From positions 12,214,001 to 12,278,000 of the forward strand of contig NC_047072.1 of the NCBI RefSeq assembly GCF_902459465.1: DNA of 64,000 bases. The letters are read 5' to 3'. The notes under the pieces were generated by a model that saw only the letters and a list, made by a program, of their open reading frames with translations, was not told the DNA's origin and did not search any database. Position numbers and translations under genes: made by a program. Each line of letters opens with the position of its first letter. Within the stretch, counting starts at the first letter, position 1. Shown here piece after piece: positions 1 to 64,000 of this stretch. The DNA comes from Asterias rubens (lineage: Eukaryota).

Positions 1-510
1 TCAATGTTATCCGACACAATTGAGCTGTTGGATGAAATGGTACACTTAACTTTTATGTGGCTATTATAACACAAATTGTAAAAATGTATGTACTTTTTCT
101 TGCAGTTATCACCATATAACTTTGACTATTGAAATCTGTTTACAATTGACTATTGTTGAATGTTTTCGTATTGGTTTTTTGTGTAGTCTCTTTTTTTCTG
201 TAGCTGTTTGCAATTGTTGGGTGTTCAGTTTGATTTATGTTATCTCGCCGCAATTGAGCTGTTGGCTGAAATGGTTCACATAACTTTTATGTGGATATAA
301 TAATACAAATTGTAAAAAAATGTACTTTTTCTTGCATTTATCACCTTTTAAATTTGACTATTGAAATCTGTTTACAATTGACTGCTGTTGTTTTATGATT
401 TTTGTATTGTTTTTGTGTAATTTCTTTTTGTAGCTGCTTGCAATTTTGGAGTGTTGATTTTTTTTTTTGGCTTTCTAGTCACAGTTTAGCTGTTGGCTGC
501 AATGGAATTC
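1..510. repeat. Degenerate ~234-bp tandem repeat (about 2.2 copies) in the last MSH2 intron
   Basis: CAATTGAGCTGTTGG recurs at 17 and 251, with a decayed third start near 482. The following sequence (AAATGGT-CAC-TAACTTTTATGTGG, TTTGACTATTGAAATCTGTTTACAATTGACT) is also duplicated. Confidence 0.75.
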
Positions 511-1125
511 CATTTCTTGAGTTACATGTTTTATTAACAGGTTGAATGTTTTAAAGATTTTTTACTCCTATTATGATTCTGTTTCTTATTATTTTTATTT
601 GTCCATTGAATTTTAATCGCTTAGTTTTTTTTTACTAGTGCCATGTTCAGAGCCCTTAGAGCGTCTCAACATGATTTAACTTTTAAAAGGCACTATATAA
701 GTGTTGGTATTAATATTATTATTATTAATGGTACACTTAAATATTATGTGGATATTATGATCCAAAATGTGAAATTTCTCATACAATTAGTTTAGTATCT
801 CGCCTGCCAGAGAATGCTTTGGAACATACAAGGTCACTCTTTCAGCAAACAGCTTGGGTAATCACAGGTTTTAAGGACCGATATGAAATTTCAAACTATC
901 AATTAAATACCTTTATTGGATTTCTGTTTTAGTTTGTAAGGTAATAGATGTTAAATTTGTATCGCGGACAAAGTATATTCTTTTTGGTTTTACCCTTATT
1001 ATACACTGATGTGTGTTAGCACTGTACATGTATACTGAGTGGTTAATTATACTGAATAGTTTATAATGGTTTGAAAAGAAAATAGTTGTACATCATCTTC
1101 TAATTTGTTTTTGGTTTTTTTCTAG

Positions 1126-1290
1126 GAAGGAGAAATGATCATTGACGATTTCTTGAAGAAAGTGAAACAACTCGACACAGAAACGATGTCTGATGAGCAT
1201 GTTTATGAGGCAGTGCAGCGATTAAAAGAAGAAGTTGCAAAGAAGAGTAGTCCGTATGTACAGGAAGTGCTGTCCAGGAGTGACATTTGA
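1126..1290 (+). CDS. MSH2: Terminal coding exon of DNA mismatch repair protein MSH2 (rest of gene lies upstream of the window)
   Basis: CTAAT branch-like motif, T-rich tract and AG acceptor (1124-1125) precede a phase-0 frame EGEMIIDDFLKKVKQLDTETMSDEHVYEAVQRLKEEVAKKSSPYVQEVLSRSDI*. This aligns by eye with the human MSH2 C-terminus as recalled ([52 protein letters not shown]). Too short for the supplied ORF track. Confidence 0.88.
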   Translation, partial: EGEMIIDDFLKKVKQLDTETMSDEHVYEAVQRLKEEVAKKSSPYVQEVLSRSDI

Positions 1291-1524
1291 ACTTTAACCT
1301 TTGAACTTTGAACGGAAGTAAGTTTTTTTGTTGGTTAATGCAAAGGTTTGAAGTTATGGACCTTTGACTTTATTTACTTCTACTATCAACGTTACCAAAA
1401 GGTCAGGTTCCTTTATATAAAAGAAGATTTAAGCTATAATTTGTTATTGTGTACGTTGGGAACAAGACTTTTGCAGTAGCGCTTCCAAGTCTTGCTGGTA
1501 TTGGAAACAAATTCTTGCTGTGCC

Positions 1525-1848
1525 TTAAAGACACTGGACACCCTCGGTAATTGTCATAGACCAGTCTTCTCACTTTAATAACAAACCTGTGAAAATTTGA
1601 ACTCAATTGGGCGTTGAAGTTGTGAGATAATAATGGAAGAAAAAATACCCTTGTCACACAAAGTTGTGTGCTTTCAGATGCTTGAATTCGAGACCTCAAA
1701 ATCAAATTATAAGGTCTCTAAATCAAATTCAAATATTTTAGTGAGAAATAACGTCTTTCTCGAAAACGATGTTACTTCAGAGGGAGCCATTCAATATCAC
1801 AATGTTTTATACTATCAACATCTCTCCAGTAGTACCCAGTGCCTTTAA
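1525..1848 (-). mobile_element. MITE family A copy (TTAA-flanked, Kolobok-like), internally deleted
   Basis: TTAA-AGACACTGGACAC left end, CAGTGCCT-TTAA right end, and the internal GAGACCTCA...GAGGTCTC hairpin shared with other copies. Confidence 0.8.
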
Positions 1849-2308
1849 ACTTTCGTGTCTCGTTTGTTTACAAGCTGCACTTGCATGCATGTCTTGTAGA
1901 GCTGCTAACCAGAAATATTTGCTCAGAAATTTATTTGCTGACAACAAAATTAGCTGTCTCAAACAACAAACATTATTTGGTTTATTGGCTGGATGAAACA
2001 AATTTACGCTTAGCAATATTTTTATGTGCTGAGTAAGTTCCATCCTTGTGTATATAGTTTGATCAAAACCTGATGTCACAACTTATCACAAATTATTACT
2101 TTGCTCAAGTCTTTTCTGTCTGTGTACGGGTACATCAATAATAGTATGGTTACCATTACACAGATTTGTGATGTGAGGGTCGTGGATTCAAATCCCACTC
2201 GAGTAGTCTTTGGGTTTTCTTCTGTAGGGCTTCAGTACCTGAGTGTGAACTACTCACCAGACAACTAAGAATTAAGCTTCTTAACATTTTCTAAAAATAA
2301 CTTTTGTC

Positions 2309-2674
2309 TTTGGGTACTTTTTGTAACACAAAACACAATGTCCACAGATTTACATTAAACTTACACCGTTTGAAGATAATGATAGTAGAAAGCGTACCTT
2401 AAAATATTAGTTGCTGAGGTGCTGTAGTTTTTGAGAAATGAGTAAAACAATGTCATGAAAATACGTTTTTACATGCGAAAATAATTTTCGTCTCATGATC
2501 ACTGAGACGAAAATTATTTTCATGACATTGTTTTACTCATTTCTCAAAAACGACAGCACCTCAGCAAGTAATATTTTCAGGGAAGCTTTCTACCATCATT
2601 ATCTTCAAACGGTGTAAGTTTAGTGTACATCTGTATTTTTTTGTCCTACATAGACATGTACATAGACCCTTTAA
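2309..2674. mobile_element. Foldback MITE family C (long inverted arms, right end CCCT-TTAA)
   Basis: Arms mirror around AAAATAATTTTCGTCTCA-TGATCAC-TGAGACGAAAATTATTTT (about 2478-2520). Homologous pieces at 33953-34170 (left end TTAA-AGGATTTGGGTAC) and about 56385-56550. Confidence 0.75.
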
Positions 2675-2785
2675 ACCAAAAACTCAAATGCGCAAGACAG
2701 CGGTGAGAATGTATTTATTATATTATTTTTTGTTATTTTGACATTTATTTGATATACGCCATGTACTCGATTCGAACCAAATCAG

Positions 2786-3206
2786 ATAGACCTTATCCAT
2801 TGATGTCATTACGCCGCCATCTTTTATGTAAAACAATGATGAATTATTGGATGCGCACATCTTTGTACGTGCGGCGCACAGCATCATTGGCCAATCGGCA
2901 ACCTTCTGGGCCCTATTTCATGGAGCTGCTAAGCGCACAACTTTGCTTAGCATGAAATTTCTGCCTCGAGAAAAACAGGATTACCAACAAAATTTCCACA
3001 TGATTTTCAGGATGAGCAAACATCAGCTGAGTACCAGTAACAAGCAATATGCAACAAATGGAAATTTTGTTGGTAATCCTGTTTTTATCAAGGAAGAAAT
3101 TTCATGCAAAGCAAATTTGGGTGCTTAGCAGCTCTACGAAATTGGGCCCAGGTTACCTGTAGTCGAGGGCGCTCTACTCAAATGACGTCATGTGCATAAG
3201 GTCAAT
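2786..3206. mobile_element. AT-flanked MITE (AGACC/TGACC termini, ISL2EU-like) carrying a nested CWG-flanked MITE
   Basis: AT-AGACCTTATCCATTGATGTCATT ... AATGACGTCATGTGCATAAGGTCA-AT. An uninterrupted homolog lies reversed at 8515-8677. Confidence 0.7.
2906..3151. mobile_element. MITE family D (TIR GGCCCAATTTCATAGAGCTGCTAAGC, CWG flanks, PIF/Harbinger-like)
   Basis: CTG-GGCCCTATTTCATGGAGCTGCTAAGC ... GCTTAGCAGCTCTACGAAATTGGGCC-CAG. The body is largely palindromic, with relatives across the window. Confidence 0.75.
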
Positions 3207-3875
3207 TGTTGAAAACTCAACTTACTTGCCAAATAATATCATTAAAATGTACGATTTCACAACTTATAAATGTGGACAGTAAAATGTTGTTTTCTAAATT
3301 GTTTTTAATCGTCTCTTTAATTTTCTGTGTGAATTTTTTTTCTCTGATCTGAGTAAAATTCGGTTTGCGAATAACATTAAGCCATAAATAATTTTAAAAG
3401 TAAAAAAAAAAACACCACTCAAATGCCGCACAAACAGAGTATACATTTTTTGAAATGATATGCCTACTAACAATCGACAAACTGACCATCTGGCGACGAA
3501 ATGTTGGTGACATTTTGGGTTGTTGGGATGACAAATTATGAGCGGTAATGATCATCAACTGTCAATTGCTATAACTATTGCAACATACCTCATTGTGTTT
3601 AATCAACTACGGTACCTAGCATATTCGCCTATTAAATTTGATTTGCATTTTATGTTTTAAAATTATGAAATATATATACATTGAAGGTCGGCTCAAACAT
3701 TACAACGAATCACAATCAAAATGTCTCGAAAATGTGACATCTCTGGCATTTCTGTAGTGACCCATACTTAAGTACTACGAGAGTACCGTTTTGTCTGTAG
3801 TATAATTCATACGGGCCTCGCAAAAATACTTACAAAAATCTGTACTCAAAGTCATGTACTGATACTCGAATGGAT

Positions 3876-4268
3876 TTAAAGCCAGTGGACACTATTGGTT
3901 ATTGTCAAAGACCAGTCTTCTCACTTGGTGTGTGTATCTCAACATATACATAAAATAACAAACCTGTGGAAATTTGAGCTCAATCGATCGTCGAAGTTGC
4001 GAGCCTATAATATTGAAAAACAAAACGCCCTTGTCACACGAAGTTGTGTGCTTTCAGATGCTTGATTTCGAGACCTCAAATTCTAAACTTGAGGTCTCGA
4101 AATCAAAGTCGTGGAAAATTACTTCTTTCTCGAAAACTACGTCACTTCAGAGGGAGCTGTTTCTCACAATGTTTTATACTATCAACCTCTCCCCATTACT
4201 CGTTACCTAGTAAGGTTTTATGCTAATAATTATTCTGAGTAATTACCAATAGTGTCCACTGCCTTTAA
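3876..4268 (-). mobile_element. MITE family A copy
   Basis: TTAA-AGCCAGTGGACACTATTGG ... CCAATAGTGTCCACTGCCT-TTAA; about 390 bp. Confidence 0.9.
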
Positions 4269-5243
4269 ACTCGCATTCCGATTACACGTATAAGTATGAT
4301 CTTGATAAAAAAAACACCTTCCCTGTACGCTTTCTTAAAATTAATTATAATAATAAATATATATATTTATTATTAACTATTAACCAAGTATACTTGGTTG
4401 TACAACAGCTTTCTAAAGTATACAGCGTTTTTGAGAATCAGTTCTCTTTGAGTAGTGTGGTTAGGGAAAATGTAATAAGGTTTTATACCCAAGGTATGGA
4501 TATTGATATTATGCTCAATGACAATAACATAGGCGTATACGTCATATGGGTATGCAAAGCTTGCAATACGAATTTTTGGGGTGAACACATTTTTTTATCA
4601 CTGGTTTAAACTTTATATAGATACGTGCCCTCTGTGACATATAAAGCAATTTTAATTGATTATCTGTAAAATTGTGCAAGCTATAATACAACAGCAACAA
4701 ATCACAGGCTCTTTATACACCATTCATCAATTTGAAATTCCCGATAAATCCACAAATTGATCTGTACTGAGCTGTGTGGTGTTTGGTGCTTATTTCTGAG
4801 CCGACCGTTCAACTCTAGCAAACTAGCAGTAGGGCCAAGTTTTATAAAGCTGTTGAAACTACACTTGAAAATACCGCGTATAGTAGATTTATTAATATTA
4901 TTAGCTAACGCAAAACAGTGTGTTGGGAACCATTGGCAACAAAGTAAACTCTATGAAACTTTGGCTGGTAACCTGTTTCAGCAAGCAGGATTCTGTTTGT
5001 GCCTGTAGCAGATTTTGTGTGCTCGATTAATTTAGTGAAGTTAAGCCCGTGGCTGTTTGGCTGTGTTTCAATTGGGAACATGTGAATTTTAACATTTGTT
5101 TTACTGAAACATGGCGAACACTGCAAAAACTGGGATGTTAAAATTTACACCACAAGTGTTGTGACACATTATATCTACGGAAGAGACCAACACTTATTTC
5201 TGCAACAAAATCACATTGGTGTTATTTCAACACCCTATTTTAT

Positions 5244-5629
5244 TTAAAGACCCTGGACACTATTGGTAATTGTCAAAGACCAGTCTTCTCGCTTAGTGTA
5301 TATCAACATATATGCACAAAATAACAAACCTGTGAAAATTTGAACTTAACTGGTCGTCGAAGTTGCGAAATAATAATGGAAGAAAAAATACCCTTGTCAC
5401 ACGAAGTTGTGCGCTTTCATGGTTGATTTCGAGACTTAAAGATCTAATTCTGAGGTCTCGAAATCAAATTCGTGGAAAACTACTTCTTTCTTTAAAACTA
5501 CGTTACGTCAGAGGGAGCGGTTTCTCACAATGTTTTATACTATTAAAAGCTTCCCATTGCTTGTTACCAAGTAAGTTTTTATGATAACAATTATTTTTAG
5601 TAATTACCAATATTGTCCACTGCCTTTAA
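5244..5629 (-). mobile_element. MITE family A copy, about 145 bp downstream of the Ig gene 1 stop codon
   Basis: TTAA-flanked TIRs and the family A internal sequence. Confidence 0.88.
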
Positions 5630-5773
5630 ATTCTCTCTTCATTATCTATATAAGTATGTGACATGCGCATGGTGGCATGACACCTCAGTGTTTGCAGTGT
5701 AGCAAACAACGTTTTTTGCAAAAACTTTGTAACTCAGAACTACTGCTTCACCCAGGGTTTTTATGAACTACTA

Positions 5774-7246
5774 CTAGGGCGATGTAATTTCGAGTATCGT
5801 GTTGTCGACTTCAACTACGCAATTACTGAGTTTCGACAAGCTGGTGTTTCTTGAATGGTCCGAAGGGGTCCTTCCCGCGCTTTCTTCGGCATTATTGTTA
5901 CTATTGTCCTGCAAACCACTCTGTATCGGCTGCTCGTACATCTCCAGCTCGGTGTCTTCAAACTGAATCGGGACTAAATTGTTCTCCCTCTTTGATGAAC
6001 GTTTCTTCTCCTTTTGTTCGAGTTTCTTCTCCCGTTTGAGCTGTTTTTGTAGTTGTTTTTCCCGCCGTTTTTGCCGGTAGGAATCGCTGACCAGACAACC
6101 GAGATGCGGTGCGGCGAGGAACAGAATCCCGATTAGAGCGAGGCCACCGAGTGCCGATAGGTCGACGGCGATGAGTAGGAGGGGGTTCCGGGCTAGGGAG
6201 TTATTATCCACGTCGTTGTTATCTTTTACCCGGACGGTAGGGCTTTTTAGTGTTACGGTTATGTTCCTTGAAGCATTTGCATTCCACACTCTGCACGTTA
6301 TTTCGGTCGAGAAGTCTTCGCTTCTTACCTCGGTGATGTTGAGATGTGATGAGAGCAAAATCCTGTTCGAGTCTCGCTCTTCTTCGATGGAGAAGCGAGA
6401 AGTCGTCGAGTTGGTTGAATTAGACATCGGGATGGGGAGGGATGTATTCCCATGAAACCAATGTATTCTTTGTATGGGTGGGTTGGCTGACGCAGAGCAT
6501 GTTAAAGTTATCAACTCACCGAGTTTGGATTTTGGGTGTGATGGCGAAATCATCACCGAGGGTGCGTATAGTACGGTGAGAGGTCCTACTGTGCATGATC
6601 TGTCGTAGCCATCTAGTGCCGGGTGTTCCTCGTGGCATGTGAACACGGCCCCATCATATGCCGGTGTGGCGTCCCATATCACGGTATGGTTAGGCCCAGG
6701 ACCGGCCAGACCCACTTGACCGTTCAAACCCTGCCATGTAAGCTGGGAGTTTGGTCTTCCTCCACTGGCGGTCATACAGGACGCCGAAATCTCATCCCCT
6801 TCAGATAGAGGCGTCCTGTAGCTCGCCGAGCATACGGGGTCTCCAGGAGGTGCCACTGGCGGCAAAATCTTAACCGTCCCTGGCTTTCCGTTGATGGTAT
6901 ACGTCCCATCAGACAACAGACATTCGTATAAACCTTCATCCGTCATCTTCAAGTCATGAATAGTGAGGTTAAAGTATCCACTTGTTAAGTCTTCTTCAAT
7001 TTTAAACTTCGGACGGTTCGTAACGTAGTCGGCAGAATCGAAGCTTAAGATCAGCAATTCGCCAGCTTCAATGTACCAGAAGACTCCGTAGTTTCCTCGG
7101 TCGGTTATTTGGCAAAACAGCCGCACTGTGCTTCCTTCCAACCCACCAGCCTCCGAGAACTGGTCAACAGTTTGAGCAACGGACACCGAGACTGCATGGA
7201 AGGCAACTAACAGGCAGACAACAACGATTGAGAAATCTGCCGCCAT
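5774..7246 (-). CDS. Ig-superfamily type I membrane protein 1 (signal peptide, V + C2-like + I/C2-like domains, TM, tail; nectin/CADM-like architecture), 490 aa, single coding exon
   Basis: AAAATGG start and hydrophobic leader. V-domain C...W...DEGLYEC; domain 2 CMTASGGRPNSQLTW...CHEEHPAL; domain 3 CSASANPP...W...C. TM LLLIAVDLSALGGLALIGILFLAA is followed by a basic tail. Confidence 0.92.
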   Translation of the reverse strand: MAADFSIVVVCLLVAFHAVSVSVAQTVDQFSEAGGLEGSTVRLFCQITDRGNYGVFWYIEAGELLILSFDSADYVTNRPKFKIEEDLTSGYFNLTIHDLKMTDEGLYECLLSDGTYTINGKPGTVKILPPVAPPGDPVCSASYRTPLSEGDEISASCMTASGGRPNSQLTWQGLNGQVGLAGPGPNHTVIWDATPAYDGAVFTCHEEHPALDGYDRSCTVGPLTVLYAPSVMISPSHPKSKLGELITLTCSASANPPIQRIHWFHGNTSLPIPMSNSTNSTTSRFSIEEERDSNRILLSSHLNITEVRSEDFSTEITCRVWNANASRNITVTLKSPTVRVKDNNDVDNNSLARNPLLLIAVDLSALGGLALIGILFLAAPHLGCLVSDSYRQKRREKQLQKQLKREKKLEQKEKKRSSKRENNLVPIQFEDTELEMYEQPIQSGLQDNSNNNAEESAGRTPSDHSRNTSLSKLSNCVVEVDNTILEITSP

Positions 7247-7874
7247 TTTGAAAAAACTTTGTTCTGATGCAACTGTTCAGTTTAGTTGTACTCAGTCTGC
7301 GTTATTAAAATAATTTTGTTCCAAGTATTTAGGTTAAAGTGTATGTAGTAAACTGGGTAGCAAGCGTGTATCACGTATGTAGGCAGACATTAGTGATCCC
7401 TTTTTGCACATCAAAGAGACACTTTTGTTCGAACAACCTTGACACTCGAACTCCATTTTTTGTTCGATTCAAGTAGTATAGACTCCACCCAGCGTACAGT
7501 ATAACAACAGCCCCGCGTCACAAAATCAACACTGCCCAAACTCGCACAGAAAGTGTTTTTGTTTTCAGTGCAAATAAGAGAAGAGAAAGAAACGGAAATT
7601 GTTTGAATAGTTTCACTTTATAAAAAGACAAAGGTTTTTAACAATGACGACGCTACAGGGAGGCAGGGCACATGCCCACGCCCAATGTGCTACACCTTGA
7701 AATATGGACCTTTGAGATTAAAAAAAATGAATAAAAGCTTTTATGAAGTAATACTTTTAAATGTTTAAAATGTTGGTTCGATTAAAATTGTGCATCCCCT
7801 TGTTCCCCTAAAAATAATTGATTTGTAGTCTAATGTTCCAGCCATGTAAACGACTGATACACATTACATGCGCA

Positions 7875-8242
7875 TTAAAGATGCTATGTCAAATTTTTGG
7901 CCGATTTGACCAAAAAATTTTCATTTAAAATTCAATAGGTATTTTGATGGGGGTCGAGAAAGTAACAAGCTTTCATTTGAGCCATTGCTCGAAAAAGTCC
8001 GCCAATTATTAGTAGCAGTGAAATAAAGTGCTCAAAATTAGTTTTTGTCGGGATCCCGACAATATATCACGTGACCAATTCTTATGAGAAACGTTTTAAA
8101 TTTGTGTCATGGTTCCTGACCATTAAAAGTAAAAGTTAAACTTTGTTTCGTTAGAGCGGGTGATACTCTTTGAAATACCATTCACTCAAAAAAACAATAT
8201 TTTTTAATATTTGGGGCAAAGAATCTGACATAACATCTTTAA
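7875..8242. mobile_element. Distinct TTAA-flanked MITE family (TIR AGATGYTATGTCA; Kolobok-like)
   Basis: TTAA-AGATGCTATGTCAAATT ... GAATCTGACATAACATCT-TTAA. Confidence 0.75.
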
Positions 8243-8440
8243 CAATTAATTGTATTGCACCCTGGCTCCACAGTGCCATACTTGGACCGTATACCGAATA
8301 GCGGCTACGAGCCACAGCTACGACTGTTGCTAAGGGTGTGACCAAAGACGTTACGTCATTGCATAATGAAGTGGCGATCAAGCTGTAGCCTGCGGACACG
8401 GCTTTATATGATTGCCAGAGGCAAATTGATGACGCCATGT

Positions 8441-8677
8441 ATTGACCCCTTGCACGCGCGTCACACGCGACGACTGGGCCCAATTTCATAGAGCTGCTAA
8501 GCAAAAGGCACCACCACATGACGTCATTTCAGTAGGGCGCCCTCACCTAGAGGTCAAAAGGAGGTTGTTCATTGGCCAATCCTGTGCGCCGCGCGTACAA
8601 ATCTGTGCTTTTCGATTGTTTCGTCACCGTTTTTCCACTAGGATGGCCGCTGGATGACGTCAATGCATAAGGTCTAT
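8441..8677. mobile_element. Chimeric AT-flanked MITE remnant with two TGACGTCA (CRE-like) motifs and a CCAAT box
   Basis: 8515-8677 is the reverse-complement homolog of 2786-3206. The left part matches the element start at 52070 and a family D TIR. Confidence 0.6.
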
Positions 8678-9662
8678 TGCTGTTACCAAGCATCCAAGTA
8701 CATGTAAGGTTTTATGTAGCCTTTAATCAAGGCGCATGCAGCAGCGGCACCCCCCCCCCCCAGATATCAAGCACCAACCGTTCATTCAGGTAAACCATGC
8801 GTGTAATCGCGCGATATCTCGGACACACGGGATTTTGTACCCTTTTACATCATTATTTTGTTTTCAACAACGCTAATAATATTACACCCGTGGTGTAATT
8901 GTTTTCACACAACACCCATGTTTTTGCCAATTAATCCAACCTATGTATTTGAAGTTACATGGGTGTTTGGTTTGGGCTCAACGGGCGTACCTGTTTGGGA
9001 CTAGACGCGTATAAGATTTGCTTCTTAGTGAGCTCCCCTGTAGTTCATCAAAGTGTATTTACTTCCGCTTGGCTTATCTTAGTCACGAGAGAATAGTGAA
9101 CAACCGATTACAAAGTTTGCAGTGCTTAATTTCAAGGGATGTTTTCAACTGTCGTCATCATTAGATCGTGTAAGCTTTATGTAAATCTGTGATCTTCACG
9201 ATTTTTGTTTCTTACAAGTTATGTAATGTTCCTTTAACTGTATTATTTGGAACATGTGCATATTTTGCCTGTATTGCATTCGTTACTGTGGAAACAATAA
9301 ACATTGAAACCTTGAATATCCATCACAATCCCGGGCTGTAAGCCAATCCTGATATTTTTCTCTGGCTCAGGAGAACAAAATGTGTTTCGGGTTTCAAAAC
9401 ACGTACACCGTGCCAATAAAGACCAGTTTTCAAATTGTTTGAGTTTTCTTTTTAAGAGGATTGCTATGCCCAAGGGGATGCACTATTCTTTCAAATGAAT
9501 AGTCTGGACTTCCCCCTATGCAAACCTCCCTATCCAAACCTCAGACCTGCTTTTCACACAGCAGAATCAACAACCAAACAAACAGTCTGTGCCCCCAAAA
9601 CAGGGTTTTTTAAAACTCTACTCATAGTTCTATCTATATAGCTAAACGGGGACACATTATTC

Positions 9663-10045
9663 TTAAAAGCCTAGGACACTATTGGTAATTACTTAAAATA
9701 TTTATTATCATAAAACGTTACATTGTAATGAGTAATGGGGAGATGTTGACAGTATAAAACATTGTGAGAAACGGCTCCCTCTGAAGTAACCTAGTTTTCG
9801 AGTAGAAAGAAGTAATTTTCTACGAATTTAATTTCGAGACCTCAGATTTAGAGTTTGAGGTCGCGAAATCAATCATCTGAAGCCACACAATTTCGTGCGA
9901 CAAGGGTGTTTTTTCTTTCATTATTATCTCGCAACTCTGACGACCAATTGAACTCAAATTTTCACAAGTTTGTTATTTATGCATATGTTGAGATACACCA
10001 AATGAGAAGACTAGTCTTTGACAATTACCAAAAGTGTTTGACACA
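9663..10045 (+). mobile_element. MITE family A copy with degenerate right end
   Basis: TTAA-AAGCCTAGGACACTATTGGTAATT start and family A body. A partial duplicate of the right end follows to about 10140. Confidence 0.8.
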
Positions 10046-10146
10046 TTTTTTACCGAATTTTTAGTTTATGCGTATGGTTGGATACACCAAGTGAGGATAC
10101 TGTTCTTTGACAATACCAAAAGGTGCCAAAACACTTCCTAACACGG

Positions 10147-10319
10147 CTGCCGTCGATTTCACAAAACTCTTCCTAACTTAAGACTAATCTTAGGACTTAG
10201 GACGAGTCCCAACACTGCAATGTAGCATGCAGACCTTAAGATTAATCCTAAGTTAGGACGAGTTACTCGTCCTAACTCGAGATAAGACGAGTCCTAACTC
10301 TTTGTGAAATCAACCCCAG
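10147..10319. mobile_element. Small CWG-flanked MITE with CCTAAC/GGACGAG modules (Harbinger-like)
   Basis: CTG-CCGTCGATTTCACAAA ... TTTGTGAAATCAACCC-CAG. Second diverged copy at about 60324-60476. Confidence 0.65.
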
Positions 10320-10809
10320 TGCCTTTAAGCGGGTCTATGAAATTTGGGCCAGCTTTCACTGCAGTCAACAAACCCAAAAGCCCAGTCTGTGCCAAAAACG
10401 GTATATTATTAATCAGTCTATTCAACTGTTTTGAACAGAAAGTCTCAAAAGTGTTACCCTTGACCTCTCATAATGCGCGTTTGAGTTTGGCAGTACCAAA
10501 CAATACCAGTGCCTTAGTCACACCTTTTGATTCAGATGACTGATTTTAGTAAAAAGGGTGTTCGATATGACTGTACGACTGGGAATTACACTGCTACAAC
10601 TCGCCTACTAAACAGACATACCACACTCACTTAATGTTTTGAAGGGAACCTTGTGTATTGGGCGTGTTTTTTTTAGAACTTATTGGAACTTATCGTGAAC
10701 TTGTTTGATTTTATTGGTGTCAGAGAACCCGTCAAGTTCATCAGTATTACAGAGCGTGAAGAGCACTGTGGGAGTAGGACATTTTGCAGTCGTGAGTTTT
10801 GAAACCAAC

Positions 10810-22632: not shown

Positions 22633-22997
22633 AAACTGCCATGTCAGATACCTGAATCGTTTCTGGATCATCCAGGGTCCTAGACTTGTTACAAATAGAT
22701 GTATTGGACTGCCGTAGTTGACTCAGTATTGGAGTCAGTTCCACACATTTTAGGGTCATTTTGACACACATACCCCGGACCATACTGACCCAGGTCCATA
22801 TGTCAGACCCCCTTGGTTTTTGTTACGGTGCATTCTTAACTTCAAGTGCCTTGAACAGTTGCCTAAATTTTTGTAAACATGTGGATGCTATATTTTTAAC
22901 TCTATGAAGTTTGTAAATTTTTGGCTGCGATGGTCTTTGTTTTTATTAAACCATTTCAAATCAAATACAATCAAATTATATCAATTATTTTAAGGGG

Positions 22998-23048
22998 GAA
23001 ACAAACAAACAAACAAACAAACAAACAAACAAACAACAAACAAACAAA
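22998..23048. repeat. (AAAC)n microsatellite
   Basis: Direct tandem AAAC units. Confidence 0.9.
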
Positions 23049-23680
23049 AACCTGATAGTTTATGGTGTAATTCATTTATTTCAAATGTAAAATATAGCAT
23101 GTAAAACGGGGTTGTTGACATTATTTACCGTTCATGTCTTATGGACAAACAGCAAACAGCTAATAGCTTATTCGTATGGCTAACAAATGTAGGCTAACTC
23201 TTTTAAAGCAATAATGCAAATAGCTTTTAGCATGACGCATTACATTGTCAACAAAGAAAACTACGTGTTCCTTTTTAAGTGTCGCCTCTTTTCATCTAAA
23301 AACAGATCGACGTGTAGTTTGATTACTCTATAAAACGCCCGGTTCAGAATTGACTAAGGTCCCGTGGGGCCTGACCTATTTGTGAGTCAGTTTGACCCTG
23401 AATCTGTGTCAAGCTGAATCTGTGATGACCCAGGTACGGTCACTGGTCAAACAGACGCATAATAATGGATACAATTCCACTTTTGACTACACTTTCCGGT
23501 CAGCCTGCCTCAAAAATAGTGTCTGGCTTTCTTTGATCCAGAATCCCGGTAAATTTCAACCCTTTTTTTTTTTTTTTTTCAGTGTGAACGGTGGCATGGT
23601 CTCTCTTTCTGTCTCCGGATTATGAGATTAAAGTAGGCCTCCTAGAAACAAAATTTTGAATTAGATTTAATCTTATTCTT

Positions 23681-23910
23681 TTAAAGGCACTGGATACTAT
23701 TGGTAGTTACTCAAAATCACTGTAGGTGTAAAAACTTACCAAGTAACGAACAACGGAGAGCTGTCCATAATATAAAACATTAGAAGACGTAAGGCCTGAA
23801 GCAACAAGGTTTTTTTTTCTTATACTATTTTTAAGCAACTTTATGACCAATTTAGTCCAAATATTTGCAGGTTTGTTATTTTATGCATATGATGGGATAC
23901 AAAAAGTGAG
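23681..23910 (+). mobile_element. Degenerate MITE family A fragment
   Basis: TTAA-AGGCACTGGATACTATTGGTAGTTACTC start; decayed body. Confidence 0.65.
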
Positions 23911-25436
23911 AAATATTTAATGAGCAGACTTGAGATTTCGCCATACTTATAAACAACCTCAAAAAGCAATTTAACAAATAAAAATACTTTCAAATGTTGA
24001 ATCAATTATGCATGTCACTTTAGTTAAACCATGGAGGTAGAAACTTTGTAAAAGCAGACTCTAGTGTAATTATACTTTAAGAAAACATATTTCGATGACA
24101 TATTTAAATATTACAAGATTATTACATTGTTGACTCCAAACCGAGAAGATCGGTGTATTGGTGATAAGCTTTCTAGCTAATACATACAAACCGAAAGGGT
24201 TAGACGACAAGGGTGACTGCTGATAGTTGAATATAGGATTACATGCACATGGGACTTGCACCGTATATGGGGGCATTTACGAAAATAATATTGAGGGTCT
24301 CTTGGTAATTTTTACAAAAATTAATGTCAAGCCAAATTTGCTTTGTTTAGGAGCACTGCAGCTGTTCATAATGTTTAACATTTTGGGAAACGATTTCCTT
24401 AAAACGAATGTGGTCATTATAGAGAAAGGGATTGAACGCATGTAGGATTTGAGGCATTGCATGGTGAGGTATCAATATATATTTGGTTTGAGGCAACACC
24501 CTGTGTGTATCTACTTGCCAGGTAGAGTTTGTTCTAAGAGAACTGTCTTGCTTAATTCTACTACCGCGGAGTAGATTGTTCGGGTGTTCGGGGAGACTTC
24601 TCAGTTCTGAAAAACAAAATTCTGATTGAAAGCATTTCAAACCGAGAAATATTTCTCAGATTGTGTGGGCCTACTCCATTTACGGATTCTTCTTTTACGG
24701 ATTCCACATTTTGAAATGAAATTTCCACTTGTAGTTTTATTGTATGTATTGATACATTGACATTAATTACTAAAAAACAACCAAGCGGTTCCAAAAACCA
24801 AAGGTATACCTTGTGAAAGAGTTCATGATTTAGACGAGTGCCTTTAATTTGTTGTTTTCAATGCAAAAAAAAAAAAAAAAAAAGCCACGAATATGCTTAC
24901 ATCAAACTGTTTTCAAGTAACATTAACAAAAATTGCGCTTTATTTGTTATGTTTTAAAATTAGTGTTTTTCAAGTTTTTTTTTTTAAAAACGTATAGTTA
25001 AAGAAAAGAACTTCGTTTACTAACTTTTGCGTTCTTTCACTAATTACTCTTCTTAAATAGTATGTACAGGTTTAAAATTAAGGTTTTATATTTTGAACAG
25101 TAGTTTTCAAATTCTTTGAATCCAAAACATGTTCCGAAATTTTCCTTTTTTTCAAATACTTTATCTTGACTATAGATACAAACATGTTTTACTTTTCACA
25201 CACTTTTTCTCCAGTTAGCTTATTTTCGTAAAAAAAAGAAATTGTAAATGAGAGACTAAATAAAAAATTAGCCAATCACTTAAATTCAGTTGTAGATTCT
25301 AAATTCATCTCAGTCTGTTGTTGATGTCTTGCTACTGTTTCATCCTGAGTTTGTTTTTTTTTGCGTGGGGGGGGGGGGTCGGGCAGAACGGGGGTAATCG
25401 GACCCTTCATTTGTGAGATCCCCATCTCACATGGGA

Positions 25437-25629
25437 TGTTGGACAACTCGTCCGTCGGACAACTCGACCTTTCGGACTTTTCGACGGTTGAGACAGCTCA
25501 ACCGTTCGACTTGTCTTGGTCTTGACCCTAAGTCGAGTTGTGTGACGATTGTATAAACAATTCGTCAAATTGTCCGAACGGTCGAGTTGTCCGACGGACG
25601 AGTTGTCCGACGGACGAGTTGTCTGAACA
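25437..25629. mobile_element. Foldback element with modular TIRs built from a 16-bp unit (GAGTTGTCCGACGGAC), TGTT...AACA ends
   Basis: Units at 25584, 25600 and 25616, with inverted units at about 25441-25470. Confidence 0.6.
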
Positions 25630-26521
25630 CTCTCACCGGGGAGGGGGTGGGCAAGAGGAAGGGGGTTGCTAAGAGGAAGGGGGTTGCTAAACGTCAAGGT
25701 GTCACACTCTAGTAAAACTCGGAATTTCTTTTGGGGCTGGGAAAGGGGCAAGAGGGGAAAATGCATTTTTTTTTAAAGACGGGTAGGTAGGTCAGTAGTT
25801 AAACCATCTCTTGTAAATTTATTTCGATTTCATGGGGAGGCAGGATCCGAGTGATGGAAGTGTGTGTGGGGGTGGGGGGGGGGGGGGGGGGGGGGCTACA
25901 CGTCGAGGTGGCACACGTACATTTATACTGTCTCGTTCTGTGTCATGTTTTATAGGGGGAAAGCCGGGCCATAGGTCTACATTTTTTGAAGGGGTGAAGG
26001 TTGGTAATGTATTGAACAATTCATGTATGGATTTAGTCCGATCTCAGAGGAAGTGAAGATGAGGAGGGGGTTGTGAAACTGGGGTGTGCCACGAACTACC
26101 ACAATGTTATTGAGAGAATGGTATATTTTCATACACGTGGTGTGAAAGCAGAATAAACCTTACAAAATAATATGAAAGTATTTCATCGAGTGCCATTTTG
26201 TTTAAAAACCAAACCGGTTTATTTAAAATAATACACTCTAGTATACGCGTTTGGGATCCTCATTAGAATATCACAATAACACGATGCACCTGTGAGTTTC
26301 CCTCTGAACAATAGTAGCGGATATAATTGGCTATTGAAGGACAGGTGTTTTTGATTTTATATTTTTAGTCTTGATCTTGCAGAATAATATTCGTGTGTTT
26401 ATCATAACGAGCTATTTATGCAAGCATTTTTTAATCGTTTATGATAATTTCAAGCTTGTGTATACAACTGTTGTTGGACAATCAGTTCAGTTCACTATTC
26501 TGTTTATTTTCGCTCATTTTC

Positions 26522-26567
26522 TGCGCCTTGAACACCCAGCAGGGTGGATATGTGCGCATTACAAGTC

Positions 26568-26625
<58 letters not shown>
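26522..26625 (+). mobile_element. 5'-truncated SINE/LINE 3' tail ending in a (TAT)n microsatellite (26568-26625)
   Basis: GCGCCTTGA...GATATGTGCGC...AAGTC-(TTA)n resembles the tail of the SINE at 56783-57154. Confidence 0.65.
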
Positions 26626-26758
26626 CAGTTCCTTTACCATGTTATACACAGTACTTTATTGTTATTATCATACGGAAGGAATGCGTTTGGTTACCACTCT
26701 CAACATTAACGGAAACGTATGAGACCTACAGCATAAAGCATGTTGAGAAACATTTCAC

Positions 26759-27145
26759 TTAAAGGCAGTGGACATTATTGGTAATTACTCAAAATAATTA
26801 TTAGCATAAAACCTTTCTTGGTGACAAGTAATGGGGAGAGGTTGGTGGTATAAAACATTGTGAGAAACAGCTCCCTCTGAAGTGCCATAGTTTTGGAGAA
26901 AGAAGCAATTTTCCACGAATTTGATTTCGAGACCTCAAGTTTAGAACTTGAGGTCTCGAAATCAACCATCTAAACGCACACAACTTCGTGTGACAAGGGT
27001 TTTTTCTTCTTTCATTAGTATCTCGCAACTTTGATGACCGATTGAGCTCAAATTTTCACAGGTTTGTTATTTCATGCATATGTTGAGATACACCAACTGT
27101 GAAGGCTAGTCTTTGACAATTACCAATAGTGTCCACTGCCTTTAA
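26759..27145 (+). mobile_element. MITE family A copy (well preserved, 387 bp including both TTAA)
   Basis: TTAA-AGGCAGTGGACATTATTGGTAATT ... AATTACCAATAGTGTCCACTGCCT-TTAA. Confidence 0.92.
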
Positions 27146-28048
27146 GTTTGGTAATGTGGTATACATGTACGTTAAAATTTGACTCTGAGAAGCGTTATTT
27201 TCTCTTATTTCGTGAATAAGCTCCGCATATTGGGCGAAATCTCAAAAACGCGACCACCTTAAATGTTCACCATGTTCTTACGTATTATCTGCATTGACAT
27301 TAAGATTAAGGCAATCGAGGGGTTTCATATAAACCAAAGCCATACTTTTCTTTAAATACTTAAAAGCCGTGAAGAAATTGCTTGACCAATTCAAATAAAT
27401 TAATGAAAAATCATTTTCAAATCATAAGTTGACTTCAAGTTATAAATGCCCTGTGCAATCATGCGGTGATCAATTTAGAAACTTTCTCTAAAGACAAAAT
27501 AACAACAAACTGTTTAATGTTAACATAGTTATGACGTACATTCTGCTCTAGCAATGCGAAGGTCGTGGGGTCAAATCCACCGAGTGATTTGCCTGTAGTT
27601 TTGTTTTATTCACAATTTTGTGAATTATGCCTATACTGTGAGTAGGCCCTATGGTAAAACGCGTTGGTGTATACAACAACATTATACTATGATTCCCACA
27701 AGAACACATGTGTTTATAACCTTTTGAAATGACATTTCCATACAGGCAATTGAAGGAATACATTCCCTTGTCCCTTTTTTGAATCAGTGCACCAAACACT
27801 GAACAATTTGACTTCACTCACCGCAAAGTTGGAGACAGAAAGATTTCTATGGGAGTGTCGAAACTAAATAACAAAACTCATGGGAAACGAAACTTCCCGT
27901 TCGTCTGAATGCAGTCTTGACGGGTCACTGATCCTATAAGAATTGGATATAAAGGGTATGCCAACTTGCCTATTGTATGAACATGGAATATTCAATCTAT
28001 GTAAAATAACAACAAAAAATTATAGCCTTAAACTAGCAACTAGACATG

Positions 28049-28250
28049 CAGGGCCAATTTCCAAAAAGCAAGTATTAGCACAATAACTGACTAAGCACGG
28101 ACAAAGCTTGCTTAGCTGAAATAGGTTTATACCAGCCAACATGTCAGAAAAATAACATTGTTACCACTGGTTCCCACATAATTTGTTGCTTAGTAAAGTA
28201 ATTTTCTAAGCAATGTTTTCGGCTTAACACCTTAATGAAATTGGGTCCGT
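28049..28250. mobile_element. MITE family D copy, degenerate
   Basis: CAG-GGCCAATTTC ... GAAATTGGGTC. Confidence 0.55.
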
Positions 28251-29420
28251 CTGCAAAACCGTATAGTATTGCATAGAGGACATAATTGCATGCGACACCT
28301 GCACGTTAATCCGGGGGTCGTTGGTTCGAGTCCCACTCATGACAATTTCTCTTTGTTCATCCCAAAATCAATGTATTATAAAGAATTGTTTTGCCCCCCC
28401 TGAGGAGTAAGAGTGACAAGAGGGATTTGGGAACACAGTGTCGAAGTAGTCATGCACATTGGTAACGAATTGTCAGTTGCGGCTACAGTGACGGCTTCGG
28501 CTTGAACACAACATCATCATACGTTGAGGTCGCCATGGTTCTACGTTATTGTACATCCTGCCGAAATAAGCCACGTCCAAATAACTTGGCTGCGGCTGTT
28601 GCTTAGGGCGTTGCTATTGGCCGGCTTGAGACTCCGTTCTCTCGTCTGAAGCCCCGAGCGCGTATATACGCAAAGCAAGTGCAAATTGTCAAAACAACCG
28701 GCGGGGCAAGCTAGCCTGATCCGTTTTTATAGCCGAAGCCGTCGTTTCGAAAAGGGCCTACGCTTCAGCATAGATCAGAACCAGGGCTTCAGCAACTTAT
28801 CCGGACATGAAATTCTAACCTCATTTTTGTGTAGCAAAAAAAAAAAAACACACATGATAAAAAAAAAACACATGAGCAAAATGGTTGACATTGCTTGTGT
28901 GTTATTGGTGGATTTTGTGTCATCTAAATACAACAACTGCCCGGTATCTTAGCTTGCTTGCTCTTTGCCTTGATTTATGGTTAACAATAGAAATTCTGCT
29001 AATGGCCGCTCCGTAAGCAAAATACATCTGCTTACAGCTTTTTTGAAATTGGGCCATGGATTGGTGGAGATACACCAGGTTTAAGCATTTTGGTTTATTC
29101 AATGTCATAATGCTCTCCGGCGATATCTCAAAAAACGGTAGAAAATTTACAAATTAAATGTTGACATGATAATGTTTTTGTGTGCAATTTTACCTACATT
29201 TTTTATAGGATTACAATATAAGAAATGAACAGTTTTCCAACAATCGAATTTATGCGTTACCTTTAACTTAAAGAACCAAATAGAATGTAGCCTTAAAATA
29301 ATACTATTTTTGGGTCTTTCGAAGGTAGCCTGAACGTCTGACGTCATTCTTCGAGGCTCGTGCGGATAAAGACAGGGGCCCAGTCTATTTTGACGTTGGC
29401 TGCTGTATTTATTGTGTCAG

Positions 29421-29435
29421 TCGCTAGGTGGCGCT
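29421..29435 (+). promoter_or_regulatory. Candidate CTCF-type motif
   Basis: TCGCTAGGTGGCGCT matches the CTCF core consensus (CCRSYAGRKGGCRS) at all but the first position. Motif match only. Confidence 0.3.
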
Positions 29436-31585
29436 GTTTTGACTAACGCGTCTGAGCTCAGTGGCAAATTATTGAAGGCCTACACTCACGTTAGTATTAT
29501 TATTATTTATTTATTCAGCCCAGACTTCAACAAACAGTACAAGATACAATATTACCGCAAAATATAACAATATAAATGAAATATCCTCGGGAAAACATCT
29601 AGTTATCCACATGGCATGGCAACAAGTCTCACAAGCAAGTAGTTTCGCAACCAAAGTCATTCACGAATGAAGCTACTCACATGGCAAGAATTCAGGATTC
29701 TTTTCTAAACTAAAAGAACGACAACTATGAATTCCTCATACTATTGTTGTTTTGGCAAATTGACCCATCAGAAATGTCCAGTAAAAAGAACTATTCAAGA
29801 GTGAGGATTCTAAGAACATTTTAGAAAAGTCAAAAGCAGGGAAGTTAGTTGGTCAAGAATGGATTGTAAACGATGGTGGAAACCAGACAGATAGGGCTGC
29901 AGAAACACTCACACCCCAAGTGGTGTACCGGGGAAGGAGGAAGCCCTCCCCCGCCCCCTCCCATCCTTGCCCTCTTTCTATTAAAACACGTTCCCGTCGC
30001 TTAAGCTTGCTAGACCTTGCAACAAGTCGTAATGGTGTTTTATTCATGCTCATTGGCCTACTTCTGGGATATCCCACCATGAAGATGCATTATATTTGTT
30101 GTTTATAATATTTGTTATCTTGTCTATGTTTCATTCGTTGTACATAAAACCATTAAAACACAACTCAGCTTTTGGCTGCGATTTTTGAATGTTTGTGATC
30201 AACCAGTAACCAATTTATGGTAATTTGTTTTGAATGAAATCAGAACATCGAACAATGATTGGTCTGAACATGGTGGGGAAAATTAGAAGGAGTTACGTTG
30301 CCACCCCCCCCCCCCCCCAAATGTCTGGTTTTCCAGCGCCCTGCGTTACAAAACATCGTGGTGTCAAAAAATAAATGAATGGGAAATGAGAAATGAATCA
30401 CACCAGGAAAACAACACTGATTTATTATTTCGGGTACATGTACTTATAGTTGTGACTCTAATAACGGTAACCTTTCCCAATGCAAATATAATTTGACGCA
30501 GGTAAACATTTCGAGCACGACCAACACAAACACCTTTCTCTTATGAGAGGTCTATTCATAGCGACTGGTGGCTATTGATGTATTGATGACCACTTTTGTC
30601 CAGCCGTTCGGTTGATGTCACGAGCAGTGAAAAGATGGCGATATTGTACACATTTGCATGAGAAAAGACTAGCAGAGGTTCGAGCGAGAGATACACAAAC
30701 TGTTGCTTTATAAACACAATCTAATTTAAGGGTTTGGAGGGCGTTGTCTGTTTAAACATGGAGGAATAATAAAGTTGATCTCATTTTGAGAAATATTAAA
30801 TGCATGGGGTCATACAACATAAAGGGTGTCTTGTTTTGGGATGTGAATTTCTAGGAGTCGGTGGGAAAAACGGCAATTTTAGGGAATTCACCTTTTTCCC
30901 CCAAAATGGAGGTGGGTGTGTTGAAAGTGGTGCACTGCTAACAATAGAACGAGTGTGCTTTAGAGTTTGTATTCACATGCAGAGTGGGGGAGGAGGTGAC
31001 GGGGAGGTCGTCTATAATCCCCGGATGTATCATTTGAATGCATTGTCAATTGTGATTAGTCATTGCTTCAACGGAATTCCATTAACGTTTGCTTGGTTTG
31101 GCATTACAATGGATTCACAGCAGAATACTAGTGTAGAGTGTTAATATAGTACAGCTACACTGTGGTGTGAGTAATTTTATAAGAGAGCATCTATTCTGTA
31201 AAAAAAACCTGTATAGAGTTACTCGAGGAACATGGACGAAGAATCTGGAAGCAGAAACGATTTGTGATTGTGAAGGGGGAACCGACCAGCCCTGTAATGT
31301 GGTGGACCTAACTCTGTTGCTGGAACTCCTTCAACTGTCTCTCTGCAGCAACCACATGTATCGTAAGTTGAAGGACATCGTGTGTATACTGATAGGCCTA
31401 TAACGTGGTTACAAGTGACACTTGTGACCGTATGTACAATTTCGCTTAAGATAATATTGTGATAGTGAAACTGAATTTGCTGCATGGTCGGAGTCCGATA
31501 GCTCGGGTGATATTATGCTTGGGCCTGCCTCCATCATGGTGATAGAATTATGATACACTGTGAGGAGATTTCGACTAAAAAAAAA

Positions 31586-33343
31586 ATGGCTCCACGACTA
31601 AAGCTAACTGTGTTACTTCTACCATGGTTCGTTGTGATTATGTTAGTGTGTCGCACTCATCAACAGCAGGTTACGTTTGTAATTCAACCACAAGATATGA
31701 ACATTATCGAAGGATCCAAAGCCGTTTTCACGTGTGAGATAACCACCAATGAAGTAGAAGAAATAAAGTGGTACCGCTGGGACACAGCAACAGGGGGAGG
31801 CTCATCACAAGTAAAGGATGTCGGTCGTTTTGAAATATCTGAAACAACGGGGACAACAGCTCAAAGCCTGATTATCAGCGAAAGCATACTGAGCGATTCG
31901 GCGTATTACTTCTGCACCTACGGGAACCAGTCAAAGTCCACGCTGGGTAGATTGGAGGTCCTCCCAAAAACTTGGTTGCCGCAGTGTTCTCGGACACCAA
32001 GCACTGGGAAACTTCCCATCGGGGAACGTTTTGAGCTTGCATGTACCTCAACCGGCCATGTGGACACATCTCTCGTGTGGTACGTACGAGAGACCTCAGG
32101 CAGATCCGCTGTTGACAACGTCCAGGTAATTAAGGATCAGGAGTTAATGAATGTTACCTCAATCTACGGTAGCATGATAGGTACATCCGATGCTTTAGTG
32201 TATACTTGTGAGGCTTCTTTGGATGGTCTGTTCCAACAGGAGAGCTGTACCGTATCAATTAACGATGAGGCTCCGCTTGATATTATCCCTTATATTGTGG
32301 TGGGTCTGATGAGTCTCATTGCCTTACTGCTGTTCTTCGTGGTGCTGTGGATCCTGTTCAGACACAGACAGTGTCGCATCTGCCAACAGGCTATGCAAGA
32401 ACCTCACACGGTTCTGGACGCAGCATCTTTACAGACTGGTTCCTGGGTTCCTCCACCGGTAGTTGCCATTGACGTTGAAGGCAGTGAGGGCAGTGAGAGC
32501 AGTGAAGATCGTGTCTCGGAGAAAGATACCCAAATACACCATTTAGATAGAGGTACCAACCAACCTCCTGACGTGGTGCCTGTTTTGGAACCCGTTGAGG
32601 TACCCGAGATAGGTGATCAGCCTAGCAGTTCCTCTGAAGTGGTTCCTGAAACGGAACCTGCAGATTCATCGGAACCTGTTCCGAAAGCAGAACCAGGACC
32701 CACAACCGAACTCAAACCGAAAACCAAGAACCTCACCCTGACCAAAAACATAGACAAGAACATCGAGAAGCCTGAGAAAATTGTCGAGAAGAAGGAGATT
32801 CAATTTCCAGCACACAAGACACGCGGAACGCGCAGACCTAGGGACAAGAAGGTCAAACATTACAAGGAACCTCCAGTGAAGGCGAAAATGAAAGAAAAGG
32901 AACCGATCTACGCCCATGTTAAAAAGCTGAACGTGCCAACAAAGTCCACTCAGGGGGGTTCAACATCAGCAGATGCCGTACCGTCTACCTCAGCGGGGGC
33001 GACGGCAGTCCCCCCACCCGATCCACCACCCCGACCTTCCCCTGACTCGGAGTCGAAAGACACAAGCTCCACGACCACGAACTCGTCAGACCAGACCCCG
33101 GGCGTAAACGATCTAGGACGGGGGAACTCCAAGAAGAAACGAGTCAAACACTACCGAAAGAAGTCCGAGGACGTCAAACGGAACTCACATCCTGAAGAAA
33201 CTGTGTTGAATATACCGGCGGCGACCAACTCGACCTCTGAATCGCCATCAGCCCAGCCGAAGAGCTCACCCAAAGTGCCCGCAGACCGAGTCATCTATGC
33301 AGAGTTAGATTTCAGTAAAGATGTTGGACCCAATATTATATGA
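31586..33343 (+). CDS. Ig-superfamily type I membrane protein 4 (two Ig domains, TM, long Pro/Lys-rich tail with EPIYA and ITIM), 585 aa, single coding exon
   Basis: AAAATGG start and signal peptide (an upstream in-frame ATG at 31550 is possible). DSAYYFC domain 1; CTSTGHVDTSLVW...YTC domain 2; TM IIPYIVVGLMSLIALLLFFVVLWILF; tail ends VIYAELDF... Confidence 0.92.
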   Translation: MAPRLKLTVLLLPWFVVIMLVCRTHQQQVTFVIQPQDMNIIEGSKAVFTCEITTNEVEEIKWYRWDTATGGGSSQVKDVGRFEISETTGTTAQSLIISESILSDSAYYFCTYGNQSKSTLGRLEVLPKTWLPQCSRTPSTGKLPIGERFELACTSTGHVDTSLVWYVRETSGRSAVDNVQVIKDQELMNVTSIYGSMIGTSDALVYTCEASLDGLFQQESCTVSINDEAPLDIIPYIVVGLMSLIALLLFFVVLWILFRHRQCRICQQAMQEPHTVLDAASLQTGSWVPPPVVAIDVEGSEGSESSEDRVSEKDTQIHHLDRGTNQPPDVVPVLEPVEVPEIGDQPSSSSEVVPETEPADSSEPVPKAEPGPTTELKPKTKNLTLTKNIDKNIEKPEKIVEKKEIQFPAHKTRGTRRPRDKKVKHYKEPPVKAKMKEKEPIYAHVKKLNVPTKSTQGGSTSADAVPSTSAGATAVPPPDPPPRPSPDSESKDTSSTTTNSSDQTPGVNDLGRGNSKKKRVKHYRKKSEDVKRNSHPEETVLNIPAATNSTSESPSAQPKSSPKVPADRVIYAELDFSKDVGPNII

Positions 33344-33460
33344 ACTATTTTTTTTAGTTGAAGTTTTTGTATATACTCAATATACTTATATCAACAAATG
33401 TATGCAGGGACAAAATTTACCCAGGAAGTATTTTTTTAAATGTACATGTAGCAGCATGAC

Positions 33461-33658
33461 CAGGGCCCAACTTCAAGCCTGTAAGCAAAAAAAACCTGCT
33501 AAGCTTAGGAAAATCTTGCTTAGCACAAACAGGTTACCATCCAACATTCCATAAAGTTTACATTGTTGCGACTGGTGTCCCGACTCATTTTGTGCTTAGA
33601 AGAAAAATATGTCAAGTAGTATTTTCAGTGCTAAACAGCTTTATGAAATTGGGCCCCG
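33461..33658. mobile_element. MITE family D copy, about 120 bp after the Ig gene 4 stop
   Basis: CAG-GGCCCAACTTC ... GAAATTGGGCC. Confidence 0.65.
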
Positions 33659-33736
33659 AATGAGGAAGTTTCAATAGGATACCTTTGACTAACTCCTTTC
33701 AATCAACATCCTCTAGTTTTTTTATAAAGCATCCTG

Positions 33737-33930
33737 CACTCTAAAAACATCGGGGTCAGATTTGACCCAGATTTCGGGCCCCGTGTGGCCCTGACACATT
33801 TCTTAGTCAGTGTGACCCAGATTCTGAGTCAAAGTGACCCAAAAATGGGTCAAAAGGACACAGAATCCGAGTTAGAAATCCCATTTGTAACCACTTCCTA
33901 GGTCAACCTGACCCAGAAATGATTCAGACC
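33737..33930. mobile_element. EnSpm/CACTA-like fragment with repeated TGACCC motifs
   Basis: CACTCTAAAAA terminus followed by many TGACCC/GGGTCA motifs. Similar pieces near 22640-22830 and 23330-23440. Confidence 0.4.
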
Positions 33931-33952
33931 CACAACGACAAAAAATAATGTC

Positions 33953-34170
33953 TTAAAGGATTTGGGTACTTTTTGTTACACAAAACATTAAACATTTATG
34001 TATATTAAACTAATACCGTTTGAAGATAATGATGGTAGAAAGTTGACCTTAAAATACTACTTGCCAGGCTGCTGTAGTTTTTGAGAAATGAGTAAAACAA
34101 TGTCACGAAAACACATTTTACATGCTAAAATTATTTCCGTGGCTTGTTTTACTAATTTCTCAAAAAATAG
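33953..34170. mobile_element. MITE family C left-arm fragment
   Basis: TTAA-AGGATTTGGGTACTTTTTG; homologous to 2309-2480. Confidence 0.7.
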
Positions 34171-34353
34171 ACTTTAAATTAAAAGGAAATGTTTGCACAA
34201 TTTTATCGTCAGGTTTGAGGATTGTTATTGGTTTTCACATTCAAAAGGACTCTATAAGTAAATGAGTGGATCACAAAACTTTATATTGATGTAAAGGGGC
34301 TCACTATATGGTGACTTTCTTATTACGTTTTTGCATTGTTGTGAGACCAACCT

Positions 34354-34521
34354 ATAGACATTAATTTTATCACGGTTCAGCCATCTTGAACTTCTCCCAT
34401 TGATGTCAATGGAAGAAAAAATAGTCTGGTTCCTATATTTTCAAAATGATTATTATCATTCATTATTGTTAGTCGACACGAGGAACATAACCAAGATGGA
34501 GGCAGCATGAAAAAGGTCTAT
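34354..34521. mobile_element. AT-flanked MITE (same family as 12770)
   Basis: AT-AGAC ... AAAGGTCT-AT; shared AATAGTCTGGT and CATTCATTA core. Confidence 0.6.
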
Positions 34522-34602
34522 TCGAAGCTTATTGTTGTTTTGTATATTTTATCATAAAGTATATCAAGATGTTATTCAATGACATACATGTATAGTTACA
34601 AG

Positions 34603-34785
34603 CAGGGCCCAATTTCACAGAGCTACTTAAGCAAACAATGTTGCTTTATAATTGTGTGCTTAGCAGAAATGAGCAGGATACCAGTCACAATGTGTACACG
34701 AGACATGGTAATGTGGCTGGTAACCATAGTTTTGTTGTGCTTAGCTTCTTCTTGTGCTAAAGCAGCTCTATGAAATTGGGCCATT
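34603..34785. mobile_element. MITE family D copy
   Basis: CAG-GGCCCAATTTCACAGAGCT ... AGCTCTATGAAATTGGGCC. Confidence 0.7.
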
Positions 34786-34811
34786 GTTACTAGAGAGAGG
34801 TTACACCACCT

Positions 34812-34987
34812 CAGGCCTGTATGCTTCGTTTTTGAAAAGACAAGGGCACCAAGGCATTTTCTCTTTGGCAAAGGGCACCCTATGAGAAAACTGTAAATTT
34901 CTACTGGAGAATTTCAAGGGCACCAAGGCAACGACCAGGAGACATGGAGGCAATCGCCTTCGTTGCCTCCGTGAAGTATCAGGCCTG
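34812..34987. mobile_element. Small CAGGCCTG-terminated element with a 6-bp flanking direct repeat (hAT-like)
   Basis: CCACCT-CAGGCCTGTATGCTTCG ... CGTGAAGTATCAGGCCTG-CCACCT; internal AAGGGCACCAAGGCA repeats. Confidence 0.6.
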
Positions 34988-34994
34988 CCACCTA

Positions 34995-36028
34995 AATTCT
35001 CCAAAAATCAATTACCATAAAAACTGACTTGGCAAAAAGCATTGGAGAGCCATTCCTATTACAACACATTGTTAAAGCAACGACACCCTCTGAAGTTGTG
35101 ATGTAGTTTTTAGAGGGGTAATTCCCCCTCCCCCCCAAAAAATAAAAAAATAAATAAATAAATAATAATGATAATAATTTAAATCTGAAGAAGGCTTCAG
35201 CCATGAAGCCTTCCTCAGTTATCTGAAAACACACAATTCTATGCAATGAGGGTGGTATCTCTTTCTTTACTTTTGCAACTTCGGTATTACCGTTTGAGCC
35301 CAACCGCTCACAGGTTGGTTATTTGTTATGTTGGACACACCAACTGATTAGGGTACTGGTCTTTGACAGAATACCAAAAGTGTCCTGCCTTTAAATTGAA
35401 GAAGTTGTTTTTATTTAAAATACTGTGTAATGACTTAAAGGCACTGGACACTCAAAAAGAATTAGTATACAAACTTTTTAATGTTTGCGATAGAGGTAAT
35501 TTCTCACTCAAATAACAAAAGACTTCAGCTGAAGACTGTTATTATGCATGTACGCAAAACGATGCAACAAGGTTGTTTTTTCTTTCATTATTCTCTTGCA
35601 AATTCGATGACCAATTGAGCCCAAATTTGGAAAAACACTAAGTAGAATACTGGTCCTTGACAATAACAAAACGTGCCCAGTGCCTTTAATGACGTACGCA
35701 ATCTTGGACGAAATGTGATATGATGCTTATGAACAAGCTGCATTAAAGGCAGTGGACACTATTGGTAATCACTCAAAATAATTATTAGCATAAAACCTTT
35801 CTTGATTACAAGTAATGGGGAGAGGTTGATAGTATACAACATTGAGAGAAACAGCTCCCTCTGAAGTGACGTAGTTTTCGAGAAAGAAGTAATTTCCACG
35901 AATTTGATTTCAAAACCTCAGATTTAGAGTTTGAGGTCTCAAAATCAAGCATCTGAAAGATACTGTTGAGATACACAAAGTGAGAAGACTGGTCTTTGAC
36001 AATTACCAATAGTGTCCATTGTCTTTTA
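34995..36028 (+). mobile_element. Three adjacent degenerate family A MITEs (about 34995-35394, 35435-35689, 35743-36028)
   Basis: TTAA-AGGCA(C/G)TGGACAC and GCCT-TTAA ends with family A internal blocks. Confidence 0.7.
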
Positions 36029-37044
36029 GTTATTTCTGTTCGATTTTTGAAGGAAAACTTTACAAAAAATATGCAGTTTGACATTGAGAAAATACCAAGT
36101 TGTTGCCAAAAAGCACACTTAAACTTTGTGTTCATTTACTTGTTCATATCATCTTGTCATGAAAGAAAAAATGTTTGTTTGTTTGTTTGTTAGGGTTTTT
36201 GTTTGTTTGTGTGAATTTACTCGTGATGATTATATTTTTTACTACTTACTATGAAACTTTATAATTATCCAGTAAGTTCAATAAAAGACTTGACATTTAC
36301 AATAAATCATTTAATCATATTATGTAAATATTTTGTTATCTGACGAGTAAAGTTTCCATGGCTTACCAGTTTTATAACAATGAGACTTTGGATATTTGAT
36401 TGGATTGACCCATAATGTTCATCTCTATTGATGAAGACAGGAATCACGACAACAGTCAGGGTTCGAGGTAACCCCCCCCCCCCCCCCCCGACATCTCACA
36501 AAACCACATCTTCTTACAGATACTATTTTTATTTTATTTATCTTTCTATTATTCTCAAATGGCGCACCCAGGATTATGTGTTTGTTTGTTTTTTAGATTT
36601 TTTTGTTGTTGGGGGGGGGGGGGGGGGGTGGCTCGAACAAATTTATTGGGTGGGGTCCAGGGGCCGGCCTTACGGAGCTCTGAGCTTTCTGGCGTTATGG
36701 GGGTGAAAAATCAAGCCTCTTTATGCATAAATTTAGAAGACTAACATACTTTTTAAGTACTTCTGATTCATATAAATGTATCGTCTATAATTACGAACTG
36801 CAAAAATCAGTCAATAATTCAGCAAAGGTTATTGTTTTAAATTATAGTATTGCTGCGGACATGGTTGATAAGAGAACATTATAGGCGGTGCTACCTACTT
36901 TTCATCACTGGGCGGCAAATTCCATGAATAAGGAGGCGGCAAACCCAGAACCTACAGATAAACCTTTGTTTTGCGAAAGTGGTGTCGCATAATAATAATT
37001 TTTATCTGTTATTTTTCTAATGATTACTGTTCAAAAATGAAATT

Positions 37045-37151
37045 CAAAAAATAGTTAATGGCCTGACGTTTCGACCCTAGCAGAGTCTTTCTCGAAGCCT
37101 TCGAGAAAGACTCTGCTAGGGTCGAAACGTCAGGCCATTAACTATTTTTTG
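37045..37151. repeat. Perfect palindrome, 53-bp arms, 1-nt spacer
   Basis: CAAAAAATAGTTAATGGCCTGACGTTTCGACCCTAGCAGAGTCTTTCTCGAAG-C-reverse complement. Confidence 0.92.
37097..37135 (+). ncRNA. Minimal type I hammerhead-ribozyme-like motif (Penelope-type)
   Basis: Stem I GCCU/AGGC, core UCGAGAA(+A), stem II GACUC/GGGUC, GAAA, palindromic stem III ACGU, predicted GUC cleavage after 37131. Core position 4 is C rather than the canonical U. Confidence 0.55.
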
Positions 37152-38246
37152 CATTTATACTCTCGGTCGATTTGGTTGGTAAGTTGTTTGCAACAGCTAA
37201 TTCTATTTTCTCAAAAATGAAATTATAACTTTAAACAGGGCCTAAATGTGATGTGTAATTTGTTAAGGGTAGGATTGCAGACCTTTTAATCCCTGAACAT
37301 AGCCGACTAAAATGAAAAATCTGGACAAGAAGCATTGCGTGGTGATCAACATTCGATCGGGACGGTCGGTATCTGGTTTCATGCATATTCAGTAAAAACA
37401 TCGCGGGTAAAAAAACATTACTATCCGGCGTTTCTCAAATTTAAGTGTAGTACAAGAACACCATTGAATGCCAGAGCGACCAAGAACGACGTGAGATATA
37501 TTTTATCCTGGACAACGGGTTTCAAATGCTTAATATGTTATTGTTGCAAGTTTACACAATTACAAGAGAGTTGTCATAAGATCATTGCATAAGATGTGTT
37601 CAAAATCTTTCACCTCGCACCTCGCGTTATCGAATATCCCAGATAAAAGAGTTATTTTGGCAGGGGAAAAAAATGCGAATGGCAAAGGAAGAAAAGAAAA
37701 TACTTCCACCGGAAATAAAAACCAAAAACTACACACGCATTTGCGACTTTTCTCCCTCGGCTCTTTTTTCCTTTCCCCGCCTCCCCTCCCCCTTCCCTCT
37801 TTCTCCCCCATTTTTTCCTTTTTCTTTTGGGTGACCCTCTTGGGGGGGGGGGGGGGGGGGGCTCAAGCCCCCCGAGGCCCCCCCCCCCCCTTGGGTGCGC
37901 CGTTGATTATTCTACAAGCAGCCTTGATTGTTGAATTCCTACAATTTGTCAGTTGTGCGATACAAATTCTGGTTTTACATTAACGGACTCATAACTGGAA
38001 CAAAACTGTCTATTATTCTAATTGACAGTTATTATGAACATAATCTCAATTTGAATATAGGCCTACAACGTTAAATATCCAATTACCACCATGTGAAACA
38101 GTCAAAGTAATTATCATAATTGTAATTAAATGGCATTTCATTAGTTGTTGTGAATGGCAAAAACTACATTAAAGGGAATGTTTACGTCTGGTAATCACTC
38201 TTAAAATTAATGGGAACAAAACCCTTTGTTTAAAATCCTACAACGT

Positions 38247-38602
38247 TTAAAGGCAGTGGACACTATTGGTAATTACTCAAAATAATTGTTAGCATAAAAG
38301 CTACTTTTGTTACAAGTAATGGAGAGCTATTGATAGTATAAAACATTGCGAGAAACGGCTCCCTCTGAAGTAACGTAGTTTTCGAGAAAGAGGAAATTTT
38401 CCACGGATTTGATTTCGAGACCTCAGATTTAGAATTTGAGGTCTCGAAATCAAGCATCTGAAAGCACACGACCTTGTGTAACATGGATTTCTTTTCTTTT
38501 ATTATTATCTGACAACTTTGAAGAGTGATTGAGCTCAAATGTTTGCAGGTTTGTTATTTTATACATATGTTGAGATCCACCAAGTGAGAAGACTGGTCTT
38601 TA
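38247..38602 (+). mobile_element. MITE family A copy, right end truncated
   Basis: TTAA-AGGCAGTGGACACTATTGGTAATT start and full body. Confidence 0.85.
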
Positions 38603-38890
38603 ATAGTATAAAGCATTTTGAGAAACAATTTCACTTCAAAGTTATGTGGTTATGTACAAAGAAAACAGTTATTATGCCACAAGATTTGAAGCTGAGAAGC
38701 AGTATAACAGTATTTCTTTTAGGGGGCTGTACTCTTCTTCTGCGTCGACATAATATTCGCTCCGGATTTTCTGCGATATCTCAAAAACGAGACCACCATT
38801 TGAAATAACAATTTCGGATATAAGTTATATTGTGCACATCTAGGATTAAAACAATCAAACAGTTCTAAAAACAAAAAATATACTTTGCCT

Positions 38891-39624
38891 CTAAAAGCAC
38901 TGAACCCCTTCGGTAATGTCACAAGACTAGCATTCTCATTTTGTTGGTGTATTAAAACATATTGCCCAATTTGGACTCATTTGGTCATCAGAGTTACAAG
39001 AGAATAATTAAAGAAAAAAACACCCCCGTTGCATTAAAGGAACATGTTGCCTTGGATCGGTCGAGTTGGTCTTTTAAAAGCGTTCTGTAACCGTTTGTTA
39101 TAAAATGCATATGGGTAGAAAGATGTTGTAAAAGTAAAATACAATGATCTACACAAATATGCCTTGAAATTGCGTGGTTTTATTATTACCTCGTCGACTA
39201 ACACGGGAGTCAAATTTTTGACTCCCATAAAAGGCGACCGTGTTAGTTCGCGACGTAAAAGGAAAACCGTGCTATTTTGAGTTAAAATGTGGATCATTGT
39301 ATTCTACTTTTAAAACATCTTTCCAACCATATGCATTTCATAACAAACGCTTTTTATAGACCAACTCTCCCGATCCAAGGCAACGTGTTCCTTTAATGTG
39401 TGCGCATTCAGATGCTCACCAAAAAATATTAAAATAAATCAGGCCTTGCCTTTTAGTATTTGAGTATAAAATTACTTCTTTCTCAAAAACTACGTTACTT
39501 CAGAGGGAACCGTTTCTCACAATGTTGTATATACTATCAACAGCTCTCCATTACTCGTTACAAAGTAAGGTTTTATGCTAACAGTTTTTTTTGAGTAATT
39601 ACCAATAGTGTCCAGTGCCTTTAA
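38891..39624 (-). mobile_element. Diverged family A MITE split by a nested family B MITE
   Basis: Host halves 38891-39033 and 39397-39624; the latter ends CCAATAGTGTCCAGTGCCT-TTAA. Confidence 0.75.
39034..39396. mobile_element. MITE family B copy with intact TTAA TSDs
   Basis: TTAA-AGGAACATGTTGCCTTGGATCGG ... CCGATCCAAGGCAACGTGTTCCT-TTAA. Confidence 0.88.
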
Positions 39625-42600
39625 GAGAGCACCCAAATCAATCAATGTCTGAACGGATTATTGTGTTGGACAGGTGTTAGATCGTCTCCATGGCAACAGG
39701 ACAGTAGATGGACCTTCATAAGTGATTTGATTAAAATATTATGTTTCAAGTCTTTATATAGGGATTATGATTAATGGTGCTGGTTTGATTAATTCACGTT
39801 TTGGGGAAGTCAAACGTAACTGTTTTTGTGTTGATCAAACAAGTAATGTCACGAAGACAGACCCACACTTGGTTTACTGACAGAATATTTTGTATTAATT
39901 TAAAGGGGAAGTAATACATTTTGTTCGACCGTTTGATTGTTTTAATCCCATTACACACTAAAACAACATTTGAAACATTTTCTAGATATCGCCGAAAATT
40001 TAACAATCATTTGTTATTGTTACACAATATCTGAGATACGTTACTGTCGGTATCGCTTCTCATATTCACATTTTTAGGGGGGAACTGGTTTATATTTCCG
40101 ATCACAATACTGAGTGAAACGTTTCTCAAAAATTACTCATACATTCGAAAGATGATGTATTATCTAACCAATTCATTTTGTATCGCCAATAATTTTGAGA
40201 TTACCAAACGCACTTATTCCCTTTAAATTGTGTTAGTATTTTATTATTCAATTTTATTTTGTCACCCCCACCATGGTGTGTACAATCTTGAAGTTGGAAC
40301 TGTCGGCAGTATGTTGACAAAGGAATTGCCAACATATGGAAGGGTTGTTCATGTACTTTGTTTATTCTGGGCCCTTTTTGTCAGGCAAAAATACTGCACT
40401 GGTCATGTTGTAGGAAATTTAACATTAGGTATAAGAAATTCCACATAAAAAGTAACGAATTATCAAAAGTAACGGCTGAACAAAGTCTTTGAGATGTGCT
40501 AGTTTTCCTGACGTCAAAAGTTGGCACAAAAGAGACGATACTTTCTCCATAAAATATTACCTGATGGAAGTCTTGCTCTGTGGCTCCTTTTGTAAATATT
40601 TATGACATACACAACATAAACCAAAGTGAGACCCAATTGTCACATTTTATAGATTCCTTAAAAAAAAAGATAAACATAAGCCCTTCACCATAGGGTGTAA
40701 ACATAGAACTATTTTTTCCCTGCCAACATAGTTACATTGGTTTTGTTTTAACACAAAACCACGTTAACTTTGATTTCGTAGACATCTATAATGTTTGACA
40801 ACACCCATTGTGGTATCAATTTTAACACCCCAGTTGTTGCCAATTTACCGCGCCACCCCCGGACTCACCACTAAACCAGAAACATAGGACAAAGTGTCCA
40901 TTATGCAAAATAACTGTATAGAGTATATGCAACAATTGGTATTTTTGATACTGGTAAATTGTATTGAATACTCCAAGCTATAGCCCAAAGCTATAGACTA
41001 TAAAACTAGAACCCATACACGTATAGTTTGTGTTCATAAACTGTCATCATAACTTGAAGCAGCAAACAAAGCAGTTATAAGAACAACAGTTCAGTTTTTT
41101 TTTTTTTAGCAAAACAAAAATTCAGTACAAAGATGAATGGTGGAGCCTATAAACATAGTGTCTGTCACTCGTATGGTTTTACATGTCTAGCAACTGAATA
41201 GTGGTTTAGCGTTCAGCCGTGACCTCCATTTTGCAAACAGCCAAGCCCAAATCCCACCGCCTTGGTTGTCGTTTCCAAAGCCAAAATCAAACCAATTATT
41301 ATTCAAATGAGCTCTTTAAAAAAAAAACGACTAAAAAGTAGGAGGTTATAAGTTTGCCATATTTGGTAGCATACGAAATACACCTTTTGTTGCGTCGTGA
41401 ATAATGTCACGTCCCATGAAGTACAATTGCCCGGTCGACCGAGAAAGAAGCAGACCCACTCCACTTTGTCTATTTTATGAAAATATTTGTAGCCATTGTG
41501 CCCTGACATAGCCTATGCCAGAGTAGGTCGAACCCGATTGAAATAGGAATCTGAGTAATATATTTTCTTTTGGAGGTAAAAACGAAAACAAGTTTTGCGC
41601 AATGTTGGTTAAAGCTACCTGTCCCAATTTGGTGTTTGAAGTTTGTACAACTTTGTTCATGGTCAAAGCGGTATAGATGTTAAATTATCCAAGTGAATTT
41701 CAATTGTACCATTTGACGTGAATTTATACCCAAAAACTTTAAATAATGGCACCACTTTTTAGAACTTGTAAAACCACCATTGACGTCGGCCTATTCCCAT
41801 TAAAAACTCCCATTTATAAATAAAGTAACCAAACAACCGATTTCGTGATTTACCTAAATTTTCAAAACTTTTTTCGAAATATTTGTTTTATAGAAAAGAC
41901 GAAGTATAAGGTATTCTGTAAAGAGCTAACAACATATATGTCGCAAACAGTGTTCATGTTTTGTGTGCTCAAATTACATGCAATATCATTTTGGTTTTCA
42001 TTTGTTGTGTTAGTCAGGAGAAATAAGTGAAAACCCTAACATATTATTTTCTGAATGTAAACACATTGTCCTTAATACTTCGGTTGTTACAACCGAAATC
42101 TGCTGTTGTGTTTTGCAGGTCTTCAGCAACAGTTTTTTTTTTTTAAGTATGACTTCATTTTAATTGGGAAATATTTCACAGACAAAATGCTTTCATTATC
42201 AACTTTCTACTCAGTAAGTTTCAGACTAAAATTAAACAATTCATCCTCACCAATGTGGTGAAATGGCTTTTACGTAACTTTATTTTAATGAAACTTTTCG
42301 GCACGGGTGTTGCCCCAGTACAGTGTCTATACCTAAAAAAAAGACCATTGGCTGATGTTTTTGTCTGGTCTCGGAGATGAACCAAAATATATTCAGTTTT
42401 GTTTTTCTTTTAATACAAATATTTCAGGAGACATTTTCCTGTTTGGTTGCTTGAATGGCATCTTAAAACAAATTACTGTTCTTTTTTGGAGCTTGGACAA
42501 AATTTGAGACATGTAACTTATCCGTTGTTATCTTTTTGAAGAGAGTGGACGATAATAAATGAATTATCGAATGCTGTTGAATTGTTTTCAGTTGCAGTGT

Positions 42601-43508
42601 ATACATATTATTTGTTTAATAGTGCGATTTGATGTAACTTGAAATTTTATAACAACTTTATTATTACTTGTACACTGTATTCATTACTTTCAGGAGTATA
42701 CGGTGCTTAACATACATCGTATTGTATGGGTAAAATCACATAAAGTTCTTCACACCGATGCAAATTTAGGATCTTTTATTGTTGTTTGACCCTGTGAATG
42801 AATAAGTGAAATGTTATCAGGTGCCACTTGTTGCATTTTTTATTCCTAAAAATTACACATTAAGAAACCATATAAACTGAAATGTTTTGAATGATTTTAT
42901 CTTTAACTGTTAGCAAAAACACACCCGAGGATATTTTCGTGACGTATACCATAAATATTCACGACTTCTTTGTGTCCCCAAATGCAAATAGAAAGTCTTT
43001 TTGATATCGGGGCTGAACTGGAGGACACTCGACCAGTCCTTGTATATCCTAATGAATTATTCATAAGATCTTTGTGTTCTCATTCCTGTATACACCTGGA
43101 TAATGGCTGACTGGCTACGCACTAAGCCGTCCGCACTGAACCCATTGTGAAAGTGATGACTAGTGAAAGACAGTCTGGCCTCGTCCTCAAGGTGACGTCA
43201 TCGTGTAACCGCCTCTGACTGTATCATGCATAGTAGTGTATTGGTACCGCCTCGTCAAACGCTAAACCTACAGGTGGACGTCGTAAAAGCAGTATTGTTC
43301 TGCGAGGAGGAAATCAAGAAAGTGAAAAATATATATACACTTCTCAAGATGACCATATCTTCATCCATGACAGATGATACACGCTGAAACATCAAAAAAG
43401 TGAGTTTTAAATGCAGCATACTCTGATCGATAAACTGATATCAGGAGTCAATTGTGGTGTGTGTGTATGTAACTGTTGCTGGAGTGGTATACGGTTTTGA
43501 CAATGAAA

Positions 43509-45152
43509 ATGGCTTCTCGCTGGCTTTACGTTGCTGTATTGATCACAACTCTTGGCAGTTTACCGTTAATTACAGCACAGTTGTTTATGGTTGAACCGAG
43601 GGATGCTGAAATTATGCTCAACGACAGCGTGACAATGCGGTGTACGATAACATACCAACCTGATGCCACTGTGTTCTGGTCCACCCCCGGTGCTTCGACT
43701 CTCATCGGGGCTACCACTCCTCTAGAAAACCTCGAGGGTCGATTCTCCATAATTAACGGCCAGAGCGGGGAGAATAACCTGGTGATAAATAAAGTTCTTC
43801 CGCGGGATAGCGGTCCTTATGTCTGTATCGTCATTATAGCCAACGGTTTCGAAACAACTCGGTTCGAATCTGAAACTGGAACCTTAAGGGTTGTTCAAGT
43901 GCCCGAGAGTGGGGATACAGTGTGCTGGACGGAACAAGGGAGAATGGCTAGTGTTGGGGACCCCATATCCCTCAAATGTGCCTCGAGCGACCCCACTGTG
44001 AGCTTGACGTGGTTTGTTGGGGACGTGGATCTGAGTTCTTCTCCCGTGAGTATTTCCCCAAGAGGGACAGGGATCGAGACTGAATTCCTCGCCCAGTCCC
44101 AGACCAATTTGAAGACGTACACATGCCAGCCGAATAGTGGAGACTACACCCCATGTTCTGTGACTCTAGAGGTGCAGCATCCACCAGTTGTGCTCATTGA
44201 GGAAGAAGGAGTTATCGAGACCGGACTTGATGCCAGATTCAAGTGCATGGCTACGGGAAACCCGGATAACTTTGCCTTTATTTGGCACTACAACGGCTAC
44301 CAGGTTGGGTTCGAAGAACATTCTAGGTTCAACAGGGCTAGACTTGAATCCAGCGGCTCTGTTCTGGTGCTACCGGGTTTGGAAGATGCTGATAATAATG
44401 TGACGCTACAGTGCGAAGCTGTTAATGCTCTGGGTTCTGAGAAAGCGACGCATGTGATAAACGCACGGGCCGGTAAGACTCTGGCGCAGGTCATCGGTCC
44501 GATCATCTTGGGCATCATCCTCGGACTTGTGCTCATCGTCTTGTTCCTGTACTTCCTCTGGTGGCGAAGACAGCGTATCAAAGTCGAGGAAATCACCAAG
44601 AAGAACAAGAGTGTGAAGAGGAGCGACTCCCGACGCACAGAGGTGCCTTCGGTTGACACGGGCATCGTCTACACACAGACCGTGGGTGGATTCGGCAGTC
44701 GGTACGGGAAGAAAAACGCGTCCAACGGCGACCTGGCACGCTCGGGACTCGATCTGGAGTCTGTCGGCTACGGGCCGGATGTCACCAATATCCCTGCCTA
44801 TAGGGCAACGGCTGAAGAGGAGAAAGAAGACGACGGGGCACTGAGGCCGATTCCAAGAAAGAAGAGCACTTCATCTCTGTCATCAATGGCGGCAACTAAC
44901 CATCCATCGTCATCAACAACTGCAGACGATGCTAGTCTCATCAGCCCAAAGGACGAGTCGTCGGCTTTCACCTACCATGTCAATCCACATTTCGAGGACT
45001 ATCGCTTCCCTCCAATCGAGAGCCAATCCGAAAATGATTTTGGTTCGGACGAGAAGAAGGAAAAACTGCAAAATCGCAATATCGAACCCGAAACCCCCGA
45101 CACAAACTTCCATAGCGGTGATGATGATAATATTATTAGCACTGAGTTGTAA
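43509..45152 (+). CDS. Ig-superfamily type I membrane protein 5 (three Ig domains, TM, tail ending in class I PDZ ligand STEL), about 547 aa, single coding exon
   Basis: AAAATGG start (alternative ATG at 43503) and signal peptide. DSGPYVC; CASSDPTVSLTW...YTC; CMATGNP...W...LQC; TM VIGPIILGIILGLVLIVLFLYFLWW followed by RRQR. Confidence 0.92.
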   Translation: MASRWLYVAVLITTLGSLPLITAQLFMVEPRDAEIMLNDSVTMRCTITYQPDATVFWSTPGASTLIGATTPLENLEGRFSIINGQSGENNLVINKVLPRDSGPYVCIVIIANGFETTRFESETGTLRVVQVPESGDTVCWTEQGRMASVGDPISLKCASSDPTVSLTWFVGDVDLSSSPVSISPRGTGIETEFLAQSQTNLKTYTCQPNSGDYTPCSVTLEVQHPPVVLIEEEGVIETGLDARFKCMATGNPDNFAFIWHYNGYQVGFEEHSRFNRARLESSGSVLVLPGLEDADNNVTLQCEAVNALGSEKATHVINARAGKTLAQVIGPIILGIILGLVLIVLFLYFLWWRRQRIKVEEITKKNKSVKRSDSRRTEVPSVDTGIVYTQTVGGFGSRYGKKNASNGDLARSGLDLESVGYGPDVTNIPAYRATAEEEKEDDGALRPIPRKKSTSSLSSMAATNHPSSSTTADDASLISPKDESSAFTYHVNPHFEDYRFPPIESQSENDFGSDEKKEKLQNRNIEPETPDTNFHSGDDDNIISTEL

Positions 45153-47357
45153 AAAGAAAATAATACACATTTTGTTTTGCTTGCCACTATTATAGATGCG
45201 AGCTTTTTAAGCTGAATTTAACAAGGATTTGGTCAAAGGGTGAACAGATTTGATGAAAATTAAAAAACCGTGTGTCAAAGAAATGTTTCATTTATCGTAC
45301 ATTGACATGAAAATGTTGGATAAAGCAGGGTGTCCGTAAGCCACCAAGACGCCCATCTGGATATCACTAGGCCTATGAGTTCACTGCAAGGGAAGGTACA
45401 GCAGTGTACAGTGTGTCTCTAAAATAAAACCATACACTTTCAAAATGGCTGCCGAATAAAAATAAATGATTCTGGGGGAAAAGATATCGATGTATGAATA
45501 GCTTATGGACTCAACTTTCATATGACAAAAAACAAGTCCGAAAATAATTAATGATTGGGTGAGCACCGCTCACTTTTGTAAAGGGCATGAAAATTAGGTT
45601 GCGCAGTAATTAGGCTTCCAATGTGTGAGAGGTAAGTCTTTTGGAGCTTACAAAATTCACTCCAAGATGTCGGCTACTTATTCTTCAGTGAGCAGTGGAT
45701 AACCCAAGCATGAATTAGTTTCGGATTTTTTGTTGTTGTATCATTATGAAAATTGAATATAAATTGTAATTTAACCATACATCTAAACCCTTTCTCCCAG
45801 AATCATTTATTTCTATTCGGCAGCCATTTCAAAAGTGTATTTTTTTTAACACACGGTATACAACTTAAAACACACGTTGTAAATCTCCTGTCAAACGTTT
45901 AAAAACAAGGGTAAAAGTTTGACATGGCATTTGTATTTTTTGTAGGTTTTGGTTAAATCTTATTAAAAGAAAACGAGGCAAGCGCCAAAGCTGAATTACA
46001 TCGCTTTTAATTACTTCACTTTTTGGCTCAAAAATATAAGAAAGACCATTTTTGTCACGAAATATAATATAAAAACACAATGTACAAAAGATACTATAAT
46101 AAAGGAAATCAATAGACTTTTTTTAATGAAAAAAAATTTTACTTAAAAAACTGTAAAAGTTGAAGAAATTACGCATGTATAAAGGCAGATAATTGATCAT
46201 TGTTTTAAAGCATGTAGAATTAGAAGTCATAATGCCAATACAATTAATCTGCAGTAAGTTGTTTTTGTAATTTTTTCTTTTAGTTAATTCAAAATTCAAA
46301 CTGAAAGATGGCAAGAAATTCTCAATTTGCATAACTATTTTTACCACGTGTATATATATAGCCTACATAAATATATAACAAGTTTTTGTATTTTAAAATT
46401 GTTCTTTTAAAAGCAATATGACCCATACTAATAATTGCTTAAAGTTTATATTGCTGGAAATCGAGGCATTGCCCATCCGGATTCGGTCAAAAGGGTATGA
46501 AAATTCGCTGGAAATTCAAATACTGGGTGTCAAAATTGTTCTTTTACAAAACATTTACATCTAAATGAAAGTTAAAAACAGGATGTCCAAAATGTTCACG
46601 TATAACAATACATTTTCCATGTTAATGGTAGCAGGGTAGCCAAAACAGACTTGCATATCGCCCCTTTGGCTTATTCTGAAAACTGAGTGAAAAATAGCGG
46701 CCTGCATTGCCGCCCGAGCACACTTGCAGACACAATAATCCAGTTTCACTTAAAACTGTGTTTAAAATATTTTATCACAACTCGGTGAACGTTATCATCA
46801 CATTCGCCATCTTGGATGTAAGAGTCCTAAATTACATGCAGATTATAATTTGAGAGTAATGTTTTCTATTCAAACCACTTCCAAATTCAACCGAAATGTC
46901 TGTTTGGGGGCGACCCATTACTCATAATGCAGTGTGTTTCCATAAATGGAAGACGTAGATAAATGTTTCAATTGGTATAGTTTTGTCAATCGTTCAAAAT
47001 CTTGTTGCCTTTAAACCTTGACTCATTTAAGTACTAGTAGGTATAAATTTAAAAATTGTGGTTTTAATTTCTGCTCTTCCAAACATGCAAACTGCATACT
47101 TCATTTCATTGTTACTTTTCTGTTAACCAATTATCATAGCTCAGTGCGTATCTACGGTCCCACAGCCGCCATCTTTGATTATACGTACGTGAGCCTAAAT
47201 CACAATGCAGACTAAAAAAGAGTGGAATATTTTCCATTCAAATCACTTTCAAGTTCATGAATAACCGGAATGTAGGTTTGGGGGCGAGCAATTACTCACT
47301 GTGGGGTGTTTCCAAAGAACTCCGGCCCTGTATAAATGCATTGTGGCGGGAAAACCC

Positions 47358-47732
47358 TTAAAGGCACTGGACACGTTTGGTAAATACTCGAACTATTATA
47401 AACATAACAAATTACTTGGTAACGAGCAATGGAGAGCTGTTGATAGTAAAAAGCATTGTGAGAAACTGATCTCTCTGAAGTAACGTAGCTTCTGAGAAAG
47501 GGGTACTCTCTCATGGCAATCTGAGAAAGACTTTAGGCCAGAGTTATTTTCTCAGGCGTCTGAAAGCACACAATGTGTGCAACAAGTGTGTTTTTCTTTC
47601 GTTATTTTTGTGCAACTTCGATGTGACCGATTGAGCCCAAATGTTCACAGATTTGTTATTGTATGCCTATGTTGGGATACACCAAAAGACATGCTGGTCT
47701 TTGACACTTACCAAACGTGTACATGCCTTTAA
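47358..47732 (+). mobile_element. Diverged MITE family A copy
   Basis: TTAA-AGGCACTGGACAC ... TGCCT-TTAA. Confidence 0.78.
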
Positions 47733-49735
47733 AAACCAGTGTACTGTGACGTCATCAATGTGAGACAATTGTTCTGTAAGAGAATATGCATTTCACTTTA
47801 TCATTGATTTTTTTAAAGAAGTTATTTGTCTGTAAATCGTATTGTGTTTAGTGTGCATACCAACTAGAGAATAACAATCACCTCTAATAAGATTATAGGA
47901 AACTATACAGATTAATTTGTCATGAAATCTGTGCACGTTATTAAGTTTTTTGTATATATCGAGTGCAGCAAACGGTTGTTATTCGAGTTGTCTTCAAATA
48001 CTATTTTCACGATTTATGCAGGAGTTCAAATGGTTTGTCATGGGGGCTTGGTATAATGGTATGCGTTTTACAAAAGTCAGCTTTGGGGCGAGATTTTTCT
48101 CGCTTGTTTACCATTTACAATGTATATTGTTATCGAACATAAAATGTATATAACTCGCTCAACATAGGCTACTTCATATTTCAGCCTGCATTTTACAATC
48201 TTGCCCCCTGCAGTGCTAGTGATCCACAATTTTGGTTTTGAAAATAGACGCCTATTGTAATCTTTGAACAACAAAACATGTTAATGGGGGAGGGGGTTCT
48301 TTAATCTTCAAATTAGGCGAAGCAATAATATCAGACATTTTCCAACAAATTGTTTTTAAAAATATTCTTAAATTGCAAAGCATCCTTACATTGCTTAAAA
48401 TGTTCTTTCAATGAAAATATTTTCAATGAAGCTAAGTGTTTTTTTTTAAAGTTTTCCAGCCAATAAAAACACATGTATCACTCATTTCGGTCAAGTTCGT
48501 TTGATTTTTTTCTTAGTTGAATTTCATTGGCATTCAACAGTCATAGACCCCTAATGTATAAAACTCAAATTCAACATTTTAGCAATTCACAAGTGAGTTT
48601 TCAGATAGCACCTGTTTAAATTGTGTGCATTCCTTGCCTCGATTCTTATTTCTAAATGTGAAGAAAAATGTTTTAGACCTATTACAATGAAATTAGTGTT
48701 GGGTAATGTTGTTTAAAATTAGCATATAAAGTAATTTAATATTTTTGTAAGAATGAAATGTTGTTTAAAGTTTGCACTAAAGTTTGTACCTGGACATGTA
48801 CATGTACATTGCAAAAAGTTCAAAAAAAAAGTGGTGGAATTTATTTTTTTAAGCAGTCAAACTTTCTTGTTACGTGTAAAGGTTTTTTACCCCAAAGATT
48901 ATATTTTGCGATCGCGATGGAGTGATTTTGCTGGAGAAACTAGGTGAGGCTTGGGGTTGGCCAAAGGCATATCCAGACAATTCCATGGAGGACACTTTTT
49001 TTATGGGGTTGGGATGCGTGGGCTGTTTTTATCTTATCGAACCATACATTAGTGAGTCTTTTTGTTGACCGCATTTAGGGGGCAAGAGGGCACTGGATGA
49101 GAGGGCAATGGGGGCAAGAGTTAAGAGCGCAAGGGTTCTGATGTTGGTCTCTGCCCCTACCCCTGTTCCACCCGGGGCATGGTTATAGTTTTGAGACTGG
49201 GTGTGCCTTAAACATTTAAATTGAGCTGGTCTTAATGAAACGTATATTGATTGTATGATGTTTGTATACGTGTTTGGTAATAATAAATCTCGGCAGATGT
49301 AAAGCTTACAATTCAGTGAGTGTTGTTTTTAAAGGTAAACATATGAACACTTTTTGAAGACATGGTACGCGCAGGTTCGAACATGTTTTGGGGACAATTT
49401 AATTGTTCACGAACGTTACTTTAACGTATGCACACATATCACCTCGGACCAATCAAAACACAGATATGGAAAGCTTACGCCACTGCACGGTTATCCAATG
49501 AAATCCTTTTATCCATAAGAATTGGTAGTTCTGTAAAAAACAATACCTGTCTTTATCTTTGCGGGTAAAGACAGGGGCACAGTCTACACTATAGGATCTG
49601 ACCCATGACCCGGAATAAATAGAGTCCGTCCTCTCAAATTCGAATACATCCGCGTAGGAAGCTCTACTCGTGTGCGCAAGACCACTAAAATTGCAGCTAG
49701 TCAGCGGATCATAATCCAATGTTAATAATTAATGT

Positions 49736-49845
49736 TTAAAGGCACTGGACACTGTTGGTAGTTACTCAAAATAATTGTAAGCATGACAACTTTCTTGAAA
49801 AAGATCAATTATTGAGAGCTGTTGATAAAATAAAACATTGTGACT
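49736..49845 (+). mobile_element. Family A left-end fragment
   Basis: TTAA-AGGCACTGGACACTGTTGGTAGTTACTC. Confidence 0.65.
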
Positions 49846-50469
49846 CTTTCTCTACAGAGCAGCGCACGTCCCGAGTATTCGTGACAATAATATAATGCCA
49901 TCGCGCCCTCTCGTGTCAAGGGTCTCAATTTAATTTCATTTTGGGGTCGGAATAATAATTCCGCTCGATGACGGTTCGCGAGACGCGTAAAAACAAAGTG
50001 AGCAATTTGACGATCGTCACCAGAATCTCAAAGTCACGTGGTTGAATACTCAATCAATGTAAGTGCTACAACGGCTCTTCTTAAAGCCAAAACTCATCCT
50101 AAAATAGATTTATACAAAGTTGTACCCTCAAAGGTGTACCAGTTATGGTACAAAAGCGTCATCGCCTAGCGACAAAGTATGAAATAAAACTAACATGTAA
50201 AAAGTCCGTTTCAAAAGGTGGTCGCGTTTGTTAGATATCACCTAAAATCCCGAATGTCCAAGGAGAAAGAATTATCTTTAGTAAAAAACACATAATATAC
50301 TACATGTATAAGGAACGCTTCTCAGATTTGGGGCCATAAAAACTGATGTCTTTTTATTTAACCAAATTACTTTGAAGTGAAATGTTTCTCAAAATTCTCA
50401 TCGAAAGCTGCTGTACTTCGATGTAAAGTTGTTATTGCCAATTGTGACTACCAAACATATACACGCCCT

Positions 50470-51031
50470 ATAAAGGCATTTGAGACCTTTGGTAATTGCG
50501 AAAGACAGCAGCATTCCAACATTTATGCCAACCAAAACTAATTTATGACTTGACTCACTTGGTCATCGAAGTTGCAAGTTAAAGATATGAAAGAAAAGAC
50601 ACCCTTGTTGCACAATATTGTTTGTGCTATTAGATGCCTAATGATGTCAGGCCTGAGTCTTTAAATATTTGTTTGACAAATTACTTCTTTCTTTAAACTA
50701 TTTTACCTCGAAGGGAGCAGTTTCTACCATGTTTTATTCTGTCATTTGGTCGTCGAAGCTGCGTTGTCGAGATAATAATGGAAGAAGAAAAAACATAATT
50801 GTCACATGAAGTGCTTTCAGATGCTTGATTTCGGGACCTCAAAATCTAATTCTGATGTCTCGTAATCAAATTCGTGGAAAATTAATTCTTTCTGGAACAC
50901 GACATTACTTTAGAGGGAGCCGTTTCTCACAAAGGTTTATACTATCAGCAGCTCTCCATTGCCTGTACCAAGTAAGTTTTTATGCTAACTAATATTTTTG
51001 AGTAATACCAAATAGTGTCCACTGCCTTTAA
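50470..51031 (-). mobile_element. Composite of family A-related pieces ending at a TTAA shared with the next copy
   Basis: Older piece at about 50470-50745 and a younger piece at about 50746-51031 ending CCAAATAGTGTCCACTGCCT-TTAA. Confidence 0.7.
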
Positions 51032-51413
51032 AGGCAGTGGACACTATTGGTAATTACTCAAAATAATTATTGGCATACAACCTTTCTTCGTGACGAGTAA
51101 TGGGGAGGGGTTGATGGTATAAAACATTGTGAGAAACGGCTCCCTCTGAAGTGCCATAGTTTTCGAGAAAGAAATAATTTACCACGAATTTGATTTCGAG
51201 ACCTCAGATTTAGAACCTGAGGTCTCGAAATCAACCTTCTAAACGCACACAACTTCGTGTGACAAGGGTTATTTTTCTTTCATTATTATCTCGCAACTTC
51301 GATGACCGATTGAGCTCAAATTTTCACATGTTTGTTATTTTATGCATATGATCAGATACACCAACTGTGAAGGCTAGTCTTTGACAATTACCAATAGTGT
51401 CCACTGTCTTTAA
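51028..51413 (+). mobile_element. MITE family A copy (well preserved)
   Basis: TTAA-AGGCAGTGGACACTATTGG ... CCAATAGTGTCCACTGTCT-TTAA; very similar to 26759-27145. Confidence 0.92.
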
Positions 51414-51544
51414 GGATTGATACTGGTTGACCATAACAACTTTAACCCGAGCGTCAAACCCAATCAAAGAATATACAAACAAATATTTTGTTTGAGAAGT
51501 GTGACCGACACACCTCGAGGGATTTGGGTTGAGACTACGATTTC

Positions 51545-51698
51545 ATAGACCTTATCGCAAATACTAATGCGCAAGCGCAGACTGTTGAATGAGGTGCATT
51601 GTGGGATAGATATGGATCAATTTTGGATACCAGCAAGACCACAATGCACCTAATTCCAAGCTTTACGCGCGCGCCCCGGTATTTGCGAAAAGGTCTAT
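51545..51698. mobile_element. AT-flanked MITE (TIR AGACCTTATCGCAAATAC)
   Basis: AT-AGACCTTATCGCAAATAC ... GTATTTGCGAAAAGGTCT-AT. Confidence 0.7.
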
Positions 51699-51899
51699 GG
51701 ATGGAATGCTCCATTGACTTTACCGGTTGATTAGGTCATTATATCTTGCTTGTATTAGCGCGAACCGTGCATTGTAAAAAAGAACGAAGAAAAACAAAAA
51801 ATTAGCAGGTATGATCATGCCGACAGAGTGTCCTGACTCTATGGTTGGTTTGTATGGTTAAGTGGTATCCATGCAGGAAGATCCGGTGTAGATCGTGAA

Positions 51900-53375
51900 C
51901 AAACAAAATGTCTATCTTAATCTTACAAAACATTTGTTTTCTTCTTCTTGGGAATGAAAGCAACTTTCAAGAATTAGCTCAAGCAAGCCGGTCTTTACCT
52001 CTCCGATTTAAAGGCAAAGAATTAGTATACATTTGGTTTTTGGAACCGTAATTCTTTTGTTTTAATCCTATTGACCCCTTGCACGCGCGTCACACGCGGC
52101 GACCAATGCCACGCTCACCATGTTAGTGGGCAGTTAGGTTTACGTGTATTAACGCCGCGTCGCCTAAAATGCACACTTTTTACTGCATAACGCGCAGCAT
52201 AGAGTTATGAAAACGCACAGTAAAATTGCCCACCATGGCCCAATTTCATAGAGCTGCTTAAGCACAAAATTTTGCTTAAGCAAAAAAATCCTTGCTTAGT
52301 AAAATCAGATTACCGGCCAAGACTCCACTCAATTGTTATGCTAAGTAAACAACAGCTAAATACCAGTCACAAGCAATGTATATGGCATGACATTTTTGTC
52401 AGTAACAAGTGTAAAACAAGCGAGCTATTTTCGTGCTTCCATTGGACCCTTTCGGTTCAGAAAAAAAAAAGAAATTCACAGATTTACAAATAACTCACAG
52501 GGTTTACAGAAGGCAATGGTGAAAGACTTCTCTTGAAATATTATTCCATGAAATGCTTTACTTTTTGAGAAAACAGCAAAACAATATAAATTCTCGTTAA
52601 CGAGAATTACGGATTTATTTTAAACACATGTCATGACACGGTGAAACGCGCGGAAACAAGGGTGGGTTTTTCCGTTGTTTTCTCCCGACTCCGATGACCG
52701 ATTGAGCCTTTAAATGTTCACAGGTTTGTTATTTGATATAGAAGTTGTGGTACACAAAGTGTGGGCCTTGGACAACACTGTTTACCGAAAGGGTCCAATG
52801 GCTTTAAGCAGCTATGAAATTGGCCCCAGTATGGCGCATTCAAGATTTTTCTGCTGATGACGTCAGGTGAAATGGGTCAATACAAAACAAATGTAAAACC
52901 CACATTACATCTATATCTCACAAAACATTTTTTTCTTCTTCTTGGGAAGGAAAACACAAGCTCAAACTAGCCGGGTTTTTTTTACCTCGGCGTCATACAC
53001 AAACGATTTAAAGGCAAAGTTTGAACCGTTTTTCCCCTAAACAACATACATCTAAATTATTTATATATACCTTACAAAACATTTTCTTCTTGGAAACGAA
53101 AACAACTCAAAAAAATAGCTCAAGCAAGCCAGTCTTTACCTCTTCGTCATACACAGACGATAGGCAAAATATACCTTTGGTTTTTGAAACCGTTTTTTGT
53201 TTTAATCATATACAAAATGTAAGAAAAACAAATGTCTATATCTTACAAAACATGTTCTTCTTTGGGAATGAACACAACTTTCAAGAATTAGCTAAAGCAA
53301 GCCGGTTTTTACCTTTGCGTCATACACAAACGATTTAAAGGCAGTGTATTTGTTTAACCGTTCGATGGTTTTAAT
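51900..53375. repeat. Degenerate ~150-170-bp tandem array (about 4 units) interrupted by nested MITEs at 52070-52881
   Basis: Repeated CTTACAAAACAT...CTTCTTGGGAA...GCTCAAGCAAGCCGG...TTTACCT...CGATTTAAAGGCA units on both sides of the insertion. Confidence 0.75.
52070..52881. mobile_element. AT-flanked MITE containing a family D MITE (52234-52829), which contains a TTAA-type MITE (about 52437-52807)
   Basis: AT-TGACCC...GGGTCA-AT; GGCCCAATTTC...GAAATTGGCCC-CAG; CCATTGGACCCTTTCGG...CCGAAAGGGTCCAATGGCT-TTAA. Confidence 0.75.
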
Positions 53376-54114
53376 AATTTTATAAGTATACAAGTAACAT
53401 GTGGGAAAATTTTATTTCAAAAGGTGGTCACGTGTTTGAGATTTTGCCGCAAAAATCCGGAGCGAGTTTAACTCACGAGCCTCGAAGTGTGACGTCAGAT
53501 GTTCACGTTAGTCGAGATCGTACACCGCTGGGAACGAGGTTGTCGGCATGGGGATTTAAAATTACCCACAGGCGTTTTGTTTTTCTTTTCATCAAAATTG
53601 CCAACCTCATAAACGTTCCAGCTGTTATTTTAAAGAATCGATTAAGAAAAACAAATTTCCACATGGAAAAGCACTACGAGTGCAATAAGTGGCAATTTTG
53701 ATGTAGGCCTATACATAAAGAAATTGCTACCCGCAGAGAGCTGATCACGCAGGTTAATATTATGCAATGAACACAAAACCATCAAATTGCATTTGCTGTC
53801 AAGTTAATTATTAATCAGAAATGAGCAAACTTTAACACGAACGTCATATCACGATCCGTGCCTTCACCTATCCGCGTCGTTATTAAAAATGTAATGAGTC
53901 CTGACGGATGATGTATTTAAAAGGAACCACGTAAAGGGCACGAAGGTTTCACTTTTTCTGGATTTAAAGTCAACTCGAGGTTGGACACAATAATTATCTC
54001 AAGTGAAGGTGTCAGGAACATTTTTGGGCGCATGTCATTTTACTACCAGCTTAATTGCTGTTACAGGTATGTACCCGACACATTATTTTGTATGATAGTT
54101 TATTGCTTTATTTG

Positions 54115-54675
54115 CTATTGGTAGTTACTCAAAATAATTGTTAGAACAACAACTTACTTGGTAACGAGCAATGATGAGCTGTTGATAGTATTTTGTGAGA
54201 ACAACTTAATTGTAAGCAAAACAACTTACTTGGTAACGAGCAATGATGAGCTGTTGATAGTATATTGTGAGAACAACTTAATTGTAAGCAAAACAACTTA
54301 CTTGGTAACGAGCAATGATGAGCTGTTGATAGTATATTGTGAGAACAACTTAATTGTAAGCAAAACAACTTACTTGGTAACGAACAATGGAGAGCTGTTG
54401 ATATTAACGTCTCCCTCTGAAGTAACGTAGTTTTTGAGAAAGAAGTAATTTCTCACCAAAATATTTGAATCGAATTCGAAACCTCAGCTAGGGTCTCGAA
54501 TTCAACCATCTGAAAGCACACAACTTGTGCGACAAGGGTATTTTTTCTTCCATTACTCTCTTGCAATTTCGACGACCATTTGAGTTAAAAATGTCACAGG
54601 TGTGTTCTTTTATGCATAGTTGAGATACACCAAATGAGAAGACTTGACTTTGACAAACCAACTGACTGCCTTTAA
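54115..54675 (+). mobile_element. Family A MITE with an internal 72-bp tandem amplification (about 3.6 copies, 54148-54403)
   Basis: AACTTACTTGGTAACGA recurs at 54151, 54223, 54295 and 54367. The element ends GACTGCCT-TTAA. Confidence 0.85.
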
Positions 54676-55110
54676 CGGCGCCGGCGTACATTGCCTATTA
54701 AAAACTGCTCGGGCTATAGTAAACACCATGCCCCTTCACTTTTGCCCTATGGGCTACTAAAAACTGTGCAACCTACTTGTTTAAAATGCTTATTTCTTCA
54801 TTCACAGAGATGATTAATACATGTTTTAAATGTGTTAATTTACTTTTGAGTGTTTGAGTGTGACTTTATTTGCCTATTATCCGGTTGTGATTGCTAAAAA
54901 CGGGGATACTAAAAACTTCCTGAGGGCAAGTAAAAACCCAGCCCGGTTGGCTACTTAACACAAAGCTTAAGAGCAAGGCCTGCTTAAAACATACCTGTTG
55001 CCCGAGACTCATTCCACTTGCTAAATGAAGACTAACAGTGGTACCCCATAATTCAACACAAAATGTAGTTGCATAAAACAAACACCTTGTGGTCTGACTG
55101 TGACCTATAA

Positions 55111-55464
55111 TGTCGTGGCCGAGCGGTTATTAAAGAGCACCGAATGCAAACTCTGGTGTTTCTGATCAGCAGTGTGAATTCGAATCCCCCAGTCGGACAC
55201 TTGTGTCGGACACTAATAACCATTGCTTCGTCCCTTGGATGGGACGTAAAGCCGTTGGTCCCATGTGTTGTGTATCGAACGTAAAATAACCCATTGCACT
55301 TATACAAGAGAAGGGGTTCGCCCAGTGTTCCTGGCTGTGGCTGCTGTAAGCGCCGTAGCACCTTGTAAACTCTTTTAAGGTGCTACATAATTCGGTCTCA
55401 GAATTCATAACTTCAATAACCTATCTTCTGTATGTTTGTATATACTAAGCGCATTGAGTACCTT
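55111..55464 (+). mobile_element. tRNA-derived SINE, near full length
   Basis: A-box TGGCCGAGCGG (55116-55126) and B-box-like AATTCGAATCC (55177-55187). The body matches 56783-57154. Confidence 0.8.
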
Positions 55465-56571
55465 AACGATAATTCTCAAATTGATTTGAATTTTATTTGT
55501 AAGCACGAGTTATCTTGCATCGTGTTTAAAAAGAGATACTGTCCTATATTTACTTGTTTCTCTAAACAAACTAACGACAATTCCCAAAGTTCACTGGAGT
55601 GACTGGCTGGCTTATCTACTATTCCAGTACCAATATTAACAGGTCATATTTAATTTAAGGTAATTAATTACCAATTGACGTAACATATCTGGTTTGATTT
55701 ATGACATAAGGGGCTATTAGTGTAGGTACTCCACACATAACACCACTTGGTAATCAAACGGTACAATAAAAACGTACATGATCTCTTACTTATCGGTGAG
55801 CCATCACTAAGCATTCTGAGTGTTCTAGCCTTGGAGTACTCATCTATGCTCTTGTGGCAATAAGTCAGCACTGGAGATGCTAAGCAACCACTACATGTAC
55901 AGCCGTGAGAAATTATTGTCCATTGCGGCCCCAAACCGTCACTTCTTTGACGTCTTGAAAACAACATCACCGCGCACACTGCAGTTATAATTAACTATTG
56001 GCATTAACATGAACTATAAAATAAGGTCAGTTTGTCAAAAGGTCTCGTAACTACTGGTGTCCTTGGAGACGACGTGGAATATTAAGATGGATTCAGAACT
56101 TTGTTTGCGCTTCGTGACGCAGCAGTGATGTATTCTTTTTATTTTGTTGAAATGGTTTTGATGCATTTTGTAGCAAGTTTTGGGCAATGACATAGATCCC
56201 TACTCACTGTGATTGAAAATCTGTGTAATAAAATTTACCGGTAGAAGTTTCAATCTTTAGTCGTTCGTCAAGTTCTTGATGGAAAAAAGGTGAAATCACT
56301 GTGCGATGTTTTCAGGGGAGACTGGTATTAAACCAGTACTGGTAATTACGTTGAACACTATTCTACACTAATTATTGTTGTCTCCTGAGACGAGAATTAT
56401 TTTCGTGACAATGTTTTACTAATTTCTCAAAAACTACATCACCTCAGCAAGTAATATTTTAAGGGAAGCTTTATCATCATTAGCCTATTATCAAACCGTG
56501 TAAGTTTCATTTAAACTGTGGATATTGTGTTTTGTGTCCCACAAAAAGATGTGGTGTATTGACGAAATTGT

Positions 56572-57306
56572 TTAAAGACTCTGGACACTATTGGTAATTG
56601 ACAAAGACCAGTCTTCTCACTTGGTGTATCTTAACATATACATAAAATAACAAACCTGTGAAAATTTGAGCTCAATTGATCGTTGAAGTTGCGAGATAAT
56701 AATGATAGAAAAACACCCATGTCACACGAAGTTGTGTGCTTTCAGATGCTTGATTTCGAGACCTCAAATTCTAAATCTGAGGTTTCTGATCAGCAGAGTG
56801 TGGGTTCGAATTTCCAGCCGTGACACTGTGTCCTTGAGCAAGACACTTAACCATTGCTTCGTCCTTCGGATGGGACGTAAAGCCGTTGGTCCCATGTGTT
56901 GTGTAACGCATGTAAAAGAACCCAGTGCACTTATCGAAAAGAGAAAGGGTTCGCCCCGGTGTTCCTGGTTGTGGCTGCTTAATGCGCCGTAGCACCTTGT
57001 AAACCCTTATAAGGTGCTAAACAATTGGGTCCCAGAATTCATCACTGCAATTACTTATCTTTCTGAAAGTTTGTATATACTCAGCGCCTTGAGTACCTTG
57101 TTTGGTAGATACGTGCGCTATATAAGACTTCGATATTATTATTATATTATTATTAAATCAAATTCGTGAAAATTACTTCTTTCTCGAAAACTACGTTACT
57201 TCAGAGGGAGCTGTTTCTCACAATGTTTTATACTATCAACCTCTCCCCATTACTCGTTACCAAGTAAGGTTTTATGCTAATAATAATTGTGATCCACTGC
57301 CTTTAA
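56572..57306 (-). mobile_element. Family A MITE interrupted by a SINE
   Basis: TTAA-AGACTCTGGACAC ... CCACTGCCT-TTAA. The host halves rejoin as CTGAGGT..-AAATCAAATTCG. Confidence 0.82.
56783..57154 (+). mobile_element. 5'-truncated tRNA-derived SINE with LINE-like tail and (TAT)n end
   Basis: B-box GGTTCGAAT, GTGTCCTTGAGCAAGACACTT motif, and tail GCGCCTTGAG...GCGCTATATAAG...TATTATT. Lacks the A-box present at 55116. Confidence 0.85.
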
Positions 57307-58946
57307 AATAAGGTGTTGTACTGTGTTGAAAATATTTCTACAATATTTGCATTTAATTATACAGGCCCTGGCATGAACCTTTCAAACCGCAGAGGGAGAA
57401 CAATCTGCTAACCAGAGGAAAAGTCTGAACACAAGGGCAAAGAACTTCGTGTGTCCATGAATGAAGTCAATGGCACCAAGGCAAAAACACTGTGTGTAAT
57501 TTTTATTCGTTGTGCACCATTGACAAGAGTGATTGATATCATTGTGTGTGCTTAGCGAGTTCCGCACGTACTGAGAGAGCTATTGATGAACTACCCCATG
57601 TTAAGTCAATGGTTATCTACTGCTGATAGCAACATCAATTCGTGTTTCGCGCTCGAAGTGCTCTCGCCTATAAAGTGCTCATATTGTCTTTAATCCCCGC
57701 GAAGTGGTAAAGTGCTTCAATATTGTCTTTGCGATCAACACGTTGAGTATTAGGAGGGAAATGATAAAACAAAGAGTGCCACAATTAACTAATTTTCAAA
57801 GGAGTTTGATTTGAGAAAAGCTAAACATTGACACATTCGGTGTGAAGGGTCTGGATGACACAAACACTGCGTCTGCAGCAGAGCTACAAAGAAGATATAG
57901 ACACGTAGGGGGTTAGTGTGTGTGTGGGTAGGTATCCACATTTAAACCAGTATACAGTGCTTACACACATCGGTGTATATGGGTAAAAACCAAAATTAAT
58001 ATTCTTTATCCCCGATGCAAATTTAACATCTATTACACATTTAAACCGGGAACCTATAACAAAAGGGACAATAGGTCCACGGTTGCTGTCACAAAGAAAA
58101 GCATTGTGGTCCACGGTTGCTATCACAAAGAGTTGAACAAAGGAGGGTGCACGATTGCAGGTGTTTACACACTCTTGTGTGCGGATGACAAATTAAACCA
58201 ATCAGAATTGACAACTATTTGAAGCACAATGAAGTTATAGCTTGGTTTTCATAGAGCTCAAATTAACTCTGACTTCAAAAGGTACAAGACACTCTACTTG
58301 ATGCTGGCTTCAGTATAACAATTAACAGTGTGGCAAAGCTGTCAGTTTTTTTTTTTTATCTGTGGATCGCCATTCGCAAAGGCAGTGGACCTAATTGGTA
58401 AATTAATAAGAAGGTCGCTACATGCAGAGAGGCAGTCGAAGGTACGAGTTGTAAATCTGAAAGGAGACTATTTCTGGAGACAATGGCTGACAAGGGCTCG
58501 TATATTTGATTTATTTATCAAAGGTTCAAACAATACTTGATTTATTTAGGTTGTATTCATAATATATAGCGGACGGAAATTATCACTTATTGTGTTGAAC
58601 ACTGCTCATGTTAATTTTATAAAGTTGCTTCCCGCTGTATGGCTTTCTCTTGTATATTTACACCGTTAGTATCCGTCAAATTCTCCGAAGAGCTAGCTAT
58701 TAATTTGATAAACTTACTTCAAACAAAAACCTGAAGAGGGGTTTGGGGGCTTTGTCTCACGAGGCAACTTTTAATGGGAACTTGGCGGCAACCAACTGCA
58801 GTGCATGCTACCGAAGTACTTTGATAAGCCCATGAGTAATTTGTTTAAAAATTGTATTAAACATTATTTGAACATTCAAATGTGAATGCCCTTTCTTGTT
58901 GAAGATTGCCTGAAACTGGTTGCCAGTAATCTGCTCCGTTGGCCCT

Positions 58947-60113
58947 ATGATGGAACCGCCAGTCAACTGCAGCTACCCTCACTTCACCGACCGTGTAATT
59001 CGTCCTGTAGGGGCGGAGTCCCTCCACCTCACCCTTGCGGCGATCGGGATCCTCGGCAACGGCCTCGTCTTTATTCTCTTCCTACGCCTGCCCATATTGC
59101 GAGTGAACACCACAAATATCTTCCTCTTCAACTTGGCAATCGCGGACTTCTGCAGCTCGGTGTTCCTGGCGATCCGGCCGTACGCATTCGCTCTCAATCC
59201 GGAGAATATAGTCTGGAACGAGTTAGTGTGTCGCTTCTTCAAGTCAGATTTCCCTCTCTGGACTTGCGTAACTGCCTCCATATACAACCTCCTCCTTGTG
59301 ACGTTCGACCGGTACCTGTGCGTCGTCAAGCCGTTTATATACCGTCGATACTTCACTGTGCCGAGGATCCGACTAATGGTCGCACTCTGTTGGATCTTTT
59401 CCGCCATTTTGGAGACATTTTGTTTCTACAGCACTCGCGTGAACGCCTGCGGCCGTTGTGAGATTTACTGGTCTTCCGTCACATTACAGATTGTCTGTGC
59501 TTTCGGTGTGTTCTTCACCACCTATCTATTCCCGACAGTCGTCATGCTCTTCGTGTACGGGAGAATTGTAAAGACCCTAAAGGAGCGAGAGGAGGCTCTG
59601 AAGAACCATCAACAGAGGGCAGCAGCCGCTAGCCTACTCCGTACCCGTCGTAACATCGTCACCATGCTTCAGCTTCTAGTCCTCATGTTCGGTCTCCTCT
59701 GGGCTCCAAACCAGATCCTCTTTCTGGTCATCAGCTTTCCAGGCGTCACCGCTGACATCGAAAGCATTGGTTACACCATCCTCGTTGCAGTGGGATTCCT
59801 GAACTGTGTTGTAAACCCCTTCGTTTACGCCTTTAAAAACCCCAAGTTCAGGAAGGGGTTCATCACCGTTATCTGCTGCCGTCGTGGACACTCTATTTCC
59901 CCGTCTGATTTCAACGGCAGCGGCGGTGATGACTCTCTTACAGTGAACTCCAACAAAGTTACCGTCTCTGTAGTCAAACAAAGTGCTATCGTTGCGTCCC
60001 AGAAAGAATTTGCAGGGCAGTTGAACCACGTTCGTTTCGAAGACCAGATGGAAATACAGGGACGGCCCCCATCAGTTAAAACTGATAGAGCGTCTGACAT
60101 TCTAGAAGAGTAG
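58947..60113 (+). CDS. Intronless rhodopsin-family (class A) GPCR, peptide-receptor-like (galanin/allatostatin/somatostatin type) or orphan chemoreceptor, about 388 aa
   Basis: In-frame TGA at 58911, then ATGATGG. Seven hydrophobic segments with GN (TM1), LAIAD (TM2), C and FDRY (TM3), W (TM4), FP (TM5), LWAP (TM6), NPFVY (TM7) and CC in helix 8. Confidence 0.92.
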   Translation: MMEPPVNCSYPHFTDRVIRPVGAESLHLTLAAIGILGNGLVFILFLRLPILRVNTTNIFLFNLAIADFCSSVFLAIRPYAFALNPENIVWNELVCRFFKSDFPLWTCVTASIYNLLLVTFDRYLCVVKPFIYRRYFTVPRIRLMVALCWIFSAILETFCFYSTRVNACGRCEIYWSSVTLQIVCAFGVFFTTYLFPTVVMLFVYGRIVKTLKEREEALKNHQQRAAAASLLRTRRNIVTMLQLLVLMFGLLWAPNQILFLVISFPGVTADIESIGYTILVAVGFLNCVVNPFVYAFKNPKFRKGFITVICCRRGHSISPSDFNGSGGDDSLTVNSNKVTVSVVKQSAIVASQKEFAGQLNHVRFEDQMEIQGRPPSVKTDRASDILEE

Positions 60114-60477
60114 AAGATGCAAAACTGACATCACAAGTCTATAAACGGACATTGGAGCATGGACTTCCTTTAAACAATTACACAGCTCACACTTGAACAC
60201 TTATAAATAACTTGGATATTTTAAGGGAACTTGTGTATCGTAGCGCGGTATACAAAAGTGTACAAATTGCTAATTTGCAGACGGCCGGGTCACAACGTGC
60301 ATAGTTGCCGAGCGTCCATGCATGAGCCGTCGATTTTACCAAACTCATCCTAACTTAGGATTAATCCTAGGACCTGGGACGAGTTTAGTTTCCTGTTCGA
60401 AGACGTTGGACGCATTGAACCCGGGTTCCTCGTCCTATGTCGAGATATGATTATCGTTTCGTGACATCGGCTGCAGA

Positions 60478-60610
60478 GCATCTAGCTTAAGAGCAGCGTC
60501 ATTAGAGTGTGGGTTCGAATCCCGGTCATGACGTTTGTTTTCTTGGGGAAGACACTTAGCTGTAATTGCATCGCATCAGAAGTAAATGGGCACCTGTGAG
60601 TACCCATTGA
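60478..60610 (+). mobile_element. tRNA-derived SINE head fragment
   Basis: B-box GGTTCGAATCC (60512-60522) followed by a GGGGAAGACACTT motif like the other SINEs. Confidence 0.55.
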
Positions 60611-61454
60611 TGAGGGGCAATTTCTGTTTGGCAAAAATAATAGTGCACACTTTCTTTTGTTCTGTTTCACTAAATTGATAAACTGATATACAGCAGTTTT
60701 TTGTTATTTCTTCATAATGTCATATAGTCACCGCCAGGGCCCAACATTTCATAAAACATGTTTATAAGGAGCCGTTTTGTGCTAACGGAGCAGAATTTCT
60801 AGTTCATAAAGCTGTTTACTGTAAGCAAGTATAAATGCTCGCTAACCCGTGGTAAGCACATTGGTGGCGCAACAACTAACGCAAATCTATGGTGAACGCG
60901 CATGCGCACCTAGACAATGTAGGCCTACTTGAGAAATCATGGTGAAATACGTTTTTTGCTTACGCACATTTTTATGTTACAGTAAGCACAAATATTTGTT
61001 TAGCGAAATTGGGTATGAGCTAGATTTCTGAAGCTCGTGACGGCATACCAAACCAGTGCTCTATAAATGTAGTGAACAGGCTGCTTCGTGAGAAATGTAA
61101 TACCTCATTGCTTTATAGAAGTGTAAATTAATTTAAATTTACTTTACTTTTAAAACTATTGTCATCTACCGAAAATGTAAAAGTGTCTTTTTAAACGTTG
61201 TGTATTCACAATAAGAAAAGTGTGGTCAGTGACTATTTTCTATAAATGATAAATAAAAAATTATGTCATGAAATAAAATCAACATTGTAAAAACCAAATT
61301 TTAACAAACTATTAAGTTATATAACTATCTATTAATCAGGTGAAATTCTACAAACAGTGTAATTCAAGCTTTGAATTTAAAACTCATAAATTATTTGGAG
61401 TGTATTATTGGATCTGCTCGATCAATCGTCAAATCAAAATTATTTTCTTTGTAA

Positions 61455-61487
<33 letters not shown>

Positions 61488-61490
61488 GTT
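61455..61490. repeat. (TGT)n microsatellite
   Basis: Direct tandem TGT units. Confidence 0.9.
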
Positions 61491-61764
61491 TGATGTTTTT
61501 GTTGTTGTGCAGAAAGATGATCATGTATTAAAACAAATATCCAGAGTAGGATAGTGGTGTCCAAGAATTTTGAGTCGTGGGGGGGGGGGGGTCAAACTTT
61601 GGGATTTGGCTTGGGACTGATTGCAGAATCAGCTGAGCTTGCTCAATCTCATCAGATATTCACGATGTCATTTAAATCTGCACAAGTTTAAATAATTTGT
61701 AATTAAATTGACATAGAAATACAGTCATTTAACTTCCACAATAATGGATGTATAGTCAATCATT

Positions 61765-61901
61765 AAAATACTACGTTATTTAGAGGGAGCCGTTTCTCAA
61801 AATGTTTTACACTCTCAACCGCTCCCCATTACTCATTACCAAGTAAGGTTTTATGCTAATCATTATTTTGAGTATTTACGAATGGTGTCCACCGCCTTTA
61901 A
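61765..61901 (-). mobile_element. Family A left-arm fragment
   Basis: GAGGGAGCCGTTTCTCA ... GTGTCCACCGCCT-TTAA. Confidence 0.7.
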
Positions 61902-62522
61902 CATATATTATTTTGTCATAGCTTTATACAAAAATATTAACTATTGTCGATCAACCTTTCTAATTGTACAGTCCTGACTAATTCATCAAGAGTGACATTA
62001 AACCAACCTAGTCTTTGATGACTTAAAGCTGCTGGTGTCAATATGAGTGATTATTTTATTTGATACATCACGGTCTGGTTCGTGTTGACGATCGAAGACC
62101 GTGCCAGGAATAACCCTCCCCGAACTCGTGCTCGTATGCTTTATAATATCTATGCTTTATGCCATCACCACTCACAACATAATGTCGTCTTTGGGTATGG
62201 GCGCGCCCTCATCACCTCATCTGGGAGAGTACGATTATAACTTGCGATTTATACTGAAGCCATTTTGACCCCAGAAGTAAGTTTCGGGCCCAGTGTTTTT
62301 TACATTGCAGGTTGGGGGGGGGGGGGGGGGCAAAAAATAAATCCAATTGAATTCAATTAACTTCAATTTATAAAAGTTACACATCACGTTAAAAACATGA
62401 ACATTGCCTTCCAGTGATAAATGAAAAAAAAAAAACAGTTAAAAATAAACGTTAAATATAAACTACAGGTGTAAAAATATAAACGGGACAAAGAACACAG
62501 AGGCAAAGATATTCTTGGGTAT

Positions 62523-62733
62523 TTAAAGGCAGTGGACACTATTGGTAATTACTAATTACTCAAAATATTTATTAGCATAAAACCTTACTTGGTGACGAGT
62601 AATGGGGAGAGGTTGATGGTATAAAACATTGTGAGAAACGGCTCCCCATTATAAGGCCCTACTCGTAACCAAGAAAAAGGTTTTATGATAATAATTTTTT
62701 TGAGTAATTACCAATAGTGTCCACTGCCTTTAA
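62523..62733. mobile_element. Family A derivative built from two inverted left arms, followed by a right-end fragment sharing the TTAA
   Basis: TTAA-AGGCAGTGGACAC...GGCTCCCC / TACTCGTAACC...TTGAGTAATTACCAATAGTGTCCACTGCCT-TTAA-AGACAGTGGACAC...GTCAAAGAC. Confidence 0.75.
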
Positions 62734-62884
62734 AGACAGTGGACACTATTGGTAATTGTCAAAGACTAGTTTCACAGTTGGCACTTCAGAGGGAGCTCTT
62801 ACAAACTATATACCCCCTCCTCTGTAAAGCTTTACAGGGGGGGGGGGGGGGGAGTATATAGTTTGTTGCTCTGTCTTACATACA

Positions 62885-63070
62885 TCTGGGCCCAATTTCA
62901 CACACAAATTTTTAGCACGAAATTTCTGCAGTTGATAAAAACGGTATTCAACCAAATTTCCATGTTGCATGTTGCTTCTGGTATTCAGCTTTTGTTTGCT
63001 TATCCTGGAAATCACGTGGAAAATTTGGGTGGTAAAATCCTGTTTTTATCAAGGCAAAAATGTTGTTCGC
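62885..63070. mobile_element. MITE family D fragment (reverse homolog of 2906-3151)
   Basis: CTG-GGCCCAATTTC start; shared GGTAAAATCCTGTTTTTATCAAGG block. Confidence 0.6.
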
Positions 63071-63181
63071 TAGTCGATTAGAAATAACAGAACTCAACAA
63101 CATGGACGGTAAAACTTCTTCCAAACTTCAGAGACAAAACTACATCGAGAGGCAAGTGTGAACGCCACGCCCCCAAAACAT

Positions 63182-63352
63182 AGGCCCTTTTCGAACCCAC
63201 GGCTTGGGCTCAGGCTAGCTTGGCCCCGCGAATGTATAGTATTGACATTTTGTGTGCGCTTTGCGTACATACATACAGTACATACCCGTTCGACGATAAA
63301 ACGGAGCCTGAAGCTGAATCCAAAGGCCAACCGTTGTTTCGAAAAGAGCCAT
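63182..63352. mobile_element. Small TIR element (GGCCCTTTTCGAA ... TTCGAAAAGAGCC)
   Basis: TIRs flanked by ATA on both sides; diverged reverse homolog at about 28630-28760. Confidence 0.55.
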
Positions 63353-64000
63353 AATCACTGAATGAAGTGGTTCTCCTGTACTGTATGGTTCCCGTCCCAT
63401 TTATTGCCGTGTATGTTGATGCAGATTAAATCTCAAAGCCAGACTGTTCGGTGACATCACTTTTGTACGTACGTGTACACGACAGACGAAAAAAACATAC
63501 AACGGGTGAGTCACTGTCATTGTTTTAATTGCAAAACTAACAATTTTCATTGATATATTTCAATTATTGATTTAAAGATTCCAGGAATTTATTTGTAAAA
63601 TATTTGGAGCATTTTTTATAAGCCAAGAGTGTCCAATTGTATGTGACAATAGGCATGATATGGCACACATTGTTTGTGAAATATTCTGTACGCGTATTTC
63701 ATAGTGATATCCGTGTATTTTCGACAGCACGGTGTAGGCCGATGTGTTTTCTTTTTTTAATGCATTATTTATTTCAGTAACCACAATACTTGTTGGTTCG
63801 AAGAAAAGAAAAAAACGTTTTTGTGTCTTGACGAAACCTTTCAGCTAATAGTAGTAACTAATCATGCTAGTGTCTCCATCAGTTACAAAGTTAATTGAAT
63901 TTTGAATGATTGTCAAGTCACTTTTGTTTGTCTTTTTTTAACCAAAGATTTATGATTTTCTTTGTCAATATTTGATTAGGTTTTAATTAAGTAAAGTAGG

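Follow-up and report, generated by a model that had tools for sequence, protein, structure and literature searches.

What kind of receptor locus lies downstream of a MutS-family gene in the starfish Asterias rubens? In a stretch of 64,000 nucleotides (the window), a sequence-only reading had pointed to five related open reading frames (ORFs) of the immunoglobulin (Ig) superfamily, here A to E, and had likened them to immune, allorecognition, and adhesion receptors alike. We find that the five, all intronless, probably form an old tandem array encoding type I cell-surface receptors of the Ig superfamily and belong to an ambulacrarian Kirrel-like group. Given the age of the cluster, its one-to-one conservation among sea stars, and the low polymorphism of B and D, it looks like an adhesion or recognition locus rather than an immune or allorecognition locus.

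All five ORFs were found at their expected coordinates in the ORF listing (Table 1). The starts in that listing are bacterial start codons, and the true starts are ATG codons that agree with the annotated orthologues. Pfam finds Ig, V-set, I-set, or C2-set domains in all five, which share a hydrophobic N-terminal signal, a domain 1 with two cysteines, a domain 2 with four, a single transmembrane (TM) segment, and a cytoplasmic tail of 95 to 330 amino acids (aa). A third domain with two cysteines is present in A, B, C, and E and missing in D. The coding regions are separated by spacers of 3.5, 7.3, 10.5, and 10.2 kb, said to hold no other genes, and this was borne out: tblastn with all family members as queries found no family-like sequence in the window beyond the five ORFs, none of 10 sampled flank and spacer ORFs (83 to 132 aa) matched Pfam, and the Asterias amurensis annotation calls zero genes between cluster members. 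The flanking genes, also as proposed, provide context. The upstream MSH2-like 3' end, which lies outside the family, aligns at 91% with an A. amurensis stretch holding the end of a 931-aa MutS_I-V gene, and a rhodopsin-type GPCR ORF lies downstream.

Table 1. Positions of the receptor genes, their parts, and the flanking genes in the window
Feature	Strand	ORF or extent	Start and coding region	Length (aa)	Signal peptide	Domain 1	Domain 2 (four Cys)	Domain 3	TM	Tail	Tail motifs or remarks
MutS-family (MSH2-like) gene, 3' end	+	253..1506									Left flank
Gene A	-	5774-7246	ATG 7246	490	7175-7246	6863-7174 (V-type)	6563-6862	6212-6562	6113-6190	5777-6112	
Gene B	+	10705-12255	ATG 10810; 10810..12255	481		10891-11244	11245-11583	11584-11883	11887-11961	11962-12252	YQNV 12163-12174
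Gene C	+	19564-21072	ATG 19600; 19600..21072	490		19681-20019	20020-20355	20356-20634	20638-20712	20713-21069	YQNV 20965-20976
Gene D	+	31550-33343	ATG 31586; 31586..33343	585		31667-31963	31964-32281		32288-32362	326 aa	EPIYA 32900-32914; PPxRP stretch; ITIM-type VIYAEL 33290-33307
Gene E	+	43476-45152	ATG 43503; 43503..45152	549		43584-43904	43905-44192	44193-44483	44496-44570	44571-45149	STEL end 45138-45149
Rhodopsin-family GPCR	+	58920..60113									Right flank; intronless ORF; Pfam 7tm_1, E 9e-40

The suggestion that each gene is a single exon holds for the coding regions. For every gene called in A. amurensis, Patiria, Acanthaster, and one further assembly, the span equals three times the number of residues plus three. 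Likewise, gene D contigs from runs guessed to be RNA continue without a break from about position 31155 to at least about 33570; any joint lies at 33504 or beyond, downstream of the stop codon.

The genes had been described as homologous yet strongly diverged, and pairwise identities agree: 47% for B and C and 22 to 30% for every other pair. Each has a one-to-one orthologue in A. amurensis and Patiria, and support is 99 to 100% for every orthogroup (A, B/C, D, E, and F). The window's gene order and orientation recur in A. amurensis (MSH2, A-, B+, C+, D+, E+), and Patiria miniata (F-, A-, B1+, B2+, D+, E+, SH3BGR) keeps the same arrangement while carrying a sixth member, F, so that the synteny of the Ig cluster extends to both genomes. 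One-to-one orthology, named beforehand as a sign of conserved adhesion genes, is thus present, but the orthologues are uncharacterised starfish genes rather than characterised adhesion genes. The motifs YQNV, STEL, EPIYA, and VIYAELDF are all retained between Asterias and Patiria, which belong to two starfish orders. The five are long-separated and probably functionally distinct paralogues, not variants of one receptor.

Comparison with A. amurensis shows purifying selection on genes A, B, C, and E (dN/dS 0.14 to 0.28), and this extends to domain 1. The A protein (Pfam Ig_3, V-set, and C2-set_2) is 96% identical to its A. amurensis orthologue (dN/dS 0.19) and 45 to 47% identical to those of Patiria and Acanthaster; its structure model (pLDDT 84.5) shows three Ig sandwiches. 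The A tail is polybasic next to the membrane, includes the conserved LSNCVVE-DNTI box, and lacks a PDZ ending. B has the same length and start as its A. amurensis orthologue (93% identity, dN/dS 0.28) and carries a CxxC after the TM segment. C, a paralogue of B with a dN/dS of 0.19, has a tail of the same type, so the proposal of a different motif set for every tail stands for A, D, and E but not for B and C. By their tails, Patiria B1 pairs with B and B2 with C, and in a further assembly a single contig carries the orthologues of B and C side by side. E (dN/dS 0.14) ends in a class I PDZ-type ligand; between Asterias and Patiria its tail is 62% and its TM segment 84% identical, the ...NIISTEL end included. 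A public collection holds the exact E protein together with its A. amurensis cluster mate.

These patterns bear on the idea of an allorecognition or otherwise highly polymorphic self/non-self locus, like Hydractinia Alr or the Botryllus fuhc-region genes, which we regard as highly improbable. It would suit a marine invertebrate whose clustered Ig-superfamily TM genes have ITIM-like motifs; sea stars are reported to reject allografts (PMC9763293), and the Hydractinia Alr genes are likewise described as unusual Ig-superfamily genes. However, orthology is one-to-one and synteny is kept across starfish orders, with gene number and order fixed, and four of the five genes are under the purifying selection described above. 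In addition, many conspecific runs carry the B and D reference haplotype nearly unchanged. For D, 0.98 to 1.00 of the sampled words were present in eight runs (six labelled Asterias rubens and two labelled organism C), and contigs of four runs showed one single difference in the coding region. For B, 11 of 12 such runs contained 0.89 to 0.98 of the words, and one contained 0.62. With 0.89 to 1.0 of their reference words thus found in conspecific runs, neither B nor D is hyperpolymorphic, and for these two genes the high-polymorphism reading is largely refuted. The low polymorphism that the sequence-only reading had named as contrary evidence is established for B and D only.

Gene D behaves differently. 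It has just two Ig domains, and its tail motifs, among them the ITIM-type motif noted earlier, are kept in Patiria and a third species; its TM segment is 80% identical between Asterias and Patiria. The ectodomain, in contrast, is only about 76% identical to that of A. amurensis, with dN/dS at 0.87 overall and 1.44 in domain 1. Its dN of 0.14 to 0.15 exceeds both the pooled dS of 0.089 (a neutral rate of ~0.09; z about 2.6) and the divergence of alignable intergenic sequence (0.05 to 0.095), and its nonsynonymous-to-synonymous ratio differs from that of the other four ectodomains (P = 1.5e-6). With local dS, omega is 1.14 (0.68 to 2.2), which on that test alone is compatible with relaxed constraint. 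D alone combines a constrained tail with an ectodomain changing faster than neutral sequence, a speed that would fit a ligand co-evolving with D.

It is possible, though unlikely, that the cluster, or at least D, comprises inhibitory-type innate immune receptors of coelomocytes. The ITIM of D would then recruit an SHP-type phosphatase and damp activation once the receptor binds a ligand from self or from a pathogen, and pressure from pathogens or ligands would drive the fast evolution of the D ectodomain. The conserved VIYAEL and EPIYA motifs and the rates just given are in keeping with this, as is the report of a sea urchin relative, Kirrel2L_4, in blastocoelar-type mesenchyme (PMC12189403). 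However, D is single-copy and one-to-one across starfish without expansion, and the relaxed constraint that the local estimate allows also counts against the idea. Moreover, the xYAxLD tyrosine motif is common to the whole echinoderm KirrelL family, including KirrelL itself, whose known role is in cell fusion, and so is not diagnostic of immune function. The analogy with paired immune receptors is not supported. As in KIR/LILR, SIRP, and teleost NITR systems, Ig-TM genes are clustered, and one of them, D, has an ITIM-type tail and a fast-evolving ectodomain. Unlike those systems, A to E show no near-identical ectodomains on swapped tails, no short-tailed member, no basic TM residue, no ITAM, and no activating partner, and their copy number is fixed, with one-to-one orthology across the Forcipulatida-Valvatida split. 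Since ectodomain identity is only 22 to 30% apart from B and C, and no member looks activating, this is not a paired system of the KIR/LILR kind.

A further alternative is that A to E are direct, intron-losing orthologues of nectin/CADM, Kirrel proper, or DIP/IgLON, serving mainly neural or epithelial adhesion. The comparison with adhesion molecules (a V-C2-C2 layout, with a PDZ ligand on E such as nectin, CADM, and Kirrel also have) was a fair one. Some orthologues are called "cell adhesion molecule 2-like" or "synaptogenesis protein syg-1-like" by NCBI; the A model matches three-Ig ectodomains of CADM, IgLON, DIP, and nectin, with CADM2/4 and IgLONs as its best Swiss-Prot folds; and profile hits to arachnid KIRREL reach 138 bits over the whole profile. 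Even so, solved or reviewed members of these families are only 15 to 23% identical, and none of the families stands out: for the three-domain members, sequence and fold searches single out no nearest among Kirrel, nectin/CADM, DIP/IgLON, and Robo. The extra cysteine pair of domain 2 is present in the hemichordate (Saccoglossus, Ptychodera, and Glandiceps) and published echinoderm proteins; arthropod Kirrel and nephrin, in the sequences examined, lack it. We therefore consider direct orthology quite unlikely.

Under the preferred reading, that of a Kirrel-like group, the mark of the group would be a C2 domain that comes after a V-type domain 1 and carries this extra cysteine pair, one member of which would sit on the A strand right past the P-x-C linker and the other 10 to 14 residues after the F-strand cysteine. 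At the plasma membrane, domain 1 would bind a partner on a neighbouring cell, as in Kirrel, SYG-1, and nectin-type molecules, and each receptor would then link cell contact to a separate pathway in the cytoplasm. B and C may act through a Y-x-N phosphotyrosine site (Grb2-type) and a putatively palmitoylatable CxxC near the membrane, E through a putative ligand of PDZ scaffolds, and A perhaps through its polybasic stretch and C-terminal box; the EPIYA- and ITIM-type tyrosines of D would be docking sites for SH2 proteins (SHP2 or Csk, for example). Tail motifs this short could arise by chance, but their conservation speaks against that. Taken together, the data support a real, conserved cluster of uncharacterised Ig-superfamily receptors with distinct tails in an invertebrate deuterostome.

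Among known systems, Kirrel/Neph, Roughest/Kirre, and SYG-1, with their IRM partners nephrin/SNS/Hibris/SYG-2, resemble the cluster in a CD80-like C2 domain 2 with GG.P..L.W. In line with the Kirrel-like reading, the D model finds its best matches among solved structures in domains 1 and 2 of Rst, Neph1, and SYG-1 (TM score 0.51 to 0.59), and the family profile scores 99 bits against Rst D1-D2 and 138 bits against arachnid KIRREL. Kirrel proteins have a class I PDZ-type end, as does E. However, A to E have three or two Ig domains, against five in Kirrel proper and eight to nine plus FN3 in nephrin, and identity to the Kirrel group is about 15 to 20%. Nectin, CADM, and PVR share the V-C2-C2-TM-tail layout and length, and the A model matches the ectodomains of CADM2/4, nectin-1/3, and PVR across all three domains, but at about 20% identity, no better than DIP/IgLON; A to E also differ from them in the domain 2 disulfide pattern and in being intronless. 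CADM tails carry a 4.1/FERM box and a class II PDZ end (EYFI), and nectins end in (E/A)xYV; the tails of A to E have none of these.

A deep search beyond starfish returned mainly giant multi-Ig proteins. The top non-starfish matches per domain block (155 to 167 bits over D1-D2-D3) are hemichordate proteins annotated as hemicentin-, titin-, or obscurin-like (Saccoglossus XP_006821751, Ptychodera XP_070551410, and others), which share the four-cysteine domain 2, TM segment, and tail and whose genes are clustered on one Saccoglossus scaffold. They differ in their additional domains, either three to seven V-like ones or long tandem repeats of the D2-D3 unit, and both Saccoglossus genes examined are spliced; XP_006821751 has three N-terminal V-like domains, one exon each.

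By motifs compared by eye, rather than by alignment score or tree, A to E look like members of an echinoderm family (Ettensohn and Dey 2017; Khor and Ettensohn 2022, PMC8903837) whose four orthogroups are KirrelL, Kirrel2L, IgTM, and Hypp1164. The locus had been called undescribed; the family is described, but neither A to E nor their Patiria and Acanthaster orthologues are among its published sequences. In all echinoderms examined, kirrelL lacks introns (PMC8903837). KirrelL, which is expressed in skeletogenic cells under Alx1/Ets1 control, acts in the fusion of these skeleton-forming cells. KirrelL, Kirrel2L, and IgTM follow the pattern GE(F/Y)NL...Y.C, YP.C, L.C.S.GG.P..L.W, F.C...........C.V, and Hypp1164 a looser one that retains the extra cysteine pair. 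The family offers nothing comparable to the tails of A, B/C, and E, and D has lost domain 3. Otherwise, both sets are echinoderm type I Ig-TM proteins, intronless in kirrelL and in A to E, with a V-type domain 1 bearing GE(F/Y)NL...D.G.Y.C, a P-x-C linker, a domain 2 with L.C.S.GG.P..L.W and a fourth cysteine about 13 residues past the F-strand cysteine, a third Ig domain, one TM segment, and a long tail. The published tails contain PIYAKP, LVYADLDL, and LYATLD, and the PIYA-x-x-K and (V/L)(I/V)YA(E/D)LD motifs of D recur in Kirrel2L, IgTM, and Hypp1164, with LYATLD in KirrelL.

The window, which holds no N, carries five long uninterrupted ORFs, genes A to E, each predicted to encode a type I immunoglobulin (Ig) transmembrane (TM) receptor. 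All five proteins gave significant Pfam matches to Ig_3, V-set, I-set, and ig, and most also matched the CD80-like C2-set_2. Their layout comprises a hydrophobic N terminus, Ig domain 1 with the signature C...W...D.G.Y.C, a four-Cys domain 2, a two-Cys domain 3, a single strong TM segment, and a tail of 95 to 330 residues; gene D lacks domain 3, and its TM segment begins about 12 residues past domain 2. B and C are 47% identical, while the remaining pairs share 22 to 30%. An alignment of 14 sequences retained 12 invariant columns, eight of them taken up by the Cys/Trp framework of the first two domains and by an extra Cys pair; the invariant pattern reads C, W, D.G.Y.C, P..C, C, W, C, C.

Features of the window. 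ORF calling was based on bacterial start codons; the gene positions given are the biological ATG starts, which agree with the annotated orthologues in length. Identity (overall) and dN/dS (Nei-Gojobori) are against the A. amurensis orthologues.
Feature	Position	Strand	Identity	dN/dS	Remark
Gene A	7246	minus	96%	0.19	ATG
Gene B	10810	plus	93%	0.28	ATG
Gene C	19600	plus	96%	0.19	ATG
Gene D	31586	plus	84%	0.87	ATG
Gene E	43503	plus	97%	0.14	ATG
GPCR ORF	58920-60113				Right of cluster; 397 aa, intronless, rhodopsin family, 7tm_1 E 9e-40
High-copy repeats	33440-35015				Directly 3' of D
~400-bp repeat	3874-4269
~400-bp repeat	14899-15291
~400-bp repeat	15324-15710
~400-bp repeat	16480-16878
~400-bp repeat	21470-21809
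~400-bp repeat	26759-27145
~400-bp repeat	38246-38601
~400-bp repeat	51027-51413

In all called orthologues (A. amurensis, Patiria, Acanthaster, and one further assembly), the gene span equals three times the number of residues plus three. At the D locus, contigs from four runs, two of them putatively RNA, lie unbroken on the window. They start at 31155 to 31240, several sharing this start zone, and reach about 33570, with the first reported joint (33504) beyond the stop codon; upstream, 29697 to 31075 has mostly zero contig depth. Such a picture is more in keeping with transcripts than with genomic DNA, and with a transcript start about 400 nt 5' of the ATG. The repeats directly 3' of D are of very high copy number, with many internal joints and a summed contig depth of 10^4 to 10^5, compared to about 16 to 390 over the D coding region.

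The flanks are as the sequence-only reading had described them, with the 3' end of a MutS-family gene on one side of the cluster and a rhodopsin-type GPCR on the other. A tblastn search of the window with all family members returned no family fragments beyond A to E, and Pfam gave no match for ten sampled ORFs (83 to 132 aa) from the flanks and spacers. Rfam at the gathering threshold found no family across the whole window, hammerhead included, and in the A. amurensis annotation the spaces between cluster members are free of called genes. At least eight copies of a roughly 400-bp interspersed repeat are spread over both strands of the window. They share 79 to 87% identity with a copy at the A. 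amurensis locus (L001:4805-5200) and probably represent a SINE- or MITE-like element found in Asterias.

The closest proteins to all five receptors are those of Asterias amurensis, where chromosome CP134965.1 carries MutS, A(-), B(+), C(+), D(+), and E(+) in the same order and orientation as the window and at similar spacing. In Patiria miniata (Valvatida), the order on a single scaffold (JADOBP010000028.1, 12.80 to 12.85 Mb) is F(-), A(-), a partial and decayed A copy, B1(+), B2(+), D(+), E(+), SH3BGR, F being a sixth family member of other starfish. SH3BGR, rather than the GPCR, follows E there, so the two orders differ in their right flank. In Acanthaster, a B/C model, A, and F lie together, and in one further assembly the B orthologue adjoins the C orthologue. 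A maximum-likelihood tree of the ectodomains gave the orthogroups A, B/C, D, E, and F, each with 99 to 100% support, and by their tails Patiria B1 corresponds to B (PVDL end) and Patiria B2 to C (SQSNPS...DFE end). Because orthogroups and gene order are common to Asterias and Patiria, the cluster is older than the divergence of these orders, estimated at more than 200 million years ago. Gene content has been fixed since that split, save for F, which is absent from this window.

Two annotated models at these loci deserve comment. The Patiria copy between A and B1 (L002:2047-3442) arose by a recent, partial duplication of A; it is 94% identical to Patiria A over its first 248 residues and is then interrupted by ten in-frame stops; although annotated as a 465-aa gene, it looks like a pseudogene. 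In Acanthaster planci, a 1,007-aa model (P0043; L004:2095-7758) matches the family profile twice and appears to be a gene-predictor fusion of the adjoining B and C orthologues.

The cytoplasmic tails differ by gene. Those of B and C have in common a membrane-proximal S-C-x-L-C-V-D-R-S, an IPIE(D/E)FQGG box, and ...RYQNVNE(A/V)F, all kept in Patiria; Y-x-N corresponds to the well-known consensus for the SH2 domain of Grb2. The E tail is the best conserved, with 62% identity to Patiria and the class I PDZ-type end ...NIISTEL in both genera, and the A tail has a polybasic juxtamembrane stretch, a conserved LSNCVVE-DNTI box, and a variable end. The D tail carries two K-H-Y boxes as well as KEPIYAHVKKLNVP and ADRVIYAELDFSK, kept in A. 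amurensis, a third species (P0014), and Patiria. Going by these motifs, each receptor may be coupled to its own, different intracellular pathway. There was no ITAM in the five tails and no basic residue in the five TM segments. A charged-TM activating partner was also considered and rejected, as the Asp in the TM segment of A is not conserved in Patiria.

Selection between the two Asterias species proved to be purifying in four of the five genes, with D the exception: its dN/dS was 1.44 in domain 1, 0.96 in domain 2, 0.15 in the TM segment, and 0.65 in the tail. The D ectodomain had 58.5 nonsynonymous and 15.5 synonymous changes, versus 62.5 and 78.5, respectively, in the pooled ectodomains of A, B, C, and E (Fisher p = 1.5e-6). 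Measured on its own small synonymous sample, omega for D was 1.14 (bootstrap 0.68 to 2.2) and not significant. Its ectodomain dN of 0.141 to 0.150 exceeded the pooled synonymous divergence of the five genes (0.089 +/- 0.007; z 2.5 to 2.7, one-sided p 0.003 to 0.006), with or without codons near indels, as well as the alignable intergenic divergence of 0.05 to 0.095. The substitutions fell equally on predicted strands and loops, with no enrichment in either. Against Patiria, the D ectodomain is the most diverged, with 34% identity as opposed to 47 to 50% for the other genes, while its TM segment (80%) and tail (51%) are kept.

The hyperpolymorphism that an allorecognition locus would show was not seen in B or D, the reference haplotype being nearly complete in nearly all runs. 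Eight runs, six labeled as the window species and two as a second organism (organism C), carry 0.98 to 1.00 of the sampled 31-mers of the D coding region, and contigs from four of the eight show one single difference within that coding region. For B, the share was 0.89 to 0.98 in 11 of 12 such runs and 0.62 in the other. This measure shows only the presence of the reference haplotype, contigs drop rare variants, and some runs may be from the sequenced individual; many deeply divergent alleles at B or D would not give the observed shares. The organism C runs (X13 and X15) had 0.98 to 0.99 of words for D and 0.89 to 0.91 for B, and X13 had no coding difference in D. Runs so near to the window species could stem from wrong labeling, from a species very closely related to it, or from mixing of samples.

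Gene D combines a conserved tyrosine-motif tail and little within-species variation with an ectodomain that evolves faster than the neutral estimates between two close species. We judge relaxed constraint or pseudogenization of D less likely, given that in four species it keeps its ORF, Cys/Trp framework, TM segment, and tail motifs intact and that its dN lies above the neutral estimates. The pattern fits directional selection by a changing ligand, be it immune, reproductive, or developmental. A more specific proposal, which we put forward as a long shot, is that D is a lineage-conserved inhibitory sea-star receptor whose EPIYA/ITIM tail has been kept for more than 200 million years, while its two-Ig ectodomain was positively selected by a coevolving ligand (a pathogen, gamete, or other cell surface partner). 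If this were true, a receptor resembling an immune checkpoint would have emerged, among invertebrate deuterostomes and separately from the ITIM receptors of vertebrates, out of an adhesion family of the echinoderm KirrelL type, considered below. As an ITIM-type receptor with a fast-evolving ectodomain in an echinoderm, D is in any event a concrete candidate for a recognition role.

Word-based protein searches returned starfish proteins only, and both single-protein and profile searches of solved structures gave generic Ig-superfamily matches with no decisive family. In a profile search of 1.8 billion representatives, giant multi-Ig proteins dominate the 150 matches listed, below which single-unit relatives from sea urchins or other echinoderms would score. 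Rescored per domain, the next tier after starfish among these matches is formed by the hemichordates Saccoglossus, Ptychodera, and Glandiceps, followed by a third tier of arthropod KIRREL and nephrin. The extra domain 2 Cys pair is present in the hemichordate proteins and absent from arthropod Kirrel and nephrin in the profile alignment. The hemichordate proteins have either extra V-like domains ahead of a unit of domains 1, 2, and 3 and TM, or long arrays of domain 2 plus 3 units. Three such Saccoglossus genes lie within about 90 kb of a single scaffold; the two examined are spliced, and the one mapped has one exon for each of its three N-terminal V-like domains. Three "hemicentin-like" proteins of Saccoglossus and Glandiceps (P0019, P0017, and P0031) consist of 7 to 17 tandem units of four-Cys domain 2 plus domain 3, each scoring 84 to 139 bits against the starfish profile, an unusual array that may include assembly or annotation artifacts (one record is a 6.7-kb contig).

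AlphaFold models of the A and D ectodomains were confident, with pLDDT values of 84.5 and 83.4, respectively. In the A model, the extra Cys residues of domain 2 sit on its predicted first and last strands, which lie side by side in an Ig sandwich and could plausibly be joined by a disulfide. The best solved folds for the D model were domains 1 and 2 of Rst, Neph1, and SYG-1, with antibodies and T-cell receptors ranking lower; the A model matched DIPs, IgLONs, CADM4, nectins, and CADM2. Atlas look-alikes, to be read as leads only, were Kirrel, hemicentin, and nectin for E and JAM and basigin for D.

How does the cluster compare with known receptor systems? The analogy to paired immune receptors fails: the KIR, LILR, SIRP, and NITR types set nearly alike ectodomains on opposing tails (ITIM versus a short tail, charged TM, and ITAM adaptor), whereas the ectodomains here differ too much and activating members are lacking, even the closer pair, B and C, having the same type of tail. 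Nor does the locus behave like those for allorecognition. Hydractinia Alr and Botryllus loci show extreme polymorphism of the distal domain, with variation in copy number and haplotype, in contrast to the one-to-one orthology, mostly purifying selection, lack of hyperpolymorphism in B and D, and content fixed across species found here. The tempting immune or allorecognition reading of the locus is removed as unsupported. The likeness to nectins and CADMs stands for the V-C2-C2 layout and stops at the tails, since none of the five has the motifs of these families (a 4.1/FERM box with a class II PDZ end, or an afadin-binding end), and sequence scores were not above those of unrelated three-Ig families. 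Kirrel/Neph/SYG-1 proper does not fit either: these proteins have five Ig domains rather than two or three and are 15 to 20% identical to A to E, and arthropod Kirrel lacks the extra Cys pair, though the resemblance of the fold of their domains 1 and 2 to the D model is real.

The closest parallel is with the echinoderm KirrelL family. KirrelL is an Ig-domain TM protein required for skeletogenic cell fusion, is encoded by an intronless gene in every echinoderm examined, and in Patiria, where its gene is at 11.66 Mb of NW_024037072.1, is expressed in adult skeletogenic centers (PMC8903837). IgTM affects branching of the sea urchin skeleton, and a Kirrel2L paralog marks a blastocoelar-type mesenchyme cluster in the sea urchin (PMC12189403). 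Sequences of KirrelL, Kirrel2L, Hypp1164, and IgTM are available from eight echinoderms (PMC8903837, Figure 6-source data 3). Compared by eye, KirrelL, Kirrel2L, and IgTM share with A to E the end of domain 1, GE(F/Y)NL...Y.C, a linker of the form YP.C, the motif L.C.S.GG.P..L.W, and another Cys, the fourth, some 13 residues past the F-strand Cys; Hypp1164 has a looser form of this signature and retains the extra Cys pair. The published tails carry PIYAKP-K, LVYADLDL, LYATLD, and a C-terminal xYA.I(K/R), paralleling EPIYAHVKK and VIYAELDF in D and VVYAQIM in F. As the ITIM-type motif is family-wide, and present in the fusion protein KirrelL too, it is not by itself a sign of immunity. A scan of the window found eight palindromic Alx1-type sites versus 3.2 expected, only one of them near a promoter region, which does not speak for or against Alx1 control.

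A to F are not themselves among the published family members: their N termini differ from those of the published Patiria and Acanthaster sequences, and six of their signature peptides are missing from all supplements of PMC8903837. A literature search by Patiria and Acanthaster LOC identifiers likewise found nothing on these cluster genes. A to E do have intron-free coding regions, a signal peptide, a V-type Ig domain, a C2 Ig domain with extra Cys residues, a TM segment, and a long tail, together with the third Ig domain in A, B, C, and E (absent in D), and on this motif-level comparison by eye we argue that they belong to the KirrelL-type family. Taken together, the cluster looks like a set of old, individually conserved adhesion or recognition receptors of a Kirrel-like ambulacrarian group. 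That hemichordates have the four-Cys domain 2 module too, in genes that are spliced and clustered, bears on the published proposal that the family originated through retrotransposition in early echinoderms. The cluster would add five conserved, uncharacterized members (six in valvatid starfish) to this small family, which previous work has considered only in skeleton-forming cells; its size and the variety of its signaling tails may exceed what the published KirrelL, Kirrel2L, IgTM, and Hypp1164 would suggest.

Follow-up and report, generated by a model that had tools for sequence, protein, structure and literature searches.

In vertebrates, ITIM receptors act as central brakes on, and modulators of, immunity and adhesion. 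Because the tails evolve fast, the early history of these receptors is difficult to follow. SHP-type phosphatases usually require two phosphotyrosines for full activation, and the vertebrate ITIM adhesion receptors SHPS-1, PZR and PECAM-1 often use SHP2 positively. PD-1, SIRP-alpha/SHPS-1, PZR/MPZL1, PECAM-1 and LAIR-1 are type I proteins with an Ig ectodomain and a disordered tail carrying [SILV]xYxx[ILV], and LAIR-1 is reported to associate with Shp1, Shp2 and Csk (PMC11421324). The adaptors PAG/Cbp, LAT, NTAL and SCIMP are built from a transmembrane helix, a CxxC and a long tail of tyrosine motifs without an enzymatic domain. In PAG, LAT and NTAL the juxtamembrane CxxC is a palmitoylation site, and PAG also has a proline-rich SH3 ligand (PMC3342071). 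EPIYA-class motifs occur in CagA (EPIYA-A/B), other bacterial effectors, Pragmin and p140Cap. Csk and SHP2 both bind to the EPIYA segments in CagA, Csk binds to that of Pragmin, and the extended form EPxYAxV is reported to be depleted in mammalian proteomes (PMC3593179). Binding of Csk and SHP2 is known for the motif class (PMC3593179, PMC4946704, PMC3561454), and in p140Cap the EPLYA is named as key to the binding of Csk (PMC3561454).

The window analysed here is a stretch of 64,000 nucleotides from the sea star Asterias rubens, whose genome measures 417.6 Mb. It holds a gene, Ig gene 4, that shares the type I layout, Ig ectodomain, disordered tail and [SILV]xYxx[ILV] of the vertebrate ITIM receptors. 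The ITIM of PD-1, VDYGELDF, and VIYAELDF here have V.Y.ELDF in common (PMC7078208). However, the sea-star protein has a single ITIM, at the extreme C-terminus and inside a 20-residue conserved module, and differs further in its very long tail (328 residues), CxxC box and polybasic stretch. It shares the order of transmembrane helix, CxxC and tyrosine-motif tail with the adaptors. Two further features recall PAG, a pY-[A/S]-x-V site that is a candidate for Csk binding and an SH3 ligand rich in proline (PMC3342071). The adaptors differ in having an ectodomain of a few residues rather than two Ig domains (about 205 residues) and have no sequence homology to Ig gene 4, in which palmitoylation is putative. 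An exact EPIYA lies in the disordered region, as EPIYA[H/Q]V followed by basic residues; this matches the bacterial EPxYAxV consensus and resembles the CagA example cited in the first-pass annotation, whereas EPIYAES of Pragmin does not fit. Unlike the EPIYA proteins, the carrier here is a host transmembrane receptor and not a cytosolic or injected protein, and it has one motif copy without repeats, similarity confined to the motif and binding that is predicted only.

Gene structure and receptor architecture

The coding exon specifies the following features (window positions).

31586..33343, + strand: complete single-exon CDS of the Ig receptor (Ig gene 4), an ORF of 585 codons plus stop
31586..31666, + strand: signal peptide, about residues 1-27, a hydrophobic N-terminus with an AF2 helix at 3-23 and then a low-confidence linker
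31673..31960, + strand: Ig domain 1 (I/V-set; Pfam I-set 7.8e-15, V-set 9.5e-8)
31979..32260, + strand: Ig domain 2 (C2-like; Pfam Ig_2 1.8e-12)
32282..32356, + strand: transmembrane helix, residues 233-257 (AF2 helix 233-267)
32357..32386, + strand: juxtamembrane box FRHRQCRICQ with CxxC (C263, C266), from the family alignment
32387..33340, + strand: intrinsically disordered cytoplasmic tail (AF2 pLDDT 32-48, dN/dS 0.20)

The start codon is likely the ATG at 31586, in agreement with database protein P0001 (585 aa, 100% identical), and the stop codon occupies 33341-33343. A signal peptide, two Ig domains and one transmembrane helix give a type I topology, and the Ig receptor gene of the first-pass annotation is borne out by the ORF, Pfam and AF2 as a genuine type I Ig-superfamily receptor. 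The AF2 model of the two-Ig ectodomain reaches a pLDDT of 85.7; the cytoplasmic tail, about 320-328 residues long, is modelled without secondary structure beyond about residue 270 (pLDDT <50). The coding exon is also single in the orthologs from A. amurensis, Patiria, Amphiura, Anneissia and Saccoglossus, and in Patiria the neighbours around the ortholog are conserved as well. The transmembrane-plus-tail region has only one copy in its own genome. We regard the gene as almost certainly functional.

The best fold matches of the ectodomain were D1-D2 of CADM2/3/4 (TM 0.54-0.61, fold level only), with Kirrel/Rst, IgSF11 and SIRP-alpha next (Kirrel2 0.57-0.58; Rst D1-D2 0.53). PDB sequence and fold searches returned generic Ig matches and no named vertebrate receptor family for the ectodomain; the family member from Apostichopus has been automatically named 'kin of IRRE-like'. 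The D1-D2 fold is common to the CADM/nectin-like and Kirrel/Roughest proteins and to the receptor described here, but CADM/nectin have three Ig domains and Kirrel five, against two in the sea star. Moreover, CADM carries 4.1/FERM-binding and PDZ-binding tail motifs, both lacking in Ig gene 4, and the extreme C-terminus varies within the family (PNII, NILE, PDV, EEYS), with no PDZ ligand conserved there.

The transmembrane stretch from VVGLMS to FFVVL shows no differences among four sea-star sequences. Directly after the helix comes C263-R-I-C266, and R261, C263 and C266 are invariant in 10/10 family members. By analogy with PAG, LAT and NTAL we infer that this box may be palmitoylated, and the cytoplasmic half as a whole appears to resemble PAG/Cbp-type adaptors. 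SCIMP was the nearest language-model neighbour of the transmembrane-plus-tail region (0.79), a value at noise level that serves as a lead only. The very short, ligand-incapable ectodomain that defines such adaptors is absent from Ig gene 4.

The tail is under purifying selection, tighter than that on the Ig domains. Against the sea-star ortholog L004 its dN/dS is 0.20 (0.13-0.29), and tail values of 0.20-0.21 compare with 0.36-0.45 for the ectodomain (Fisher p 0.003-0.005). Against A. amurensis, whose ortholog is 84% identical at a dS of about 0.08, the ectodomain gave a dN/dS of 1.14 (Ig1 1.53). However, the bootstrap interval of 0.64-2.25 and the value of 0.36 against the more distant L004 leave positive or diversifying selection unsupported; what they show is an ectodomain that outpaces the tail in evolutionary rate by 2.5-5 times.

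Evidence for transcription is weak. Reads from four runs were inspected. In the runs presumed to be RNA, coverage is continuous over 31155-33570, with no splice joints, and absent over 30368-31103, a pattern for which low-coverage DNA is an equally likely source. A true seawater metatranscriptome (X6) contributed two small contigs only (32446-32596 and 32638-32843), and a search confined to RNA-Seq libraries picked out a single marine metatranscriptome, at a share of 0.07.

Tail motifs and their conservation

Five conserved blocks lie within the tail.

32855..32869, + strand: KHYKE block (Y426), same letters in four sea-star orthologs and none in other classes
32897..32938, + strand: KEPIYAHVKKLNVP, EPIYA / EPxYAxV site (Y442), with the blocks KEPIYA and VKKLNVP the same in Patiria
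33017..33040, + strand: PDPPPRPS, class II PxxPxR SH3-ligand consensus, in four sea stars, with PPRPS as an identical block
33107..33172, + strand: NDLGRGNSKKKRVKHYRKKSED, NDLG box and polybasic stretch with Y523, from the family alignment
33278..33340, + strand: C-terminal ITIM module PADRVIYAELDFSKDVGPNII (Y571), with a 14-residue block the same in Patiria

The motifs reported in the first-pass annotation could all be located, and all four share one intact ORF. EPIYAHVKK is encoded exactly at 32900-32926 (gaa ccg atc tac gcc cat gtt aaa aag) and VIYAEL exactly at 33290-33307 (gtc atc tat gca gag tta), with 11 residues between its Leu and the stop. PDPPPR lies at 33017-33034, and the pair KVKHYK/RVKHYR at about 32849-32866 and about 33140-33157. 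EPIYA (residues 439-443) and VIYAEL (residues 569-574) both fall in the disordered region (pLDDT <50).

In shuffles of the tail, the probability of at least one ITIM was 0.16, rising to 0.20 for at least one ITIM or ITSM, and about 0.23 copies of PxxPxR are expected by chance. EPIYA arose in 22/200,000 shuffles (about 1e-4). Chance could therefore yield an ITIM or an SH3 ligand, and EPIYA alone is improbable in itself; it is their conservation in relatives that lifts the motifs above chance. The shuffle likelihood of 0.16-0.20 nevertheless places VIYAEL below the cut-off of 0.25 used for human ITIM receptors, and with its position in an unstructured region it qualifies under that scheme (PMC11460946).

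The sea-star comparison comprised four sequences, namely the window protein, A. amurensis, L004 and Patiria, the last being 45% identical overall and 54% in the tail. The first-pass annotation had staked its reading on motif conservation in orthologs, and the four tail tyrosines are invariant in the three other sea stars. Tyrosine is scarce in the tail (4/328 residues), and blocks of at least five residues identical to Patiria, which make up 23% of the tail, hold all four (0.23^4, about 0.003). The block KEPIYA.VKKLNVP stands at the 95th percentile of tail conservation between Asterias and Patiria; Patiria has EPIYAQV where the window, A. amurensis and L004 have EPIYAHV, and PxxPxR is retained in 4/4. 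Two more word-index searches, with the transmembrane-plus-tail alignment and with the Patiria protein, gave the same four sequences, so the age of EPIYA rests on these four.

A profile of the transmembrane-plus-tail region, searched against 1.84 billion proteins, matched significantly in echinoderms of four classes and in Saccoglossus, as well as two sequences without a label and a marginal one that looks spurious (P0012). The same search found no homology to a vertebrate ITIM receptor, PAG, Pragmin or CagA. Across the family the tail retains the C-terminal module D.V[IV]YA.L[DN]F...G.NI, which crinoids, brittle stars and sea stars all have and which Saccoglossus encodes in a shifted frame. 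It is kept in 8/10 aligned members, Saccoglossus being the ninth, with VIYAELDFS in the +1 frame as VIYAELDFSRNVGMNIM immediately before a stop. The Saccoglossus stretch concerned (L017:7330-7470) contains A-rich runs, and the shift ahead of the ITIM may be an error of the assembly. By position, V569, Y571, L574, F576 and G581 are conserved in 8/10, A572, N583 and I584 in 9/10, and D567 in 10/10. The octapeptide VIYAELDF is the same in sea stars, brittle stars and the acorn worm, the crinoids having VVYADLNF; in the Apostichopus member the ITIM tyrosine is lost to His. The module is very likely a functional linear motif. Within the NDLG box, N508 and L510 are found in 9/10 members and G511 in 8/10, and a basic stretch with a tyrosine recurs in brittle stars (SVYKKK, SLYKKN) and a sea cucumber (RLYRKSK).

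EPIYA[H/Q]V, KHYKE and PxxPxR, on the other hand, are restricted to sea stars in the family alignment, and the brittle star retains the flank ..LKQLNI.. at the EPIYA site without the Tyr. The combination of EPIYA, ITIM and SH3 ligand highlighted in the first-pass annotation is thus present in full, but the ITIM alone is ancient and family-wide, and the combination is a lineage-specific elaboration because its other elements occur in sea stars only. By the same token, EPIYA is dispensable for the core function of the family. The KHYK/KHYR sequences, with His at -1 and basic flanks, are poor Src-type sites and may instead belong to a polybasic membrane-binding unit or a repeat unit. Residues 405-470 and 502-561 of the window protein align as an internal repeat (Smith-Waterman 62, z 5.3); the same repeat was not significant in the Patiria protein (z 1.5), and a real repeat in the tail is a possibility.

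Candidate readers and alternative explanations

Around Y442 and Y571 alike, position -3/-4 is acidic, -1 is Ile, +1 is Ala and +3 is V/L, a context that fits the rules for Src-family substrates and SH2 ligands. The proposed readers are encoded in the same genome. An SHP2 gene with two SH2 domains and a PTP lies at C19:5152365-5164569 (N-SH2 exon against human PTPN11 2e-42, the N-SH2 being split over two exons), and a Csk gene at C11:12340091 (SH2 exon against human CSK 6e-31, kinase exon 10 kb downstream). Transcripts of Csk and Src-family kinases have been reported from Patiria eggs (PMC11593052).

We propose that engagement by a ligand, or homophilic engagement, would cluster the receptor, possibly within palmitoylation-dependent membrane domains. 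Src-family kinases would then phosphorylate Y571 of the VIYAELDF module, as well as Y442 of EPIYA[H/Q]V in the sea stars. The SH2 domains of the SHP2 ortholog would dock on pY571, and PxxPxR would be open to an SH3 domain. At pY442 a further SH2 domain would bind, for which Csk is the best candidate. Together these steps would regulate Src-family and tyrosine-phosphorylation signalling locally, much as with SHPS-1, PZR, PECAM-1, LAIR-1 and PAG/Cbp. Judged from motif context, SH2 signalling enzymes are probably drawn to the tail, SHP2 for example and perhaps also Csk. That the Y571 module serves as a phosphotyrosine/SH2 site is likely, and the balance tips slightly towards SHP2 as its reader, although the presence of just one canonical ITIM in the tail counts against the proposal. 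Y442 is probably phosphorylated, and Csk can be named as its reader only tentatively. The inhibitory receptor wired to Csk and SHP that the first-pass annotation envisaged is likewise what we infer from the motifs, with the Csk assignment as its weakest link.

This weak link is where the strongest alternative applies, namely that the ITIM is a genuine SHP-type SH2 site and Y442 is either unphosphorylated or bound by a reader such as the SHP2 C-SH2, Crk, PI3K p85 or a PTB protein, so that the Csk-plus-SHP wiring is wrong. The sea-star restriction of EPIYA beside a family-wide ITIM would suit this, as would the brittle star, which keeps the flank without a Tyr and hence suggests that the block was functional before the Tyr arose. 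Bacterial EPxYAxV peptides, moreover, bind many SH2 proteins promiscuously (PMC3593179), so the reader of Y442 is not deducible from sequence. Against it, few parts of the tail are as well conserved between Asterias and Patiria as KEPIYA.VKKLNVP, and Y442 fits both the Src-substrate rules and the pY-A-x-V preference of the Csk SH2 in an animal that has a Csk gene. On this evidence we consider the alternative rather unlikely.

A second possibility concerns both tyrosines. YAHV and YAEL each match the YxxPhi sorting consensus, and their main task might be to bind AP-2/AP-1 mu and so govern how an adhesion molecule is endocytosed or delivered in a polarised way, a role in keeping with an ectodomain fold nearest to the adhesion molecules CADM and Kirrel. 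Dual-use tyrosine motifs exist, CTLA-4 being an example. However, conservation around Y571 spans -4 to +13 and includes the V at -2 and the F at +5, which matter for SHP-type SH2 domains and not for mu2. Ile at -1 and Ala at +1 are furthermore optimal for Src-family kinases, and the few tyrosines of the tail are all conserved, which makes a mainly sorting role quite improbable. The weakest alternative, a nonfunctional ORF or motifs that are neutral by-products of slow divergence, draws on the thin RNA evidence and the retrocopy-like lack of a coding intron but can hardly be right given an intact ORF, the same single-exon structure amid conserved neighbours in Patiria, single exons in brittle star, crinoid and acorn worm too, a tail dN/dS of 0.2 and a VIYAELDF unchanged from sea stars to Saccoglossus.

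Meaning for the family

Taken together, Ig gene 4 probably represents a type I receptor of an undescribed, Ambulacraria-restricted family whose disordered tail is a candidate phosphotyrosine scaffold. A bolder reading, which we hold to be unlikely, is that EPIYA[H/Q]V would be an endogenous 'master-key' phosphotyrosine site, kept presumably since the Forcipulatida-Valvatida split beside an ITIM fixed since the ambulacrarian ancestor. If it were true, the family would combine an Ig receptor with a PAG/Cbp-like palmitoylated Csk/SHP scaffold in one hybrid of ancient origin. It would then count among the oldest ITIM receptors that can be traced and would provide EPIYA signalling with a natural template on the host side. 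Should the motifs be sorting signals, or Csk not the reader, the gene would be another uncharacterised invertebrate Ig receptor. The sea-star EPIYA[H/Q]V makes this protein a rare host transmembrane carrier of the bacterial-effector form of the motif and could show its native role. For non-chordate deuterostomes, the family as a whole documents an ancient ITIM-type motif with unusual clarity, and the candidate readers SHP2 and Csk are present.

Architecture of gene 4 and its neighbourhood

The first-pass annotation placed an EPIYA motif, a C-terminal ITIM, an SH3 ligand and a twice-used basic tyrosine motif in the tail of Ig gene 4, and all four were borne out when read from the window sequence. 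They are held by a single long ORF (31550-33343):

32900-32926 (+), EPIYAHVKK, the EPIYA motif
33017-33034 (+), PDPPPR, the SH3 ligand (PxxPxR)
33290-33307 (+), VIYAEL, the ITIM, with 11 residues between its Leu and the stop (33341-33343)
gene 4 tail (+), the KVKHYK/RVKHYR pair

Translation likely starts with the ATG at 31586, since this is where the orthologs and the 100% identical database protein of gene 4 (P0001, 585 aa) start; residue numbers refer to this 585-aa protein. Pfam assigns its Ig domains to I-set (7.8e-15) and Ig_2 (1.8e-12), and AlphaFold, given a 10-sequence family alignment, models the ectodomain as a confident two-Ig fold (pLDDT 85.7). In the full-length AlphaFold model a transmembrane (TM) helix spans residues 233-267, and the tail after it (pLDDT 32-48) is without secondary structure as far as the C-terminus. 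The nearest fold to the ectodomain is D1-D2 of CADM2/3/4 (TM-score 0.54-0.61), followed by Kirrel2/Roughest and then IgSF11 and SIRP-alpha; a PDB sequence search with the ectodomain returned generic Ig matches only.

Tyrosine occurs only four times in the tail: Y426 (KHYKE), Y442 (EPIYA), Y523 (RVKHYR) and Y571 (ITIM). When the tail's two KHY-bearing segments, residues 405-470 and 502-561 (window 32798-33268), are aligned, the Smith-Waterman score is 62 (z 5.3, equalled in 0/500 shuffles), and both segments end in LN[VI]P. The pattern suggests an old internal duplication, with the EPIYA tyrosine in one copy only; self-alignment of the corresponding segments in Patiria miniata was not significant.

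The window contains five single-exon Ig-superfamily membrane genes, clustered at 5774-45152, and a single-exon rhodopsin-family GPCR (58920-60113 (+), 7tm_1 9e-40) 14 kb downstream of the cluster. Of the five Ig genes, only gene 4 has an ITIM and a 328-residue tail together with two Ig domains. Genes 2 and 3 (10705-12255 (+) and 19564-21072 (+)) are three-Ig paralogs, 47% identical, whose tails both carry ..RYQNVN.AF.., a pYxN site of the Grb2-SH2 type; the gene 3 copy fits TxYxxV (ITSM-like) as well. Immediately downstream of gene 4, read depth at 33496-35151 is in the thousands in every run, with many joints and loose ends, which indicates high-copy repeats or transposon fragments. Evidence for expression of gene 4 is weak. 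Small pieces of it (32446-32843) were found in seawater and marine metatranscriptomes from five studies, and one run, X6, has two gene 4 contigs with 0-1 mismatches; these may come from planktonic larvae or gametes, DNA carry-over being an alternative.

Conservation and constraint of the tail among sea stars

Word-index searches found three relatives, giving a comparison of four sequences: the window gene, Asterias amurensis (84% identity), a fragment in the sea-star assembly GCA_014845345.1 (L004) and Patiria miniata (45%). Motif loss in orthologs had been named among the things that would refute the initial reading. Instead, EPIYA, the ITIM and PxxPxR are kept in all three relatives, as are both KHY sites, the first being VIKHYK in Patiria and so failing the strict regular expression. 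All four tyrosines are invariant across the four sequences. Tail identity with Patiria is 54%, and identical blocks of at least 5 residues make up 23% of the tail (SLQTG, PPPVVAID, PPDVVP, KHYKE, KEPIYA, VKKLNVP, PPRPS, NDLGRGNSKKKR, HYRKKSED and PADRVIYAELDFSK). Every one of the four tyrosines falls within such a block (chance ~0.003), and 11-residue windows centred on them rank at the 84th, 95th, 95th and 100th percentiles of tail conservation.

The orthologs in A. amurensis and Patiria are single-exon. In Patiria the same Ig genes (504 and 556 aa) flank the ortholog, so that the order 502/504-aa gene, gene 4, 558/556-aa gene is kept (L002, the Patiria locus, 2972-16957). In L004:1-1055 the ortholog frame is open from nt 585 only, with the signal peptide and first Ig1 strands out of frame upstream; possible causes on this 3-kb contig are an intron, an insertion and an assembly error.

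When the tail was shuffled, one or more ITIMs turned up in 16% of trials, or one or more of either ITIM or ITSM in 20%, below the 0.25 cut-off of a published human ITIM-receptor pipeline (PMC11460946). The chance expectation for PxxPxR is 0.23 copies, and EPIYA appeared in 22/200,000 shuffles. The ITIM and the SH3 ligand could thus each arise by chance, and the case for them is conservation, not bare occurrence.

Nei-Gojobori dN/dS of the tail and ectodomain among sea stars
Gene 4 vs L004 (dS ~0.45-0.63): tail 0.20 (bootstrap 0.13-0.29); ectodomain 0.36 (Fisher p 0.005 vs tail)
A. amurensis vs L004: tail 0.21; ectodomain 0.45 (pattern repeated)
Gene 4 vs A. amurensis (dS ~0.08): tail 0.65 (dN 0.026, few changes); ectodomain 1.14 (dN 0.141, interval 0.64-2.25, not significantly >1)

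Constraint is tighter on the disordered tail than on the folded domains, a strong argument that the tail contains functional linear motifs. Against A. amurensis, dS is threefold lower in the tail (32357-33340, 0.040) than in the ectodomain (31667-32281, 0.123; Fisher p 0.009); the gap is not significant in the comparison with the more distant L004. Mutational heterogeneity, gene conversion or RNA-level constraint might account for it.

The wider family and the age of the ITIM

A TM+tail profile searched against 1.84 billion representative proteins gave ten matches, two of them without a label. Outside sea stars the family occurs in the crinoids Antedon mediterranea and Anneissia japonica, the brittle star Amphiura filiformis, the sea cucumber Apostichopus japonicus and the hemichordate Saccoglossus kowalevskii; a further protein, P0012, was a marginal and apparently spurious match. 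In the A. rubens genome (G000; 417.6 Mb, 150 contigs; window at C12:12214001-12278000) the same profile matched the gene 4 locus only. Gene 4 belongs to an undescribed family, whose members in Amphiura, Anneissia and Saccoglossus likewise have a single coding exon.

Family signatures are L.VLP.SW.P.C linking the two Ig domains, IPYIVVGLLS...LF in the TM, the juxtamembrane box FRHRQCR.C (R261, C263 and C266 in 10/10 aligned members) and, in the tail, P.P..VLD, PPDV[VI]P, N.TL..N[IM][DE] and an NDLG box with a basic stretch after it. At the C-terminus, the module D.V[IV]YA.L[DN]F...G.NI is widely retained (D567 in 10/10; A572, N583 and I584 in 9/10; V569, Y571, L574, F576 and G581 in 8/10). In Apostichopus (P0010) His replaces the ITIM Tyr and the module is shortened (..SDHASADGLSLNI..), an apparent but not confirmed loss in the sea-cucumber lineage; the cluster also includes P0015, an equally long protein from another source. 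The annotated Saccoglossus ortholog ends early, in a Gly/Lys-rich stretch (...GGDR, stop). However, the +1 frame of its locus (L017, GCA_000003605.2, ~7330-7530) reads a Lys-rich stretch, then DDPVIYAELDFSRNVGMNIM, then a stop, so the module is present here too. The frame changes within or directly after A-rich homopolymer runs, and the annotated end probably stems from an assembly or model that is shifted by one base and hides a conserved ITIM. Asterias, Patiria, Amphiura, Saccoglossus and P0006 (an unlabelled database protein) share the octapeptide VIYAELDF without change, and on this identity the motif dates to the ambulacrarian ancestor, >500 million years ago.

Across the aligned family, only sea stars have the EPIYA tyrosine; Amphiura retains the flank without the Tyr (..SLKQLNIDT vs ..HVKKLNVPT in sea stars). 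KHYKE and PxxPxR are similarly confined, except that Saccoglossus has a proline-rich block. Brittle stars and the sea cucumber also have a Tyr within a basic stretch, as around Y523. DEPIYYISKP in Saccoglossus lies at another position, after the proline-rich block, and is taken to be an independent occurrence. With the ITIM family-wide and EPIYA, KHYKE and PxxPxR sea-star-specific, the combination first noticed is an old ITIM plus a sea-star elaboration.

Candidate readers and proposed signalling

In six-frame Pfam searches of G000, PTP exons at C19:5163284-5164569 have two SH2 domains (C19:5152365-5154075) upstream of them on the same strand. For the N-SH2 exon the match to human PTPN11 (2e-42) is better than that to PTPN6 (1.6e-30); by sequence this gene is unmistakably SHP2. 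For another SH2 exon, at C11:12340091-12340309, human CSK (6e-31) is a better match than CHK/MATK (2e-22), with a tyrosine-kinase exon 10 kb downstream. Contig C11 carries two Csk-like genes of SH2 and kinase exons (12340091-12350353 and 2224932-2231976), the first having human CSK as its best match. Transcripts of Csk and of Src-family kinases have been reported from Patiria eggs (PMC11593052).

Y442 has E at -3, I at -1, A at +1 and V at +3, and Y571 has D at -4, I at -1, A at +1 and L at +3; Y426 and Y523 have His at -1 and basic flanks. The first two contexts meet the established Src-family substrate preferences and the latter two do not; Y442 and Y571 would be the candidate Src-family substrates. 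VIYAELDF, hydrophobic at -2, +3 and +5, would suit SHP-type SH2 preferences, and V.Y.ELDF is common to it and the PD-1 ITIM (PMC7078208). The sea-star EPIYA[H/Q]V matches the bacterial EPxYAxV form, reported to be depleted in mammalian proteomes (PMC3593179), whereas Pragmin (EPIYAES) does not. Csk is a known binding partner of the EPIYA segments in CagA and Pragmin (PMC3593179; PMC4946704), and EPLYA of p140Cap is reported to be key to Csk binding (PMC3561454). LAIR-1, an ITIM receptor associating with Shp1, Shp2 and Csk, is a precedent (PMC11421324). The gene 4 protein resembles PAG/Cbp in its invariant CxxC immediately behind the TM, its long tail of tyrosine motifs and its proline-rich ligand (PMC3342071).

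The first-pass annotation had proposed an inhibitory receptor wired to both Csk and SHP phosphatases. From this proposal a functional C-terminal ITIM-type motif emerges strongly supported and EPIYA, as a putative phosphosite, moderately so, whereas Csk as the EPIYA reader and an inhibitory output are weakly supported. The motif contexts and the likenesses to PD-1, bacterial EPIYA, LAIR-1 and PAG/Cbp suggest that the gene 4 protein would join an Ig receptor to a phosphotyrosine scaffold of the PAG type.
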